From assembly GCA_965208125.1 (NCBI GenBank), contig OZ242320.1:4256001-4320000 (forward strand): DNA of 64,000 bases. The letters are read 5' to 3'. Positions 1 to 64,000 of the stretch are shown here, piece after piece (the first letter of the stretch is position 1; every line of letters starts with the position of its first letter). The notes beneath the pieces are model-generated. The model made no database searches, had not been told where the DNA came from, and saw only the letters and a program-made list of their open reading frames with translations. Source of the stretch: Candidatus Latescibacterota bacterium (GTDB lineage Bacteria > Latescibacterota > UBA2968). Both the position numbers and the translations under genes were made by a program.

Positions 1-2252
1 GCAGATTCCCGACCATAATTTACCAGACTACGCAAGGTCGCCCCCATCCAGTCATACAGATCAGCATTGACATAGGTGCCCCAAAACTTAGCGTTTTTAT
101 CAAACGCTTGCCCCAGACCAGACCAGATGCGCACGTCAGATTTGAACCTCGAATTTTGCACACCAAATTGATCCATAAGGAAATTTTCAAATCCGACCTC
201 AGATCCAAATTTCGCCCGATAATCTCCAGATGATGGATTGTAAAAACCTGGATCACATGTTTTCGAATGCACGTCCAGACCCAACGCCCTGTGATCTTCC
301 GGAGGCTCATAAACCGCAAACAGATTTTCATCCACCAAATTATCTTCTCCCCGGCAACCCGCCATTCCCATTCCGCGCGGTGAATAAGCTTCTCGACGAA
401 CAAGAATATTTCGCCGAACCACATCGCCGCTATTGGGATACCAAACGTGTGGGCTGAATAAGGTAGAAATATTGTTCTCTACAGTTCGAAAAAAGCCTTC
501 ACGCAACTTGATACCACCTTGCAAGCACAAATTGCCATAAATGTGATAATGCCCAGACCCATCGTCTAAATCAATATCGTATCCATGCGCACATTGAATC
601 CGATTGTGGCGCAAAACAATTGGATCGACACAATCCAGCTTCGCCATCGTGCGCATGCGGGCGAATTCTTCAGGTGTTGCCTCGCCCTTTAGCTTCATCC
701 AGTACCGATCCCGTCCCCACGAATTATAAGCTCCGTGTTCTCGCGTGGCCATTGACGTATCAAAAATATCGTTCCATTCAATCACATGTCCACCCCAACA
801 TCCATCGTTCACATTGATCGCAGCACGCGGCACATCGTAAATACTATTATGACTGACTGTAATCTCTTTGGCCTTAGAAATGAACACACCTGCAATCTGT
901 TTCTCTACACTGCCCAACTGCGTCATCAAATTGTCGTGAATCACACACCGGGCCGGATAATTATTGTTCTGAGGCCCTGCTTCTAAATCGACCAACTCAT
1001 GTCCTTCATCCAGCATTTCAGACGGCAACTTTGCCATACTCTCATTCTCAAATGGCTTGCCATTTACCATCGGTGTTTCACCCCGCATACCTTCAGGCCA
1101 CCCCCACCAATGTGCCCATCGCGACCTCACGGCAGAATTATTTCCCTCAAGTAAAACAGCACTCGCACCCGTCTTTACAAACCGACACCCGCTCACAGTG
1201 ACGTCCCGACTATAATCTTGAATAAAAACCCCATTCCCACCTATGCGCTCAAACGAGCAATTTTGAACGGTGCATAATTCAGCGCCTTCAAAAACAATAA
1301 CGCCTCCCCGATACACCTTCCAATCGCCACCACTTGGTATGACATCCGTTTCCATAAACGTGTAAGACGTATGGGTCAGTGTCAGCCCATCCAGAGTGAT
1401 ATAACAAACGGGGTTGTCCTCCGACCCTCGAAACTCAAACAAATGCCTCAGCACCACGACTTCCACTGTGGCATCGTCAAGAGTCTGTCCTTCTTCAGGC
1501 TTGAAATACAGTGTATGAGTTTCTCGATCTAAAAACCATTCTTTAGGCGCGTCCAATTCTTCAAACACGTTTTCAATAAACATCCGCCCTTCAGCCAACA
1601 CATCATACGGATTGGTTCTTCGCCCACTGTTTTGCCACCCACCTTCTACTTTCCGATCCTTCTCGTACTCAAAGGTGTAAACCCCATCTGGATCTTTTTC
1701 CAAAATACGAAAGTGCAATGTACCCCACCCCATCGACATCATCCCGTGTACAAAAGCACCCACCGGATTGGCATATCCTTTTAAGCGCGCCGAATCAATG
1801 GCATCTTGAGAGGTCTCTGGCGAAACCCATCGAATGCTGCCATCAAAAAACCCATCTCGCGGATCAGCATTTGGATAGCGACAGCGAACCATCTTTTCAC
1901 CATTGATAAAAAGCTGATCAAAATCCAAGCCCTCAGGCACCTTAGCCTTCACCAGCCCATCTCCGGCGTCTTCCCAAATCAAGTCCACGGACTCTGCCCC
2001 ACTAACAACAACCTCTTCGTCCTCATAAGCCCGATAAACAATGGGCGCATCTTTCGTCCCAGAATCTTCTGCACCAAAAATGAGCGTCTCGTTCAAATAG
2101 TAAGTTCCCTGTCTCAAACACACTGTTATCGGCCCGTTTTGTTTGCATGCACGAACAACCTCTTGCGCCCGTTTTAGCGTAGCAAGAGGTTGTTCTTCGG
2201 TGCCAGAATTTCTATCATCGCCTTTAGATGAAACAAAAAGCGTCTGCCCCAT
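1..2252 (-). CDS. Right-handed beta-helix glycan-active protein (GH141-like/PDZ-associated family), 3' end outside window
   Basis: Not in the ORF track (runs off the edge). Read by hand from ATG 2252 (RBS AAGGAG): MGQTLFVSSKGDDRNSGTEEQPLATLKRAQ...YDIDLDDGSGHYHIYGNLCLQGGIKLREGFFRTVENN...DWMGATLRS; start and window-edge segments are in the same frame. Confidence 0.75.
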   Translation of the reverse strand, partial: MGQTLFVSSKGDDRNSGTEEQPLATLKRAQEVVRACKQNGPITVCLRQGTYYLNETLIFGAEDSGTKDAPIVYRAYEDEEVVVSGAESVDLIWEDAGDGLVKAKVPEGLDFDQLFINGEKMVRCRYPNADPRDGFFDGSIRWVSPETSQDAIDSARLKGYANPVGAFVHGMMSMGWGTLHFRILEKDPDGVYTFEYEKDRKVEGGWQNSGRRTNPYDVLAEGRMFIENVFEELDAPKEWFLDRETHTLYFKPEEGQTLDDATVEVVVLRHLFEFRGSEDNPVCYITLDGLTLTHTSYTFMETDVIPSGGDWKVYRGGVIVFEGAELCTVQNCSFERIGGNGVFIQDYSRDVTVSGCRFVKTGASAVLLEGNNSAVRSRWAHWWGWPEGMRGETPMVNGKPFENESMAKLPSEMLDEGHELVDLEAGPQNNNYPARCVIHDNLMTQLGSVEKQIAGVFISKAKEITVSHNSIYDVPRAAINVNDGCWGGHVIEWNDIFDTSMATREHGAYNSWGRDRYWMKLKGEATPEEFARMRTMAKLDCVDPIVLRHNRIQCAHGYDIDLDDGSGHYHIYGNLCLQGGIKLREGFFRTVENNISTLFSPHVWYPNSGDVVRRNILVRREAYSPRGMGMAGCRGEDNLVDENLFAVYEPPEDHRALGLDVHSKTCDPGFYNPSSGDYRAKFGSEVGFENFLMDQFGVQNSRFKSDVRIWSGLGQAFDKNAKFWGTYVNADLYDWMGATLRSLVNYGRES

Positions 2253-2349
2253 AAAATCACTCCTTATCATATTCCTTATCTTTTTTTTCAAGCGTTCTGT
2301 ACTGCATAAAAATTGTCAGAGTAACAAAAAGACTAATTGAAATCCAAGA

Positions 2350-3192
2350 TCATTCCTTGAGTGCGGCAGCATCCTCAGCGATCCACTCTTCCCATCTCTC
2401 TTCGTCGGGTTGCATAAATCCACTGTTGGCTCGCCGAAATACATTTGCATCTTCGCCCAGGAGGCGCAGTAGGCGACGATTGCCAGTCGCTCGTGCTCGC
2501 GCTTTGACTGCTTGAGAAATTGGGCCTGAATAATTGGCTCTGTGTTTAAGCCAGGAGTGATTCATCGTTAAAAAGAAAAGATACCGATAGTTCTTTGAAT
2601 AATTGGCTGTTCCCGAGTGTACAATCGCATTGTGGAATACGGCTATATCTCCAGATTTGGGATAAAGGATCACTTCGTCGGGATGGGGTTGTTTTCTTTC
2701 TTCTTGTGTTAAAGTCAGGGCTTTCATGTGAGAACCTGGAATAATTCGCAGGGGGCCAATTTCATCATCGAGATCCTGTAAATAGCTCAGGGCATTGAAG
2801 AGTAAGGGTCTATGGTAGATGCCTTCTTGAGGAAATTCGGCAAACATGTCCCGGTGAAAACCCAGTACCGGGTTTGTGTTTGGGTCCTGTGGTGCCGTGC
2901 GCCGGTATGTGATGGATTCAAGCTGGACATGAGGGCCGACGATCATTTCAGTAAAGTCCAGGAGGCGCTTATTTGACAGGGCAGAGAGAATGAGATCGGG
3001 TTTGTGTTCTAACACATCGACAAAGACCTGGGGTCGGCTGCCATCGGGATTGGGGAGGCGATCACCGATTTCTTCAAATGAATCTCGCATGGCTTTGACC
3101 CAGACATCGTCCAGCATTTTTGGGAAAAGTGTAAATCCAACTGTTTTGAATTCTTCCAGGTGTTCTTCGAGGGATTTGGGATCTTTTTGCAT
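2350..3192 (-). CDS. Phytanoyl-CoA dioxygenase (PhyH) family Fe/2OG dioxygenase
   Basis: FHRD iron motif, IPGSH, distal VHSG, RBS GGAGG. Confidence 0.88.
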   Translation of the reverse strand: MQKDPKSLEEHLEEFKTVGFTLFPKMLDDVWVKAMRDSFEEIGDRLPNPDGSRPQVFVDVLEHKPDLILSALSNKRLLDFTEMIVGPHVQLESITYRRTAPQDPNTNPVLGFHRDMFAEFPQEGIYHRPLLFNALSYLQDLDDEIGPLRIIPGSHMKALTLTQEERKQPHPDEVILYPKSGDIAVFHNAIVHSGTANYSKNYRYLFFLTMNHSWLKHRANYSGPISQAVKARARATGNRRLLRLLGEDANVFRRANSGFMQPDEERWEEWIAEDAAALKE

Positions 3193-3235
3193 TTCAGCCT
3201 CCTGGTGTTTCAGTTTTCTTCATTTTTGGCAGAAA

Positions 3236-4582
3236 TCAGGATTGGAAAATTGTCCCGGGCCACGGGTAAGCGTTGGATCCAGCATCATCATCGATGGGGC
3301 CTTCCGGCAGTGTGGCTTGCCAATCCATGACCTGCTCTGACATCTGCTTGACCAGGATCTCTTCAAATTTGGTGTGATTGACGAGCTCCATCGGATCTGC
3401 AGGAATGTTGTACAGCTCGACACGACTTCTGTCCGGGTTGAGAAGCAGCTTCCAGTCACCCTCGCGGATTGAAAGGATCGGGCTTTTGTGAAGGCAATGG
3501 CCGTGAACCCGAAATCGCCACTCCCACATCAACGGCGTCGTGCGATCTACCGAGTTACCTCGAAAGGCGGCCGTCATATCCTCACCCTGCAGACCAATGT
3601 TGTCGGGAATGGCTACGCCAGCGATGGAACAAAAAGTAGGCAACAGGTCTATGGCACATAAGGGCGTCGTGTTGTCAACTTTGCCTTTTGGTCCGCCACT
3701 GCCTGGCCATCGAAGAATGAAAGGGGTTCGCACACCGCCTTCGTAGAGGCTTCTTTTTCGACCTCGAAAGGGACCAGAGGAACCGACGCCACTGTGTGAC
3801 GCATTTCGAAAGTGGATATCCTCAGGGCCGTTGTCAGCTGAGAAGATGACAATCGTGTTGTCGGAAAGGCCCAGTTGATCCAGCCGATCCATGAGCCGTC
3901 CAATGTGGTAATCTGCGTTGGTAACGACAGAATAGTAGATGCGTAGTGCACCTTTGTGTTTGTCTTCCAGGCCTTGAGCGGTAAGATTCATATAGGGTTC
4001 CATCTGCTCCTCTGTAGGATCCAGAGTGGCGTGGGTGTCAAGCAACCACGCTTGAACAAAGAAAGGCTCATCCCGATGTCTTTCGATGAAGGATATGGTT
4101 TCATCTATAATTACCTCTGTAGATTGAGATCTGCCTTCGGGAATCTCAATGGCGGGTCCGACCGCATTGAATGTTTTGGATTCGTCAATCCCATAAGCTG
4201 TGGTATTGGGTGCTTCTTCGCCACTTCCCAGGTGCCACTTGCCAAAGTGGCCAACAGCATAGCCACTTTGTTGCAGGAGACCCGTGATGGTCGTTGCATC
4301 GGGATCCAACCAGTCTGGCATGCCGCGTAGGGCGTTCTGCTCGTGACGGGCAAAATGGCCATGTATGCCCCAGTGGGCAGGAAAACGACCCGTCATGACC
4401 GCTGCCCGGCTGGGTGAGCACACACCCGAGCAAACATAGAATTGTGAGAAGAGAATGCCCTGCGAAGCGAGCCGATCCAGATTTGGCGTTTTTACAAACT
4501 GGTGGCCGTAGCAACTCAAGTCACCCCACCCCCAATCGTCGGCGAAGACAAATACGATATTGGGTCTTTTCGATTCAGCCAT
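3236..4582 (-). CDS. S1 sulfatase (N-acetylgalactosamine-6-sulfatase-like)
   Basis: RPNIVFVFADD, CSPSR, GKWHLG, DNG, YEGGVR. Confidence 0.93.
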   Translation of the reverse strand: MAESKRPNIVFVFADDWGWGDLSCYGHQFVKTPNLDRLASQGILFSQFYVCSGVCSPSRAAVMTGRFPAHWGIHGHFARHEQNALRGMPDWLDPDATTITGLLQQSGYAVGHFGKWHLGSGEEAPNTTAYGIDESKTFNAVGPAIEIPEGRSQSTEVIIDETISFIERHRDEPFFVQAWLLDTHATLDPTEEQMEPYMNLTAQGLEDKHKGALRIYYSVVTNADYHIGRLMDRLDQLGLSDNTIVIFSADNGPEDIHFRNASHSGVGSSGPFRGRKRSLYEGGVRTPFILRWPGSGGPKGKVDNTTPLCAIDLLPTFCSIAGVAIPDNIGLQGEDMTAAFRGNSVDRTTPLMWEWRFRVHGHCLHKSPILSIREGDWKLLLNPDRSRVELYNIPADPMELVNHTKFEEILVKQMSEQVMDWQATLPEGPIDDDAGSNAYPWPGTIFQS

Positions 4583-4604
4583 TGCGGTTCTCCTTAATAT
4601 CGAT

Positions 4605-5753
4605 TCACGAATTCAGTGCATTGCAGATGACGGCAGGTGGCGCAACTGTTACCGTTTCGCTCAAGGCAAACGGTGCATCCACTGGTGCCGCCACCCAGGA
4701 CTGATCCGGTTGGACATCGTCCAGCGCCGACCAGAAGCCGCGCTCGAGGCGGGGCGACGACGATGCTTTGATCTCCACCGCGACGAGCTTATTTCTCCGT
4801 CGGATCAGCAGGTCGATCTCAGCGCCAGCCGAGGTCCGGTAGAAGCTCAGTTCGGCGTCGGGCACCGCCGCGGCGATTTGCTCGATGACGTATCCTTCCC
4901 AGGAGTTGCCGCGAACCGGATGGCCATCCAGGTCGTCGAAAGAATCCAAACGCAGCAACCGGTGAAGGATGCCGGTATCTCTGAGATAAACACGGGGGCT
5001 CTTCACAAGGCGCTTCTTGACGTTGGCCGCGCAGGGCGAAAGCCGCCTTACCATGTAGGCCTGCTCAAGGATGCGGAGGTAATGTCCAACCGTCTTGCCC
5101 GTTACGCCCAGGGAAGAAGCCACTTTGGCGTGGTTCCACAGATCCCCGTGCAGGTGAGCGCACATCTCCCAGAATTGTCGTAGCGTTATCGCGGGTACGC
5201 GGATACCCAGTTGAGGAATGTCGCGTTCGAGAAACGTCTGGATGAAACTGTCCAGCCACGCCCGGCTCATTCCGTCTGATGGGGCCAGATAGCTTCGCGG
5301 GAATCCGCCTCGCAGCCAGAGCCTTGACTGATTCTCCACCCCGATCTCTTCTTCGACAAAGGGCGCCAGTTCGATGAAACCGATGCGACCGGCGAGCGTC
5401 TCAGACGACTGTTGGAGCAGATCTGGAGAAGCCGATCCCAGCACCATAAACTGTCCCGGAGAACCGGTCTCATCGCAGAGCCCGCGAAGTACGCGGAACA
5501 ATTCGGGGACGCGCTGGATCTCGTCGAGGCAGACGATGTGATCCCGATGGCGGCGGAGGTAATCTTCAGGCTCGGCCAGACGTGCGACGTCGGAGGGGAG
5601 CTCAAGGTCGAGATAGTGTGACGCCGGCTGTTCAGCAAGCCACGTCTTGGCCAGGGTGGTCTTTCCACACTGGCGAGGCCCCAGAATTGCCGTGACAGGG
5701 AAGTACCTCGCGTATTCAGAGACCTTTGTCTGAATTTTTCTGTTGATGTTCAT
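4605..5753 (-). CDS. AAA+ ATPase with DUF4143 and C-terminal PD-(D/E)xK-like domain
   Basis: Walker A GPRQCGKTT, Walker B LDEIQ, KSPRVYLRDTG, EIDLL...AVEIK. Confidence 0.9.
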   Translation of the reverse strand: MNINRKIQTKVSEYARYFPVTAILGPRQCGKTTLAKTWLAEQPASHYLDLELPSDVARLAEPEDYLRRHRDHIVCLDEIQRVPELFRVLRGLCDETGSPGQFMVLGSASPDLLQQSSETLAGRIGFIELAPFVEEEIGVENQSRLWLRGGFPRSYLAPSDGMSRAWLDSFIQTFLERDIPQLGIRVPAITLRQFWEMCAHLHGDLWNHAKVASSLGVTGKTVGHYLRILEQAYMVRRLSPCAANVKKRLVKSPRVYLRDTGILHRLLRLDSFDDLDGHPVRGNSWEGYVIEQIAAAVPDAELSFYRTSAGAEIDLLIRRRNKLVAVEIKASSSPRLERGFWSALDDVQPDQSWVAAPVDAPFALSETVTVAPPAVICNALNS

Positions 5754-5754
5754 T

Positions 5755-5789
5755 CTTGTAATATGGGAGTCTGACTCCCGATTTGCAAG
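5755..5789. promoter_or_regulatory. 35-bp imperfect palindrome directly upstream of the AAA/DUF4143 start (putative operator)
   Basis: CTTGTAATATGGGAGTC-T-GACTCCCGATTTGCAAG; core GGGAGTC/GACTCCC is a perfect inverted pair. Confidence 0.55.
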
Positions 5790-5823
5790 GATAAAACACA
5801 GTAGGCGGTAAGCCTTTACGCCA

Positions 5824-7164
5824 CTACGATGCCAGGGCTTTCAGGTAGGTGGTGCCTTGCGTGTCGGCGTGTGCCTGGACCCAATCAGATAGTCGGTCTC
5901 GGTGATCCGTCAGGATCTGAATGAATTCAGGATCATTGGCGAGGTTCTTTGTTTCAGTAGGATCCGAAACCATATCGACAAGCATTTCTTCCGACGTACC
6001 ATTGTAGTGGAAAATGGAGTACTTGTACCTGGCAGACCTTACCATTCTACCGCCAACAGTTTCGGCAACGACGAATTCCCGCCAATCGGGTTGCTCGCCC
6101 AGAGCAAGGGGTTTCAAGCTTCTACCGGGTAGTGAATCTGGAATTTCTCCTTCGGCAAAGTCGCATAACGTCGGAAGCAGATCGATCCCATTATTGACCA
6201 AAGCATCGATCTGACCTGGAGAAACTCTTCCAGGCCAGCTGATTGTGAGCGGTACGTGTGACGACGCTTCGTAGAACGACCGCTTCATTGTCAATCCGTG
6301 TTCCCCATCATGATCGCCATGGTCACTTGTAAATATGACAACCGTACTCTCCCGCAGACCGGCGTCATCGAGCGCATCCAGTATCACACCCAACTGTTGG
6401 TCCAGGTCCTCCATATAAAAACGGTAAGCCGCACGGTAGATCCGCCACTCGTGTTCGGTCCAGTGGATTGCACGCTGACCGAATCTTCGGTTGAGGCCGA
6501 TTTCGATTGTCTCCTCGTCTCCCAGCGTCCCATCACGGAATCTCTGCATCCACTTTGGCTCATCCTGAGGGGGTGCGTGATTATCCGGCAAGGGAGGCAA
6601 GTTGTCTCCTGGATCCGAAGGATGTGTCGGCTTCCCATCCTCATCCAGAACTTTACATATATCGTGTGGATTAATGAACGATGCCCAGAGGAAGAACGGG
6701 CGATCGGAATCTCTGTTTTTGAGAAAATCAGCAGATCTCTCCGCAAGCTCATCCCTCTGATCGGTTGTGATCGACTTAAATCCGAATTCCTCTGCCTTTT
6801 CTTTCGTGAAAACCTGGGTGCCCTCTACGTGCAGCTTACCGCCGGCGTACGTATCATATCCACAATTTCGGAGGAGTGTCCCCATCAATGGCGTATCAAT
6901 ATGGTCCAAAATCCGCGGATGTTCCGAAGCCATCCCCTTGGAGTTATGCTCCAGGCCATCAAAAGTGTGCGGCATATGGCCTGAGACCAGGGCGTACCTG
7001 AATGGGACACAAACTGGATTGGAAACGTAGGTGAGTTCGAATCTCTTACCACCTGCAGCCAGTTTATCCAAATTGGGCGTACTGACATAAGGATCACCGG
7101 AATAACTCGCCATTCTGTGATGTTGTTGGTCCGTTGTTATGAGAATGATATGCGGTCGTTCCAT
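5824..7164 (-). CDS. S1 sulfatase (choline-sulfatase-like clade)
   Basis: Start reassigned to MERPHIILITTDQ (RBS AAGGAA); CVPFR, SDHGD, FYEAS. Confidence 0.9.
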   Translation of the reverse strand: MERPHIILITTDQQHHRMASYSGDPYVSTPNLDKLAAGGKRFELTYVSNPVCVPFRYALVSGHMPHTFDGLEHNSKGMASEHPRILDHIDTPLMGTLLRNCGYDTYAGGKLHVEGTQVFTKEKAEEFGFKSITTDQRDELAERSADFLKNRDSDRPFFLWASFINPHDICKVLDEDGKPTHPSDPGDNLPPLPDNHAPPQDEPKWMQRFRDGTLGDEETIEIGLNRRFGQRAIHWTEHEWRIYRAAYRFYMEDLDQQLGVILDALDDAGLRESTVVIFTSDHGDHDGEHGLTMKRSFYEASSHVPLTISWPGRVSPGQIDALVNNGIDLLPTLCDFAEGEIPDSLPGRSLKPLALGEQPDWREFVVAETVGGRMVRSARYKYSIFHYNGTSEEMLVDMVSDPTETKNLANDPEFIQILTDHRDRLSDWVQAHADTQGTTYLKALAS

Positions 7165-7204
7165 ATCTGTTCCTTTCGCGTTGCGGACGAATTGTAGCAA
7201 GATG

Positions 7205-8677
7205 TCAACGAGGGTCGCCAGCTTCAATTGTTCGTTCCAGCAGCCTGCTGCGCATGGCTTCTTCCCGATCTCGATAGTCCGGATTTCCTGCCAGATTCAC
7301 GAGTTCGCCCGGGTCGTTCTGCAAGTCGTAAAGTTCAGAACGATCATTCACATAATGTGCGTATTTCCACTTCTCGTTTCGAACCATGCGACCCCGAGAA
7401 AGGAAGAATGTTCCCGACTCAACCAGCGGCAATTCAGGTACGGGTTCAGTCCGACTTATGCCGGCTTTCAGCGCGTCCAATTCTGCTTCTGGTCCTCCCT
7501 CTGGCAAAGGCTGACGGCTGCCAACTTCTGCATAGGTACAGTCTCTTTCTGGAGCCATACCCGACATCATATCTGTCACACTTCTACCCTGAACACCCGG
7601 CGGGATCGAGATTCCGCTACTCTGGAGTAATGTAGGCATCAAGTCGATTTGCTCAATTTGCAGTGCGTTGGTTGCACCATCCCGTGCATGTTCCAAACCC
7701 CTTACGATCAATGGGACCTGGACAATGCAGTCGTAGAATGCAGCTGTTTTCCGAATGAGTCCGTGTTCGCCCAGGTACTCACCGTGGTCACCTGTGGCAA
7801 CAATGATGGTGTCGTCCCAACGACCAAGCGCTTTTAGTCCATCAAAGAATTTGCCCAGGCATTCATCCAGGTGCCTGAGCATGCCATAGTAATACGCCAT
7901 TGTCTGCCGCAGTTGCTCGTCATCCATGAGATGCAGCCACCCGCCGTGATAATAGACTTGCTGAACGAATGGTTTTGAGTCCAATTCACCCTCAGGTCTA
8001 TGTGGGAGAGGCATGTCCTCTGGTCTGTACATCGTGGCAAAAGGTTCGGGTGCCCGATAGGGCGGATGAACATCGGAAAAGCTCAACCACACAAACGAAG
8101 GCTCGTCACCCTTCCGTTCGAGATAATCGAGGGCATGATTCACATTGGCTCTTGCTGGAGATTCAGCAGGATCGAAAGGGTAGGTTCCGCCATACCAGAT
8201 TGGGTTTGGGTGATCTCCCCAACGGAAACGTCTTGTTTGTGATTCGAACACGGATGGGTCGATGGGTATTGCAGGCCCAGGAAATGGCTTCCCATAGGCT
8301 TCTCGCTGCTTTTGTCGAAGTGGCGACTCTTCAATACACGCTTCAAATCCTGCAGTTTCGGCATCTGGAAAGCAGTGGTTTTTCCCAAATAGGCCACAGC
8401 CGACACCAGCATCTTTCAATAGTCCTGGCAGATGAAACGCTTCCTTTTCTTGCATCAACAGCGTGTTGTCTCTGGAACCTGTAACGCTGGGATAACGACC
8501 CGTGAAAAATGCGACCCGTGATGCGACGCAGAGCGGAGAAGGTACGGTGCAGTTTTCAAACCTGATGGCTTCGCTGGCAAAGCGATCCAGATGAGGTGTC
8601 GCTCCGACGGGATTGCCATAGCATCCCAATGCGCGAGCGGCAAGATGCTCAATGGTGATTACGACAATGTTTTTCAT
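7205..8677 (-). CDS. S1 sulfatase, variant CxAxR motif
   Basis: MKNIVVITIEH, CVASR, GKNH, HPPY, GDHGE. Confidence 0.88.
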   Translation of the reverse strand: MKNIVVITIEHLAARALGCYGNPVGATPHLDRFASEAIRFENCTVPSPLCVASRVAFFTGRYPSVTGSRDNTLLMQEKEAFHLPGLLKDAGVGCGLFGKNHCFPDAETAGFEACIEESPLRQKQREAYGKPFPGPAIPIDPSVFESQTRRFRWGDHPNPIWYGGTYPFDPAESPARANVNHALDYLERKGDEPSFVWLSFSDVHPPYRAPEPFATMYRPEDMPLPHRPEGELDSKPFVQQVYYHGGWLHLMDDEQLRQTMAYYYGMLRHLDECLGKFFDGLKALGRWDDTIIVATGDHGEYLGEHGLIRKTAAFYDCIVQVPLIVRGLEHARDGATNALQIEQIDLMPTLLQSSGISIPPGVQGRSVTDMMSGMAPERDCTYAEVGSRQPLPEGGPEAELDALKAGISRTEPVPELPLVESGTFFLSRGRMVRNEKWKYAHYVNDRSELYDLQNDPGELVNLAGNPDYRDREEAMRSRLLERTIEAGDPR

Positions 8678-8680
8678 CTC

Positions 8681-10066
8681 TTAGCTCCCATCGACTTCCT
8701 CAGACCAGGCCGCGTACAGATCCTTCAGGCGCTCAACGACCTTGGGATGCTGATCAAGATCTTGACTCTCGGAGGGATCTTCCTTCAGGTTAAACAGGCA
8801 GGTATTCTGGAGAAGCTCTGTGCGTTCAACGATCCCATCGCAGGACGGCTCTTGACCTCTCCTGCCACCTTTATGCAATAGTTTCCAATCACCAGAGCGC
8901 ACGGCATAACTGTCGCCCCAGCGCCAGAAGAGGTCTCGCTTGTCTGCGATTTTTGTGACATCTTTTGGGATGGGTTGACCGTCCAATCCTTCGGGCAGTT
9001 CGATGCCTGCCGCCTGTAAACAGGTCGGAAGAATATCGAGCGTTGAGATCGTCCTGTCACAGATCGTTCCAGACGCCGACTCATTTGGACGGGCGAGGAT
9101 AAATGGCACGCGAATCCCGCCCTCCCAGAGCGTAAACTTGCTCCCGGCAAGCGGCAGGTTGCAGGCACCGGTGTTCGGTGCGCCTCCGTTGTCTGAAAAC
9201 ATGATCACGATGGTGTTGTCGGCAAGCGATAGCTGATCCAACGTGTCCAGAAGGCGACCGATATTGTTGTCGAGGCAGTTGAGGTTCGCCAGATAGTATC
9301 TGCGAAACTCGTCGGCATTGATCTCGCCGAGGGTGACATACCTTTTGAACCAGTCCTCATACCCGCCCATGGTCTCCGGATCGTAGTTTGGGATCTCCCT
9401 TACGCCGTGCTTGTCGAGGTATCGCTTTGGCACCTGGTGAATCAGGTGATGCACGGAGTTGTAAGAGAGTGTTACAAAGAAAGGTTCTTCCTGATGGCCT
9501 TCGAGAAAATCGATTGTCGCATCGGTGAAGATCTCCGTCAGATAACCTTCTCCAAATTCTTTGTAACCCTGGTTGTGCATAAGCGGTCCAACAACCGCGC
9601 TGTGCCCTTTTGGATCGGGCGTGCGATCTTCGATATCTCTGGTGAGCAGAAAATAGTCGTGGCCGTGTGCCGAAAAACCGAGAAACTCGTCATAGCCGTG
9701 GTTCAGCGGGTATTCGTGAGCTTCGTGATCGTGAAAGCCCAGGCCGTAGTCATTCTTGCCAAAGCGCGCTGTGGTATAGCCGTTAGCCTTCATGATTTCG
9801 GCGATGTTCTTTTCTGTTTCTGGATGTCCGCATAAAAAGGAGGATTTCGGATCCCAGCGCACCTGGTGCCGTCCCGTATTCCATCCAGCACGCGAAGGGC
9901 TGCATACGGGAGCTGTCACATAGGCCTGTGAAAAGAGAACGCCGCGCTCAGCGAGCCGGTCCATGTTTGGCGTTTGCACGTCCGGCGCATGATGATTGAA
10001 TGCGGTCAGATCGCCGTAGCCCTGATCGTCTGTAACAATGATGAGAAAATTTGGTTTTGTGCCCAT
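8681..10066 (-). CDS. S1 sulfatase
   Basis: KPNFLIIVTDDQG, CSPSR, SDNGG, WEGGIRVP. Confidence 0.92.
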   Translation of the reverse strand: MGTKPNFLIIVTDDQGYGDLTAFNHHAPDVQTPNMDRLAERGVLFSQAYVTAPVCSPSRAGWNTGRHQVRWDPKSSFLCGHPETEKNIAEIMKANGYTTARFGKNDYGLGFHDHEAHEYPLNHGYDEFLGFSAHGHDYFLLTRDIEDRTPDPKGHSAVVGPLMHNQGYKEFGEGYLTEIFTDATIDFLEGHQEEPFFVTLSYNSVHHLIHQVPKRYLDKHGVREIPNYDPETMGGYEDWFKRYVTLGEINADEFRRYYLANLNCLDNNIGRLLDTLDQLSLADNTIVIMFSDNGGAPNTGACNLPLAGSKFTLWEGGIRVPFILARPNESASGTICDRTISTLDILPTCLQAAGIELPEGLDGQPIPKDVTKIADKRDLFWRWGDSYAVRSGDWKLLHKGGRRGQEPSCDGIVERTELLQNTCLFNLKEDPSESQDLDQHPKVVERLKDLYAAWSEEVDGS

Positions 10067-10167
10067 AATGATCTACCCGGTAATCTTGAACCGGTTGTCG
10101 ATTTTCCCAGATAGCCGGTTTTTATTTCGTTTGAAACGCCTGGGTTTTTACCAGAATGTGGAAGAAC

Positions 10168-11646
10168 TCACGCAAACCCGCCGAGAAGCTGCTCTCTGGT
10201 CATTACCTTGATTGGTGGCAGGTTATCGACCATTCCCGCGTCCGTGCGTCGAAGCTCATCAATGGTTCCTTGCCGCAATTGGGCGAGCAACTCGTGGTAA
10301 TCGGATTCCAAAGCGAGGTTTTCCAGTTCCTCGGGGTCATTCTCGAGATCGTACATCTCTTCGATCTCCCCGGGGACGAGCCAGCGGATATATTTGTACT
10401 TTCCCGTGCACAGAGATACCCACCAGGGGATAGGAGGATTGCCTATTGGCTCGCCACAGCCGACATCGGTGTCTTCTCCAAAATAATGACCCGTACACTC
10501 CATCAGCAGCGGGCGATCCCATTCGGCGTTGGGATCGGAGAGCAATGGTGTCAGGTCCTCCCCGTGCATCTTCCAGGGTTGTTCCATGCCGATCAACGAG
10601 AGAAAGGTAGGCGGGATATCCTGGCCACCGATTGGCACATCGCATACTGTGCCTGCGGGAATCCGTCCCGGCAGCCGCATGATCATCGGTGCTTTGATAT
10701 TGGCATCATAGGGCGCCACCTTGAGTCGAAAGCCGTGCTGTCCCCAGGCAAATCCCTGGTCCGACGTAAAGACGACCAGGGTATCATCTAATTGCCCCAT
10801 CTCCTCTATGGCGCCGATCACCCTGCCAACCCCTTCATCCAGGGCGCGCACGCCCCGGTTGTATTGTTGTTCCCAATCGGTGAGGGTCCGTCCATCCCGG
10901 ATGCCTACCGGTTGGCCGTGATCTCCCTCGCGCCAAACACCATAGTCCCGCATATGTGTCGCCTTGGTCGGGCGCGGCGGATAGATGTCTTCTGGCGTGG
11001 GGACCTGGGAAACATCTGGATAATCCTGGAGATGGCGGTCAGCCACTTTCCAGGGGCCGTGTACTGCGTCATAGCACAGCCAGAGGTGCCAGGGCTTATC
11101 CGGTTCTTCTGCCCGTCCACGGAGAAATTCAAGTGCATACTCCGTGTAGTTATCGGTAGAATAGCCGCCAACCGGTTCCGGCGGCCCCCCGTTGATGCTC
11201 ATATTCTGATTGACATAGTAGGGCCCGTATTTCTCGGGTTGGCTGTGGTCCCAGATGGCAGAAAAATCCCAGTACCGACCGTGACCATGATCGGGACCTG
11301 TGTGCCATTTGCCGACGATGCCTGTGTACCAACCGTTCTCACGGAGATTCTCGAGCCAGTACGGACACTGGTCTGGATCGCGGACATAGTTTGGGTAGCT
11401 CGTGGGCAGGTGCATGCTCATCACGCCATGCGGCAATTTTCCGGTCAGGTACGTGGCGCGTGAAGGCGCACACCAGGCACTGGTATAGCAGTTGGAAAAA
11501 CGCATCCCCTCATGGGCGAGACGATCAATGTTTGGCGTACTGATCCACGAATGCGCCTCGGGATAGCAACTCACAGACCGAAAGCTCTGATCGTCGGTGA
11601 AGATGTATAAAATGTTGCTCGGATGGTTCGATTGATCATGGTTCAT
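10168..11646 (-). CDS. S1 sulfatase
   Basis: NILYIFTDDQ, CAPSR, GKWH, SDQG. Confidence 0.92.
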   Translation of the reverse strand: MNHDQSNHPSNILYIFTDDQSFRSVSCYPEAHSWISTPNIDRLAHEGMRFSNCYTSAWCAPSRATYLTGKLPHGVMSMHLPTSYPNYVRDPDQCPYWLENLRENGWYTGIVGKWHTGPDHGHGRYWDFSAIWDHSQPEKYGPYYVNQNMSINGGPPEPVGGYSTDNYTEYALEFLRGRAEEPDKPWHLWLCYDAVHGPWKVADRHLQDYPDVSQVPTPEDIYPPRPTKATHMRDYGVWREGDHGQPVGIRDGRTLTDWEQQYNRGVRALDEGVGRVIGAIEEMGQLDDTLVVFTSDQGFAWGQHGFRLKVAPYDANIKAPMIMRLPGRIPAGTVCDVPIGGQDIPPTFLSLIGMEQPWKMHGEDLTPLLSDPNAEWDRPLLMECTGHYFGEDTDVGCGEPIGNPPIPWWVSLCTGKYKYIRWLVPGEIEEMYDLENDPEELENLALESDYHELLAQLRQGTIDELRRTDAGMVDNLPPIKVMTREQLLGGFA

Positions 11647-11691
11647 TTGTTTGTTCTCCTGTCTTTTAAATTGGGTCGAAAATCCATCAGC

Positions 11692-13161
11692 TCAGCGTTT
11701 CACCTGGGTATAGGGGCTTGAAATATACTGCTTGTAGCCGTTAACCTCTCGTCCATGATTGCTGAAGAAATCGATCTGGGAAAACCCATCCTTTAACGGT
11801 ATGGTTGCAGTCCAGGCACCAGTCTTTGCATCGCGTTCCATATCCATCCATTGGTCTGCGGGGATTTGCTCGTGCAAGAAGGGGGCGGAACCTGCCGGAG
11901 CGCGATCATAGATCCACCATATGCGTCCGTTTATCGGCTGAGGTCCTTCATTAAAACGCACGCTGACACTTAGTTTGTCCTTGGAGATTTTATAATTTGA
12001 CTTCGGAGGCTGTAGCAAAGGCTCGCCACCAAAGAAGTGATGCCAGAGGAAGGCGTCTTTATTCTGTTCGTCCTTTGCAGCAGCGACATGCGGCGTTTGC
12101 GAGTGCCCACCGTTAGGTTCGTAATAGACTGGCAACTGGGGATGGTTTTGCGCTCCCCAGAGAATATCGTAGGCGACATAGTCATGCGTTCCCGGCTGAA
12201 AAAGAATATCAACGCCGCGCTCCATCAGACGATCCCAATTCTCCGTAACGCTCACCCCGGGCCGTAAGCGATCCGCAAAGCTTTGCATATCGTCCAGGGA
12301 TTTCCCCATTTTCAGCGCCATCTTACCCATACTGCGCTCAGATCCCACCATAACGCCTTGATACCATTTGGCGCGTTTTGGATCCAGGTCGATATCGCCG
12401 GCCTTTACAGCCTCAAAGAATGCTTTGTTTGCCTCTTCAGCTTTCGCCGTTGCTTCCCTGTCGGCTCTTCGAGTCGGCGAAAAGTAAGCAAACGCATGGT
12501 TGGAGCATGTCGCGGTAAAACGCTCGTCATGTATCAAGGCGACCGCAGGCGACATGCCGTTCTTGGAGCTGCCCGAACCGGCCACTTTGCCTTTTTCGAA
12601 GTAGTCGGTTTCCGCATACGCCGCGGTGGTTGCCCGCATTAAGGTCATCGACCAAATCCAGAGAGTCGTGTATCGAGGATTCAGGTCTTTCATGAACCTG
12701 CGCATCATTTTTTGCTCCAAACCCTGTTTCCCCGGAATCTGCCTAAACGCCTTGACGTGCGTCTTAACGAGGCCAACGCCACCTGCCAGCAGTTTTGCCT
12801 GAAAGTCGGTTGGGCGCGAGTCTTTCATCAACGTCTCATAGGGATTGGCTCCCGTAATGCTAAAGCCCTTCGCCTTGCCTTCGAGCGGCACAATCATACG
12901 CACCGGGATCCGATAATCTTGTCCCGGCCACCATTCGGCGACGTTGATTTCGATGAGCTTCTGTCGCGTCGTGCCTATCACCTCATCTACATGCCAGTCC
13001 TTCAACGTCTTTATATCCAGCGTGCTTTCGTCAAGAATCTCTTCAATATTGAACATGTCGCAATTCATACCAGAATCCTTCTCAGAATCGGCAGCAAACG
13101 CTACGGAAATCGCAAAAGTCGCGAGAATAACCAGCGATGCCATTATTCTAATTCTATCCAT
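11692..13161 (-). CDS. Secreted alpha/beta-hydrolase-like protein (PqaA-like), copy A
   Basis: Signal peptide (..SVAFA|AD); GSSKNG nucleophile-elbow-like motif, GTHD, NGGH; paralog of 16536..18020. Confidence 0.6.
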   Translation of the reverse strand: MDRIRIMASLVILATFAISVAFAADSEKDSGMNCDMFNIEEILDESTLDIKTLKDWHVDEVIGTTRQKLIEINVAEWWPGQDYRIPVRMIVPLEGKAKGFSITGANPYETLMKDSRPTDFQAKLLAGGVGLVKTHVKAFRQIPGKQGLEQKMMRRFMKDLNPRYTTLWIWSMTLMRATTAAYAETDYFEKGKVAGSGSSKNGMSPAVALIHDERFTATCSNHAFAYFSPTRRADREATAKAEEANKAFFEAVKAGDIDLDPKRAKWYQGVMVGSERSMGKMALKMGKSLDDMQSFADRLRPGVSVTENWDRLMERGVDILFQPGTHDYVAYDILWGAQNHPQLPVYYEPNGGHSQTPHVAAAKDEQNKDAFLWHHFFGGEPLLQPPKSNYKISKDKLSVSVRFNEGPQPINGRIWWIYDRAPAGSAPFLHEQIPADQWMDMERDAKTGAWTATIPLKDGFSQIDFFSNHGREVNGYKQYISSPYTQVKR

Positions 13162-13223
13162 TGCCTTCTCCTTTGCAGATTTGGTGTGGCTCGCTAAGAC
13201 CTATTTTGGTTCCAGGCTGTCTC

Positions 13224-13253
13224 TTAGACAACCGGCCTGATTTCAGGTGCTCC
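13224..13253 (-). pseudogene. Orphan 3' end of a PhyH paralog (GAPEIRPVV*)
   Basis: Minus strand GGA GCA CCT GAA ATC AGG CCG GTT GTC TAA. Same peptide as the C-terminus of 22885..23739; 24 bp identical to 18867..18890; overlaps, out of frame, the end of the 13243 gene. Confidence 0.8.
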
Positions 13254-14337
13254 GTCTCGCCGATGGCCTCGATGCGAAAGAAGCTGCAACCGTGCGAACA
13301 GCCTCGCTCCAATCATCCCAAAGCCCCGGACCTTCCGGGCGAGGCTCTGGCGGGGGAACTTCTGGCCCAAGTTCAAGTTCGTGGAGTTTTCTCACGTTGG
13401 GCGGTGGCGATGGTCGTGGCCCTTTGACATAACGGCCGTTATATACTCTGTCATATACAGATTTTTTGTAAGCATCATAAAGAATCATCTGTCGAATCTG
13501 CGGAGGATTGCTGTAGTTCCGCGTTGCCGAGTGGAACATTCGCCCGTGCCACAAAACCACATCGCCCTCGTCACCAAAAAACTCAAAGGGTTCAATGTCG
13601 GCGAGTGCGTCCTTGAGTCCTGCAGGCTGCGGCAAAACAAATGCCGCAGCGCCGCTTTCCGGATGGGGCGAATGTAGAATTGAATAGCGGGCAAGATCTA
13701 CAGAGTCCGGCTCTGCTTCGTAGAGCAAGCGGTGACTGCCGGGAAAAAGGGCGATGCCACCTCCACCCCTGGGAACCTGATCAACGTATGCGCTTGCCAC
13801 CAGATGCACCGGCTCGGGATCAATGTGTGCACCGGCACGGACGGCATCCGCCAGAGCAGGTGAGTCGCCAGGACGCTCTCTCGGCAGCACGCAATACATA
13901 CCGCGCAACTCCTTGCCACCCCAGACTGGCCAACCACGCAACCGACTTCCACGCGGATCTGGATCGGCCGCGGAGGAAGTTACCTCTGGTGTCACAACTT
14001 CACCTTCGCCGAGAAGTTGCTCAAACCACGGGAATACACGGCGTGGAAGCAAGTTGATTAAGTCCTCGTCGCCAGAGAGTTCACGCAATCGCCAGCCGTG
14101 GTCACCGGTGCGATCATTCATGCCATCAGGCGTGCTTTGACGATCTGCCTCCGGAAGACCGTTTAGCCAGGTTTGAGGATCGTCTCGGCGCAAATGACTT
14201 GAGGTGTTTCCCGCCCACAGCCTGTCCCGCGCTGCAGCACAAAGTTTGGGGTCGAGAATATTTCGTTTAACGAGGAATCCGTTCGTAATAAATTGTTGGA
14301 TCTCTTCTGTACTCAGTGCTGCCAATGCTGTATTCAT
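13243..14337 (-). CDS. PhyH family dioxygenase
   Basis: Start MNTALAALSTEEIQQFITNGFLV; HID motif, FPGSH, WHGRMFHS. Confidence 0.85.
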   Translation of the reverse strand: MNTALAALSTEEIQQFITNGFLVKRNILDPKLCAAARDRLWAGNTSSHLRRDDPQTWLNGLPEADRQSTPDGMNDRTGDHGWRLRELSGDEDLINLLPRRVFPWFEQLLGEGEVVTPEVTSSAADPDPRGSRLRGWPVWGGKELRGMYCVLPRERPGDSPALADAVRAGAHIDPEPVHLVASAYVDQVPRGGGGIALFPGSHRLLYEAEPDSVDLARYSILHSPHPESGAAAFVLPQPAGLKDALADIEPFEFFGDEGDVVLWHGRMFHSATRNYSNPPQIRQMILYDAYKKSVYDRVYNGRYVKGPRPSPPPNVRKLHELELGPEVPPPEPRPEGPGLWDDWSEAVRTVAASFASRPSARRST

Positions 14338-14354
14338 GGAAATAACCCTTCTTT

Positions 14355-14401
14355 CTTCAATACTGAACCATTGTACGGACTTCAATACCGAACCATTGTA
14401 C
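14355..14401. repeat. 22-bp tandem direct repeat (2 copies, period 25) in a promoter region
   Basis: CTTCAATACTGAACCATTGTAC / CTTCAATACCGAACCATTGTAC, 1 mismatch. Confidence 0.85.
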
Positions 14402-14423
14402 AAAAAAAAGAGTTGGATTTCAA
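14395..14423 (-). promoter_or_regulatory. Sigma70-like promoter for the 14337 gene
   Basis: Minus strand TTGAAA-17 nt-TACAAT. Confidence 0.65.
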
Positions 14424-14604
14424 CAATTCTTAAAAGACAGGTACTTACGGAAGGCGATATATGTTATTGGGATTTTGCTCGAAAATCACCCTGAACAAAT
14501 TCGCTTGCTTCATGTCTGTCTCTTTTTGTAGTATGCATCCGAATCCTGCCCCTGGACACCAGCAGTAGTTTTGGTGATTTCAAATACATTGAGGAGGAAG
14601 AAAA

Positions 14605-16167
14605 ATGAAAGCAAGACCATTCAAAGGTGCGAAGATAGGCAGGGCTCTGACCATTGCATTGCTATTGGCTTTGACCGCGGGCAACGTCGCGGCCCAAAGC
14701 CCCACCGAGCTGCCGGCCAAAGATTTGAGCACGATTGATTTGTCAAAATCGGAAGGTGCTAAATACTTTCTCATAGTAAAGGCTTATGCCGATTATATGA
14801 TTATCCACGGGCGCGACCGTTACGGAAGAGAACATTCGCCCCTTTTTGCCACAACGCTTAACCGGGAAACCGGAAATGTATATCGCGAAAATCCTCCCGA
14901 TGCACCCAAAGGTATCCGCAATGGCGATCGCACTTGGCGTGGTTCAAATACGTCAAAAGATAATGGTTTATACAGCATACTTTATCATTTGACAGAAATC
15001 ACCGGAGATGACAAGTATGCACGGGAAGCGGATAAAGCAATCAAATGGTTTTTTGCCAACTGCCAAAGTCCTGAAACGGGATTTATGGCCTGGGGAGAAC
15101 ACATCGGTTGGGATTTTTTTACAGAGGCGCCTATTAAAATGGGTACTCGATCTTTGACACACGAGTACAAAATTTTCAATTATTGGGACAAGGTGTGGGA
15201 ATTTAATCCGGAAGCTGCTGAAAAGTTTGCACTGGGATTATGGGAACACCAGATTTATGCGCACGAAGGACCAGAAGCGGGCGAGTTTAGCCGACATGCC
15301 AGTTATGACACGCATAGTCCTGGAAAAGGAAGAGCTTTTCCCGCACATGGCGGCAATTATATCTATGTTTGGACAAAAGCATATCGGGAAACTGGCAAAG
15401 AAGTTTTTTTAACCGCCATTGAAACCGTATTGAATTATTATGAGCGAAATACAACCGATAAAGGTGCGATCTTATATGCATCAGATTTTCCTGAGCAATA
15501 TTCTTTGAAACAAAGTATGAATCTGGCATCCAATCTTTATCGCGCAAAGGATTTTATGCCCGCAGACCTTGCAAATAGGATGAAGAAATTGTCAGAAGGA
15601 ACAGATTCTTTGTATTTAAGTTTTGATCACGATCCGTCAAAAGGCGGAAAAGGATTTCTTGAATCCGCCAATCTTATGACCCTTGTACCGGGGAATTTTC
15701 GGAGGTCAAGTACTGGAACGGATGCCTGGACTGAAATGTGGTCGGCTGGTTATGGGGTGGGATCGGGAAGTACCGAGCAGGCAAACAAATGTTATGCGCG
15801 GTATAAACTAACAGGTATTGAAGGCTATAGAATCCTTTTTATGAAAGCGGTGAATGCCTATTACAACGAAGATCCTCCGCCGTCAGCAGTACTTTATCCC
15901 AGCAATTATTCCAGCATATTTAATATGATGATGAGTGCGTATGAATTAACAGGGGCAGAACGTTTTTTAAGCAAAGCAAAAACGTATATGGACTTATCGG
16001 TAGAAACTTTTCTGAGTGATCAATCCCCTCTGCCAAAAGCATCAAACCAAAGTGAACATTATGAAGCCATAACAGGTGGCCCAGAATTAATGGAAAATGT
16101 GCTGCGTTTATGGATGGTGATGAATCCTCAGGATCGTGCTGGCGAAACTGAAATAGGTGAAAAATAA
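14605..16167 (+). CDS. Secreted hypothetical protein, probable alpha/alpha-barrel glycan-active enzyme
   Basis: RBS GAGGAGG, signal peptide; GRDRYG..HSPLF, WGEH, FSRHA, FPAHGG, HYEAITG motifs; AT-rich body. Confidence 0.6.
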   Translation: MKARPFKGAKIGRALTIALLLALTAGNVAAQSPTELPAKDLSTIDLSKSEGAKYFLIVKAYADYMIIHGRDRYGREHSPLFATTLNRETGNVYRENPPDAPKGIRNGDRTWRGSNTSKDNGLYSILYHLTEITGDDKYAREADKAIKWFFANCQSPETGFMAWGEHIGWDFFTEAPIKMGTRSLTHEYKIFNYWDKVWEFNPEAAEKFALGLWEHQIYAHEGPEAGEFSRHASYDTHSPGKGRAFPAHGGNYIYVWTKAYRETGKEVFLTAIETVLNYYERNTTDKGAILYASDFPEQYSLKQSMNLASNLYRAKDFMPADLANRMKKLSEGTDSLYLSFDHDPSKGGKGFLESANLMTLVPGNFRRSSTGTDAWTEMWSAGYGVGSGSTEQANKCYARYKLTGIEGYRILFMKAVNAYYNEDPPPSAVLYPSNYSSIFNMMMSAYELTGAERFLSKAKTYMDLSVETFLSDQSPLPKASNQSEHYEAITGGPELMENVLRLWMVMNPQDRAGETEIGEK

Positions 16168-16204
16168 ATACAATTTCAACTTACAGAGAAATAGGGAAGT
16201 GACC

Positions 16205-16342
16205 ATGCAAAAAACTAAAACCACCTGATTGGAGGAGCACAATATGGGACTGGAAGTTTACGATTCAATACGGTGGAATCACATCAGTAAAACCAGTTTT
16301 TTCATTTGGAGAAAATCAATCAGTCAGGAGTCTAACAGATGA
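16205..16342 (+). pseudogene. Two consecutive RBS+ATG gene-start stubs (MQKTKTT*; MGLEVYD...)
   Basis: GGGAAG..ATG 16205-TGA 16228; GGAGGA..ATG 16244-TGA 16342; neither leads into a full gene. Confidence 0.45.
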
Positions 16343-16468
16343 ACAATACCAACTGAGCCTGGTTTGGGTATTAGCATCGATGAAGATAAACTCATGGCAC
16401 AGGTTGGCGAACCCCGGCCCCGCAGCACCAGTTACGGTCTCGATGATGGATCGGTTGTAGACTGGTAG
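16339..16468 (+). pseudogene. Remnant of a galactonate dehydratase/enolase-superfamily gene (last ~40 codons, preceded by RBS+ATG stub)
   Basis: 16346-16468 reads IPTEPGLGISIDEDKLMAQVGEPRPRSTSYGLDDGSVVDW*, a DgoD-like C-terminus (PGLGI.ID, DGSVxDW); AGGAG+ATG at 16339 is out of frame. Confidence 0.75.
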
Positions 16469-16535
16469 GATTTGCCATAATTTTTAGGAAAACGAACGCG
16501 CAACCCCAATGATCCCATTTGCTTCACCTCAGCCA

Positions 16536-18020
16536 TCAATGCTGAGATGGCGAAAGTTCCACTCGGGTATAAGGGCATGAAAGATACTGCTTGTAGCCGT
16601 TAACCTCTCGTCCATAATTGCTAAAGAAATCGATCCGAGAAAACCCCTCCTTTAACGGTATGGCTGCCGTCCATACGCCAGTCTTTGCATCATATTCCAT
16701 CTCCATCCATTGGTCTTCGGGGATTTGCTCGTGCAAGAATGGGGCGGAACCTGCCGGAGCGCGGTCGTAGATCCACCATATGCGTCCACTTTTCGGCTGA
16801 GGTCCTTCATTAAAACTCACGCTGACACTTAGTTTGTCCTTGTCGACTTTATGGCTCGACTTCGGAGGCTGTAGCAAGGGCTCGCCGCCAAAGAAGTGAT
16901 GCCAGAGGAAGGCATTGAGATTCTGATTATTTTTTGCTGCCGCGCTATGCGGTGTTTGTCTGTGTCCACCATTGGGTTCGTAATAGACCGGCAACTGAGG
17001 ATGGTTTTGCGCGCCCCAAAGAATGTCAAATGCAACATAGTCATGTGTTCCCGGCTGAAAAAGCATATCGACGCCTCGCTCCGTTAGCCGATCCCAATTC
17101 TCTGTCACACACAATCTGCTAAGAATGCAATCTGCCAGGTTGTGTATTTCGTCCCAGGATCTTCCCGCTTTCAACGCAAGTTCATGCAGACTCCTCTTTC
17201 CTCCCACCATATTGGCTTGATACCAACGCGCGCGTTGTTTGTTTAAATCGACATTGCCTGCCTTGACAGCCTCAAAGAATGCTTTGTTTGCCGCTCGCAC
17301 GTTATCCATCTCTTCCCTGTCAAATCTTCGAGTCGGCGAATAGTAAGCAAAGGCTCTATTGGAACATGTCGCGGTAAAACGCTCGTCATTAATCAAGGCG
17401 GTAGCAGGCGATATGCCGTTCTTGGAGCCGCCTGAGCCGGCCACTTTGCCTTTTTCAAAATGATCGGTTTCCGCATACGCGGCGGTTACAGCCCGCATTA
17501 AAGTCATCGACCAAATCCAGACCGTCGTGTATCGCGGGTTAAGGTCTTTCAGAAACAATTGTCCCACCTCTTGTTCCAGTCCCTGTTTTCCCGGGATCTG
17601 ATTGAACACCTTGACAACAGTCCTGACAATGCCAACGCCATTGGCTAACAGTTTTGCCTGAAAGGCGTTTGGTTTCGAATCTTTCATCAGTGCTTCATAT
17701 GGACTTCCTCCTGTGATATGAAAGCCCTTTGCTTTACCTTCGAGCGGCACAATCATGCGCACTGGAATCCGATAATCTTGTCCAGGCCACCATTCGGCGA
17801 CGTTGATTTCGATTAGCTTCTGTCGCGTCGTGCCTGTCGGCTTGTCCGTGTGCCAATCTTCCAACGTCTTTATATCCAGCGTGCTTTCGTCAAGAATCTC
17901 TTCAATATTGAACATGTCGCAATTCATACCAGAATCCTTCTCGGAATCGGCAGCAAACGCTACGGAAATCGTAAAAGTCGCGAGAATAACCAGCGATGCC
18001 ATTATTCTAATTCTATCCAT
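16536..18020 (-). CDS. Secreted alpha/beta-hydrolase-like protein (PqaA-like), copy B
   Basis: Paralog of 11692..13161; GGSKNG, GTHD, NGGH. Confidence 0.6.
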   Translation of the reverse strand: MDRIRIMASLVILATFTISVAFAADSEKDSGMNCDMFNIEEILDESTLDIKTLEDWHTDKPTGTTRQKLIEINVAEWWPGQDYRIPVRMIVPLEGKAKGFHITGGSPYEALMKDSKPNAFQAKLLANGVGIVRTVVKVFNQIPGKQGLEQEVGQLFLKDLNPRYTTVWIWSMTLMRAVTAAYAETDHFEKGKVAGSGGSKNGISPATALINDERFTATCSNRAFAYYSPTRRFDREEMDNVRAANKAFFEAVKAGNVDLNKQRARWYQANMVGGKRSLHELALKAGRSWDEIHNLADCILSRLCVTENWDRLTERGVDMLFQPGTHDYVAFDILWGAQNHPQLPVYYEPNGGHRQTPHSAAAKNNQNLNAFLWHHFFGGEPLLQPPKSSHKVDKDKLSVSVSFNEGPQPKSGRIWWIYDRAPAGSAPFLHEQIPEDQWMEMEYDAKTGVWTAAIPLKEGFSRIDFFSNYGREVNGYKQYLSCPYTRVELSPSQH

Positions 18021-18039
18021 TGCCTTCTCCTTGCTGTCT

Positions 18040-18786
18040 CTATGCCGTTTCCACTACGTTAGGACGGCGGACGGATGGGGGCGTGAGAACGCGTTTTTGT
18101 TGCTCGGTCAGGTCTTCGTAGTCTTCGTGATTGTAGTATATTGATGCGTAGGAAGCGTGGCCGGGGGTGAATTTGTAGAGTAGGGTTCTGCGTTCGTTTT
18201 CAGCAGTCCAGGGCAAGGTTCCGTGCATCGTCGCTTCTGTGAAGATGAGGGCGTCGCCTGTTTCTGCACTTGGATTGGCGAGGTAGTGAGGGATGCGCTT
18301 AAAGGAGCGAACCTCTTCAGGGACGTTGAGGGCAAAATTGGATTTGTGTGAACCGGGTACGCAGCAGAATCCGCCAGAACCTGGGGGGGCGGGTGCAAGG
18401 AAGTAGACGACTACGGTCAAGCCATTGCGCATGACGCCGTCGCGATATTTGTAATAGTGCGTACCTGCACGATGGTCCCCACCATGGAGGCCACCTTTGC
18501 GCCCACCTTGACGCATAAAGATGCCGTAGTCGTGGTCGGCACGAAATTGGGGGCCGAGGAGTTCGCTGAGGTAAGGAATCATGTTGGGGTGGTCAAACAG
18601 ATTTTGGAAGGGTTTGCCCCAGAGCGAGACTCTGCGGGGAATCTTGAGTCCGTTATTCACTTCCTCTTGGTCGGCCATTTTTTGATCGGCAATTGCATTG
18701 AGTTCGTCTACTTCGGCTTGAGAGAGTACATTTTTGACAACGATGTATCCTTGCAGGTCAAATATGAATTTTTCTTCAAGTGTCAC
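18040..18786 (-). CDS. PhyH family dioxygenase with HxG motif
   Basis: GTG start, RBS AAGGGAG; KFIFDLQG, LHGG, VPGSHK, EATMHG. Confidence 0.87.
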   Translation of the reverse strand: MTLEEKFIFDLQGYIVVKNVLSQAEVDELNAIADQKMADQEEVNNGLKIPRRVSLWGKPFQNLFDHPNMIPYLSELLGPQFRADHDYGIFMRQGGRKGGLHGGDHRAGTHYYKYRDGVMRNGLTVVVYFLAPAPPGSGGFCCVPGSHKSNFALNVPEEVRSFKRIPHYLANPSAETGDALIFTEATMHGTLPWTAENERRTLLYKFTPGHASYASIYYNHEDYEDLTEQQKRVLTPPSVRRPNVVETA

Positions 18787-18866
18787 GGAGAATCTCCCTT
18801 TCTATATGGTCAGGTAAACCAGACCCTGGTTCGCTTCTATTTCCTCTGTTCCGTTCCCTATCTTTT

Positions 18867-18929
18867 TTAGACAACCGGCCTGATTTCAGGCGCGCGTTCC
18901 ACTTGTTCCTGCGTTAATATTTGCTCCAT
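18867..18929 (-). pseudogene. Collapsed PhyH minigene MEQILTQEQVER-APEIRPVV*
   Basis: RBS GGAG, ATG 18929, 20 codons, TAA 18867. PhyH-type N-terminus (LTQEQVE) joined in frame to the PhyH C-terminus seen in the 22885 gene. Confidence 0.8.
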
Positions 18930-18973
18930 TACATCTCCAGAAAATCAGTATTGATAAAAACACAGAGGGGATT

Positions 18974-20401
18974 CTAAACACTTGGCAAAGGCACAGTATC
19001 TCCTGTTTCATGTTGCCACAATCGAATCTTCGCCGCCATATCGCGAATGCGATCGCGATGTTCAGGAACATCAAACAGATTGTTTTCTTCATAAGGATCT
19101 GTATTAAGGTCGAACAACTCACACTGATCACCAGCACACAAATTCAACTTCCAGCGATCACCCGTCACCACAGATCGCCAGGGCAATGTCGCCATCAAGT
19201 TAATGCTTGGATTCCCTAAATTGCGATCGCCAATCCCATTCCACTCCATAAATGCAACGTGATCCTTCAAATCGCGCTCACCGGTGAGTGCACCAGCCAA
19301 ACTCTCCCCTTCACACTGATCTGAAACTTCAACGCCCGCCAGATCCAAAAGCGTCGGCACCAAATCCGCATGCCCAAACACACCATCGATTCGTTTCTGT
19401 TCCTTATTCAACCACGGCACACTGAGCAAAAACGGCACTCGCGCAGACTCTTCGTAAAAAGTCCGCTTTTCCATCATCGCATGATCGCCCACCATTTCTC
19501 CATGATCACTCGTGTAAGCAATAATCGTATTCTCCAGTTGCCCTGTCTCTTCCAATGCCTGAATGATCCGCCCCACAGCATCATCCACAATCTTCATATT
19601 TCCGAAGTATTGCGATCTCACTTTCCGCCATCCCAATTCCGTACTTAAATCTTCACCTGCCTCCTTCTTCGTTGCATAATGCTCTGCTCGCACCCGATTA
19701 AATCGCGAATGCCCTTCAGGCTGTTTCAAAAACGTCGGGCCAACCGGCAATTCCTCAGGATCATACAAACCGTCATACGGCCCTGTATATGGAGGGTGCG
19801 GTTCAAACGTACTGCACACCAGCAACCAGGGCTGATCGACATTTGCTCGAATAAACCGATCCGCTTCCTGCGCGACAAACGCCCCGACCTGTTGTTCCGC
19901 TGGCAAACGCGCGCGATCTCCTGCAGAAAATTGTTTCAAGTCCGGTGCCAAATGCGAGGGTGGTTCAACGCCCTGCGCCACCAACCACTCATAGTGGGAA
20001 CTCATCGGCGCATCTTGAATCGTATTCAAATGCCGCAAATTATCCTGAATACTGATCCACTCATCAAACCCATGTTGGCGAACGGTATCGTTGCCCAAAT
20101 GCCATTTGCCCATATATGCCTTGCGATATGTATCTGGCATCATTTCCGCAATCGACTTTGTATCTTCTCGTAGATGAATCCCATTCGCCACACATCCGTG
20201 CGAATGAGGGTACAACCCAGACATCAGCGTACCCCGCGATGGCGTACACACAGCCTGACCAACATACGCATTCTCAAAAACAAAAGACCGCTCCGAAAGC
20301 GCATTCAAATGCGGCGATTGAATCCAATCATTGCCGTAACACGACATGGTATCTGTGCGTTGCTGATCTGTGAACACAAAAAGAATGTTCGGTTGATTCA
20401 T
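18974..20401 (-). CDS. S1 sulfatase
   Basis: QPNILFVFTDQQR, CTPSR, GKWHLG, EPHPP, SDHGE. Confidence 0.93.
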   Translation of the reverse strand: MNQPNILFVFTDQQRTDTMSCYGNDWIQSPHLNALSERSFVFENAYVGQAVCTPSRGTLMSGLYPHSHGCVANGIHLREDTKSIAEMMPDTYRKAYMGKWHLGNDTVRQHGFDEWISIQDNLRHLNTIQDAPMSSHYEWLVAQGVEPPSHLAPDLKQFSAGDRARLPAEQQVGAFVAQEADRFIRANVDQPWLLVCSTFEPHPPYTGPYDGLYDPEELPVGPTFLKQPEGHSRFNRVRAEHYATKKEAGEDLSTELGWRKVRSQYFGNMKIVDDAVGRIIQALEETGQLENTIIAYTSDHGEMVGDHAMMEKRTFYEESARVPFLLSVPWLNKEQKRIDGVFGHADLVPTLLDLAGVEVSDQCEGESLAGALTGERDLKDHVAFMEWNGIGDRNLGNPSINLMATLPWRSVVTGDRWKLNLCAGDQCELFDLNTDPYEENNLFDVPEHRDRIRDMAAKIRLWQHETGDTVPLPSV

Positions 20402-20496
20402 ATCTATCCCTCAAATTTGTCGTTCGCGGTATTCCCTACTTGTTAAACCAAAGAAGCTGCAATCCGTTTTCGCTCACAGTACTTTTTAATTTTCGT

Positions 20497-21846
20497 TTAC
20501 ATTTGTTTCCTGCGAAATGCGTGGGGATTTACCATTTCATATCCCCATCGATCCAACAATTCCTGCCCGTTCTCAAACGCGTCGTTCTGTTCCTTCAACA
20601 GATCCGAAAGCAAACCTTCCAGATGCGTTTCAACAGATTCTACCTCAGGCCGACCACAAAGGTTCTCCAACTGATAAGGATCTGCCTCATTGTCATACAG
20701 CAACCAGGACCCCTCCAGGTCACGCACATAAGTATAACGGCTCGTGCGAACGCCTCGATATTCCCTGCCACCATGTTCATAAGAATAATTGGCAAACGGA
20801 ACGTAGCATCCAAAAAGTGAAGCCTCCAAAGGCGCATCGGCTTCACCGAGCATGTGTTTGGCAAAACTCACCCCTTCGACGCCTTCCGGTACAGGCGCGC
20901 CCACCAGATCCAACAACGTCGGCATCATATCTGGTATGCCAAAAGGGGTGTCGATTTGGCGACTCGTCCCATCTGGCAATCGCAACAGAAAGGGAACAAG
21001 AATGGATTCATCCCAGGGCCGTATTTTCCGATCATGGCCTTGCGACCCATTCATTTCACCGTGGTCAGACGTAAACACAAGAATTGTATCCTCTGTCATC
21101 CCGAGGCGTTCAAGTGCTTCTTCAACACGCCCAACACAGTGATCAAGTGCCGTAATATGCGCATAATAACCCCACATATCATTCCGGGCAGTCGCTTCAC
21201 TCTCAGCAGGCACATTGTCTCTCAATACGATTTCATCTTCATTGTAGAGCGCTCTGTATTCTTCCGGCACTTTGTGGAAAGGGTTATGAGGCGGGCCATA
21301 TGAAACAAAAAGGAAAAAGGGATCGTCTTCATCCTGCCTGCCCTCCAGATACTCAATCGCACAATCGGTCTGTGCAAACGCATCGTATCCTTCCCACTTT
21401 TTCATAATACCCGAGTCATCATAATAGGGCGAATCGTAATAATTGTGCGAGCATTCGTGCGCGCGCCAAAAGTCAAAGCCCAACCGTCGCTCAGGTGGGA
21501 TGAAATTTTGCTCGTGGGTATCTCCGTCCAAATGCCACTTGCCAATGTATGCGGTGTCATAACCGTGTGACTTTAGAACCTCAGCGAATGTGGTCGTATT
21601 GGGCTCAAGCCGAATCTGGTTTAAAAAGATCCCATGCGTCAGTGGATATTGCCCGGTCAAAAGACAGGCACGAGCCGGACAACAAACCGGGCACGTTGAC
21701 ACAGTCGTATCCAACCGAATACTCTTTTGAGCCAGGGCATCGAGATTGGGTGTCTTAACATTTGGATCTCCCGCATACCCCGTCGCCTGTGCGCGCCACT
21801 GATCGGTCAAAATGAATACAATATTGGGCTTCTCTTTGTTGGCCAC
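20497..21846 (-). CDS. S1 sulfatase
   Basis: GTG start at 21846 (RBS GGGAGG); KPNIVFILTDQWR, CCPAR, GKWHLDG, SDHGE. Confidence 0.92.
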   Translation of the reverse strand: MANKEKPNIVFILTDQWRAQATGYAGDPNVKTPNLDALAQKSIRLDTTVSTCPVCCPARACLLTGQYPLTHGIFLNQIRLEPNTTTFAEVLKSHGYDTAYIGKWHLDGDTHEQNFIPPERRLGFDFWRAHECSHNYYDSPYYDDSGIMKKWEGYDAFAQTDCAIEYLEGRQDEDDPFFLFVSYGPPHNPFHKVPEEYRALYNEDEIVLRDNVPAESEATARNDMWGYYAHITALDHCVGRVEEALERLGMTEDTILVFTSDHGEMNGSQGHDRKIRPWDESILVPFLLRLPDGTSRQIDTPFGIPDMMPTLLDLVGAPVPEGVEGVSFAKHMLGEADAPLEASLFGCYVPFANYSYEHGGREYRGVRTSRYTYVRDLEGSWLLYDNEADPYQLENLCGRPEVESVETHLEGLLSDLLKEQNDAFENGQELLDRWGYEMVNPHAFRRKQM

Positions 21847-21916
21847 AAAAACCTCCCTACTTAATTGCACAACAATCAGAATGCAATCACGATACGAAAA
21901 AGTTGTCCATACCTCA

Positions 21917-21947
21917 TGATAATCAAACAAATATTGATAATCAATAT
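21917..21947. promoter_or_regulatory. Palindromic operator-like site in divergent promoter
   Basis: Perfect ATATTGAT-A-ATCAATAT (21931-21947) plus a second TGATAATCA at 21917. Confidence 0.5.
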
Positions 21948-22040
21948 AGCCCAAAAAAACAATATTTGCCGTAGTTCAGAAATTAACTATTATGGGACAT
22001 GGCAGAAAAGGCTTGTAAACCATCGAATGAGGAATACCCT

Positions 22041-22808
22041 ATGGCTCTAAACGAAGATCAGCTCACCTTTTACCGACAAAACGGCTACTTGCTGGCCTCC
22101 GGCCTGATTTCTGATCAGATCGCGGCTCAAGCCGAAGCGGCGATGTGGAAGCTGATGGACATGGACGCGGGGGATGCGTCCACCTGGTCGACGGTGCCGG
22201 AGACCGCCGATACGTATAACAAAGGCAGCGGTGCGGTGATCTTTAACGGAGTGCAGGATCCCGATTTGATGGCCTGCGCCACAGACGACTACCTCAACGC
22301 TGTAGCGCAGCTGCTGGGCGAACCGATTGATTCGTTGCACTCACCCGAAGCGATCTTTGCACTAAATTTGTTGGGGCGTCCGGGGCAATGGACCATGCCA
22401 CAGCACCCGCACATCGACGGCCTCAACCCGAAGCATGTGCCCAAGACCTTTCCCGGGCCCTATCGCATCACCAGCCTCCTCTATCTAAGCGATATCGAAC
22501 CGCAGGGCGGCGGGACCTGTGTTTGGCCTGGTTCGCCCAGCAAGATACGCGCCCTGGCTGAATCCGATCCGGTCAAGTACGAGCACCTGAAAGATCTGAA
22601 CAAGGACATCCCTTCGTTAGATCTGGAACCCGGTATCGAACTGACACCGAAGCGCGGTGATATCCTTTTTTTTCAACACTTGTTCGGCCACAATGGGTCG
22701 GTCAATACTGCGGCTAAACCACGTTTTATGATGCGCTTTTTTTGTTCGTGCGAAAAATGCTACACGACTTGGTCCAAGGCGGGTCATTGGGGTTTTTGGA
22801 CGCCATAG
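22041..22808 (+). CDS. PhyH family dioxygenase
   Basis: MALNEDQLTFYRQNGYL, PHID, WPGS, FGHNG; RBS GAGGA. Confidence 0.85.
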   Translation: MALNEDQLTFYRQNGYLLASGLISDQIAAQAEAAMWKLMDMDAGDASTWSTVPETADTYNKGSGAVIFNGVQDPDLMACATDDYLNAVAQLLGEPIDSLHSPEAIFALNLLGRPGQWTMPQHPHIDGLNPKHVPKTFPGPYRITSLLYLSDIEPQGGGTCVWPGSPSKIRALAESDPVKYEHLKDLNKDIPSLDLEPGIELTPKRGDILFFQHLFGHNGSVNTAAKPRFMMRFFCSCEKCYTTWSKAGHWGFWTP

Positions 22809-22884
22809 GCCTCATCCCATAATACCGCGTTACACAAAAGCGCGTCAACGAATCACAGAAATATCAAAAAGATTTGATTCCTTC

Positions 22885-23739
22885 TTAAACAACCGGTCTA
22901 ATCTCTGGCGCACCGTTCTCTTCACACCACGGCGTAAGTGGGCTATCTCCACCGCCAGCTTTGTACCCCTCTATCTTTGGATATCTTTCACCTACCAAAT
23001 ACCGACCCAATTCATCCAGTTTATCCATAAAGGCAGGCTCCTGGCTTCGATAATCCAGCGGCATAACCCAACGATAGCCATAACCAATCATGATCGCCTT
23101 TCGCATGTTACCCGATGTGTTTATACCTGCTGCATGCCCGGTTCGATTTTCAAAGAATAGGCAATCACCCGCCTTTAAAGAAGCTTCAACATAACCTTTT
23201 GGTCCAGGCTCTCCTTCAGGGACTTCAATGGGGTTGCTGTGGCGATTGGAGCCAGGCGCAACCAGCGTCATACCCGAGTTTGGTTCGGTCAGATCATTGA
23301 GATAAAACGCGCACTTTAACAAAACACGGGGCACATGATTTCCCAATACTTTTGTCGCTGCACCATAATCGCGATGCCATCCGACCCGCCGAACTTTCTT
23401 CGAGGGATCGGAAGAGCCTCTATAAGCAAGTTGTGATACCATCAGTTGGATGTGTGCACCCAAAAGCTGTACCGCAATCGACAGCGATTTGGCGTGGGTT
23501 AGCAGTGGAATAAAAGCATCATCTTTCACAATACAATTCTTAAAGCCCAGTCGTCCCGTGCGCATGTGTTGGTCGTCACTCGCAATCAACCGATCAGCAG
23601 CCTCAACGACCCGGTCAATCATGTCCTGATCGAGCACGTCGCGCACGATGAGATAGCCTTGCTCATCAAACTGCCTGATTTCTTGTTCTGAAAGCGCATG
23701 CCAGTCCAGATCAATCGACGATTCTGTCATCTGAGCCAT
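22885..23739 (-). CDS. PhyH family dioxygenase
   Basis: LSEQEIRQFDEQGYL, WHRD, APGSN, TGHA; ends NGAPEIRPVV. Confidence 0.88.
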   Translation of the reverse strand: MAQMTESSIDLDWHALSEQEIRQFDEQGYLIVRDVLDQDMIDRVVEAADRLIASDDQHMRTGRLGFKNCIVKDDAFIPLLTHAKSLSIAVQLLGAHIQLMVSQLAYRGSSDPSKKVRRVGWHRDYGAATKVLGNHVPRVLLKCAFYLNDLTEPNSGMTLVAPGSNRHSNPIEVPEGEPGPKGYVEASLKAGDCLFFENRTGHAAGINTSGNMRKAIMIGYGYRWVMPLDYRSQEPAFMDKLDELGRYLVGERYPKIEGYKAGGGDSPLTPWCEENGAPEIRPVV

Positions 23740-23785
23740 TGTTTGTCCTCCATTCAACAATTTTTAAAATATAAGTTTATCGCTT

Positions 23786-25780
23786 CTATGCAGGGTTAGC
23801 GGACAGTTCAATTCTCTTCATCACCCGCTCCAATACCCACACCCTGACGATGCCGTCCCGCTGCCCACCAAGCCCGCTTGTGTAATTGTTCTTTTCGAGT
23901 TGCGCATTGTGTTCCGGTCCGAACATCTCCTGTTTATTTATGGCCTGCTCCAGGGCGGGAATAAGCGGTTTCATGGGCTGGAGTTCTTCGCGGCTGCGGT
24001 ATGACAGATAGGCACCGGCTCGTAGCCGCGCCCAGAGGATATCGCTCGACAGCGCGCGCTCAAAAGCAGGCAGGGCAAGGGCGCCTTCGCCTGCCCGCAC
24101 CAGATAGTCCCCAGCGGCCAGGCTGACGCTGATTGAGGGATCGTCAAGGAGGGGGGATAGGTGCTCGATCATCTCGCGTTCCACACCAAGTGAGCACAGG
24201 CCGGTGACAGCCCAGAAACGCACGGCGCTGTCGGGATCACCAAGTCGTTTTGCGAGTTCTTCCTTTGCTTCTTCGCCCATGCGCGCCAGGTCCGCTGTTT
24301 CCAGGATCCGCTCGTAATTATCACAGTGCGCACCGACTGCCTGACTCACACCATTGAACTGCTCAGCTCGCGCAGCAATTTCCGGTTCATCAATCAACCC
24401 CAGATCGCGGGTCTCGATCATCCAGCCGAACAATTTTTGCCGCAACTCATCCACGACGTCGCTGAAAGCGGGGTCATCTGCAAGGTTATTTATCTCTTCG
24501 GGATCGTTCTCGATGTCATACAATTCTTCAGCCGGTTTGTGATCCTGCCAGATTTGGAACTGCTGGTAGTGCTCAGGCAACCCGTCCTGTTTGATCATGA
24601 CCGGCGGGCCGAGCATCAGAAACACGCCGTCGGGGTCGTGGACCTTCTGTTTGCCCGGTAGGCAAGAGGTCTCCCAGAAGGCGCGTTCCGGCGTTCCTTC
24701 CTCGGGGACCTTCGCGAAGAACCCACCGTCTGGATAGAACGAAGCGTATGGCTGGTGGGGGAGGAAGTTGCGAAAGTAACGGTATTTTTGGGTGCGGATT
24801 GTACGGATTACTTCCGGGTTGTTGTCCAGCCGATCCCTGGCACTGCAGACGAATTCTCTCGGTTCATCTCTATTGGGACCGCACAAATTTCGGCTCTGGA
24901 TGTGTTTGGGTACAGGAACGCCTGATAGCTGCAGGGTCGTCGCACACAGGTCCATGTGCAAGACGGGTTCATCAACCGCGGTGCCGGGTTCTGCCGGAGC
25001 CAGGTGCCGGTACTTCTCCGGGAATCGCATGATCAGCGGGATATTCAGTCCGTCGTCGTAGGCGTGGATTTTGCCCCGGGGATAACCCGTGCCATGGTCT
25101 CCCCAATAGACCACAATAGTGTCTTCACTGTGCCCCTGCGCTTCAAGCTCGTCCAGGATCTCTCCTACTTGCTTATCGACGTTGGTAAGGGCGTCGTAGA
25201 AGAGCGCCATCCGTTCCCTGAACAGGGGGGTGTCGGGAACAAAGCTCGGAACCGGCACATCATTCGGGTCGTGCAACTCGTCGTCGCTCAAGAGCGAGGA
25301 ACGCGCTTTCCGCGCATCCTCGGGCGTCAGTTTGAATACACTGGCGTGGGAACTGCCCAGTCTGTAATACATGAAGAACGGCTTGTCTTCAGGGCGATTC
25401 TCCCAAAAATCTTCAGCGTTGTAATACTGTTCACGCTCATCTTTGGAGACGTATAGATTGATGTCATTGTCCGGCTGCGTGCAGGCATAACCGGCGTTTG
25501 TCAGCATTGTGTTTAACAGCTCAACCCCTGCAGGGCGGATGACCGCGCTGCGGTGATGATGCGTGCCCAGCGTGGTCGGATGCATACCGGTATAGATGCC
25601 GGTGCGCGACGGTGAGCAGATTGGGCCAGCGGTGAACGCGTTTGTGTAGCGCACACCTTCTGCCGATAGGCGGTCAATATTTGGGGTATCCGCATATTGA
25701 TCTCCGTAGCAACCGTAGTTCCAGGCACTGGAGTCGTGGTTGCTGATCCACAGGAAATTGGGTCTGTCTTGTTTTGTCAT
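23786..25780 (-). CDS. S1 sulfatase with C-terminal HEAT repeats
   Basis: RPNFLWI, CSPSR, GDHG, SARDR; C-terminal LGDPDSAVRFWA / LDDPSISV repeats. Confidence 0.9.
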   Translation of the reverse strand: MTKQDRPNFLWISNHDSSAWNYGCYGDQYADTPNIDRLSAEGVRYTNAFTAGPICSPSRTGIYTGMHPTTLGTHHHRSAVIRPAGVELLNTMLTNAGYACTQPDNDINLYVSKDEREQYYNAEDFWENRPEDKPFFMYYRLGSSHASVFKLTPEDARKARSSLLSDDELHDPNDVPVPSFVPDTPLFRERMALFYDALTNVDKQVGEILDELEAQGHSEDTIVVYWGDHGTGYPRGKIHAYDDGLNIPLIMRFPEKYRHLAPAEPGTAVDEPVLHMDLCATTLQLSGVPVPKHIQSRNLCGPNRDEPREFVCSARDRLDNNPEVIRTIRTQKYRYFRNFLPHQPYASFYPDGGFFAKVPEEGTPERAFWETSCLPGKQKVHDPDGVFLMLGPPVMIKQDGLPEHYQQFQIWQDHKPAEELYDIENDPEEINNLADDPAFSDVVDELRQKLFGWMIETRDLGLIDEPEIAARAEQFNGVSQAVGAHCDNYERILETADLARMGEEAKEELAKRLGDPDSAVRFWAVTGLCSLGVEREMIEHLSPLLDDPSISVSLAAGDYLVRAGEGALALPAFERALSSDILWARLRAGAYLSYRSREELQPMKPLIPALEQAINKQEMFGPEHNAQLEKNNYTSGLGGQRDGIVRVWVLERVMKRIELSANPA

Positions 25781-25874
25781 ATATCCGATTCTCCAAAAAA
25801 AAGATTTTGTGATGATTGGGTATCAATATGCATCAGGCGATAAAAATGCTAACTGTCAATCGCGTTGTAACCCC

Positions 25875-27302
25875 TCACCATTTCTGATCTATAATCAGAA
25901 ATCCTTTCGCTTTACACAGTTCACTGTCTTTCCATCCGTAAAAGAGGAGCATGCCATCTCTTATATTTCCTTTTGGATCTTTAATCGGTTGAATATTGTT
26001 AAATTTCCAACCGGCATACTCCGGGGCACGTGGCGTCAAATCTCTCACTCTTTGCCAGGTGAATCCACTATCTGTGGAGATCCACTCTTCAATATCTCCT
26101 CCACCTCTGGAGTCCATGTTGCCACGTTTTCCTTTTATAAATTTGTGATCACCTACTATCAGATAAGCATGTAGTGTGCCACTTTCATCCTGCCTGAGAT
26201 AGCAACTGTTCCAATCATCAGTGGCAGGGGTGATAACCGTCTGTATCCATTCATGATTAATATACCTCACATAATAGTAATTGCACCTGTCGGGCACATC
26301 TTCCGATAGCACATGCAAAAAGGCCGGATTGTCATTTTCATCTATGACAATATCAGGTGGAACGCCTGCGCCTCTCCAATCGGTATTCCAAATCTTGCAT
26401 TTGTCATTTGCAGTGCCAATATCAATGGGCGTTCTGACTGTCTCGCCATCAAAATTCGCGACCTCATGCGTTTGAAGGTTGATTTTTACATAATAGAGAT
26501 TGTATTTGATCCCGAGATTCTTTTTGGTTCCATAACGAGGATTGTAAAACTTTTCTGGGATATCCTTCTTATTGTCATCATAAGAACAAAATACGGCGTG
26601 CAAAAACTTTCCATCTTTACTCGGAAAGCAAGTGTGATAAGAAGACCACTCATTCAAGTCCATCGGATCATCTACTGTTGCTGTTTCTTCCCCCATGTTT
26701 AAATCTGTGACATCATTTTCAGGCCCTGACCAGGTTTTACCTTCATTGTCTGAAATTAAATATGACCACGAACTTCTGTGTTCTCCTGTTCGGAAATAAA
26801 TCACTTGTCTATTGTCGTATATGTGATAAACCGTAGGATAAGAAAGCGAGTTTCTTATTTCAGGGGCTGGAGACCAGTCTTTTACACTGTTTCCAATATC
26901 CGCTACCTTTTTTGAGATTAAATGTGTTCCTGGCGTTCTGTGACAACCTGACAAAATATGTAAAAAGTCATCATTATCAGCCCAGATTATAGGGCAATAA
27001 TGCTGGTCGTTTGAGCCTTTGGTTCCCAGTTGTAGGGGAGACGAAAAGGACTTTGTCTCGGGGTTAAAAGAGATAACAAAAGGATATGTCTTTTCCCTGA
27101 TCTCAGCATCCATTGGTGCCCCGCCATTATAGACGATATATACTCGATTGTTGATAAAGATGGCTTGAGGGCGCTGCCTTCTGTCATAGATCATTTTTAA
27201 TTGTCCCCCACTTCCAAAGGGGACAACAGAAAAATCCATTTGTTTCTCAGTATCCACAGCCTGACCTCCAAATACAATCGGTGAAATAAGAAGGACGCTC
27301 AA
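25875..27302 (-). CDS. BNR-4 repeat beta-propeller protein (start uncertain, possibly 5'-truncated)
   Basis: SDNEGKTW and STDSGFTW Asp-boxes, DQHYCP..LHILSGCH, YPT; no ATG/RBS before the apparent signal-peptide remnant. Confidence 0.7.
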   Translation of the reverse strand: MSVLLISPIVFGGQAVDTEKQMDFSVVPFGSGGQLKMIYDRRQRPQAIFINNRVYIVYNGGAPMDAEIREKTYPFVISFNPETKSFSSPLQLGTKGSNDQHYCPIIWADNDDFLHILSGCHRTPGTHLISKKVADIGNSVKDWSPAPEIRNSLSYPTVYHIYDNRQVIYFRTGEHRSSWSYLISDNEGKTWSGPENDVTDLNMGEETATVDDPMDLNEWSSYHTCFPSKDGKFLHAVFCSYDDNKKDIPEKFYNPRYGTKKNLGIKYNLYYVKINLQTHEVANFDGETVRTPIDIGTANDKCKIWNTDWRGAGVPPDIVIDENDNPAFLHVLSEDVPDRCNYYYVRYINHEWIQTVITPATDDWNSCYLRQDESGTLHAYLIVGDHKFIKGKRGNMDSRGGGDIEEWISTDSGFTWQRVRDLTPRAPEYAGWKFNNIQPIKDPKGNIRDGMLLFYGWKDSELCKAKGFLIIDQKW

Positions 27303-27321
27303 TTTCCAGGAGTGCCACCAT

Positions 27322-30000
27322 CTACTTCCTGGTGGGGGGTCCTTCAGGATTTACTGTAGCGCCTGTTACAAACAATAAGGCATCTTTGGAAAGCTTTTTG
27401 CCGCCCACGTACATACCCCATCGAAAGGTACTGCGCCCACTGGGTCTTTCCCAGTCGTGGCGTCCTACAAACTCCCCATTGATGTAGCATTCAGATGTAT
27501 GGCCGTTGTCGCGAATGCGGACATCAAAAGACTTGCCTTCCATGTTCTTTAATACTGTCTTAGAAGTCGCTCTGCGCGGCTGGAATACGATGTCACCATC
27601 AGCGGTCATAACCAACATTATAGACCAGTCTTCACCACTGTTTTTCACCTGAAAGATGCCACACCCCTGCGCTTTCACAATCGTGTAGGTGCCAATCCAT
27701 TCATGCCAGGTACCGCGGTTCCATCTCTTTTTGCTAAACGCCTCAATCCGAGCCGCATTGGCACGTGCATTGCGCACATTGTGCTCACCATCAAAAAGGC
27801 GAAACACCTGTGTGCTTCCGTCCTCCTGATACCATCGCGACCATTTGTGAAAATCGCGTCGAGGAATCAAACTGTTGCCCAGTGTGTGAATGTTGATTTC
27901 CCTTTCTATGGGGCGAAAGGCATGAGGTCCCTTTTCTACCACCTCGTTATTGACGTCAATTATTGAACCTGTTATTCCCACATATGAGTTCGTACCGATC
28001 GGAATCTGTTTCTCTTCGAGAATGGACGACCAGGAAGGATCACTGCCCTGCCTGGTGTAAAGGAACCGGTCGGGGTTGTCTTCTGCCTGTTTTGTAAAAT
28101 CGAGGATCTTCTTTCGCGTCCCTTTGCTGATGGTGACAACCCCGCTGTTCCACTCAGCATTGAGAAAGGGGCTTTCAAAGACTTTTTTGGGGGCGTAGTC
28201 GATCGGCTTGCCATTGATTGAGGGTACCGCTTTGGCACTGGTATCAAAGGTCAACTGATCGCCATAGATGGTTTTGTAGCGCAGCACCGTCCCATCTATA
28301 TGAACTTCACAGGCTTTTACCTTTTTTTTGAAAGCGTCGAAACTCGTGACATCGCTCCTGGCCATGACTTCGATGATCACCGGTGCGTATTCATCATTGG
28401 GGATCATGGTCGCGTTTTCGGGAACAAAGCGATCCGTTTCAAACTCGCCATCCATCCACTTGAAATCGCCTGTGACCACGCGGATCGCCGCATAAGCGCC
28501 TTTGGCCTCCACATAGACCACGCCATCCTCTTCCACTGGCGCGCTCAACCCGCTCTTCGACATCCAGATGATCATCTCGGCACCGTCCTTATGGTGCTTG
28601 AGCTTCTGGGTAATTAAGCTTCCCTTGCTCTGCACAGACCACTGTGCGTTCATGGCCACCCGGTTGTCTTTGGGGCGAACGATGGGAACAATACGCGCAT
28701 CGTGTTCGCCGGCAAAGATCACGCCTTGCCAGCGGTTTTGCGCACTGATCGCAGCCCAATCCTTCAGAGGCCTCGCTTCCGTCATCGGCGTTCCCATGAT
28801 GAAGGCGGGATCACAGTAGCTGTAGCGCAGAATACCACCTCCATCGGTTCGCATCCTGGTCGGCACTTTTGTAGCAGCAATCTTCAAAGGGCGACCTGTT
28901 TTTCCCAGACCCTGGGGACGCTGCCGCACCTCGTAGCGTCCTCGTCCTGCCACGTCGATTGCGATATCGGCTACCACGGCTGGCGGACGGTAGTCGCTGA
29001 GAGCCGCGTTCATGTCATGACCATAAACAGCAGGTTGCTTGCCGATGCCAAAGTAGAACCAGGCCAGCGGCGCATTGCCATGCTCCCGGTTTTGCTTAAG
29101 CCCTTTCCAGAAATAGATGCGCGACCGCCCGCCTCCTTGAACGCCGTCAATCTGTTCCTGCGCCCAATAGGCAAAATAAAGATCGAGCAACAGCCCGGCC
29201 GACTGTCTCACCTGCGGGTCACCAAAGTCGTAGAAATTGTAGAATCCTTTGATCAATGTGCTGTTATAGTCGTCGCACATCATCTCGATGCACAGGCTTT
29301 TGCGCGCACGTTCACGGCAGTAAACCACAAAATACGCATTCCAGGCCCGATAATGTTCTGCCGCCGTAGCGCCGTCATCATACTTGAGATTCTTGTATTC
29401 GGGCCGATCTTTCGCGATTTTGGCAAATTGCCAGCAGACCGTAAAACTCATGGCATGATGATTCTCTGACAGGTAGATGTACCAGGTCTTAGATTTCTCG
29501 TATTCCGCCTTATCAAGCCGGGAAACCTTCCTGACGTATTCCCAAATTGGCTTGAGAGCGAGGGCTTCGGTTTTTTTGGTGATGCGATTACTGCCGTTGG
29601 TGCCGTACATCTCAATCAGCCGCATGACGACCTCCGCATGCCAGTGAAAACTGTCGCGGTCATTGATGTCCAGGGGGTTGTCGAGATAATGCTGGGCATT
29701 TTCGGCAAGTGCGGCATTGGCTTCTTCCAGCATCTCGTTCAGGTAGAGGCAGCGTGCGGCAAACCCCACCATGGAATAGGAATAGGCCCGCACATAATTT
29801 CCTCGCCCGGGATCGAGTGGCTTCTGTTTCTTTGCCCGCACCAACGGCTTGCCGGATTCAGCGCGAAACATCGCATCCACGCGTTGTTCAAAGCCAGCCA
29901 CGACCGCTTCGGAGGTAAAATTCTTCTTCACCGGTTCCGCTCCTTGTGTCTGCCCAGTTATAAGTATAACGACCAGCATTATGCGGTTGATGATTCGCAT
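27322..30000 (-). CDS. Secreted two-domain protein: uncharacterised alpha/alpha+beta domain (paralog of 30363) plus C-terminal polysaccharide-lyase-like beta-jelly-roll
   Basis: Start MRIINRIML (signal peptide); SENH, WAQEQ, RWQG shared with 30363; C-terminal RWYQEDG..ARIEA..IFQVK..FRWGMY. Confidence 0.6.
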   Translation of the reverse strand: MRIINRIMLVVILITGQTQGAEPVKKNFTSEAVVAGFEQRVDAMFRAESGKPLVRAKKQKPLDPGRGNYVRAYSYSMVGFAARCLYLNEMLEEANAALAENAQHYLDNPLDINDRDSFHWHAEVVMRLIEMYGTNGSNRITKKTEALALKPIWEYVRKVSRLDKAEYEKSKTWYIYLSENHHAMSFTVCWQFAKIAKDRPEYKNLKYDDGATAAEHYRAWNAYFVVYCRERARKSLCIEMMCDDYNSTLIKGFYNFYDFGDPQVRQSAGLLLDLYFAYWAQEQIDGVQGGGRSRIYFWKGLKQNREHGNAPLAWFYFGIGKQPAVYGHDMNAALSDYRPPAVVADIAIDVAGRGRYEVRQRPQGLGKTGRPLKIAATKVPTRMRTDGGGILRYSYCDPAFIMGTPMTEARPLKDWAAISAQNRWQGVIFAGEHDARIVPIVRPKDNRVAMNAQWSVQSKGSLITQKLKHHKDGAEMIIWMSKSGLSAPVEEDGVVYVEAKGAYAAIRVVTGDFKWMDGEFETDRFVPENATMIPNDEYAPVIIEVMARSDVTSFDAFKKKVKACEVHIDGTVLRYKTIYGDQLTFDTSAKAVPSINGKPIDYAPKKVFESPFLNAEWNSGVVTISKGTRKKILDFTKQAEDNPDRFLYTRQGSDPSWSSILEEKQIPIGTNSYVGITGSIIDVNNEVVEKGPHAFRPIEREINIHTLGNSLIPRRDFHKWSRWYQEDGSTQVFRLFDGEHNVRNARANAARIEAFSKKRWNRGTWHEWIGTYTIVKAQGCGIFQVKNSGEDWSIMLVMTADGDIVFQPRRATSKTVLKNMEGKSFDVRIRDNGHTSECYINGEFVGRHDWERPSGRSTFRWGMYVGGKKLSKDALLFVTGATVNPEGPPTRK

Positions 30001-30013
30001 TATAAACACTCTG

Positions 30014-30328
30014 CTAATCCTGGTGAAAAACTTCCTGCAGCGGTATGCAGATCGGCGAGTTGTCGGGGTTGGTGTCCATGATATCGGCCATGTAGGCCCA
30101 CCATTTTTTGACGATTGCGGTCTCCGGCAACTCATCTGCAGTATTGTCGTCGGTCAGCTTCTGCACGGCAAAGAGTGTCAGCGTCTCCTCATCGAGAAAA
30201 ATTGAATAGTCCGAGACGCCAGCTTTGCCCAATTCTTCAGCCAGTTCGGGCCAAATTTCGTCGTGGCGCTTTTTGTACTCGGCCTCGTAACCGGGCTTTA
30301 GCTGCATCTTGAAAGCATTGCGTTGCAT
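30014..30328 (-). CDS. rhaM: L-rhamnose mutarotase
   Basis: AFKMQLKPG..EYKKRHDEIWPEL..DYSIFLD..KWWAYMADIM..NPDNSP. Confidence 0.95.
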   Translation of the reverse strand: MQRNAFKMQLKPGYEAEYKKRHDEIWPELAEELGKAGVSDYSIFLDEETLTLFAVQKLTDDNTADELPETAIVKKWWAYMADIMDTNPDNSPICIPLQEVFHQD

Positions 30329-30362
30329 GATATTTTACTCCTGACTTTGAGGATGAAGGGTG

Positions 30363-32462
30363 TTAGCATTCGTCCCTTAAATTATTGTTAAAGTCGAGGT
30401 TGAGTTTGTAATCGCCTTTGCAAATTTCAATCTGGCCGCTATCATAATTGGATTGGATATAAGGGCTGTCGAAAACTTTTGGGTGCTCATAATCGACATA
30501 CTTTCCACCAATTGCAGGCACATCGCTTGTATTGGCCGCATTAAATACTATTTCTGCCATTTCAGGCGCGGCACTCTTGTAAACAACAACAATGCCTGTT
30601 TCTCTTGTTACCACGGTTCTATAGAGTGTGAGTTCGCCCTGCAAAATCATACGCTTAAAATTTTCCAATGTTGGGTGATCTGCCTTGCGACCTGCTTCTA
30701 TCAGAACGGGACTGTATCTGTTGGTCAGTTGCAAAATCGTCTGATCGTTATTGAATCTATAGCTGTCGTTTCTAAGAACCACGTTGCCCCGGTATCTGTC
30801 GGTCCCTTTTGCCCAGGCTTTGGCATCGGCCTCTGCTTCCAAAAGAATAACCCGTATTGCCACATAGACATTTCTCTTCTCTGCAAATATCCATCCATCT
30901 GTTTCATCAATACGATCCCATCCGTTGCCTAAGAATAACCCGAATTCCCGATCATACCGATTGTCATTGGCTGGATACCAGTCTGGATTGGATTGTGCCC
31001 AACGTCTTCTTTGTTGGGTGATCAGCACTTGCTTATGCTGGACGCTGTGATACACCAATTCCATATCGTAGATATTTTCACCTTCGCGTTCTCCTTCTGG
31101 CGTATCCAGTGCAATGGTTGCCAGACGGGTGTTGGGATCTTTGGTCACCAGACCTTGCCAGCGCCCGGCGGTTGATAGGTGGTTGTAAAGCGCATAAGGG
31201 TGATCCATCTGAGTACCCAGCACATAATCTGGCGTTACCCATGTGTATTTGACAAACCGCGATGGCGTATCTCCCATCACGGTGCGCTCCGTGCCCAATG
31301 GACGAGGGCTGGTAGGTTCTTCTTCTCCAATGCCCCGAGAGAGATATGCAAATGACCCGAGCCCTTTTCGATCCAGAGCCAATTCCCATACGATTCTTGG
31401 CCAGGCATAGTCGCTTAAGAGTTGTTGCGGATAGTTGAACGAGGTTTTGCCCTCACCACCCAGATAGAAAATGGCGAGATCCGACATAGAATCGTATCCA
31501 CCAGCAGTCTTGTGGTGGCGCGTTTTGGGACCACCTCGTAAACCTGCAATTTGTAGCTGTGCCCAATCGGCCCACATCAGATCTAAAAACATGCCAATTT
31601 TCTTTTTTAGCCCCTCATCACCACAGAAATTGTAGAGCATAAGAATATAACTGATGGTGTACTTCATATAGGTAGGCGAACCATTTTCAAGAAAGAATCC
31701 CCGCTTTGCACGCTCAGTGAAATAGTCATTGAGATAGGGCAACCAGGCATCGTAATGATCGGCTGCGTTATAAGATTTTCCGTCCGCCCAATTTGCGCGC
31801 CCACCACCGTGTCGATCATTGCTGCCCTGCCCACAATAGCCCGACTCGCCGTATCCGATGCCATCTCCATAACCGAGGTCGGGATAAATGCGGTCAACAT
31901 ACTCGGGTTCATTGGCAAAAATACGCGCACTTAAAAGATTACAGGCTTTTGTATTCAGGTCGTGATTCTCACTACCCGCGATCCACCAGGTGCTCTTTTT
32001 TGCGACATAAATATCATTTTTGTACCTGGTTCGCGCCCATAGTAAAGCCAGCAAAGTTCGCTCTGTTTCAGGCGTGAGTCGATTTGGCATCTGTGTACTT
32101 TTAGACCCAAACCAATTGTAGAATGTAATCAGCCTTGGATTGCGCCACAGGCTGTAGAGACTCTGCCCGGGCTGTATGCCTTTCTCCTCACATTCTGCGA
32201 GGTTTGCCAGTTCGATTTGAAAATCTATTGTCAATTCTTTGTTGACTTCGTTTAGATTTTGGTTGAGCCACATTTGATCAAACATCTGACGGTCTTTGCC
32301 CGAAAAATCTGATTTTGCGCCTGCTTCAAAGGCTTGTTGAATGCGTTGGAGGCGCGTTTCCAATTCTTCTGCCATCAATTCGGTGATACGCTTGTCGATG
32401 GGTGAATCACCAAATTCCAGAAGGGATCGAAACCAACTGTTTTTAGCATCTGCTTCGGGCAT
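30363..32462 (-). CDS. Hypothetical protein, paralog of the N-terminal part of 27322..30000
   Basis: GSENH, WAQLQ, RGGPK, GRWQG, C-terminal FDSPY..KGDYKLNLDF. Confidence 0.6.
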   Translation of the reverse strand: MPEADAKNSWFRSLLEFGDSPIDKRITELMAEELETRLQRIQQAFEAGAKSDFSGKDRQMFDQMWLNQNLNEVNKELTIDFQIELANLAECEEKGIQPGQSLYSLWRNPRLITFYNWFGSKSTQMPNRLTPETERTLLALLWARTRYKNDIYVAKKSTWWIAGSENHDLNTKACNLLSARIFANEPEYVDRIYPDLGYGDGIGYGESGYCGQGSNDRHGGGRANWADGKSYNAADHYDAWLPYLNDYFTERAKRGFFLENGSPTYMKYTISYILMLYNFCGDEGLKKKIGMFLDLMWADWAQLQIAGLRGGPKTRHHKTAGGYDSMSDLAIFYLGGEGKTSFNYPQQLLSDYAWPRIVWELALDRKGLGSFAYLSRGIGEEEPTSPRPLGTERTVMGDTPSRFVKYTWVTPDYVLGTQMDHPYALYNHLSTAGRWQGLVTKDPNTRLATIALDTPEGEREGENIYDMELVYHSVQHKQVLITQQRRRWAQSNPDWYPANDNRYDREFGLFLGNGWDRIDETDGWIFAEKRNVYVAIRVILLEAEADAKAWAKGTDRYRGNVVLRNDSYRFNNDQTILQLTNRYSPVLIEAGRKADHPTLENFKRMILQGELTLYRTVVTRETGIVVVYKSAAPEMAEIVFNAANTSDVPAIGGKYVDYEHPKVFDSPYIQSNYDSGQIEICKGDYKLNLDFNNNLRDEC

Positions 32463-32511
32463 ATTATTGCTTCACCTCCAATGGAGCCACAAGAAGGTAT
32501 CTCATTTGCGC

Positions 32512-34746
32512 TCACGCTGAGCAGTCCCCGGCGTCTGTTGTACCGGTATCAAATGCCCATCCGTCCCACATGTTGTCAGCGGTCGCTGGCACATCCTCTC
32601 GAAAGTTTCGGGTATCGACCCACCACTGACGGTTTGGCGCTGGTCCATGCGACAGGTTAAAATATGGCGTCATACCATCTCGTTGATACTCACAAGGAAC
32701 AACGAGACGCACGACAGGTCGATCGCGCTCAGCAGAGCGATTGACACCTCCTCCGTGAACAAGGCGAGGATGCCAGAAAACAACGTCCCCTGCTTTGCCG
32801 GAAAACTCCACTGGCGCAATCTCTCTCAGCACATTGTCACGGGCTTTGCTATATGGCTCTGCGAGGTCGGGGTCAAGGGGACCGTAAACAGTAGTGTGAT
32901 ACAGGTGACTCATGTAATGTGACCCCGGCCAGATTGTGAAGCCACCAGAGTGCGGAGGCACCGTATCTACAAAAACCATTGCAGATAATTGAGCCGCTGT
33001 ATGGTCTCCATGGGGGGCCAAACGACTTTCTGAATTTGGTGGTTTTGGAAATATACAATAGACCCCTCGCACCCGGTTTGAACGTTTAACCGGGTCGCCG
33101 ATAAACAATGAAACCAACTGCCGCATACGTGGGTGGTTGGCGATCTTATCGACAAAAAAAGGCTCTGTACCAATTTTACGCGAGCGCATTTTCCATGTGC
33201 CGCGCGTAAATTGCCCTGCCTTTTCGGCATCCACCTCTGTCCACTGCCCGTGTGGCGCATCAAACCACGTTTGCACATCGTCGCGTTTGACAATCTCACG
33301 CGGCACATTTTCCCACACATAATCCACGATCCGGTCAAACGTCTCCTTCTCTTTCAGAAACCCGCGTTTCACAAGAAAACCATTCTCTTTGAAAAACGCG
33401 ACTTCGGCTTCACTGAGGGTTGGGTCTCCATTCACAAATTCTGGATCGGGCAAGAGGGCGGGGTCTCCGTTCGCAAATTCTGGATTGACCAATACCTGGG
33501 GATCACGGATGACGACGTCTTCGGAAATTCTGAGCGCGTGTAAACCGCTTCCTTCAAATGGCGGCACCAAAAGATTGTAGATTTGTTGCGCTTTCTCTTT
33601 CTGATTCATGCAGGCCAATTCGGCTTTCACAGGCTCAAAATCCATATTTAAATAAAGGTAAGCAGCGAGCCTCAGACATCTAAATGCGGGCTCCCCAGAA
33701 AAGGGTTGAATCTGTGGAAGTGTCCACTCGCGATCGCCCATCCAGTAGGGATAAAGCCAATCAAAGGCGCGTCGCATGGATCGCCCATCGGTAGATTCAT
33801 AATTGGCGAGATCAATACCCCACTGTCGGCCAATCTCAGCGAGTTCTAAAAGAAGCTCCAAATTCATACTCGCGTATCCAAGTGCCTTTGTGCGTGCGAG
33901 TTCCAGAGGCTGTTGACCATCTGGCTCAATCTGATTGGCAATCCTTCTTTCTCCCACCCCTTTTAATATCATTTGCGCAAGATCTGATTGCCCTACAAAA
34001 AGCGCGAATGTCACAACCTGAACATCATAAGAACTCGAATGGTTATTGCCGTGACGCGCTTCGTCAACCCCATAAGGATGCTTCAACATCCATTCGAGAA
34101 ACGCGTGAAACCAGGCTTGCAAATCTTCCATATCTTTTTGGGACCAGTTCCTGGAGTCGCGCAAAAAACTGACCGCAGGGAGCATCTCGCGTGCAAATGC
34201 AGCCGTCTCAATCAGCCCGATACCTCGCCCTTCGCATATCCCGGGTATGGCCTGCCCAAACAAAAGGTTTGGGTTCATCCTGGTTTCGGGATTCATAAAC
34301 CATGTTCGCAACAACAATGCAGCATGCGCCGCGTAGTCTTCTCGCTGTGTAAAACCATACGCAAACCCCAGCGTTTTCACCGTTGAAATGAATTTTGCCA
34401 ACAAAGGGCGGTCCGTTTTCTCGACCTCGGGATTGACCTCGCCATCTCGTCGGATATAAGGCAAACCGTCAGGCTTATCGGGGTCTGGCCACCAGTAAGG
34501 CCCAACACTCATGTAATCGTGTTTGTCACTACTGGCAGGCAAGATCGGTTTGTTCACAATGGTCAGCGGTTCCTGCTTCAAAGCGGCATCCGCTTTCACA
34601 AGCAGGGCTTTAAGGGCTTGCCCACACGGGTTATCTTCCCGTTTGCTCAACGAGCGCGCCCGCTTGATGTAATCGGGATCTACTGTAAATATGGGTTCAG
34701 CAGGTGAAAACGCCTTGAGCAGATCAGCTTCTTTGTCCGGATACAT
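32512..34746 (-). CDS. Alginate-lyase-family (PF05426-like) domain fused to a PhyH dioxygenase domain
   Basis: N: DKHDYMSVGPYWWPDP..LPYIRRDG, MNPNL, NNH, QPLELART; C: LSEAEVAFFKENGFL, PHGD, WPGSH, WHPRLVHG. Confidence 0.85.
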   Translation of the reverse strand: MYPDKEADLLKAFSPAEPIFTVDPDYIKRARSLSKREDNPCGQALKALLVKADAALKQEPLTIVNKPILPASSDKHDYMSVGPYWWPDPDKPDGLPYIRRDGEVNPEVEKTDRPLLAKFISTVKTLGFAYGFTQREDYAAHAALLLRTWFMNPETRMNPNLLFGQAIPGICEGRGIGLIETAAFAREMLPAVSFLRDSRNWSQKDMEDLQAWFHAFLEWMLKHPYGVDEARHGNNHSSSYDVQVVTFALFVGQSDLAQMILKGVGERRIANQIEPDGQQPLELARTKALGYASMNLELLLELAEIGRQWGIDLANYESTDGRSMRRAFDWLYPYWMGDREWTLPQIQPFSGEPAFRCLRLAAYLYLNMDFEPVKAELACMNQKEKAQQIYNLLVPPFEGSGLHALRISEDVVIRDPQVLVNPEFANGDPALLPDPEFVNGDPTLSEAEVAFFKENGFLVKRGFLKEKETFDRIVDYVWENVPREIVKRDDVQTWFDAPHGQWTEVDAEKAGQFTRGTWKMRSRKIGTEPFFVDKIANHPRMRQLVSLFIGDPVKRSNRVRGVYCIFPKPPNSESRLAPHGDHTAAQLSAMVFVDTVPPHSGGFTIWPGSHYMSHLYHTTVYGPLDPDLAEPYSKARDNVLREIAPVEFSGKAGDVVFWHPRLVHGGGVNRSAERDRPVVRLVVPCEYQRDGMTPYFNLSHGPAPNRQWWVDTRNFREDVPATADNMWDGWAFDTGTTDAGDCSA
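33422..33485. repeat. In-frame tandem duplication (period 39 bp) at the lyase/PhyH junction
   Basis: GGGTCTCCATTCACAAATTCTGGAT / GGGTCTCCGTTCGCAAATTCTGGAT, encoding NPEFANGDP / DPEFVNGDP. Confidence 0.8.
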
Positions 34747-34770
34747 GTGAATACTCCTGTTTTAAGTTGG

Positions 34771-36702
34771 TTATTGTAAATCGATTTCCAGTTGCAAATA
34801 ATCGTACATAACGCCAAAGTGAGGGTAGTTCTGTCGTTGCCCACGGTGTTGTTTCCGGGGGAGGAGGTCGAGCGTCAACACGTTCTCTCCTGTGCGCAAC
34901 AGCGACGCATCAAATGTAATAAAGTACTCGCTGAAGCGCCCGTAGATGCCACTGCGGGGAAGCGCGCTGTCGTTCTCCAAACCGGTAATTTTATCCAGAG
35001 ATTTGCCATTGAGGCCGATAGCGATTCCCCCATCGCGATTTACCGACGCCAGGGCGATTGTGAGGGTCGCACGTCCGGACACTGGCTCATCGCATTGAAA
35101 TCGGATCTTCCAGGTAGGCAGTCGCCAGTTGCCCTCTCCTGTCCGATCAGCAGGCTGTATGCGGGGTTGCCATCCGCCTTTTTCTTCCCAAATTGCCATC
35201 TGTGCATAATTCCAGTCGCTTCGCTCTTTACTCTTGCCGATCGCGAAATCGACGTCTTCGGGAAAATCCTTCTGGTAATTGAACCATAGCCCCCAGTGGC
35301 GATGGTCATCTCCGCGTCGAAATTCAGCAGCGGTTCGGTCTGGTTTTCCGACACGCCAGAGCAACTTGCCGAAAGAGCGGGGTGACCACTGCAGACTGCC
35401 GAGTTTGACTTCGCCGGTTGCGTCGATCGTGACGTCATCTTTTCTAAACTCACCAATCATGTCAGGGGCAAACGCATAAAGCGTATATCTTCCTTTTCGG
35501 ACAGCCGGTATTGCAAAGGAACCATCAGCCGCCATCCTGGCGCGGTAGATGTAGTTCTCTGCGCCTTGCTGCTGCCAGTCCAGCCCTCGATGTTCCCGGG
35601 GCCGCGCCAGAACGACCCATCCATTGCTGTGGTGTGTCAGACCCGTATCTTTGAATCTTCCCGTAACCAAAGCCCTGTCGATCGGGTACTCCGGATGTTC
35701 CAGCCAACTGTAGGGCCAGTGCTTTCGATGTTTTTCACCCTCGCGCTTTGCATCATGCCACAAATGCCGGGCATCTTCACCTTTGTTCATATAGACAAAT
35801 ACCGGCCCGAAGACCTTTTCCCATTTACCGCTGACATAATCCCCTCTGCTGCCGTAGTGGTGAGAATAAAGCAGTTTCAGGATGATCGGCCCCCGATCAG
35901 TCGCGTGGCTGGTATTGTGTTGTTTTGTCGGACCGCCGCAGAGGTATTCATTGCTCGGCGTGACCATCCACACGCCCTGCTTTCCATTGTGCAAACCGTG
36001 TACAAGAGCCTCCTCAGTTGGAGATGACCAGTTATACTTTGTATCCACTTCTCCCGATTGAAGCGCATGTGTGGCATCCATTACCATGCCCTTTGCGCTG
36101 GATATTGCCTTGCTATCCGGAATCACACCAGAGAGCTTGTCATTGACCCTGATATTCACCATCGAATCGTTTAGGCGCATCCCAAAACGAAGCTGTGTCA
36201 GTACGGCGTCGCCCGTATCCCCGGGTTTGCTGGCTACAACATAATAATAGAACCCCGAATCACCCGCTCTCAGGACATAATGGAGCTCCATCGTGAACGG
36301 GAAACCTGCGGGTTGTTTGGGGGTGAATGAGATATCGACCATTTCCGGGTTATTGACGTGGAAGTTAAACTCGGGGTTTTGGTCGCGCAAAAATTTTGCC
36401 CTCACGTTCGACTCTTTGCCCGCCATATAGTTTGTATCCGAATCATCGACATAACTGGCCAGGATGGTGAAATATCCGAACTGTTTGGGAGATAGGAGAG
36501 AGTCTCCCTGATGTTCCAGCGAGATAATCCGCCCCGTAGATTTTTGGATCGCCATCGAGACGGAACTGTTTTTAAGGATGATTCTATTGCCAGATTCAAC
36601 AAGCATCGAAGCCTCTGCGAAAACGGGCGTGCTGATCATACACTGGATGGATACAAGCAGAATGCACGCCATGAATCCGCCCAATCCAATCTTTTTGAAC
36701 AT
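34771..36702 (-). CDS. Rhamnogalacturonan lyase (PL4-like), secreted
   Basis: Start MFKKIGLGG with signal peptide; TKYNWS, EYLCGGPTKQ, SHHYG, WEKVFGP, GKPDRTAAEF, MYDYLQLE. Confidence 0.85.
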   Translation of the reverse strand: MFKKIGLGGFMACILLVSIQCMISTPVFAEASMLVESGNRIILKNSSVSMAIQKSTGRIISLEHQGDSLLSPKQFGYFTILASYVDDSDTNYMAGKESNVRAKFLRDQNPEFNFHVNNPEMVDISFTPKQPAGFPFTMELHYVLRAGDSGFYYYVVASKPGDTGDAVLTQLRFGMRLNDSMVNIRVNDKLSGVIPDSKAISSAKGMVMDATHALQSGEVDTKYNWSSPTEEALVHGLHNGKQGVWMVTPSNEYLCGGPTKQHNTSHATDRGPIILKLLYSHHYGSRGDYVSGKWEKVFGPVFVYMNKGEDARHLWHDAKREGEKHRKHWPYSWLEHPEYPIDRALVTGRFKDTGLTHHSNGWVVLARPREHRGLDWQQQGAENYIYRARMAADGSFAIPAVRKGRYTLYAFAPDMIGEFRKDDVTIDATGEVKLGSLQWSPRSFGKLLWRVGKPDRTAAEFRRGDDHRHWGLWFNYQKDFPEDVDFAIGKSKERSDWNYAQMAIWEEKGGWQPRIQPADRTGEGNWRLPTWKIRFQCDEPVSGRATLTIALASVNRDGGIAIGLNGKSLDKITGLENDSALPRSGIYGRFSEYFITFDASLLRTGENVLTLDLLPRKQHRGQRQNYPHFGVMYDYLQLEIDLQ

Positions 36703-36822
36703 TTTGTGTTTTGCTATGAGGCGTTGCACAATGAAATGTCTTGATTGAGGTCCATTTTTGTATGTACTATACGCAGTAGTTTCTACACTTACACTCAACT
36801 CGAAACAATGGGAAGAATACAT

Positions 36823-38232
36823 ATGACACAAGAACGACCACACATACTCATTCTCACGGCGGACCAGCTACGGGCGGATTCCATGGGCTGCGCCGGTCAT
36901 CCGCGGGTCAAAACGCCAGTCATCGACTCGCTTGCCAACGACGGCATGCGGTTCAGTAATTGCCACACTGTGTCGCCGGTTTGTCAGCCGTCGCGGGTGT
37001 CGTTCATCACTGGCACCTACCCTCACAACCACGGCATCTGGTACAACCGCGGCGAACTGCCTATCAATTACCCGACGCTGTTCTCCCAATTGCGAGATGC
37101 TGGCTACCACACGGCAACCGTCGGCAAGTCGCACCTCTGGAGCCACAAGAAGGTGTCTCATTTGCGCGAAGGCGAGCCGTATATGCAAGCGCTCGGTTTT
37201 GACGTCATCGACGAGCTCGGAGGACCGCGGGGGAGTCTCAATTCGGATTCGTACTTCACCGACTACCTGCGCGAGAAAGATCTGTTCGAGCTCTTCGTCA
37301 GCGACACGCGCGAACGGGTTCGCGATCCAAAGCTCGTCAAACCAGCGGCATTTGAGGAGGACGATCACATGGACGGATACGTGGGCAGACGCTCGGTCGA
37401 GTTCGTCGATTCTGCGCCCGGGGACCGTCCGACCTGTCTGTTCGTCAACTTCCCAGGACCACATGACCCGTGGGACGCGCCGGGGAAGTACGCCACTATG
37501 TATGATCCGTCCGATTCGCCGCCCGCCATCGGCGTGCCACCACGCCCCGCCACGCTCCCCGAAGAAGTCGCTCAGAAGGAGGACTTCAAGACGGAGCCGG
37601 GCTTGACCACCGAAATCGCCGCTGCGATCCGGGCAAACTACGATGGCAAGATCACATTCGTCGATCACTGGTGCGGTGAGATCCTTGCGGCGTATGAACG
37701 ACGCGGCTGGCTCGATGATCTCTGCGTCGTATTCTGGTCCGATCACGGCGAAATGTCCGGCGATCACGGCAGGGTGTTCAAACGCACCTTTCACGAATCT
37801 GCGTTGCGGGTCCCCCTGATCCTGCGCTGGCCCGGACGGATACCGTCCGGTACTGTCTGCGATGCGCTGGTGGAGACCATCGACGTCGGCCCTGCCTTGC
37901 TGGAAGCCCTGGGGCTCGACCAGTTGCAGATGTCCCTTGGGCAGTCGCTGGGGCATCTGTTCGCAGAGCCGACCGCGCACCATCGCACCGAGGTATTGTC
38001 AGAGATTTTCTACGGTGGTTCGCGCAATACGATGGTGAAAACCAACCGCTACAAGTACGTCATAGATCAGCACGGCATGGGGTACATGCTGTACGATATG
38101 CAGCAGGACCCGGATGAGCAGCAAAATCTGATCGGCGATCCCGAGCATCGGGATACGGAGAACGAATTGCGGGACACGCTGCTTCGCCGCCTCGCGGCCA
38201 GTGCATTTGTCATGGACAGCGTGAACCTGTGA
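36823..38232 (+). CDS. S1 sulfatase
   Basis: MTQERPHILILTADQ, CQPSR, GKSH, GPHDP, SDHGE; GC-rich. Confidence 0.92.
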   Translation: MTQERPHILILTADQLRADSMGCAGHPRVKTPVIDSLANDGMRFSNCHTVSPVCQPSRVSFITGTYPHNHGIWYNRGELPINYPTLFSQLRDAGYHTATVGKSHLWSHKKVSHLREGEPYMQALGFDVIDELGGPRGSLNSDSYFTDYLREKDLFELFVSDTRERVRDPKLVKPAAFEEDDHMDGYVGRRSVEFVDSAPGDRPTCLFVNFPGPHDPWDAPGKYATMYDPSDSPPAIGVPPRPATLPEEVAQKEDFKTEPGLTTEIAAAIRANYDGKITFVDHWCGEILAAYERRGWLDDLCVVFWSDHGEMSGDHGRVFKRTFHESALRVPLILRWPGRIPSGTVCDALVETIDVGPALLEALGLDQLQMSLGQSLGHLFAEPTAHHRTEVLSEIFYGGSRNTMVKTNRYKYVIDQHGMGYMLYDMQQDPDEQQNLIGDPEHRDTENELRDTLLRRLAASAFVMDSVNL

Positions 38233-38256
38233 AAACAGCCTCCGAGACCGGCACGT

Positions 38257-39183
38257 CTAATTAGCAACGACTCTCTGATCAGAAGTCCGCGTTTCGCTTT
38301 TTTCATCCCCAAAAGCCGCATTGTCTTCGTCATAATACCTGTTGTATCGTATGTTATTCCCTCCGCTTACCCACACGGCGCGAAACAGCGTTTGCCGTTT
38401 TGGCGGCATTGTAGCAATCACTTCTTTGGGTACGCTGCGACCTCCCCACCTGCTATTTACGGCATTGTAGAGGTGAAATAAGCTCAACCGCTGGCGATTC
38501 TCGTTTGTCCACCGAGTACCGGTATGGCATAGTGCTTCTGTGAAGATCAGCGCAGAACCTGCAGGACATGTATATGTGTCCCAAATTTCGCTCTCGCGGT
38601 TGCTCAATGACTCAGGTCGTTTAAATGCTGCCTTGTGGCTACCAGAAGCCAGCATGGTGCCCCCGTCACCCGGCTTGATCTCATTCAATTCCCAAACCAC
38701 GCGTGTCAATCCTGAATGCACCTTGCCTGGAAGCATCTGATAGATGTGTGAATTTCCGATGAGATTGAAATAGCCGCTGCCCCCGTGAGGCTTGAATTGA
38801 TCGTATCCCGCCTCGCGATAGTCAGTGCGTGTGCGCTCAAATGTAAACCCATAACAGTCCTCGGTTGCCAACTGCTGACTTGCAACAATCTCATTCAAAA
38901 TCCCGACAATCACGGGATGATCCAGCAGTGCTTGAGAAGGGCCTCCTACAGGATTCCGTTCTTCTGGCGGAAGCGACTCAGGCTCCTTAACGAGCTTCAT
39001 CTGGTGTTCGTGAATCTCTGCCAACTGATCGCCTTCAACTAATCCCGGCAGGCAAATCCAGCCCTTCATATCAAACAGGTACTTGTGCTCTTCGGTCATG
39101 GGAATGACCGGGAGCCCATCGGCATTGGTTGTCGGTAACATTTTGCCCACATCAGGCTCCAGGTTTGGACGTCCTCGATTCAT
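38257..39183 (-). CDS. PhyH family dioxygenase with HxG motif
   Basis: KYLFDMKG, PHGG, SGSHK, EALCHTG. Confidence 0.85.
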   Translation of the reverse strand: MNRGRPNLEPDVGKMLPTTNADGLPVIPMTEEHKYLFDMKGWICLPGLVEGDQLAEIHEHQMKLVKEPESLPPEERNPVGGPSQALLDHPVIVGILNEIVASQQLATEDCYGFTFERTRTDYREAGYDQFKPHGGSGYFNLIGNSHIYQMLPGKVHSGLTRVVWELNEIKPGDGGTMLASGSHKAAFKRPESLSNRESEIWDTYTCPAGSALIFTEALCHTGTRWTNENRQRLSLFHLYNAVNSRWGGRSVPKEVIATMPPKRQTLFRAVWVSGGNNIRYNRYYDEDNAAFGDEKSETRTSDQRVVAN

Positions 39184-39211
39184 AGCTAACTCCTTTCTGT
39201 CATTGCGGGAA

Positions 39212-40039
39212 TTATTTCCCTTTTGACGTATCTAACCAGCTGAGGCACACCCGTTGTCGAGTGGCGATTTCCTTTTTGTGGGTGTAGTGCGCCGTTTCGA
39301 GCAATTCGAGTGTTTCGGGTGCCAGCCGCTCTTTGACCACCTCAGGAATGGGACGGCCGGGCTGGCGGTGGTGTGGGCGGTAGCGCAACGTTAACACCCG
39401 GCGTTGGCGATCGACGGGTTTCCAGGGCAGGACCCCGTGGGTCAGGCATTCGGGTATAATGACCACATCCCCAGCTGAGGGCGTGATATTGATGACTCCC
39501 AACGGTACTTCTCCTTCGATGCGACCCTGGGAAAATAGCTGTGGTGGCCGGTCAAACTGGCTTTTGTGCGAACCCGGAAGCACGAGGAGCCCGCCATCAC
39601 CTGGATGTACATCGTCCAGGTAGGGAAACACCACAAAGTCGTCGCAATAGATACGGCCCTGGTGTATCTCGTAACGGGCGCTCTCAAAGCCGTAGTCGTC
39701 GCGGGCGCAGTGCAGCGGACTCGCCTCGGTGTGTCCGTCGGGATCGTCGACCATGAGGGTACCGCTGGCGAGCATAGGTTTGCCGTTTGTCAACTCCAGC
39801 ACGATGGGCCAGACTGCGGGCAAAAAGACCAGCTTTTCCAGCGCCCGGTCAAAGGCGAAGCCGTGAGCAAAGCCCTTGAGATTTTCTGATTGTCCGAAAT
39901 GCGGCGGCAGGTCTTCCGGTGCGCTGTCGATGTAGCGCCTGGCAGCCTCCGAAGCCGCATCCAGTTCCTCCGGAGTCAGGACGTTCTTCAGGTGCAGAAA
40001 ACCGCATAGATCAAAAAGATAGCGTTGTTCTTCGGTCAT
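39212..40039 (-). CDS. PhyH family dioxygenase with HxA motif
   Basis: RYLFDLCG, LHCA, LPGSHK, ECLTHG. Confidence 0.85.
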   Translation of the reverse strand: MTEEQRYLFDLCGFLHLKNVLTPEELDAASEAARRYIDSAPEDLPPHFGQSENLKGFAHGFAFDRALEKLVFLPAVWPIVLELTNGKPMLASGTLMVDDPDGHTEASPLHCARDDYGFESARYEIHQGRIYCDDFVVFPYLDDVHPGDGGLLVLPGSHKSQFDRPPQLFSQGRIEGEVPLGVINITPSAGDVVIIPECLTHGVLPWKPVDRQRRVLTLRYRPHHRQPGRPIPEVVKERLAPETLELLETAHYTHKKEIATRQRVCLSWLDTSKGK

Positions 40040-40047
40040 TATCGTCA

Positions 40048-40118
40048 GCCTTGCCTTTCGTCAAAACAGTGAATTTGGACCCTTTAGAATCAAAGAAGCT
40101 ATTTTCCGTTGTTGTCAT
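40048..40118 (-). pseudogene. 5' stub of a probable alpha/beta-hydrolase gene
   Basis: ATG 40118: MTTTENSFFDSKG, then with a 1-nt frameshift VQIHCFDERQG, resembling hydrolase N-termini of the FFDSxGVxIHYxDxG type. Confidence 0.5.
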
Positions 40119-40249
40119 AGTCCCACCGCGAACACTCACGCACCATCGGCAGTGGGCGAGATGTAAAATCATCTTTGAACAGTTTCTAAACTTTGTTAAG
40201 TTTTTGTTATGATCTTGCCCAGATCCCAACCCTATTGAGGCTTAAGTCT

Positions 40250-40327
40250 ATGACACCCATGGCGCGTTTGTCGTTTTGCATACCTGCAGATCAGCGAGTA
40301 GATTTCCAGGAGGCCTTCCATGGCTGA
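40250..40327 (+). pseudogene. 5' stub of a lost gene (MTPMARLSFCIPADQRVDFQEAFHG*), overlapping the next start
   Basis: 25-codon ORF whose TGA lies in ATGGCTGA of the 40320 gene; resembles, from memory, 'ARLSFWVP...F' N-termini of larger proteins. Confidence 0.45.
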
Positions 40328-41366
40328 TCCCGAAATCCTGGTGCTGGGCGGTCCCGAGCGCGATCTCTATCTGGCCGCGGCCGATCTGGAGCGCCTGGAT
40401 AGCTTTGCGAATTGGACATGGCTCCCCTGTGAAGCGGGTCAGGTCCAGCCCGGTCACCAGACCGAATTGTCGCGACGACTGGCGTCCGTCCAGGCCCTGG
40501 TCGTCTATTCGGGGGCGCCCCATATCGGCCCCGAACTCATGGAACAAGCCCCCGAGCTACGCCTCATCGGCGAATTGAACGGCGATCGTTTCGCCGAGCG
40601 CATCGACGTGGAGGCGGCCTGGCAACGGGATATCCGCGTTGTTGACACCACCAATGGTTCGTCCTACCCTGTCTCTGAGTGGGCCCTGGGCCTTATTCTC
40701 GTATCGTTGCGCAACGCCGGTTATTATCTGCGCCGCTACATGGAGGGAAATTGCCGCAAAACCCGCGACAACCCCAGCTTCCTGCGCGGCGAACTCACCG
40801 GCAAGACCGTGGGACTGATCGGCTGCGGCCATGCCGGCCGTCGCCTAATAGAATTGCTGCGCCCTTTCCGGGTCGCCATTCAGGTTTACGACCCCTACCT
40901 GCCTGGAACCATGGCCGAAGCCCTGGGCTTTCTCCTGACCTCACTCGAACAGGTCCTGTCGAGCTCCGATGCGATTGTCTGTCTGGCCCCGCAGACCCCC
41001 GGGACCCAGGGCATGATCGGTCGGGCAGAACTGGATCTGATCCCCTCGGGGGCTGTACTGGTCAACGTCTCCCGCGGTCCCATCATCGATTCGGTCGCCC
41101 TGGTCGAACGCCTCAAGCGCGGCGATATTATCGCTGGCCTCGATGTTTTCGACCCCGACCCTATCCCCGACGGCCACGAAATAACCGGGCTGGACAATGT
41201 ATTCCTTACGCCCCATATCGCCGGCGTCACCCGGGCCGCCTACTGGCGCTTTTTCGAGCTGATGGTGGACGAACTGGACCGCTTTTTCCACGGCTTTGAG
41301 CCCTATTTCGAATTGACCCAGCGCACCCTGGACGACCGCAGCGGCCGTCGCCCCGCCACTCATTAA
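40320..41366 (+). CDS. D-isomer specific 2-hydroxyacid dehydrogenase
   Basis: GLIGCGHAG, YDPY, VNVSRG, LDVF, TPHIAG. Confidence 0.9.
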   Translation: MADPEILVLGGPERDLYLAAADLERLDSFANWTWLPCEAGQVQPGHQTELSRRLASVQALVVYSGAPHIGPELMEQAPELRLIGELNGDRFAERIDVEAAWQRDIRVVDTTNGSSYPVSEWALGLILVSLRNAGYYLRRYMEGNCRKTRDNPSFLRGELTGKTVGLIGCGHAGRRLIELLRPFRVAIQVYDPYLPGTMAEALGFLLTSLEQVLSSSDAIVCLAPQTPGTQGMIGRAELDLIPSGAVLVNVSRGPIIDSVALVERLKRGDIIAGLDVFDPDPIPDGHEITGLDNVFLTPHIAGVTRAAYWRFFELMVDELDRFFHGFEPYFELTQRTLDDRSGRRPATH

Positions 41367-41381
41367 AAAGAGGTCGGTTTA

Positions 41382-41424
41382 GTGATTACTCCCACCCTAA
41401 AGGACAAATATTTATGATCTTCAT
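41382..41424 (+). pseudogene. 5' stub of a PhyH gene (MITPTLKDKYL/DL)
   Basis: RBS AGAGGT, GTG ATT ACT CCC ACC CTA AAG GAC AAA TAT TTA T GAT CTT CA; matches the KYLFDLxG starts of 18040/38257/39212 with a small deletion. Confidence 0.55.
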
Positions 41425-41427
41425 TTT

Positions 41428-42411
41428 TTAAGTCTCTTTGGGTGAAAGCAGAAAATGGTCAAACCACGCGACCATCTGCTCGAAGTACTCAACGAGAAAG
41501 CGATGATTGCCGTCGGGTTGATAGACTTTGAAATGATCATCGTGTCCTGTTGCTGCATAGGCTTTTTTTACAACGGGTATAAGAGTATCGACGCCTTGAC
41601 GCGGCATGTCTTCGTCCCGGGTGGGCGAGATCATCATAAAGGGTCGCGGAGGCATACAGGTGGCTACGACGCGCGGATGATCAAAGTGACACAGGAAGTT
41701 AGGGATGTAGTAATAAGCACTGTGTCGTTCGTTGTCGCTATGGTGAATGACGCTGGCCAGGCTGCCAAGGCCACCACAGACAGTTACGCCTGCCGTGATC
41801 CAGGGTGCGCACGCCATTGAATACCAGGTTGCGTTGCCGCCAAGCGACATGCCTGTCAGGCCAATGCGGCTTTTGTCAACGCCATTTGTCGCGCAAAGAA
41901 TTCGAGCGGCTCTGAGGGTTTCTTCGACGAGAATGCCCATCTGGCTTCGTCCATACGGAGCCAGGAGTTTGCACTCGGTTGCCCATTCTTCAACGCTGCG
42001 GCGCCTTCCTTCTGTGCCTTTGATCGAGATGGCCAGTGTCGTGAACCCTCTTCGCGCGAGTTCACGTCCCCAGCCAATCAATGGACCATCGGGAGATTGA
42101 TGGAATTGTGGATGCGCGACCCGTTCGGCAGAACCGGATGTGCCAGAAATGCATACGATTCCCGGTCGTAATTTTCCCGTATGTCCAGGCGGTTCCAGGA
42201 GGATGGCCGGAACGGTTTCGCGCAGTGAGTTCTGGTAGCTCAGATGGGTGGCGCGAACGCCTTCGGTTTCTCGCGTTTCTGAGGTTGTGAAATCTACGTT
42301 GTCGGGGATTGTAGGCAGCCCCAGAAGATCTATGAGCTTTGCACGGATATCTGAGTCGGCAAGGTCAGATGTGGATGCTGGCTGGATATCAGGTGGTATG
42401 ATAGGTGACAT
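41428..42411 (-). CDS. Alpha/beta hydrolase (dienelactone hydrolase/esterase-like)
   Basis: GMSLGG nucleophile motif, RPFMMI, GNH. Confidence 0.85.
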   Translation of the reverse strand: MSPIIPPDIQPASTSDLADSDIRAKLIDLLGLPTIPDNVDFTTSETRETEGVRATHLSYQNSLRETVPAILLEPPGHTGKLRPGIVCISGTSGSAERVAHPQFHQSPDGPLIGWGRELARRGFTTLAISIKGTEGRRRSVEEWATECKLLAPYGRSQMGILVEETLRAARILCATNGVDKSRIGLTGMSLGGNATWYSMACAPWITAGVTVCGGLGSLASVIHHSDNERHSAYYYIPNFLCHFDHPRVVATCMPPRPFMMISPTRDEDMPRQGVDTLIPVVKKAYAATGHDDHFKVYQPDGNHRFLVEYFEQMVAWFDHFLLSPKET

Positions 42412-42431
42412 ATCGAGAAACCTTTATTATC

Positions 42432-43892
42432 TCACGGTTTTTGCACGACAAATTCCGGCCGTGGAATCATGCGTTCCGGATTTCGTTCGTAACCTCGTTT
42501 CCACAACTCCTCCACAAGCCTTCCACTTTTAGCCAGTTCTTGGCGAAGTGCCTGCTGGTCTGCCTTTGCCCTCTGATCAATCGCTTCCGGGCAGCACACC
42601 TGGTATAGCATTCGCCGAAGCCGAGCCAGTTTCTGAGACGCATCGGGACGCTCCGCAAGATCTTGCATCTCCAAAGGATCCTCTGCAAGGTCAAACAACA
42701 TCGGTCTTTCCCCAACGCACGCCACATATTTATCTGAACCCGATCGAAGAGCAAATGCGCTTCCCGGAAGGCCCGGCCCATGGAATTCACTGATCGCGAA
42801 TTCGGGAAGTGCCGCACCTGGCTCGCCCCTCAAGGACCCCAGCAAGGATGTCCCCCGCATGTGCGTTGGGGAAGGCAACTCCAGGGCTTCCGAGAATGTC
42901 TGGAAAAGATCGAGATGTGAAACGGGCGCAGGCTCGGACCCTCCTGACTCTATGCCGGGTCCAGCCACGATCATGGGTACGCGAATTGAATCCTCATACA
43001 TCGATCCCATTCCGGAATTGCGATGTGCCCCCATGCTACCACCGTGATCCGAAGCATAGGCGACCAGGGTCGAATCCCAGAGATTCTCGGTGTCTATGGC
43101 TTTGAGCACGCGCCCCACGTTGCGATCTGCCATCTCACAGATGCCGTGGTAGCCTACCAGACCACGGCGCAACTCCTCGGGTGTGCAAAGATCGCTGCAC
43201 GTGTAACGAACAAAATCCCGGTGGAAGGGGTGCAGTCGAGAAATGGGTTCCGAATAGCGCTCGTCCAGGTCTTCGGTTCGCACCAGCGGATCGTAGTAAT
43301 CCCATAGATCCTGCGGCGGATTCCATCCGGGATGGGGCTGTTTGATATTCACGATCAGGACCCAAGGGCGATCTTGCGGGCGTTCATACATCAGCCACTG
43401 TACCGCTTCTTTTGCGACCTGCGCGTCGTGCTGGTGTTCCCCACGCCCACTTGCAGGACCCGCTTCCCGCAATCGATGCAGGTGATGGTATCGGGGTTGC
43501 ACACGACCTTCTTCGAACAGCGTGTGTACGTCCAGACTCTCCCGTGCCTTGGCCAGGCGCATATCTTCCACTCCAGCATCACTGCCTGGTTTGTAATCGA
43601 GCTTGCCAATGGTCGTAAGCATGACGCCATTTTCTGCAAAGTAATGCCCCCAACCTCTGGGCACTCCCGAATAGGGGAACGCATTGTCCCAGGTGGAGAT
43701 CTCGTGAACATACCGTCCCGCCATCATCGCGCCCCGCGAAGGCGCGCACAGAGGACTTGGGCAATAGGCACTGTCGAATCTCTTTCCTCGCCTGGCGAGC
43801 GCATCGATGTGAGGCGTACGGGTAATGGAACTACCGTAACAACCGGAAAACTCAGGGTTGTGTCGATCGGTCATGATATAAACAACATTCAT
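42432..43892 (-). CDS. S1 sulfatase (choline-sulfatase-like clade)
   Basis: Start MNVVYIMTDRH (RBS GAGG); CAPSR, SDHG, MYEDSIRVP. Confidence 0.9.
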   Translation of the reverse strand: MNVVYIMTDRHNPEFSGCYGSSITRTPHIDALARRGKRFDSAYCPSPLCAPSRGAMMAGRYVHEISTWDNAFPYSGVPRGWGHYFAENGVMLTTIGKLDYKPGSDAGVEDMRLAKARESLDVHTLFEEGRVQPRYHHLHRLREAGPASGRGEHQHDAQVAKEAVQWLMYERPQDRPWVLIVNIKQPHPGWNPPQDLWDYYDPLVRTEDLDERYSEPISRLHPFHRDFVRYTCSDLCTPEELRRGLVGYHGICEMADRNVGRVLKAIDTENLWDSTLVAYASDHGGSMGAHRNSGMGSMYEDSIRVPMIVAGPGIESGGSEPAPVSHLDLFQTFSEALELPSPTHMRGTSLLGSLRGEPGAALPEFAISEFHGPGLPGSAFALRSGSDKYVACVGERPMLFDLAEDPLEMQDLAERPDASQKLARLRRMLYQVCCPEAIDQRAKADQQALRQELAKSGRLVEELWKRGYERNPERMIPRPEFVVQKP

Positions 43893-43929
43893 CGAAGTCA
43901 CCTCGGTGCGGGTTGTCAATGGCGGCATC

Positions 43930-44748
43930 TTAAGCCGTTGGAACATATCCCAACTGATCGTTATATGCCACAGCTTCGGGGAAGGTCTCGTGAAGGTGGT
44001 CGAGAACCATACCAATATTACACCTGCACAAAGAGCTGGGATAGGGCATCTCGCCGGTACGCCGGAAAAATGCCCCGTTCTTTTCGTGAAAATCACCCCG
44101 CCGGTCCATGAACTGCCCCCAGTGTCCCATCGTGTATCGCATCTCTGTCCTTCTCTCAGCGCTCTGAATCCAGGCTTCGGGAAACAGCATTTGAAACCGT
44201 GGTGCCGAATTCAACCAACTGCCGCATCGAACCACTTTTACTTCCGGCCGACGTACTTGCGAATCTCTGAGCAGCCTGATTAGCGATGCCGCAAACTGCA
44301 CGTGCATATCACTGAGGGGAGATTTTGGCTGGTAAACGTTGGCAATATGAAGGCTCAACGAGTCCTCGTGCTTGTAGTCATAATTCCAACATTCGTGTGA
44401 ACGATCGCCAGGTCCGGGCTGTTCATTACCCAACTTGCGAATGCGCGCTACCATAAGTGGCCAGAGGATCGCAAGTCCCTTGGTCTCCACGGATTCACTA
44501 TCATTACCATACTTGTCGAAGATTTCTCCCAACTTCCCTACAATGACGTTCCATTCGAGATCTTCGTCTCCCGCTGCCGGATGGTGGTTGCCGTCGTAGA
44601 GTGAGGTATTCCGGTACAGATTGACTCGCACGTTAACGGTATCTTCCAGGTCTCCAGGGTCTTCCCACAGCCGTTTGTTCGCGTACCAAAGGCTCAACCG
44701 GGTGAATTCCCGAACATAATGCACGCGAATCGGATCCAGATCGGACAT
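43930..44748 (-). CDS. Hypothetical protein (possible GNAT-like acyltransferase fold)
   Basis: Co-oriented ORF inside the operon; SLHIAN and CGSWLN motifs; fold is inference. Confidence 0.55.
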   Translation of the reverse strand: MSDLDPIRVHYVREFTRLSLWYANKRLWEDPGDLEDTVNVRVNLYRNTSLYDGNHHPAAGDEDLEWNVIVGKLGEIFDKYGNDSESVETKGLAILWPLMVARIRKLGNEQPGPGDRSHECWNYDYKHEDSLSLHIANVYQPKSPLSDMHVQFAASLIRLLRDSQVRRPEVKVVRCGSWLNSAPRFQMLFPEAWIQSAERRTEMRYTMGHWGQFMDRRGDFHEKNGAFFRRTGEMPYPSSLCRCNIGMVLDHLHETFPEAVAYNDQLGYVPTA

Positions 44749-44776
44749 TGATTCTACCCCTGTTGTTCGTATTGCG

Positions 44777-46963
44777 TTAATCTTTTCCTCTGCCGGATTT
44801 TGCGCCATAATCCTGCCAGCCCCAATCCAGATGGATTCGGGGTATGGAAAACTCGTAATACCAGCGAATACTCACGGGTTCGTGTTGAGGTTCCAGGTAT
44901 GCATAAAAAAGAGCAGATCGGCCTGTCACTTCATCCAGCATCCCTGCAGGGGTGAGTTCCGACAACAGGTTCGGATCTTCTTCCACTTCCAGGTAACGCA
45001 GCAAATCATTTGTGTGGTTTTCGGCGCCGCTGGAACTCATTTGAACGGGTGTCTCGTGTTCATTCCACCCTGGCAAGTCCGATGCTGGTTGAGATTCGCC
45101 GTCTGCCGCCTTTGCCCAGATCGGTGTACTCCAGGCAAACTCTCCATCGTTCTGGCGAAGCCGTATGTAGTAGGCATTCTCTTTGAGCGGATGCTCATCC
45201 ACGTAAGTCAGATCTACGTCCAGCGTGTTCGGACGCCAGGTCTTCAAGCGTCGATCATTCCGGATGAGATCTACGTGCTGCACTGTTGAGCATGCGTGAG
45301 CTACCACGCGAATTCTGGCTGGGCCTGAAAGCTGTATCTCGCTGCCAGCGGGATTGCCCCCCAGCGAAACCATCAGAATGATTCGAGCCCCGGTCGTTGC
45401 AAAGGTTCGTCTTTCAGCGACAGCTTGCCAGATGGCCTTTCGTTCACAGCGAGTGGCCCACACACCTGCCAGAGGACCCGACCCAAATCCGGTGTCACGG
45501 ATGTTGAGCACCTTGTTGAACCGGCCCCGGAAGCAATGGGGAGCCATTGGGGCGCCCAGTGTGGGCAGATGGATATCTCCCGATCCGATAACGGCCGGTC
45601 GATAGCCGTACCTCAGTGCCTTCTGCAGGAGCCACTCGAAAGCGCCGTGACCGCTGGCCACTTCCAGCAGTGGTTCGACATTTGGCCGAAATGCGTCCCA
45701 ATTTGGCGGTCCTCCTCCAACGTGGGATTCAAGAAGAACATCCTCCCGATCTCCGTAGGTTTCCAGCAGAGTTTCCATCGACGAAAAGGTCGGCAGGTAC
45801 CCATCTTCCATCTCCCGGAATACGACGTTTCGGTCCCCTCCGGAGCGCGTGTGAACTTCCGATGCCAGGAAGGGCACATATATTCCGGGCTCATCGTGAT
45901 TGGTATATGCCTGTTGAAAGGCTTCCCACAGTTCAGGTTCGTCAGCCTGATCTGGTGGCGACATGGGGCCCGGAGCCGCAAAATCCAGCCGTCCCACTTC
46001 GCGGGCTTGCCTGTGTCGGGCATCCGGATCCAACTTGAAGCTGGGCTCGTCCATCAGCGCCATGGACGTATCGCCCCAGGCGTGGGAGTGAAAGTCTCCC
46101 CAGAGCAGCCGGAAGTCGGGAGACTTCTGGCAGAATATCGGATTGCTTCTGGCTCGAAGGTCTCCATCCCTCGCTTCGAGGCGATAAACGCCGGGGTGGT
46201 CAATCTGCACGTCCTCCAACCTCAGGACGCCGTTATGTACTGGCTCAAACACCGCTCGATCCGGCAGGCCCGACACATTGTCGGGGGCAGTTAACTGGAC
46301 GACGCCTTGATATTGTTCACACACATTTCGATGGATATCGAAAGCGACCAGATTGAGGTGAAACGATTCGCCCTGTTCGACAATGGATGGTCCCAGGATT
46401 CGCAGCATATCTGCGGATGCTTCTGAAGTAATGCGAATCCGGATCTCTCCACCCGCGATGCTGACAAATTGACCACTGCCATTGCGATCTACGGCTGCCT
46501 CCAGTCGCGCCATTGTAGTCGAGTCATAAACTTCAGCACCTGGACCACCCCCGCAGCGATCGCCGATTCGCAATCTGATCCAATCTCCCTTTTGAAGGGC
46601 CCCTTTCGACACGCGAACCCTCGCAACTTCGGGTTCGTGACCATGGTCGGAATTGACAGTCAGGTCCAGTCTGGCGTCAGAATTTGACTCCATTGTCACA
46701 TAGTCGCGTCCCAGTGGGTTATTCAACTGAGGGGCGTGGCCCATGAGGAATCCGCGGCGGAAGAAGCAGAATCCCCCACCATCCTGCACATCCGCTGCAG
46801 CAGTAAATGTGATCTCCCACGTGCCGACTTTCCCAGCAGGCAGATTGAATGTGGATCCCGATGCAACAGAACCATCTGCACCCCGAAACAGGACTTCAAA
46901 TCCGTCGGGTTCATCCCCGGGAATTGAGGCCTGGATCCACTCTATGCGAGCGTTTTTTGACAT
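44777..46963 (-). CDS. DUF3604-like PHP-fold metallohydrolase, copy A
   Basis: SNPI, WGDFHSH, GDRNV, EVASGHG, GSGDIH, RRTFATTG, AWSTPIW. Confidence 0.75.
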   Translation of the reverse strand: MSKNARIEWIQASIPGDEPDGFEVLFRGADGSVASGSTFNLPAGKVGTWEITFTAAADVQDGGGFCFFRRGFLMGHAPQLNNPLGRDYVTMESNSDARLDLTVNSDHGHEPEVARVRVSKGALQKGDWIRLRIGDRCGGGPGAEVYDSTTMARLEAAVDRNGSGQFVSIAGGEIRIRITSEASADMLRILGPSIVEQGESFHLNLVAFDIHRNVCEQYQGVVQLTAPDNVSGLPDRAVFEPVHNGVLRLEDVQIDHPGVYRLEARDGDLRARSNPIFCQKSPDFRLLWGDFHSHAWGDTSMALMDEPSFKLDPDARHRQAREVGRLDFAAPGPMSPPDQADEPELWEAFQQAYTNHDEPGIYVPFLASEVHTRSGGDRNVVFREMEDGYLPTFSSMETLLETYGDREDVLLESHVGGGPPNWDAFRPNVEPLLEVASGHGAFEWLLQKALRYGYRPAVIGSGDIHLPTLGAPMAPHCFRGRFNKVLNIRDTGFGSGPLAGVWATRCERKAIWQAVAERRTFATTGARIILMVSLGGNPAGSEIQLSGPARIRVVAHACSTVQHVDLIRNDRRLKTWRPNTLDVDLTYVDEHPLKENAYYIRLRQNDGEFAWSTPIWAKAADGESQPASDLPGWNEHETPVQMSSSGAENHTNDLLRYLEVEEDPNLLSELTPAGMLDEVTGRSALFYAYLEPQHEPVSIRWYYEFSIPRIHLDWGWQDYGAKSGRGKD

Positions 46964-48243
46964 ACGGTATCATCCGTTAATTCAGAAAGTCGCGAACGGT
47001 TGTCATATACCTTCTGAAATGCCTCTGCCGTTTGTTCGACCCAGATCGGATCGGGATCTACAGGGGTAGATAGCCAGAAGCACGTGCTATGTATCCTTTC
47101 GCTGATCGGCAGGCTGCCCGGTCGATACGATTTCCTCGCGTTATCTGGAAGATATCCCCAGGGACCCCCAAGGCCCTCGAATGAGAAATCGTTGAACAGT
47201 GACTCCAGATGCATCACACCATATCCGTAAGGCGTTATCTCCGGTTTTGTCCGCACCCCTTCGGCTACCAGCGCTTCCAGAACCTTCGACACGGGTACTC
47301 CATAGGCTTCGGGATCGACCAAACCTGCATACAACAGGAGACCGCCGCGGGTAGCCTTTGGATAGACCTTCTGAGTCTCAACCCCCTCTATATTCTCGAG
47401 AAGCTCGTCCATTTGTGCAAACCACTTTCGGCGCTTTTCGTTGAGCTCTGAAAGGCGTTCGAGTCGTCCCCGAGCCATCGCGATGCCAAAAGGATTCGCC
47501 CTGTATTTGACGCCCAGGCCCATGTTGTGCAATCCCGTAAACCGATCGGTTTTCCACGATCCCCCGCAACGACCGTACTGTCCCAATGCCATCATCTGGT
47601 CATAGAGATCATCGTCATCTGTCACCACCACCCCGGCCTCCAATCCTGTAACTGGCTTGCTGCCCTGCAGACTGAAGCATCCAATGTGGCCAATGCTGCC
47701 CACTGGCTTGCCATCCCACAGAGCGCCGTGTGCGTGAGAGGCGTCTTCAATCAGCTTGATATCGGTTCCGGCGACCAGGTCCAGCAGTCCATCCATATCC
47801 GCCGGGTTCCCATAGACGTGTGTGACGACAATCGCGCATGTCCTGTCTGTGATTCGTTGCTTTACATCTTCCGGATCCGCACAGAAGGTGTTCGGATCTA
47901 CCTCGCAGAATACTGGCGTTGCGCCGCAATGGAGGATGGGTGAAATCGTGGCATGCCAGGTGACTGATGGCACGATCACTTCTTTGCCAACACGGGCGCC
48001 CGCAGCAAAAATGGCCGAGTGCAAAGCTGCGGTTCCGTTGCACGTACAGATCGCGTGCTGGGTCTTTACCAGTTTGCTGAAATCAGATTCGAAGAGCTCG
48101 AGATGTCGCCGGGCTGTCTTCGGATCGTCCAGTACCTCGTTCACGTACGACTTTTCAAGCGGCCCGATATTTTCCCACCCATCTCCTACTGGAGCCGTAA
48201 CGGCCTTTGGGCCTCCTTCAATTGCCAGAAGTGATTGTGCCAT
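46942..48243 (-). CDS. DegT/DnrJ/EryC1/StrS aminotransferase
   Basis: NGTAAL, EDASHAHGA, FSLQGSK (PLP lysine), EAG. Confidence 0.92.
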   Translation of the reverse strand: MAQSLLAIEGGPKAVTAPVGDGWENIGPLEKSYVNEVLDDPKTARRHLELFESDFSKLVKTQHAICTCNGTAALHSAIFAAGARVGKEVIVPSVTWHATISPILHCGATPVFCEVDPNTFCADPEDVKQRITDRTCAIVVTHVYGNPADMDGLLDLVAGTDIKLIEDASHAHGALWDGKPVGSIGHIGCFSLQGSKPVTGLEAGVVVTDDDDLYDQMMALGQYGRCGGSWKTDRFTGLHNMGLGVKYRANPFGIAMARGRLERLSELNEKRRKWFAQMDELLENIEGVETQKVYPKATRGGLLLYAGLVDPEAYGVPVSKVLEALVAEGVRTKPEITPYGYGVMHLESLFNDFSFEGLGGPWGYLPDNARKSYRPGSLPISERIHSTCFWLSTPVDPDPIWVEQTAEAFQKVYDNRSRLSELTDDTVCQKTLA

Positions 48244-48255
48244 GGTATTCTCCTA

Positions 48256-48387
48256 GGTTCTGTCTGAAAAGTCACTTTTAAGCCTGAAATGACCTGTAAG
48301 CGATTTTATCAGACAGCTTATTTTATAGGGTTTGGTAAATAGCCCAAATCGGCATTTAGAGGAAATTCAGACTTTTCAGACACTACC
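48256..48387. mobile_element. 132-bp MITE with 18-bp terminal inverted repeats (IS5/IS1182-like ends, inferred)
   Basis: Left GGTTCTGTCTGAAAAGTC, right GACTTTTCAGACACTACC (16/18 match); TA on both sides (CTAG/CTAA context); no transposase inside. Confidence 0.75.
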
Positions 48388-48435
48388 TAATGTAATCTTT
48401 ACCCTGGTTGAGATTTTTGAAATCAAAAAAGGTCC

Positions 48436-49815
48436 TTATCCGTCCAGTCCTCTATTCCATTTGTATAAAAGCCATTTGCTCAGCGCCTGCCCATCTCCGA
48501 TTTGCCACGCCCAATCTTCGAGTTTCCCGAACAGCATCCGCAGCACTTCTTCCAGCCCGGGTTCGCGGAACCTGTTGTTTATTTCGTCCGGATCAGAGGG
48601 ACGATGGTAGAGTTCCGGAGGTCGCTCTGAGTTGACGATCAGTTTCCATTCATTTGTTACAATACACCTTTCAAACATCGTAGGGTCGCTTTCCGGAGGA
48701 CAGTAGAGACCATCCTGACGATATGGATGGTTCTGAATATAAACAGAGTCACGCCATGGACCTTTGCCAGAAAGCAGGAGTTCTCTCGCGCTGTGACCGT
48801 GCAGGCCATCGGGAATGTCTAGCCCGCAGAGATCCAGGATGGTGGGCACCAGGTCTGCGTGACTGACGAGTTCGCTTCGGACTCCAGGTTTGATCTTTCC
48901 GATCCAGTGGAAGATCAGAGGAATTCTGCTCGCCGTGTCGTAGCAATTCCGTTTTGGCTGAGGATTCCATCGGTAGACAAAATCATGCCCGTGATCCGAT
49001 GTATATACAATCAAGGTGTTTTGCTCGAGGCCCAAAGCATTCAGGACATCCACCATCCGGCCAACGTTTTCATCAATTCTGTTAACCATTGCATAGTACG
49101 TGGGGTACTGGACCTTTCCCTGAAATCGCTCGCAGTTTTCCGGGGGAGCGGTCCACGGTGTGTGCGGAGGCCGGAAAGATACGATCAAGCAGAACGGATT
49201 CTGGTGGTGTTCGCGAATAAACTGGATTCCGCGGTCGAACTCGAAGTCAACACGGTACTCGCCTGGTTCTTCACGACCAAAATCGGGAATTGCAGACTCG
49301 TGATTGTCGGGCACGGTCCATTTCTTCATGGGCTCTCCAACCCATTGTGATTCACTCCCGTCATGACCTTGCCAGACATCAAAGTAGTCCGGAGGAGGCT
49401 GGATCGGTCTTCCTGATACAGGTCGATCGAAAGGCTCAGGCGTCGGACCCAGATGCCATTTACCGACGTAGCCGGTGGTGTAACCCATATCGTGCAGGAG
49501 CCTCGGAAAAGATGTTGTGTGGTCGGTCAAAGTCACATCGTTGTCCCAGACCTCAGTCTTGTGGGGAAATAGTCCCGTCAGGATTGAAGATCGGGCCGCG
49601 GAACAGAGAGGCTGGGTCACAAAAGCCGATTCAAAACAGGCACCTTCACTTGCCAGTCGGTCGATATGAGGAGAAATCGCATTCCGATTGCCGTAACATC
49701 CCAATGAATCAAACCTCTGTTGATCGGGAAGGATCAGGATGATGTTGGGTGGTCTCCCTTCTGTCTCACCTATATTTTTACCTCTGGTCCAATCGTCCGA
49801 TTGCCGCTGATCCAT
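48436..49815 (-). CDS. S1 sulfatase, variant CxAxR motif
   Basis: PPNIILILPDQQR, CSAAR, GKWHLG, PPHTP, SDHG. Confidence 0.9.
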   Translation of the reverse strand: MDQRQSDDWTRGKNIGETEGRPPNIILILPDQQRFDSLGCYGNRNAISPHIDRLASEGACFESAFVTQPLCSAARSSILTGLFPHKTEVWDNDVTLTDHTTSFPRLLHDMGYTTGYVGKWHLGPTPEPFDRPVSGRPIQPPPDYFDVWQGHDGSESQWVGEPMKKWTVPDNHESAIPDFGREEPGEYRVDFEFDRGIQFIREHHQNPFCLIVSFRPPHTPWTAPPENCERFQGKVQYPTYYAMVNRIDENVGRMVDVLNALGLEQNTLIVYTSDHGHDFVYRWNPQPKRNCYDTASRIPLIFHWIGKIKPGVRSELVSHADLVPTILDLCGLDIPDGLHGHSARELLLSGKGPWRDSVYIQNHPYRQDGLYCPPESDPTMFERCIVTNEWKLIVNSERPPELYHRPSDPDEINNRFREPGLEEVLRMLFGKLEDWAWQIGDGQALSKWLLYKWNRGLDG

Positions 49816-49890
49816 CTCCTATCTCCTGTTTTCCAATGCCAGAATTCGACCCGAGAGCCAGTCGGTCTGTTTTATACGCAGAGACTCAAG

Positions 49891-52131
49891 TCAGAGATGC
49901 CCGCCAGACTCCAGGATACGCTCTTCCACTCTGAGAGGGGTCGGTCGGAGTCCAAAATCTCTCCATCCCCAGTCCACATGGATTTTGGGCATGTCGAATT
50001 CAAAATACCAGCGAATACTGATGGGATCTCGATCGATACCAAAATATCCGAGGAAAAGCGCGCATTTTCCGGTGACCTCCTCGATTACGTCGAAAGGGGT
50101 CAGATCGTGAAACTCCTCGATATCTTCTTCCACCTCCAGGTAACGGTACAGATCGGCTTCGTAAGACTCCGCCTGGTTGGGCCTGAGGCTCGTGAGATCA
50201 AGAGGCTCGTGCGCGTTCCACCTGGGCAGGTCATCTTGCTCAGATCCATCCGGACAGAAGGTCCAGATTGGCGTGGACCATGCATATTCACCGTCGATTT
50301 GGCGGAGACGAACGTAATAGGCTCCCTCTCGCTGCGGAATCTCGTCGGCGTAGATCAGATCTATATCGAGTGCATCGGGATGCCATGAGTGGAGACAACG
50401 GTCATTCCGAATCAAATCTACTCTCTGCACGGGAGCACAGGCGTGCGCGCAAATGGTGATCTCAGCAGGAGCCGAGATTTTGGCCTCGCTGCCCGCAGCG
50501 TGTCCGTTGACATCTACGGTCAGGATGATGCGCGCCCCAGTGGTGGCGAAGGTGCGCCGATCCCGAATCGCCTTCCAGATTTCGTTACGCTCACAGCGCG
50601 CTGCCCAAACGGCGGCGATCGGTCCATTCCCATACCCGGTGTCTCGGAAGTTCAAGCCAATATTGTGCCACCTCCCGAAGTAGTCTTTGGCGGCGATTGG
50701 AGCGCCCATCGTAGCAAGGTGGGTGTCCCCCGATCCAATAACGGCTGGGCGAAAGCCACAGCGCAGGGCCCACTGGAGCACCCATTCAAAGCAGCCATGC
50801 CCGCTGGCGACCTCAAGAAGCGGCTCGTGACTGGGAAGATAATCGTACCATTGGGGGGGACCACCCCCGATGTGGGCTTCAAGGATCACATCCTCCCGCT
50901 CTCCAAACTCGGCCATCACTTCGTCCATGGTGCAGAAGGTGGGGGGATAGGTTTCAGTCCATTCACGGTAGATCACGTTCCGATCCCCTCCAGGTCTCGG
51001 GTGAACCTCTGAAGCAAGAAAAGGAACGTAAGTCCCCGGCTCATCGTTGTTCCGATAAGCTTGCTGATAGGCACGCCACAGCTCTGGTCGGTCCTCCTGG
51101 ATTGGCGGAACGGCTGGTCCCGGCGCCCCAAAGTCCAGCCGACCGACTCTCCGCAACTGTTCGTGTCTCCGCTCAGGATGAATCTTGAAGGTGGGATCGT
51201 CCAGTAGCGACATGCTAATGTCGCCCCATCCGTGGCAATGGAGATCTCCCCAGAGGAGACGGTGGTCGTGCTGTTCCTTGCAGAGGATGGGGTTGCTTAC
51301 TGCCCTTAGACCGTGGCGTTCGTCTTCCGCGATCAGACGGATAAGGCCGGGTTCTGGTATGCGAATGTCTTCCAGAATCACGAGTCCGCTATCACTGGAG
51401 CCCAACGAGATGGATTTGGGCAACCCCTCAACCGCTGAAATCGGACCAGAGAAGGCCACTCGACCCTCAAATTGCTCGCAGATGTTGTGGCTTGCATCGA
51501 AGGCCATCAGATGCAGTGCAAAGGCCTCATCGGGCGTAACGATCGACGGGCCCAGAAGCCGAAGCAGCGTCGGCACAGGATTGGATGTGATTTGAATCCT
51601 ACAAGGGTTGCAGACCAGTTCCCGATAGACGCCATCCCCTGTCCGATCCACGGCACCGGTAATCCGCCCCAGAGTCGTTCCGTCATAAACGGCGCTCCCC
51701 GCGCCTCCATAGCTTGAATCGCCAATCTGAATAGTGAAGGAATCATCGGCTTTCATCTCACCCTCATCGACCAGCACCTGGGCGAATCCAGGACGGTGGG
51801 ACTGCTTTTCTGAATTGACGACTAGGCGTAAGGCCGCATCACATTGGGTTTTTAGAGTGACGAAATCACGTCCCTTTGGGTTGTAGTCCTGAATTCGATG
51901 CGAAAACAGAAACGAGTGCCGCTGAAAAAGAAAACCGCCGCCGGCAGTTATGGTTTCTGATGCGGTGGCAGTAATCTTCCACATCCCCAACTTGCCTGCG
52001 GGCAATTCCAGATCGTGCCCACAGCTACGTGAGCCGTCACTTCCGTGAAATTCGACCTCGAACGCATCGGGCTCGTTACCCGACACAGGTTGGACTGTGA
52101 TGCTGACGCGCTGCACTCGTGATTTTGGCAT
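49891..52131 (-). CDS. DUF3604-like PHP-fold metallohydrolase, copy B
   Basis: WGDLHCH, GDRNV, EVASGHG, GSGDTH, RRTFATTG; full-length paralog of 44777. Confidence 0.75.
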   Translation of the reverse strand: MPKSRVQRVSITVQPVSGNEPDAFEVEFHGSDGSRSCGHDLELPAGKLGMWKITATASETITAGGGFLFQRHSFLFSHRIQDYNPKGRDFVTLKTQCDAALRLVVNSEKQSHRPGFAQVLVDEGEMKADDSFTIQIGDSSYGGAGSAVYDGTTLGRITGAVDRTGDGVYRELVCNPCRIQITSNPVPTLLRLLGPSIVTPDEAFALHLMAFDASHNICEQFEGRVAFSGPISAVEGLPKSISLGSSDSGLVILEDIRIPEPGLIRLIAEDERHGLRAVSNPILCKEQHDHRLLWGDLHCHGWGDISMSLLDDPTFKIHPERRHEQLRRVGRLDFGAPGPAVPPIQEDRPELWRAYQQAYRNNDEPGTYVPFLASEVHPRPGGDRNVIYREWTETYPPTFCTMDEVMAEFGEREDVILEAHIGGGPPQWYDYLPSHEPLLEVASGHGCFEWVLQWALRCGFRPAVIGSGDTHLATMGAPIAAKDYFGRWHNIGLNFRDTGYGNGPIAAVWAARCERNEIWKAIRDRRTFATTGARIILTVDVNGHAAGSEAKISAPAEITICAHACAPVQRVDLIRNDRCLHSWHPDALDIDLIYADEIPQREGAYYVRLRQIDGEYAWSTPIWTFCPDGSEQDDLPRWNAHEPLDLTSLRPNQAESYEADLYRYLEVEEDIEEFHDLTPFDVIEEVTGKCALFLGYFGIDRDPISIRWYFEFDMPKIHVDWGWRDFGLRPTPLRVEERILESGGHL

Positions 52132-52220
52132 GGGTTCTCCTCAACAGCCGTTCGACGAATCACGGCGCCAGAACACGTTTATGTTCAAGATTCGGTGGAT
52201 GGGATTCATTTGCAATGTGA

Positions 52221-53249
52221 TCAGAGACCACCGTTCCTCCATTTGTTCAGGACATCACTGGCGACCTTCATATTGAACTGGTGTCCGCCATCAAATTGGT
52301 CGACAAACAACTGATCCGAAGCGCCGGCTGCCCCATATGCCTTCCGCACTCTGACCAATGCTCTCTCCGCCCATTCGCGTGGCGCCAGTCGATCCCTCAA
52401 CCCCCATTCAATCACCATAGGGCGGGGGGCGATGAGAGAGAAGATCTCCGGCGTATCCCCATACTGGAGAAGTCCCGGGATGAGTTGTGCGCCGCACTTC
52501 TTCAAAGCCTGATAACGTTCCTGGTACATGCTCAGACAGCCCGAGGGGACAGCAATTTTGACCCGTGAATCAAAAGCAGAGATCATCATGGCCATTCGAC
52601 CTCCGAGCGAAATCCCTGCACAGCCAAGCATCTCACTGTCGATATAATCAAGGGACTGAAGCACATCGAGTGCCGCCTGTAGATCGCACAGATGTAGTGC
52701 CACAACGGTTGTGCCCATCAGCGTTGCACAAAGGTAGTTGCGCATGCAATAGTCAACCCGGGGATTTGGATAATTGGGCCGTCGTTCGCCAAACCCGCGT
52801 AGATCGGGCATCAGGGTGACGTAGCCCTGCTGTGCGAATTTCTGGCCGAAGTTGTATCCCTTCGTAACAATTTCTTCTTTCCGCTCGGGTGAAATGTCGA
52901 TCCCCGCCACACCATCTTTCCCAAACTGGCTGTGCCCGTGCAGGCAAAGGAGACCCGGAACCCGATTCTGTAACTCCTTGGGAACGAGCAAATAAGCCGG
53001 TACGAACACGTCCAGCTCCGTCTGGTAGCGAATGCGATGGCGTACGTGGTCCCCACAATCCGTTTCAGTCAGGAATTCCAGAGAAAGGTCTGACCGTTCC
53101 GGGCGAAGGCCCAACAGTTCCACTACTGTTGACCGAAATCGATCCTGCCACCTCTCCAGTTCATCGACCGTTGAGCCGTCGAATAGCATTGATGGCTCAA
53201 ACTGATCCAGCAGTTGCGAAAGGTCATCTTCGAATATGATGGGTCTCAT
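52221..53249 (-). CDS. Alpha/beta hydrolase (dienelactone hydrolase-like)
   Basis: VPAYLLVP, LHGH, GISLGG, IAPRP, GGH. Confidence 0.87.
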   Translation of the reverse strand: MRPIIFEDDLSQLLDQFEPSMLFDGSTVDELERWQDRFRSTVVELLGLRPERSDLSLEFLTETDCGDHVRHRIRYQTELDVFVPAYLLVPKELQNRVPGLLCLHGHSQFGKDGVAGIDISPERKEEIVTKGYNFGQKFAQQGYVTLMPDLRGFGERRPNYPNPRVDYCMRNYLCATLMGTTVVALHLCDLQAALDVLQSLDYIDSEMLGCAGISLGGRMAMMISAFDSRVKIAVPSGCLSMYQERYQALKKCGAQLIPGLLQYGDTPEIFSLIAPRPMVIEWGLRDRLAPREWAERALVRVRKAYGAAGASDQLFVDQFDGGHQFNMKVASDVLNKWRNGGL

Positions 53250-53338
53250 TGTCCAGTCTCGGTAGTATAAAATTTAATTCAGCAAAGCACAAGCGAATCC
53301 AAATCTCTTTGGGATTCCCGGGATTCTTTGGTTGCGGG

Positions 53339-54373
53339 CTACTCAAACCAATGAGGGGATTGCGGGCGCTTCGTGCGAATCGAATCCAGTGCTGCCTCAC
53401 AGATAGAAACTATGCGCGCACCCCATCGAGCAGGGATTGGATTACTGATTTTGCCATCGAGTAGATTCAGATAATCGACCACAGAGCGTCCCCAGCCGTG
53501 TCCTCCAATCACTTCATGAGCAGATGATTCTTCAATTGGAACTGGCTCATGGCCACGGCGGAAGAGTTGGCCTTTCCACAACGTGCCTTTGGTGCCATAT
53601 ACAGCCAAAAAACCACCGCCCATTCCCTCGCCCATGCCATGTCCGGAGCAGCCGCTTGTCACAAAGACTTTGCCTGTGACGCCATTTTCAAATTGAAGGA
53701 TTACAATGTAACAGTCATCATCTGGAAATACCGGGATGCTGAGCTTATTGCTATAGGCATAGACCTCCGTAACCGGGGATTCGACGGTCCACAAAATCAG
53801 ATCAAGTGGGTGGCAGCCGCCACCCAGCAGGATATTCTGGGGATTTTGCTGATCAATGCGCCAGGGTGTGTGGTTTTTACCCTCGGGTGAATAATGGCTC
53901 CACATGTCATGGATGTAATCGCCCTGGACAAAGAAAACATCGCCAATCTCACCGGATTGGGCCATCAGTGCCATTTCGTGCCAGGGATGCAGGTAGCGCA
54001 TGGTTTGGTCGGTCATGACGTGCCGGCCACTCTCTGCCTCAGCGTTGAGGATGCGTTGGGCATCTGCTACTGTGGTGGCAAGCGGTTTTTCCACCAGGAC
54101 GTGGCAGCCCTGCTCCAATGCTGTGACAGTCTGGTCGGCGTGCAAGTGATCCGGTCCTGCCACGACTACAACATCGGGTTGCGTTTCTCGCAAGAGTCGA
54201 GCGTAATCGTGGCCAGTCGAGGCATCCGGATATTGCTCCTGCATCATGTTCAACTGTGCCGGCTGTGGATCGACGAGCCCCACAATTTTTCCACGTCCAT
54301 CAGCGGCGGCTACCTGGGCCACGTTACGGCCAGCGCTTCCACAGCCGCTAATCAAGAATTTGTAAGGTTTCAT
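53339..54373 (-). CDS. Gfo/Idh/MocA oxidoreductase
   Basis: GCGSAG, PDHLH, VEKP, GGGCHPLD. Confidence 0.9.
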   Translation of the reverse strand: MKPYKFLISGCGSAGRNVAQVAAADGRGKIVGLVDPQPAQLNMMQEQYPDASTGHDYARLLRETQPDVVVVAGPDHLHADQTVTALEQGCHVLVEKPLATTVADAQRILNAEAESGRHVMTDQTMRYLHPWHEMALMAQSGEIGDVFFVQGDYIHDMWSHYSPEGKNHTPWRIDQQNPQNILLGGGCHPLDLILWTVESPVTEVYAYSNKLSIPVFPDDDCYIVILQFENGVTGKVFVTSGCSGHGMGEGMGGGFLAVYGTKGTLWKGQLFRRGHEPVPIEESSAHEVIGGHGWGRSVVDYLNLLDGKISNPIPARWGARIVSICEAALDSIRTKRPQSPHWFE

Positions 54374-54404
54374 GGCAGACACCTCAAATACTCAATGTAC
54401 GGTT

Positions 54405-55898
54405 TCAGGTGCTGTGTCGTTCGTTGGTTGCCGTCCCCAACTCAAAGGCGTACAGGGTGGCCCGGTTCATCTCGAAGCGGACGTTGACCTTCTTGCCGGC
54501 AAGCGGCGAGAGATCCGGGATCCCTTTCCACTTCAACGACTGCCGGAATTGATCACCAGAGACCCGTTCGCATTCGTCGAACGAATAGCCGGGAAGCGGA
54601 TCGGCTGGTTCGGGTGGATGCGGAATGTTCTCATAGAGAGCGGCTCGAATCCATCCGCCCCGGTCAGCCGTATAGTTTAGTAAAAGCTCTCCGCCGCTTA
54701 TCTTCCGACTCTCCAGGGTAAATGCCCCGCGATTATCCGCTCGTATGCCCCCGAGCCGGTGCTCCGGCCACATCGCCAGCCGAAACCGACCGGCTGTATT
54801 GACGTCCCGGTAGTACACTTCGTGATGTCGAGCCGTTCTGCCGCTGTATGGCAGCGCAAAGCACCCGTCCGGCAGTACGACCAGTCCCGGTCCTCCATAT
54901 ACGCCACCTTCGTCGCCGCTTCCGTTTTCTCCGCGAGGAATGATCGGTTCCCGCGATGGCCTCGACCAGTTGACTCCATTGCTGCTGACCGCCAGTTGCA
55001 TCTCTACGCTGCAGTCAACCTGGTGGAAGACGGCGGGAAACATCAGGTGCAGGTCAGTTCCGGGATAACGGCAATAGGCGTTGGTATAGAGCGAGTCGCT
55101 CGGTCCATCCAGCGCATCCGCAGCGAGTATCGGTTTTGGTACCGGCCACTTCGAAAAGTTTTCGGTCTCTGACATCCCCACCGCTCTGCGCCCGTCGATT
55201 TTAGTCCTGAAATACCCGACGTACCGGTTCTTTTTGACATCGAAATACGCCACGGTCTGCGAGTCGCAAAACGCTTTAAAAACCGGTTCATCGAGTACCA
55301 TCCACCGTATCCCGTCCACAGACGTCATCGCGCGGTGTGTACCCACCAGCCGCACCTTCTTCCGCACCTCGTCACGGTTGTAGCCCTGTTCGCCCAGTTC
55401 CTTCCATTTCGCAAGACCTTCTTTATTAGAAATCTCATTGCCCGCTTCGTCGTACCATCGCGGGCTATGGCCGAGCTTCTTGTAGCGATCACCTCCTGCA
55501 GGGTTCTCGTCGATGAATACCGAACCTCGAAGGGCATGAGGGCCGACCAGACAGATATTGTTCTTCGTCGAGCCTTCAAACTCATATAGTCCGAGCTCCG
55601 GTTTGTTCCAGCGAAAACCGTCTTCGCTTTCGGCATAACACATGAACTGTGAAGTAGGGGGGGCACCACTGCGCGCTCCGTACCACATTCGGTACTTGCC
55701 GGCATCCTGCCTCACCGTCACGTGACTGATCTGCTGTCTCTCCCACGGCCGGTCGGCGGCCACCACGACCTCCGACTTCTCCGCAGGTGTAAGCACCAGG
55801 CGAATCCCTTCGGGTGCGTGAAACGGATATGCATTTCCCGCCTCGTCGTACCGTGAGGCGCCAGCGAATACGCGCGAATAACTCAATAATGGTTCCAT
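54405..55898 (-). CDS. Hypothetical beta-propeller glycosidase-like protein
   Basis: RMWY, YAESEDG..WNKPELG, DSQ, QLAVSSNG..WSR; C-terminal GYSFDEC..GD. Confidence 0.6.
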   Translation of the reverse strand: MEPLLSYSRVFAGASRYDEAGNAYPFHAPEGIRLVLTPAEKSEVVVAADRPWERQQISHVTVRQDAGKYRMWYGARSGAPPTSQFMCYAESEDGFRWNKPELGLYEFEGSTKNNICLVGPHALRGSVFIDENPAGGDRYKKLGHSPRWYDEAGNEISNKEGLAKWKELGEQGYNRDEVRKKVRLVGTHRAMTSVDGIRWMVLDEPVFKAFCDSQTVAYFDVKKNRYVGYFRTKIDGRRAVGMSETENFSKWPVPKPILAADALDGPSDSLYTNAYCRYPGTDLHLMFPAVFHQVDCSVEMQLAVSSNGVNWSRPSREPIIPRGENGSGDEGGVYGGPGLVVLPDGCFALPYSGRTARHHEVYYRDVNTAGRFRLAMWPEHRLGGIRADNRGAFTLESRKISGGELLLNYTADRGGWIRAALYENIPHPPEPADPLPGYSFDECERVSGDQFRQSLKWKGIPDLSPLAGKKVNVRFEMNRATLYAFELGTATNERHST

Positions 55899-55932
55899 AT
55901 GCCCTCCAGTGCCTCTGAAACCCAAACGTTCA

Positions 55933-56718
55933 CTACCTTCTTTTTGCACTAATTTCAGCGATGGTATCACCGGTTATTTTGACGGTGTGGGTATCTACTC
56001 GCTCAACGTCCTCACGGGCAGCTCTGGCCTCGGCACTATCGGCGGACTGATATTCGGTCGCGAAAATATACGGGGATGGGATTGTATAAGGTGCGATTTT
56101 CCCGATCCGCCCCATGGCCTTGCGAGCGCCTTCTCGGAGCAGATCCCGAGCTTTAGTGGGGGAGAGGGAGAGGGCAGCCGTGCGGCTGAGCCCCTCTTTC
56201 ACGACAACGCCTTCAATGTCGGGAACGTATTGTCGAGCCTCATCTACAGCAGCTCGATCCCCGCTGATGAAAACTGTGGGCACGCCAACCTCACCGGCAT
56301 GGGCTATGTTGAAACCAATTTCACCGATCAGTTCATCATTCAACCAGCAGTTGGCAATGCTTCGGGAGCTCCAGCTGTGACACAGCACACCATCAGGTGT
56401 GTTCTCCATCGCGTGATGGCCATACAAAAACTGCGCCTCAAATGTCAATCCCATCTCCCACGCAGAGCCTCTGGGGCGACCGAACATCACCCGGGCTTCG
56501 CGGTGGATGTGTTCGATATTGATTCCGCCGCTGCCGTGTCCGTCCAGCACGATAGGGTCAGTGGCGCCTCCTTCCATAGCACCGTCTATGAGGGCGTTGA
56601 TCTCCAGAGTGGCGAGATATTTGGCCTGTTCGTTGTCGCGCCCCCCGTCGTAAGTCTGAGTTTTGAAATCTACGACGCCGGCAGTGCCTTCCAAATCGCA
56701 CAAGATAAGAATTCTCAT
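55933..56718 (-). CDS. M55 family D-aminopeptidase (DppA-like)
   Basis: DLEG, DGHG, GHHA, LCHS, GEIG, ISGD. Confidence 0.9.
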   Translation of the reverse strand: MRILILCDLEGTAGVVDFKTQTYDGGRDNEQAKYLATLEINALIDGAMEGGATDPIVLDGHGSGGINIEHIHREARVMFGRPRGSAWEMGLTFEAQFLYGHHAMENTPDGVLCHSWSSRSIANCWLNDELIGEIGFNIAHAGEVGVPTVFISGDRAAVDEARQYVPDIEGVVVKEGLSRTAALSLSPTKARDLLREGARKAMGRIGKIAPYTIPSPYIFATEYQSADSAEARAAREDVERVDTHTVKITGDTIAEISAKRR

Positions 56719-56779
56719 GGATAGTCTCCTGATGAACATGGCGGGAGATGTTTCACGTTAAGGGGTACAATGGCGGTGT

Positions 56780-57883
56780 TCATTCACAGTACGGCACAGC
56801 CACGCGCTCCCCATTGCGCATGGCCGACTCGTGTGCGCAGACGCCCGCAGCAGTCCAATTCGCTGCTGTGAAAACGTCCACAGCCGGAGGACGATGCTCG
56901 ACGATGCTTCGAACGAACTCGTGGGCCATAGGGATCCCGGTTTGGCGTCGGATCCGGCTGGTGCGCACAATTTCCGCAATCGCATCGGGCACCAGGTCAG
57001 CCATTGGGGGCAGGTCCATCCTCTTGACGGATACCTTGCGGCCCCGCTGACCATCAGGGAGGACACCGGTTTCTGCCTTAAACACCACGGGATCCTCGCC
57101 CGCAATCTGGGGCGACTCGAAACTCAGGCGGCTGCCGTAGAGGTAGAACCGGTCGCTCAGGAAGCTTCGCGCAAACCTGTGGAAAGACGCTGTTATCTCA
57201 CAGATCGCATCCAACCCTATAAGTTCGAAGATTGCACTCTCCGTGGTATATGGGCTTCCGTACTGCCGTTCTTCTTCGGGGAGCGTTCCTGAGCCCCTGC
57301 ACTGGACACCCGCCACTGTACAGCCTGTCACGTGAAGCAGGGGCCCGAGTCCGTGATAGCAGTAGTACATTGGCGGCAGGCCGCGCCAGTAGTCGGGCCA
57401 GCCTTCCATGTTTTGATAATGAACACCACGCATTAGCTGCAGGTCCCCAAACGCTCCGTCCCGGTATAGTCGCCGGACGTACAGACAGGCAGCAGAAGCG
57501 ATTTCGGTCTCCATCAGCATGTACGTCTGCCCGGTCTCCGTCTTGGTGGCGACCACACGGTCCACGTCTTCCAGACTGAGTCCCATGGGAATGGCACAGG
57601 CGCAGTGTTTGCCCGATTTCATCACGGCGATTGACTGTTCCACATGCAGCGGAATCGGTGTTACCAGATGCACGGCATCGTATTCATTCGATGCCAGCAC
57701 TGAAGCCAGGTCGCCGTGTCTCCGCTCGATTCCGAGTTTATTGCCGACGGTGTTTAGCAGCCTTTCATCCGGTTCGCAGATACCGACGTGTGCCACGTCC
57801 GGGAGAGCCGCGTATGCGGCCGCCCAGGTTTGTCCGAAGTTTCCGAGTCCCACAACGGCGATACGGATCTTTCCTGCAGTCAT
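56780..57883 (-). CDS. Gfo/Idh/MocA oxidoreductase
   Basis: RIAVVGLGNFG, TPIPLH, YWRGLPPMYY, AANWTAAG..HESA. Confidence 0.88.
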   Translation of the reverse strand: MTAGKIRIAVVGLGNFGQTWAAAYAALPDVAHVGICEPDERLLNTVGNKLGIERRHGDLASVLASNEYDAVHLVTPIPLHVEQSIAVMKSGKHCACAIPMGLSLEDVDRVVATKTETGQTYMLMETEIASAACLYVRRLYRDGAFGDLQLMRGVHYQNMEGWPDYWRGLPPMYYCYHGLGPLLHVTGCTVAGVQCRGSGTLPEEERQYGSPYTTESAIFELIGLDAICEITASFHRFARSFLSDRFYLYGSRLSFESPQIAGEDPVVFKAETGVLPDGQRGRKVSVKRMDLPPMADLVPDAIAEIVRTSRIRRQTGIPMAHEFVRSIVEHRPPAVDVFTAANWTAAGVCAHESAMRNGERVAVPYCE

Positions 57884-57940
57884 CTTTTCATCTCCAGAGG
57901 ATAGGGACATACGCCTGCATCCGATAGAGAAGACTTTTAT

Positions 57941-58000
57941 CTTCTTTTTTGGCTAATTTCAGCGATGGTATCGCCGGTTATTTTGATGATATGGATATCT
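57941..58000 (-). pseudogene. Degenerate duplicate of the M55 gene 3' end
   Basis: 57953-58000 matches 55949-55996 at 43/48 nt; reads DIHIIKITGDTIAEIS versus DTHTVKITGDTIAEIS. Confidence 0.8.
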
Positions 58001-58183
58001 CCTTCCACGATGTATCACATTGTCAAAATACATGATTGTGGGGTGCTCCTGCAAGCAGAGATGTGTCCGCTCCTCTTAGAGATGCTCTGTCCAATTGCGT
58101 TTGACTTCGGCATGGCCACTTTCTATCTTGCCCCTGAAAGATATTTTGCTACCTGGATCAATTTTTTGGAGGAGGATCGGAGG

Positions 58184-59449
58184 ATGGCGGCTAAACCAGA
58201 TTTTCGCAAGCCAGTGCCGGAAGGTGTGGTGGAGCAGACCGGCATCGGTACTGGTTCAGGCAATGGGATGGTGGTCTTAGACGACGGCTCCCTGATGATG
58301 GTTGTGGGGAGTCGCCGCCATATCTCGACTGACGGCGGCCAGACCTGGGGCGAGTCGCGGCCGCTGAACTGCGAGGCGATGGGAAGTTCGTCCAACCTGT
58401 CGTGTATAAAGCTGCAGTCGGGCAAGCTGGCACTGGCGCACCGGGGCAAGGAGGAGGAAGGGTGGGGGACGGAGATGTTCAACTGGAATCCCTTTTATTT
58501 TTCGGTGTCTGAAGACAGCGGCCAGACCTGGGCGGGCGCGTGGCCGATGAATCTGCTGGGCGGGCCGTACCACGATGCGATGATTCAGCTGTCGAGCGGG
58601 CGGTTGCTGATGCCCAGCCGGATCTGTCACAGCAACAGACGGCACCCTGGTTTGGAATACGATCGGGTGAGCAGTTACGGGATCTGGAAGGGGCTGCGGT
58701 TGCAGGTGAGCGGACATTATCACTATCCGGAGGTAGATATCGCCGCGGTGAGTTATTCGGACGACGAGGGACAGACGTGGCAGCAGTGCCAGGGGCAGTT
58801 GATGGGCTGGTTCGACGCGGAGGGCATTCCCAACGGGCGCGGAGGAATCACAGCGGTGGATGAACCGAGTGTGGCGGAATGCGCGAATGGGCGGGTGATG
58901 TTGCTGGCGCGATCTACTGTGGGGCGGTTGGTGCAGTGCGCCAGCGAAGACGGGGGAGAGACCTGGACACCGATTTTGCCGAGCGATCTGGCGAGTTCGT
59001 ATTCGCCACCGAGGCTGCGTCAGATTCCGAGTACGGGCGACTTACTGTGTGTGTGGAATCAGGTATCACGGGATGAGATCAAACGGGGCTATCGGCGGGG
59101 ACGACTATCGGCGGCGATTTCCAGGGATAGTGGCGCGAGCTGGGAGCGGTTCGAGACAATTGAGGTGAGCGAGGGGATGGAGGACGTGGAGCGGGTGGTG
59201 CCGCAGGAGCCGATTACGCCAGTGGTCGGGTTGCCCGATGTGGGTATGCTGCCGGAGGGGTTCGCCACTTTCGACTACCCCAATGTGTGGTTTGCGGGCG
59301 ATAAGGTGTACCTGACATACCACCGGAGCTGGGTCGAAGTAGATGAGGACGCCGGGGAAGCGGTGATACTGGGGGAACGGAAAGGGAAGGCGAAGAAGCC
59401 GCGCGAGATGGTGTTGCGCATTTATCCATTGGCGGAGTTTTACCGCTGA
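58184..59449 (+). CDS. Sialidase-like BNR-repeat protein
   Basis: Start MAAKPDF (RBS GGAGG); five Asp-boxes of S.D.G..W type, DEPSVAE, FDYP. Confidence 0.82.
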   Translation: MAAKPDFRKPVPEGVVEQTGIGTGSGNGMVVLDDGSLMMVVGSRRHISTDGGQTWGESRPLNCEAMGSSSNLSCIKLQSGKLALAHRGKEEEGWGTEMFNWNPFYFSVSEDSGQTWAGAWPMNLLGGPYHDAMIQLSSGRLLMPSRICHSNRRHPGLEYDRVSSYGIWKGLRLQVSGHYHYPEVDIAAVSYSDDEGQTWQQCQGQLMGWFDAEGIPNGRGGITAVDEPSVAECANGRVMLLARSTVGRLVQCASEDGGETWTPILPSDLASSYSPPRLRQIPSTGDLLCVWNQVSRDEIKRGYRRGRLSAAISRDSGASWERFETIEVSEGMEDVERVVPQEPITPVVGLPDVGMLPEGFATFDYPNVWFAGDKVYLTYHRSWVEVDEDAGEAVILGERKGKAKKPREMVLRIYPLAEFYR

Positions 59450-59462
59450 AATATCATTTATT

Positions 59463-60923
59463 CTATCTCGTGAAGGGCTTCCGTTTCATCGAAGAATAGA
59501 CACCTTCCAAAGTTCCGGCCTTTTTATGCCATATCAATGCCTGTTCATTGGCGTCTTTGACATACTTGAGCGCCTCGGTAATGGGCTTCCCCATAGGATC
59601 GAAATACCCGGTCTGGGACTTACCCGTAGCGTCATGCGTTCCGGCCCAGGTTTCGATATACCCACACGTCTGCCAGCCCAGCATAAAGGGCAGGTTCATG
59701 ATTCCCTTTAAATATACGGCGTACTGTTTGCCTTTATCCTCGATAGTGGGGACTTCTACCCCCTTCACGCGATCCATCTGGGGGCGCAGGAATCCATAGG
59801 CGTGGTCGCCGTTGATGATGGGCTTTCCTGTCTTTTCATAAATTCTCCGCAGTTTTTTTTCGTGAGCCGGCGTATAGAAATCGTAATCCTGGATCAGCAC
59901 CACATCTACGTAATTCTTCACAATATCCCACACCCAATCGGGTTGGGGCCTCGCATTTTGTATTTTATCGCCAAAAATCAAATGATGGGGGTCGTGTTTC
60001 CTGATGGCATCGTGGTGAGCCTTGAGATAAGCGTCAACGATTTTTGCATTCATAAGTGCCTGATCGGTAAATCCCCTTTTGGGATTTTGGGGCATACCAT
60101 ACTCGCTTATTTTGAAAAAATCCTCCCACGTATTCACATTTAATCCGTACATTTTCCCAGCCTCAGCAGCGGAAGAATACTGACCTTGTAATACTCCAAT
60201 CCAAACTCTTTTGCCTGGTGTCTTGCCGGGGCGAGACAAGATGTCCATGATCCAGGGATGGTGCTCAAAGCTTCTGATTGGCTTTCCCAAATTGTGAACT
60301 GTGTAAGCGGGTAGATCTTCGTAACTGTATCCTAACAAGTACTTTGAGTTTCTGTGCTTTGAGGTGTAAGCTTTGACAAAATGGTCGAGTTTTTGTTGCC
60401 AGGCAGGATCAAATACGTCGGGGAAGCGCTTGTCGGCTGACCACTGTTTGACCCGTTTGGGGTGAACATGGCTCATTCGCAGCTTGCCAAAATAATACAA
60501 CTTCAATTCGTTGCAGTAATCCGTGGGCATTACGTGTGGATGATGAAATGCCAGGGTATTGAAACCGTAATCTTTATGATCCTTAGCTATAATCTCCAGC
60601 CAAGTCCTGGCTCCTTCGGACTTAAAATCGACTCTTTTTCCCTTCATGATCCCGCCGCCGATTTTCTCGATCCAGTGTTCTTTGTTGTAACTGGCAAATC
60701 TGGACAGGGGACCTACGTGATTCATTCCAAGCGGAATAAAGGGTTCGCCATCACCGTTGACCATGGTCCAAATTCCTCCTACCTCTTCCAGGTGGACAAA
60801 GTCTTTGTTCCCAATGATTCTGGCTTCGCCTTCCTTGTCAATCGCCGCAAACGAGTGACCAAACCCGACTGTACAAAATAAGAAGAGCATTGTTGCTCTG
60901 AATAGAGCTTGTGAAAGTATCAT
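59463..60923 (-). CDS. Secreted GH-A clan glycosidase-like protein (GH50/agarase-like)
   Basis: Signal peptide; GMNHV, GFNT, FPDVFDP, LLGY, DAIRKHDPHHLIFG, LGWQ. Confidence 0.6.
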   Translation of the reverse strand: MILSQALFRATMLFLFCTVGFGHSFAAIDKEGEARIIGNKDFVHLEEVGGIWTMVNGDGEPFIPLGMNHVGPLSRFASYNKEHWIEKIGGGIMKGKRVDFKSEGARTWLEIIAKDHKDYGFNTLAFHHPHVMPTDYCNELKLYYFGKLRMSHVHPKRVKQWSADKRFPDVFDPAWQQKLDHFVKAYTSKHRNSKYLLGYSYEDLPAYTVHNLGKPIRSFEHHPWIMDILSRPGKTPGKRVWIGVLQGQYSSAAEAGKMYGLNVNTWEDFFKISEYGMPQNPKRGFTDQALMNAKIVDAYLKAHHDAIRKHDPHHLIFGDKIQNARPQPDWVWDIVKNYVDVVLIQDYDFYTPAHEKKLRRIYEKTGKPIINGDHAYGFLRPQMDRVKGVEVPTIEDKGKQYAVYLKGIMNLPFMLGWQTCGYIETWAGTHDATGKSQTGYFDPMGKPITEALKYVKDANEQALIWHKKAGTLEGVYSSMKRKPFTR

Positions 60924-60952
60924 AACTGTTTCCTCTTTTCTTTAAACCTGAA

Positions 60953-61990
60953 TTAGTCGAGCCTCCCCTGATAGCAGGCATCGTCCCACAGGGTCGCCTG
61001 GAAACGTGGCTCATTACCCGTTAGTACCGCAACCGCATCCTTGCACGCGTCGGTGAAACAACGTCGGTGGCAGAAATCCGTGCCCCCTGCGATGTGAGGG
61101 GTTACCAGCACGTTGGGGTGCCGACGAAACCAGGCATCGGGCGGGGGAGGTTCCGGTGCGAACACGTCAATTGCCGCAGCAATCTCCCCGGCCTCAATGC
61201 GTTCCCACAGCGCATCTTGCTCAACCACTGCCATGCGCGTGACAAGCACGAACAAAGCACCCCGTGGCAAGGCGTTGATGACTTCTCTGCTGATAATCTG
61301 CTGGGTTGTTGGCGTTGGAGGTAGGCCGACGACAAAGACTTCGCTGGACGCAGCCAGTTCCACAAGTGATAGGGTGCGCTCGACACCGTGTGCCGCAAGT
61401 GCGGCATCTGCGACATAGGGGTCGTAGGTTCTCGTGATGCACTTGAATGGGGCAATCAGTTCGGCGTATCGCCGGTTGATGCTGCCGAATCCGGCGAGTC
61501 CCACACGCCTGCCTGTCAGGTCACCATAGACAAAGCCCGGCTTATTCCACGCGTGAGATTTCCATTTGCCCTGGCGTGCGAGATAGAGCGATTCGGGGAT
61601 ATCGCGGATGAGATTGAGTGTCATGGCGAGCGCAAATTCGGCAACCGATGGGGTCATGCTGCGCGAAGTATCAATAAGCGGAATGTCGCGGTCTGCCAAC
61701 TCCTGCAGGTCAACCCAATCATTGAAGCGATTGTCAAACGTCCCGGCTAAGACCTTCATCCGCTCAGCAGATTGCCAGTCTTTAGGGGTGGTGGCAGGAC
61801 GGTGCCAGGGACCTATCACAACGCCATCCGCAACGGGAAGGCGATCAAAAAATCGCATGAACGCTTCCTCGTCCTGTTGACCAATCTGGCGGACGATTTC
61901 GACTTCGCCCTGCGTCTCAAGGAACGCACAGCCTTCCTCGGTGCACTGCCGCTGTCGATTGGAATCGGTCTCGAACACAAGAATGTGCAT
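60953..61990 (-). CDS. D-isomer specific 2-hydroxyacid dehydrogenase
   Basis: Start MHILVFE (RBS GGAGG); GLAGFGSI, YDPY, DVFAPEP, TPHIAG. Confidence 0.88.
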   Translation of the reverse strand: MHILVFETDSNRQRQCTEEGCAFLETQGEVEIVRQIGQQDEEAFMRFFDRLPVADGVVIGPWHRPATTPKDWQSAERMKVLAGTFDNRFNDWVDLQELADRDIPLIDTSRSMTPSVAEFALAMTLNLIRDIPESLYLARQGKWKSHAWNKPGFVYGDLTGRRVGLAGFGSINRRYAELIAPFKCITRTYDPYVADAALAAHGVERTLSLVELAASSEVFVVGLPPTPTTQQIISREVINALPRGALFVLVTRMAVVEQDALWERIEAGEIAAAIDVFAPEPPPPDAWFRRHPNVLVTPHIAGGTDFCHRRCFTDACKDAVAVLTGNEPRFQATLWDDACYQGRLD

Positions 61991-62018
61991 GGGTGTTCCT
62001 CCAAATACTTTGCTAATA

Positions 62019-62123
62019 TCAGTTTTGAGGAAAATGAGCAACTGTTTCGCCGCTTTCATCGAGAAATTCTAATCTGGCTGTGCCTTCTGGTTCAACAGAA
62101 AGTCTTATTCGGATCTTTGAATC
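62019..62123 (-). pseudogene. Orphan 3' end of a hypothetical gene
   Basis: DSKIRIRLSVEPEGTARLEFLDESGETVAHFPQN*, protein-like, with no start codon before an upstream in-frame stop. Confidence 0.5.
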
Positions 62124-62210
62124 TTCAGTACAGTAGTGCGCTGTACTTCAAGGAGTTCTCCCACTGTTTGATACAGACAATCTATATGCTGCCACACACG
62201 TTCTAATGTC

Positions 62211-63338
62211 TCACTCGATGTCATGGAAATTTCTCCTTTCAAATGGTTCGATTTTATTATTCTCAACAATAACTGATGAACGATCTATTGGAGCAACATC
62301 AATTTCAACAACTAATATCTTTGGATCGTTGGTGTAAAAAACATTGTTCACAACAGTGTTATCCCTCCCTGTTGGAGCAGGGATATTTTTCTGATCAAGA
62401 TAGTCCACCCTTACTGGATCGTCCGTTTTTTTATTTAAAATCTGAATATATCGAGTCAGGTTCTTATTAGATCCGATGAATTTATTATCCTTTATGATGT
62501 TGGCAAATCCCGATAGTTTGACAACTTCTTTATTGTAGGATTTTTCATAACAGTATAGAATATTATTCTGGACGGTTACAAATGAGGCCGCGTATTTGAT
62601 ATCGATATATTGCCCCAGTAATCCCGGTCCCAATATGCTTTCCTCAATTATGATATTATGGGCTCTTGCCATTTTTCCTCTTTCTTCAAGCCCTTTTGAT
62701 GAACCAATATAAAAGCCTTCTCCTTCATGAGCGTTATAATCTTTATCCAGCCATTCTCCAATATGATGAATTTTCATTCTTCTAAAGGTGTTATGGTGAC
62801 TTTCATTCCTGACAGCTACAGCAGTGTTATGTGTATGATGTATATGCACATCTTCAATAACATTATGATGTGATCCCGATCCCAATAAATATAAACCGAT
62901 ACGAAAACCATGCGTGTTCCAATACCCCTTGTCCAGAGACACTTTCTTCCCGGTTATTTCTATGCGGGAAATGTTCCAGAACGAGCCACTTAGTTTGATT
63001 GCTACCAAATCCTCTTCCTTTTTTTGACCAACTGTGGAAATTACAGCATATCGACCCTGGCCTGTGCTGTCTTTTGATGTAAGGGTGATTCTGTTTTTAT
63101 CGGATCCATTTGCATGTAGCTTAAAACTCTTATCAATTTCATACACTTTGCCGCCCTGAAGCATAATCGTATCACCTGGCTTGACGGTATCCAATGCATC
63201 GTAAACATCCTTGCTTGTAGCGCATTGATAAATATCGCTAGCGTAAAGCACATTGATATTGGCAATCAACAGGGAAAAGGAAATAATTAAAGGGGGCAAG
63301 AGCCGTTTAGGGGCTAAATTGTTAATGACGTTTTTCAT
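62211..63338 (-). CDS. Secreted right-handed beta-helix protein (polysaccharide lyase-like, PL31-like motif)
   Basis: Signal peptide; VKPGDTI, IHH, GEGFYIGS, IDIK; markedly AT-rich. Confidence 0.65.
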   Translation of the reverse strand: MKNVINNLAPKRLLPPLIISFSLLIANINVLYASDIYQCATSKDVYDALDTVKPGDTIMLQGGKVYEIDKSFKLHANGSDKNRITLTSKDSTGQGRYAVISTVGQKKEEDLVAIKLSGSFWNISRIEITGKKVSLDKGYWNTHGFRIGLYLLGSGSHHNVIEDVHIHHTHNTAVAVRNESHHNTFRRMKIHHIGEWLDKDYNAHEGEGFYIGSSKGLEERGKMARAHNIIIEESILGPGLLGQYIDIKYAASFVTVQNNILYCYEKSYNKEVVKLSGFANIIKDNKFIGSNKNLTRYIQILNKKTDDPVRVDYLDQKNIPAPTGRDNTVVNNVFYTNDPKILVVEIDVAPIDRSSVIVENNKIEPFERRNFHDIE

Positions 63339-63359
63339 ACATCCCTCACCATATCGTTC

Positions 63360-64000
63360 TCAGCCGACAAAGTCATGGATTCTTTGATATACGCTCAATT
63401 TGGCCTGATCCAATTCCTGCCCATATTCCTGGAAAAACAAAGGAATCCACTCATCCCCAAGATTTCTGCGAATGGTGTAGTGAGCTGCGACAAAATCGAG
63501 ATATCGATCTCCGACGCCCGCATAGCCCAAATCAATGTAGCCACTTAAACGGCCATCGTGGATCATAACGTTGGGTAGGCAATAATCCCCATGGGTGAAC
63601 ACCAGGTCCTCTGGTGGCAGGTCGGCCCTTATGCTGTCCAGCTCATCCCGAAGAACATTCCTCGTTTCACCATCTGGTATCTGACCGTCTAATACGCCTG
63701 AGTCAATCAAGCCTGTCGCCCACGCAAAATAGCGTTCCATGCGCCAATCCAGGGGGCACGAATCGACCGCTATTGCGTGAATTTCGCGAAGACCACGAGC
63801 GAACATGCGTACGAGACTCGGAATATCACTTTTGGCATCCTGGTGGATGCCAGATACACCAGTAATTTGGGTCATGAGCAGATACTGGGCATCATCTTTT
63901 TCGAGGAAGCAGACCACGCGAGGAACGTTCAATTTTCCCTGGAGCCAGGACATTGCCGTTTTCTCGGCCAGAAGATCGGATTCTTGTGGTGCCGCATGCG
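63360..64000 (-). CDS. Aminoglycoside phosphotransferase APH(3')-like, 5' end outside window
   Basis: Frame is open to the window end (..DLLAEKTAMSWLQGKL.VP.V); HGDYCLPN, YIDLG, DRYLD. Confidence 0.85.
   Translation of the reverse strand, partial: HAAPQESDLLAEKTAMSWLQGKLNVPRVVCFLEKDDAQYLLMTQITGVSGIHQDAKSDIPSLVRMFARGLREIHAIAVDSCPLDWRMERYFAWATGLIDSGVLDGQIPDGETRNVLRDELDSIRADLPPEDLVFTHGDYCLPNVMIHDGRLSGYIDLGYAGVGDRYLDFVAAHYTIRRNLGDEWIPLFFQEYGQELDQAKLSVYQRIHDFVG

Follow-up and report, generated by a model that had tools for sequence, protein, structure and literature searches.

A flexible genomic island of sulfatase and PhyH-domain genes in a Candidatus Latescibacterota bacterium, probably shaped by duplication, deletion and recombination between species

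Background

The additive flexible genomic islands of Alteromonas and other aquatic bacteria, as described by Lopez-Perez and Rodriguez-Valera (PMC4898812), carry gene cassettes that stay near-identical from species to species even as the core genomes diverge. The locus analysed here resembles these islands, in the account given there, in its shared chromosomal place across species, in its varying combinations of functionally related gene cassettes, and in the joining of cassettes by illegitimate recombination (PMC4898812). Integrons, including the sedentary chromosomal ones, form long co-oriented arrays of single genes with variable content and short spacers, as does this locus. In animal mitochondrial genomes, changes of gene order are explained by the tandem duplication-random loss model. 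With regard to content, the locus is comparable to the sulfatase-rich clusters of Planctomycetota, Verrucomicrobiota, PAUC34f and Poribacteria and to the polysaccharide utilisation loci of Bacteroidota, in which formylglycine-type sulfatases stand beside lyases and glycosidase-like genes. PAUC34f and Poribacteria are described as enriched in sulfatases (PMC7081726), and an expansion of PhyH domains is described for Poribacteria (PMC3909097).

The window is a stretch of 64,000 nucleotides (OZ242320.1, 4,256,001-4,320,000, forward strand), of which positions 2350-63338 were analysed. An earlier note, made from the sequence alone, had read this span as a locus where single enzyme genes are repeatedly gained and lost by recombination near gene ends, giving an integron-like enzyme library without integron hallmarks, and had named deletion bias in a duplicated region as the null model. 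Here the window and its genome (G000) are compared with eight congeneric relatives.

Results

Gene content and extent of the island

The window is the middle portion of a flexible genomic island that extends from about -120 kb to about +112 kb around it and measures at least ~230 kb. The host belongs to a Candidatus Latescibacterota genus from sponge or marine metagenomes, and the island probably stores enzymes for degrading putative sulfated glycan substrates: Cys-type sulfatases, PhyH-type Fe/2-oxoglutarate dioxygenases, polysaccharide lyases, sialidase-like proteins, sugar oxidoreductases and a rhamnose mutarotase. Where about 45 tightly packed, mostly co-oriented genes had been proposed, 43 were found, 38 of them on the minus strand, with a median spacer of 47 nt; the five plus-strand genes begin at 14605, 21999, 36745, 40320 and 57965. 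The principal features are listed in Table 1.

Table 1 Features of the analysed span and its flank. Coordinates are window positions unless marked G000 (genome positions).
Feature	Coordinates	Strand	Evidence or remarks
43-gene array	2350-63338	38 minus, 5 plus	ORFs, Pfam, NCBIfam, PDB sequence matches
AAA_14/DUF4143 ATPase gene	4605-5753	-	only in G000, G017, G004
Secreted protein, family unknown	11692-13161	-	paralog of 16536-18020, ~89% nt identity over 3' 300 nt
Junction segment	13162-13283	-	not in compared relatives; repeat family D6, blastn, junction sequences
Joined 5' remnants of two plus-strand genes, ~12 and ~20 codons	16192-16319	+	both intact in G002
MR_MLE-type enolase-superfamily dehydratase remnant, last 40 codons and stop	16346-16468	+	own-proteome tblastn
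Second member of duplicated pair 11692/16536	16536-18020	-	repeat and relative comparison
PhyH 3' tail remnant	18867-18893	-	spacer after sulfatase 18974; repeat analysis, blastn
BNR_4 gene	25875-27302	-	likely true start GTG ~27257, GGAGG before it
Large lyase-like gene of two modules	27322-30013	-	module boundary 28075
L-rhamnose mutarotase gene	30014-30328	-	TIGR02625, E 5e-37, above cutoff
39-nt copy (90%) of internal part of sulfatase 36745-38232 (37132-37167)	32473-32511		repeat search, blastn
Alginate-lyase-domain and PhyH-domain fusion gene	32512-34746	-	Pfam
Sulfatase gene	36745-38232	+	Pfam
Segment with two DUF3604 paralogs	44777-52131	-	44777-46963 and 49891-52131, repeats spaced 5147 nt
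MITE-like insertion, 20-nt terminal inverted repeats	48253-48390		repeat search, blastn
M55 D-aminopeptidase paralog remnant, ~20 codons and stop from 3' tail	57938-58003	-	repeat D4
Tyrosine recombinase	G000 4368012-4368842	same as genes	near island right end

The array comprises 11 sulfatases (PF00884), seven PhyH-domain genes, lyases, BNR/sialidase-like genes and DUF3604 genes, together with GFO/IDH/MocA and 2-hydroxyacid dehydrogenases, an M55 peptidase, a DegT aminotransferase, esterases and the AAA_14 ATPase; nine of the 43 genes had no Pfam match at 1e-5. The C-x-P-x-R motif is present in nine of the 11 sulfatases and the genome holds 12 matches to FGE-sulfatase (PF03781), placing these enzymes among the formylglycine-dependent (type I) sulfatases, which combine a Sulfatase domain bearing C/S-x-P-x-R with a genomic maturase. 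Unlike the sulfatase clusters and utilisation loci cited above, the window has its sulfatase and PhyH genes closely interleaved, and by a simple hydrophobicity check most of its sulfatases lack a signal peptide. In agreement with the earlier note, none of the 43 genes had a Pfam match to a transporter, regulator or integrase domain. Neither a SusD domain nor a TonB-dependent receptor was found by Pfam among the window genes and 74 scanned flank proteins, and the window, in contrast to a Bacteroidota-type polysaccharide utilisation locus, is without SusC/SusD, TonB receptor or sugar transporter.

Several gene structures were revised. Gene 25875, thought to be decapitated, is full length in seven of the eight relatives, with its GGAGG and GTG/ATG start conserved. 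The fusion proposed at 27322 is a real fusion/fission gene: the intragenic boundary at 28075 is common to four of the eight relatives (G017, G008, G014, G009), in which the two parts are displaced or absent. Similarity of this gene to PL8/heparinase-type lyases in the Atlas comparison was weak (0.80), and the over-long ORF 27322-30135 had masked the L-rhamnose mutarotase gene. The second proposed fusion, 32512, is likewise a true two-domain gene, but it is old and conserved, being full length and 94-98% identical in 13 of 18 genus genomes searched, and 71-83% identical in more distant MAGs. An antisense ORF at 36868-37983 was rejected as spurious, the real gene being the plus-strand sulfatase there. 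The secreted protein encoded at 11692 showed a similarity to PhoPQ_related in the Atlas comparison, which is a lead only.

Variation and breakpoints among congeneric species

Alignment across the relatives revealed presence or absence of single genes between species, changed gene order, and breaks located in spacers and at gene ends. Seven of the 43 genes occur in all eight relatives and 36 vary. Every one of the 43 has a counterpart in one or more of the eight congeneric islands (identity and coverage both ≥80%), and nothing indicates an open acquisition array. The relatives additionally carry 20 partial remnants, each below 60% of gene length. The gene-end position of the breakpoints, to which the earlier note had drawn attention, was borne out by 62 of 91 distinct breakpoints lying within 50 nt of a gene end (11% expected at random). 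This bias is not a property of the locus, however, since five control regions of the same genome show it nearly as strongly (99 of 136 break ends, 73%, versus 134 of 160, 84%, in the window). Breaks numbered 5.3 per 20 kb in the window and 2.7 in controls; the count of order changes is biased toward the window, for which larger regions of the relatives were fetched.

Each gene keeps its own leader of ~35-40 nt, and the same module ends were found repeatedly in the eight genomes and in independent metagenomes. Slots such as 4600-5800 and 16147-16555 exist in three or four different states among species; G015, for instance, has nothing in the ATPase slot and G006 has a different gene there, and no target-site duplication was seen at the ATPase gene. 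Such multi-state slots are also compatible with repeated insertion, which counts against an explanation by duplication and loss.

The genome, a single contig, was assembled from the metagenome of a habitat shared by several related species, which would favour a chimera joining fragments of co-occurring strains. Contigs from an independent run nevertheless span 13438-16613 and 18003-22665, with two of the scar-bearing spacers among the sequence covered, and the same modules and boundaries occur in eight further genomes, of which six are single contigs, making an assembly artefact extremely improbable. In contigs of other samples, the same module ends are joined in alternative ways.

Gene remnants, duplicates and mobile elements

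Nine short junctions had been reported to carry pieces of other genes. Five do so (13224, 16205-16342, 16339-16468, 18867 and 57941), whereas the sequences at 40048, 40250, 41382 and 62019 match the orthologous spacers of relatives and nothing else. Positions 13224-13250 and 18867-18893 are copies, 96% identical to one another, of the 27-nt 3' tail of the PhyH gene 22885. In the first, the tail is read out of frame, giving the PhyH gene 13243-14403 a novel short C-terminus; homologous blocks begin at 13284 in seven of the eight relatives. The second occupies the place predicted for a lost duplicate of 22885 from the gene orders of G014 and G006, and contains a 2-nt indel in three independent metagenome contigs. 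The order in G014 is 23786-18974-22885-20497, while G000 and G015 share 23786-22885-(21999)-20497-18974 followed by the 22885-type tail remnant; the latter order would be the expected outcome of a duplication of 18974-22885-20497 and subsequent loss of one copy of each gene.

Three gene remnants together form a patchwork in spacer 16168-16535. The intact genes behind the first two start ~1.7 kb apart in G002. The third, from an MR_MLE-type gene, is 47% identical to the C-terminal ends of two paralogs encoded at other places in the genome (tblastn, own proteome), and no intact copy was found in the fetched regions of the eight relatives. With paralogs this distant and no close intact copy in those regions, at least one former resident gene originated beyond the sampled pool, again counting against duplication and loss. 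The M55 remnant is 85% identical to the 3' tail of the M55 peptidase (55934-55999), is overlapped by the start of the plus-strand BNR gene 57965, and has tblastn counterparts in G006 (31 aa) and G002 (19 aa). One further scar, absent from the earlier list, is the sulfatase fragment that closely follows the gene 32512 stop codon.

By two automated measures the window is no denser in scars than the genome's spacers, contrary to what an array full of junction scars would show. Own-proteome tblastn matched one of 24 short window spacers, where genome-wide rates predict ~1.1, and gene fragments at the nucleotide level were found in one of 24 window spacers versus 75 of 1665 genome-wide (Fisher p = 1; genome-wide gene calls from a crude ORF caller).

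Further duplicates are the paralog pairs 11692/16536 and 44777/49891; of the latter, G014 and G004 hold only the first paralog. In G014 the intact gene 32512 is accompanied, at a distance of 10 kb, by a second copy with an internal deletion that fuses residues 1-156 directly to 600-744. Remnants or duplicates at the places predicted by tandem duplication and random loss were found for the 22885 tail and this G014 copy only. An identical copy of the MITE-like insertion lies 47 kb downstream (genome 4351541-4351678), its site in the window is empty in G015 and G008, and IS copies are present within the island in four relatives. The events that could be reconstructed are duplications followed by loss, in keeping with the null model.

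Search for integron components

Gene-by-gene changes of base composition were confirmed. The AT-rich genes 14605, 25875 and 62211 have GC contents of 43.6%, 41.3% and 37.8%, and the GC-rich genes 4605, 36745, 40320 and 57965 have 59.3%, 58.5%, 62.3% and 58.6%. The mean GC3 jump between neighbours is 0.099, which 1.6% of the genome's same-size gene windows reach, and the GC3 standard deviation is reached by 11%. Large jumps between adjacent genes hint at mixed origins, counting against duplication and loss. They would fit a dedicated integron-like system, lacking attC and IntI, that captures and swaps single enzyme genes by gene-end-targeted recombination, as would the single gene with its own leader as unit of variation, the recurring module ends, the three or four alternative occupants of some slots, and a tyrosine recombinase near the right end of the island that has integron integrases as its best matches in NCBIfam and PDB.

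That recombinase, the nearest in the flanks, lies 48 kb past the window end and is co-directional with the genes; it scores 196.9 bits against TIGR02249 (cutoff 265) and has 26 residues where IntI4 (2a3v) has 68 (residues 173-240), among them the IntI-specific insert, which it lacks. No IntI adjoins the array, the 43 genes are without a Phage_integrase domain, and no candidate head of the array, where an attI site and Pc promoter would be expected, emerged. A heuristic for R''/R' consensus pairs with arm complementarity gave no attC match in the window or either flank, as the earlier note had also found none; shuffled sequences likewise gave none, and the power of the heuristic is low. The 21 of 40 spacers below 50 nt are shorter than any attC. 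A repeat search detected no shared junction motif or repeat beyond paralog tails, and two pairs of empty and filled sites showed no target-site duplication, direct repeat or inverted repeat. Also unlike integrons, each gene has its own ribosome-binding site, and the genes (mean length ~1.4 kb) are larger than typical integron cassettes. Together with the gene-end bias of the control regions and the recurrence of all 43 genes in the genus pool, these results leave the proposed integron-like system very improbable. The earlier reading of the locus is thus supported in part, for the gene-by-gene variation, the position of the breaks, the separate leaders and the gene tails or heads at several junctions, but that bias, that pool and the lack of scar excess speak against the remainder.

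Divergence between species

Nucleotide identity to five species was 93.9-96.9% in the window (15 comparisons) and 89.2-94.1% in controls (25 comparisons). Mean third-codon-position identity was 91.5% against 84.2%; divergence at third positions in the window thus amounts to about half the control value, a difference that suggests exchange among species. We infer recombination as the cause, though a regional mutation-rate effect could also lower divergence.

Such an effect, or stronger constraint, would be needed under a purely vertical history, in which a huge ancestral array was lost differentially in each species with no exchange. Loss is documented by the remnants and duplicates, relatives rank by identity roughly alike in window and controls, and regions 180-200 kb away (-200 kb and +180 kb) have intermediate identity (~92-94%), all in line with that history. 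It is nonetheless unlikely: block identities vary between 86% and 99% within a single relative, the G009 ortholog of gene 11692 (98%) is closer than that of G015 (87%) although most other genes are closest to G015, and constraint would hardly raise third-position identity by ~7 points in dispensable genes.

Low divergence would also follow from recent spread among species of the whole island as a present or former large integrative mobile element that became mosaic later. The high-identity zone ends at +105 to +113 kb, at an IS4/5-type element and the tyrosine recombinase, and IS and MITE elements are abundant in the island. Against this, the chromosomal context is collinear on both sides in relatives, the 74 flank proteins scanned include no conjugation or phage genes, and the size of at least 230 kb with no clear left end is unlike a discrete element; we regard spread of this kind as very unlikely.

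Discussion

The best explanation is the null model of the earlier note with recombination between species added: a flexible island probably shaped by duplication, deletion, IS/MITE insertion and interspecies recombination, without an integron-like machine. Local duplication of segments would come first, and each duplicated or dispensable gene would then lose one copy by deletion. Erosion would halt at the stop codon or ribosome-binding site of a retained neighbour, leaving short tails and heads as scars and clustering breakpoints at gene ends. IS and MITE elements would insert occasionally, and homologous recombination would swap island segments among species of the genus, holding silent-site divergence of the island genes at about half the level found elsewhere on the chromosome. 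Presence/absence and order changes, remnants, duplicates, lower divergence and absent integron parts were directly observed. Loss rather than gain is the direction of events that we infer, and some presence/absence differences may be true gains.

Like an additive flexible island, the locus holds different combinations at the same place, with 36 of 43 genes varying among eight relatives, and is more similar between species than the controls. It departs from that type in having no tRNA or tmRNA in the window and no direct repeats at the two empty/filled sites. Compared with the islands described in PMC4898812, its units are mostly single genes instead of multi-gene cassettes, it is far larger (at least 230 kb) with one enzyme-family theme, and much of its variation is traceable to local duplication and loss. 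The likeness to tandem duplication-random loss lies in a gene order that fits segment duplication followed by single-copy loss, with remnants at predicted places; unlike the mitochondrial case, this is a bacterial chromosomal island with hundreds of dispensable paralogs and superimposed recombination between lineages.

It is quite unlikely that single genes with their ~35-40 nt leaders are mobile modules passed between species by a new junction-acting recombination route that lacks attC and IntI. If true, cassette exchange without attC or an integron integrase would account for module ends that recur, slots with several states and a silent-site divergence reduced by half. Because the same gene-end breakpoints occur in the controls and integron hallmarks are absent, the locus reveals no new genetic machine. 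It does show an uncultured sponge or marine symbiont lineage maintaining a large enzyme repertoire for putative sulfated glycan substrates, which varies by species yet comes from a shared pool, and whose genes behave as separable units. With several complete genomes in the genus, it is a good natural system in which to measure duplication, loss and interspecies exchange in a catabolic island.

Gene content of the window

The source genome is a single contig of 5.75 Mb with a GC content of 51.2%, of which the window covers positions 4256001-4320000, and sequence near-identical to the window is present in sponge and marine metagenomes. Positions 2350-63338 hold 43 genes (named here by start coordinate), 38 on the minus strand and five on the plus strand, with a median spacer of 47 nt. 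The earlier note had described about 45 tightly packed, mostly co-oriented genes; packing and orientation were as described, and the number is 43. Its statement that transporter, regulator and integrase domains are absent agrees with Pfam, which found them in 0/43 genes. Nine of the 43 proteins had neither a Pfam nor an NCBIfam match, and PDB sequence searches with 30363, 11692 and 54405 gave no match. For 27322 the Atlas gave a weak match (0.80). An Rfam gathering scan and a tRNA scan of the window gave no match.

Features of the window and their coordinates
Feature	Position	Number	Basis or remark
PF00884 sulfatases	2350-63338	11	Pfam
PhyH-domain genes	2350-63338	7	Pfam; one fused to alginate-lyase domain
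PL4-like lyase	2350-63338	1	Pfam
Pectate-lyase-like gene	2350-63338	1	Pfam
BNR/sialidase-like genes	2350-63338	2	Pfam
DUF3604 genes	2350-63338	2	Pfam
Abhydrolase_7 esterases	2350-63338	2	Pfam
GFO/IDH/MocA dehydrogenases	2350-63338	2	Pfam
2-hydroxyacid dehydrogenases	2350-63338	2	Pfam
M55 peptidase	2350-63338	1	Pfam
DegT aminotransferase	2350-63338	1	Pfam
AAA_14/DUF4143 ATPase	2350-63338	1	Pfam
L-rhamnose mutarotase	30014-30328		NCBIfam
Gene similar to GH50 beta-agarases	59463		PDB sequence search
Gene similar to alginate lyase	62211		PDB sequence search
Remnant	13224-13250		Copy of final 27 nt of PhyH gene 22885
Remnant	18867-18893		Copy of final 27 nt of PhyH gene 22885
Remnant	16192-16319		First codons of two plus-strand genes, joined
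Remnant	16346-16468		Final 40 codons of enolase-superfamily gene
Remnant	57938-58003		M55 peptidase tail copy, 85%
Small extra scar	32473-32511
Small extra scar	middle of spacer 20402-20496
MITE-like element	48253-48390		138 nt, 20-nt terminal inverted repeats

The C-x-P-x-R motif was found in 9/11 window sulfatases, most of which lack an N-terminal hydrophobic segment. The 11 sulfatase genes lie at 3236-49815; since most of their products also begin a few residues ahead of the catalytic domain, they may be cytoplasmic. Twelve FGE maturase genes occur in the genome, all outside the window. PF05721 (PhyH) had at least 154 matches scattered across the 5.75-Mb genome and none in 14 well-known control genomes. 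The 308-aa product of 38257-39183 has no Pfam match; in the relatives' orthologs its position matches the PhyH gene 39212, at 26-27% identity, which makes a diverged member of the PhyH type probable. Beside it, different species carry differing PhyH paralogs.

Gene order varies among congeneric species

Regions of 80-120 kb surrounding the ortholog of gene 32512 (an alginate-lyase/PhyH fusion) were fetched from eight congeneric species. All 43 genes had an ortholog (at least 80% identity and at least 80% coverage) in at least one relative, only seven were present in all eight, and 15 to 39 were found per relative, together with 20 partial remnants that each cover less than 60% of a gene. Conserved gene order, which would speak against gene swapping, was not seen: 23786 adjoins the sulfatase gene 18974 in six relatives, and 22885, 21999 and 20497 intervene in the source genome and in relative G015. 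Depending on the species, slots 4600-5800 and 16147-16555 are each in one of three or four states. In relative G006 the slot matching 16147-16555 (locus L025) carries a sulfatase head remnant and a 403-aa gene (L025 10248-11459) that by eye is TauD/TfdA-type dioxygenase-like in its C-terminal motif.

As the earlier note had proposed, breakpoints lie near gene ends. A total of 290 blastn break ends fell into 91 distinct clusters, 62 of them no more than 50 nt from a gene end, compared with 11.2% of random positions. Spacers are mosaic as well, each gene having its own flank of ~35-40 nt. As controls, five other 20-kb regions of the genome were passed through the same pipeline with five relatives. 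Breaks numbered 2.7 per 20 kb in these controls and 5.3 in the window; order changes numbered 0.16 and 1.0, a comparison biased toward the window by the larger relative regions fetched for it. The share of break ends lying this close to a gene end was similar in controls (99/136) and window (134/160), which makes breakpoints at gene ends a genome-wide feature. In this matched analysis the window is about two times, not 5-10 times, as broken as the controls and the same in kind.

Contigs from sequencing run X1 span 13438-16613 and 18003-22665, over scar-bearing spacers, and contigs from other samples hold joints (11648-18817, 16146-18956, 20438-23801 and 18847-11668) that form alternative arrangements with the same module ends. 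Both observations argue against the window being a chimeric assembly. At least half of the sampled words of 11500-21000 were present in fourteen DNA runs; parts of 11001-31000 without cover in single runs are no sign of absence. In a sponge metatranscriptome library (X15), contigs cover two alternative module joints as well as several genes of 11001-31000, 11668-12949 and 22237-23339 among them; this is no proof of transcription.

Gene remnants in spacers

Short pieces of other genes ("scars") had been claimed at nine junctions. Five are true gene remnants (see table), and four (40048, 40250, 41382 and 62019) found no support. In blastx, blastn and tblastx searches of the genome's own proteome and eight relatives, 40040-40319, 41367-41427 and 62060-62210 matched nothing but the spacers orthologous to them or antisense ORFs that are spurious. 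Spacer 44097-44776, a candidate from its own-proteome tblastn match, belongs to a missed real gene, 43930-44808. The tail copy at 13224 is out of frame and gives the PhyH gene 13243-14403 a novel end; aligned blocks start at 13284 in 7/8 relatives. In relative G002 the two genes joined at 16192-16319 are intact and start 1.7 kb from each other. The M55 remnant also occurs in G006 and G002.

Scar density was not raised over that of the genome by two automated measures, which rest on a crude gene caller and are blind to scars visible only through relatives: own-proteome tblastn matched 1/24 short window spacers (~1.1 expected), and nucleotide-level gene fragments occurred in 1/24 window spacers versus 75/1665 genome-wide. 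Sequence repeated more than three times in the genome was contained in 331/1665 intergenic spacers of 40-400 nt. Small dispersed repeats are abundant in this genome, for example the ~67-nt repeats of control region L128.

Composition jumps from gene to gene, as had been noted: of gene windows of equal size, 1.6% had a mean neighbour GC3 difference as large as the one here (0.099), and 11% a GC3 standard deviation as large. Gene 25875, described as decapitated, is full length in 7/8 relatives with a conserved GGAGG and GTG/ATG start, and is therefore not decapitated. The proposed fusion in 27322 is supported by 4/8 relatives, in which a module boundary falls inside the gene at 28075. Gene 32512 does have two domains but is conserved in 13/18 genus genomes searched; the fusion also occurs in more distant MAGs at 71-83% identity.

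Mechanism and probable exchange between species

In the order found in relative G014, the segment 18974-22885-20497 would duplicate and then lose one copy of each gene; the scar at 18867 lies where this would leave a remnant. G014 also has a second, internally deleted copy of 32512. Two empty/filled site pairs showed neither target-site duplication nor inverted repeat. IS of 1.2-1.4 kb lie inside the island of G015, G017, G008 and G002. The MITE-like element has an identical copy at genome position 4351541-4351678, its ends match those of IS4/5-type elements of ~945 bp at other places in the genome, and G015 and G008 lack it at this site.

The integron-like enzyme library proposed earlier has only a small probability. 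A heuristic search found no attC-like pairs, although it found none in shuffles either and so has little power; 21/40 spacers are shorter than 50 nt; and the gene-end bias recurs in controls. The nearest tyrosine recombinase lies in the flank, 48 kb past the window end, and falls below the IntI cutoff. This 276-aa protein (genome 4368012-4368842) has integron integrases as its best NCBIfam and PDB matches, lacks the IntI-specific insert, and adjoins an IS4/5-type element at the end of the high-identity mosaic zone.

Nucleotide block identity to five relatives was 93.9-96.9% in the window and 89.2-94.1% in controls. Mean third-codon-position identity was 91.5% versus 84.2%, all window values but one lying above every control value. 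Within a single relative, block identity spans 86% to 99%, and gene 11692 shares 98% identity with its ortholog in G009 and 87% with that in G015. From this lower divergence, block range and identity pattern, we read the island segments as exchanged between species. A regional rate effect could also lower divergence here, and identity is indeed intermediate in regions 180-200 kb away.

Extent and comparison with known islands

The mosaic of small high-identity blocks spans roughly -120 kb to +112 kb, and long collinear blocks of 90-94% identity return at +124 kb. The left flank holds further sulfatases, PhyH genes, enolase-family genes and an RND pump. The right flank (genome 4320001-4366000) is a run of small minus-strand genes in which GNAT acetyltransferase, APH phosphotransferase, NUDIX and DUF5069 domains recur; it forms a variable array of another type next to the sulfatases.

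Sulfatase enrichment is reported in PAUC34f and Poribacteria (PMC7081726), and a PhyH expansion of similar abundance to that in this genome in Poribacteria (PMC3909097); literature searches on the two families in symbionts turned up no publication that deals with the pairing of PhyH and sulfatases. The closest described kind is the additive flexible genomic island, whose cassettes are described as joining through illegitimate recombination and as near-identical between species while the core diverges (PMC4898812). Unlike such islands, the present one has no tRNA anchor, is built of single genes, is very large and has a clear duplication-loss component. The locus is a real, well-marked flexible island, and the null model of the earlier note, deletion bias in a duplicated region, together with recombination between species, explains it best.
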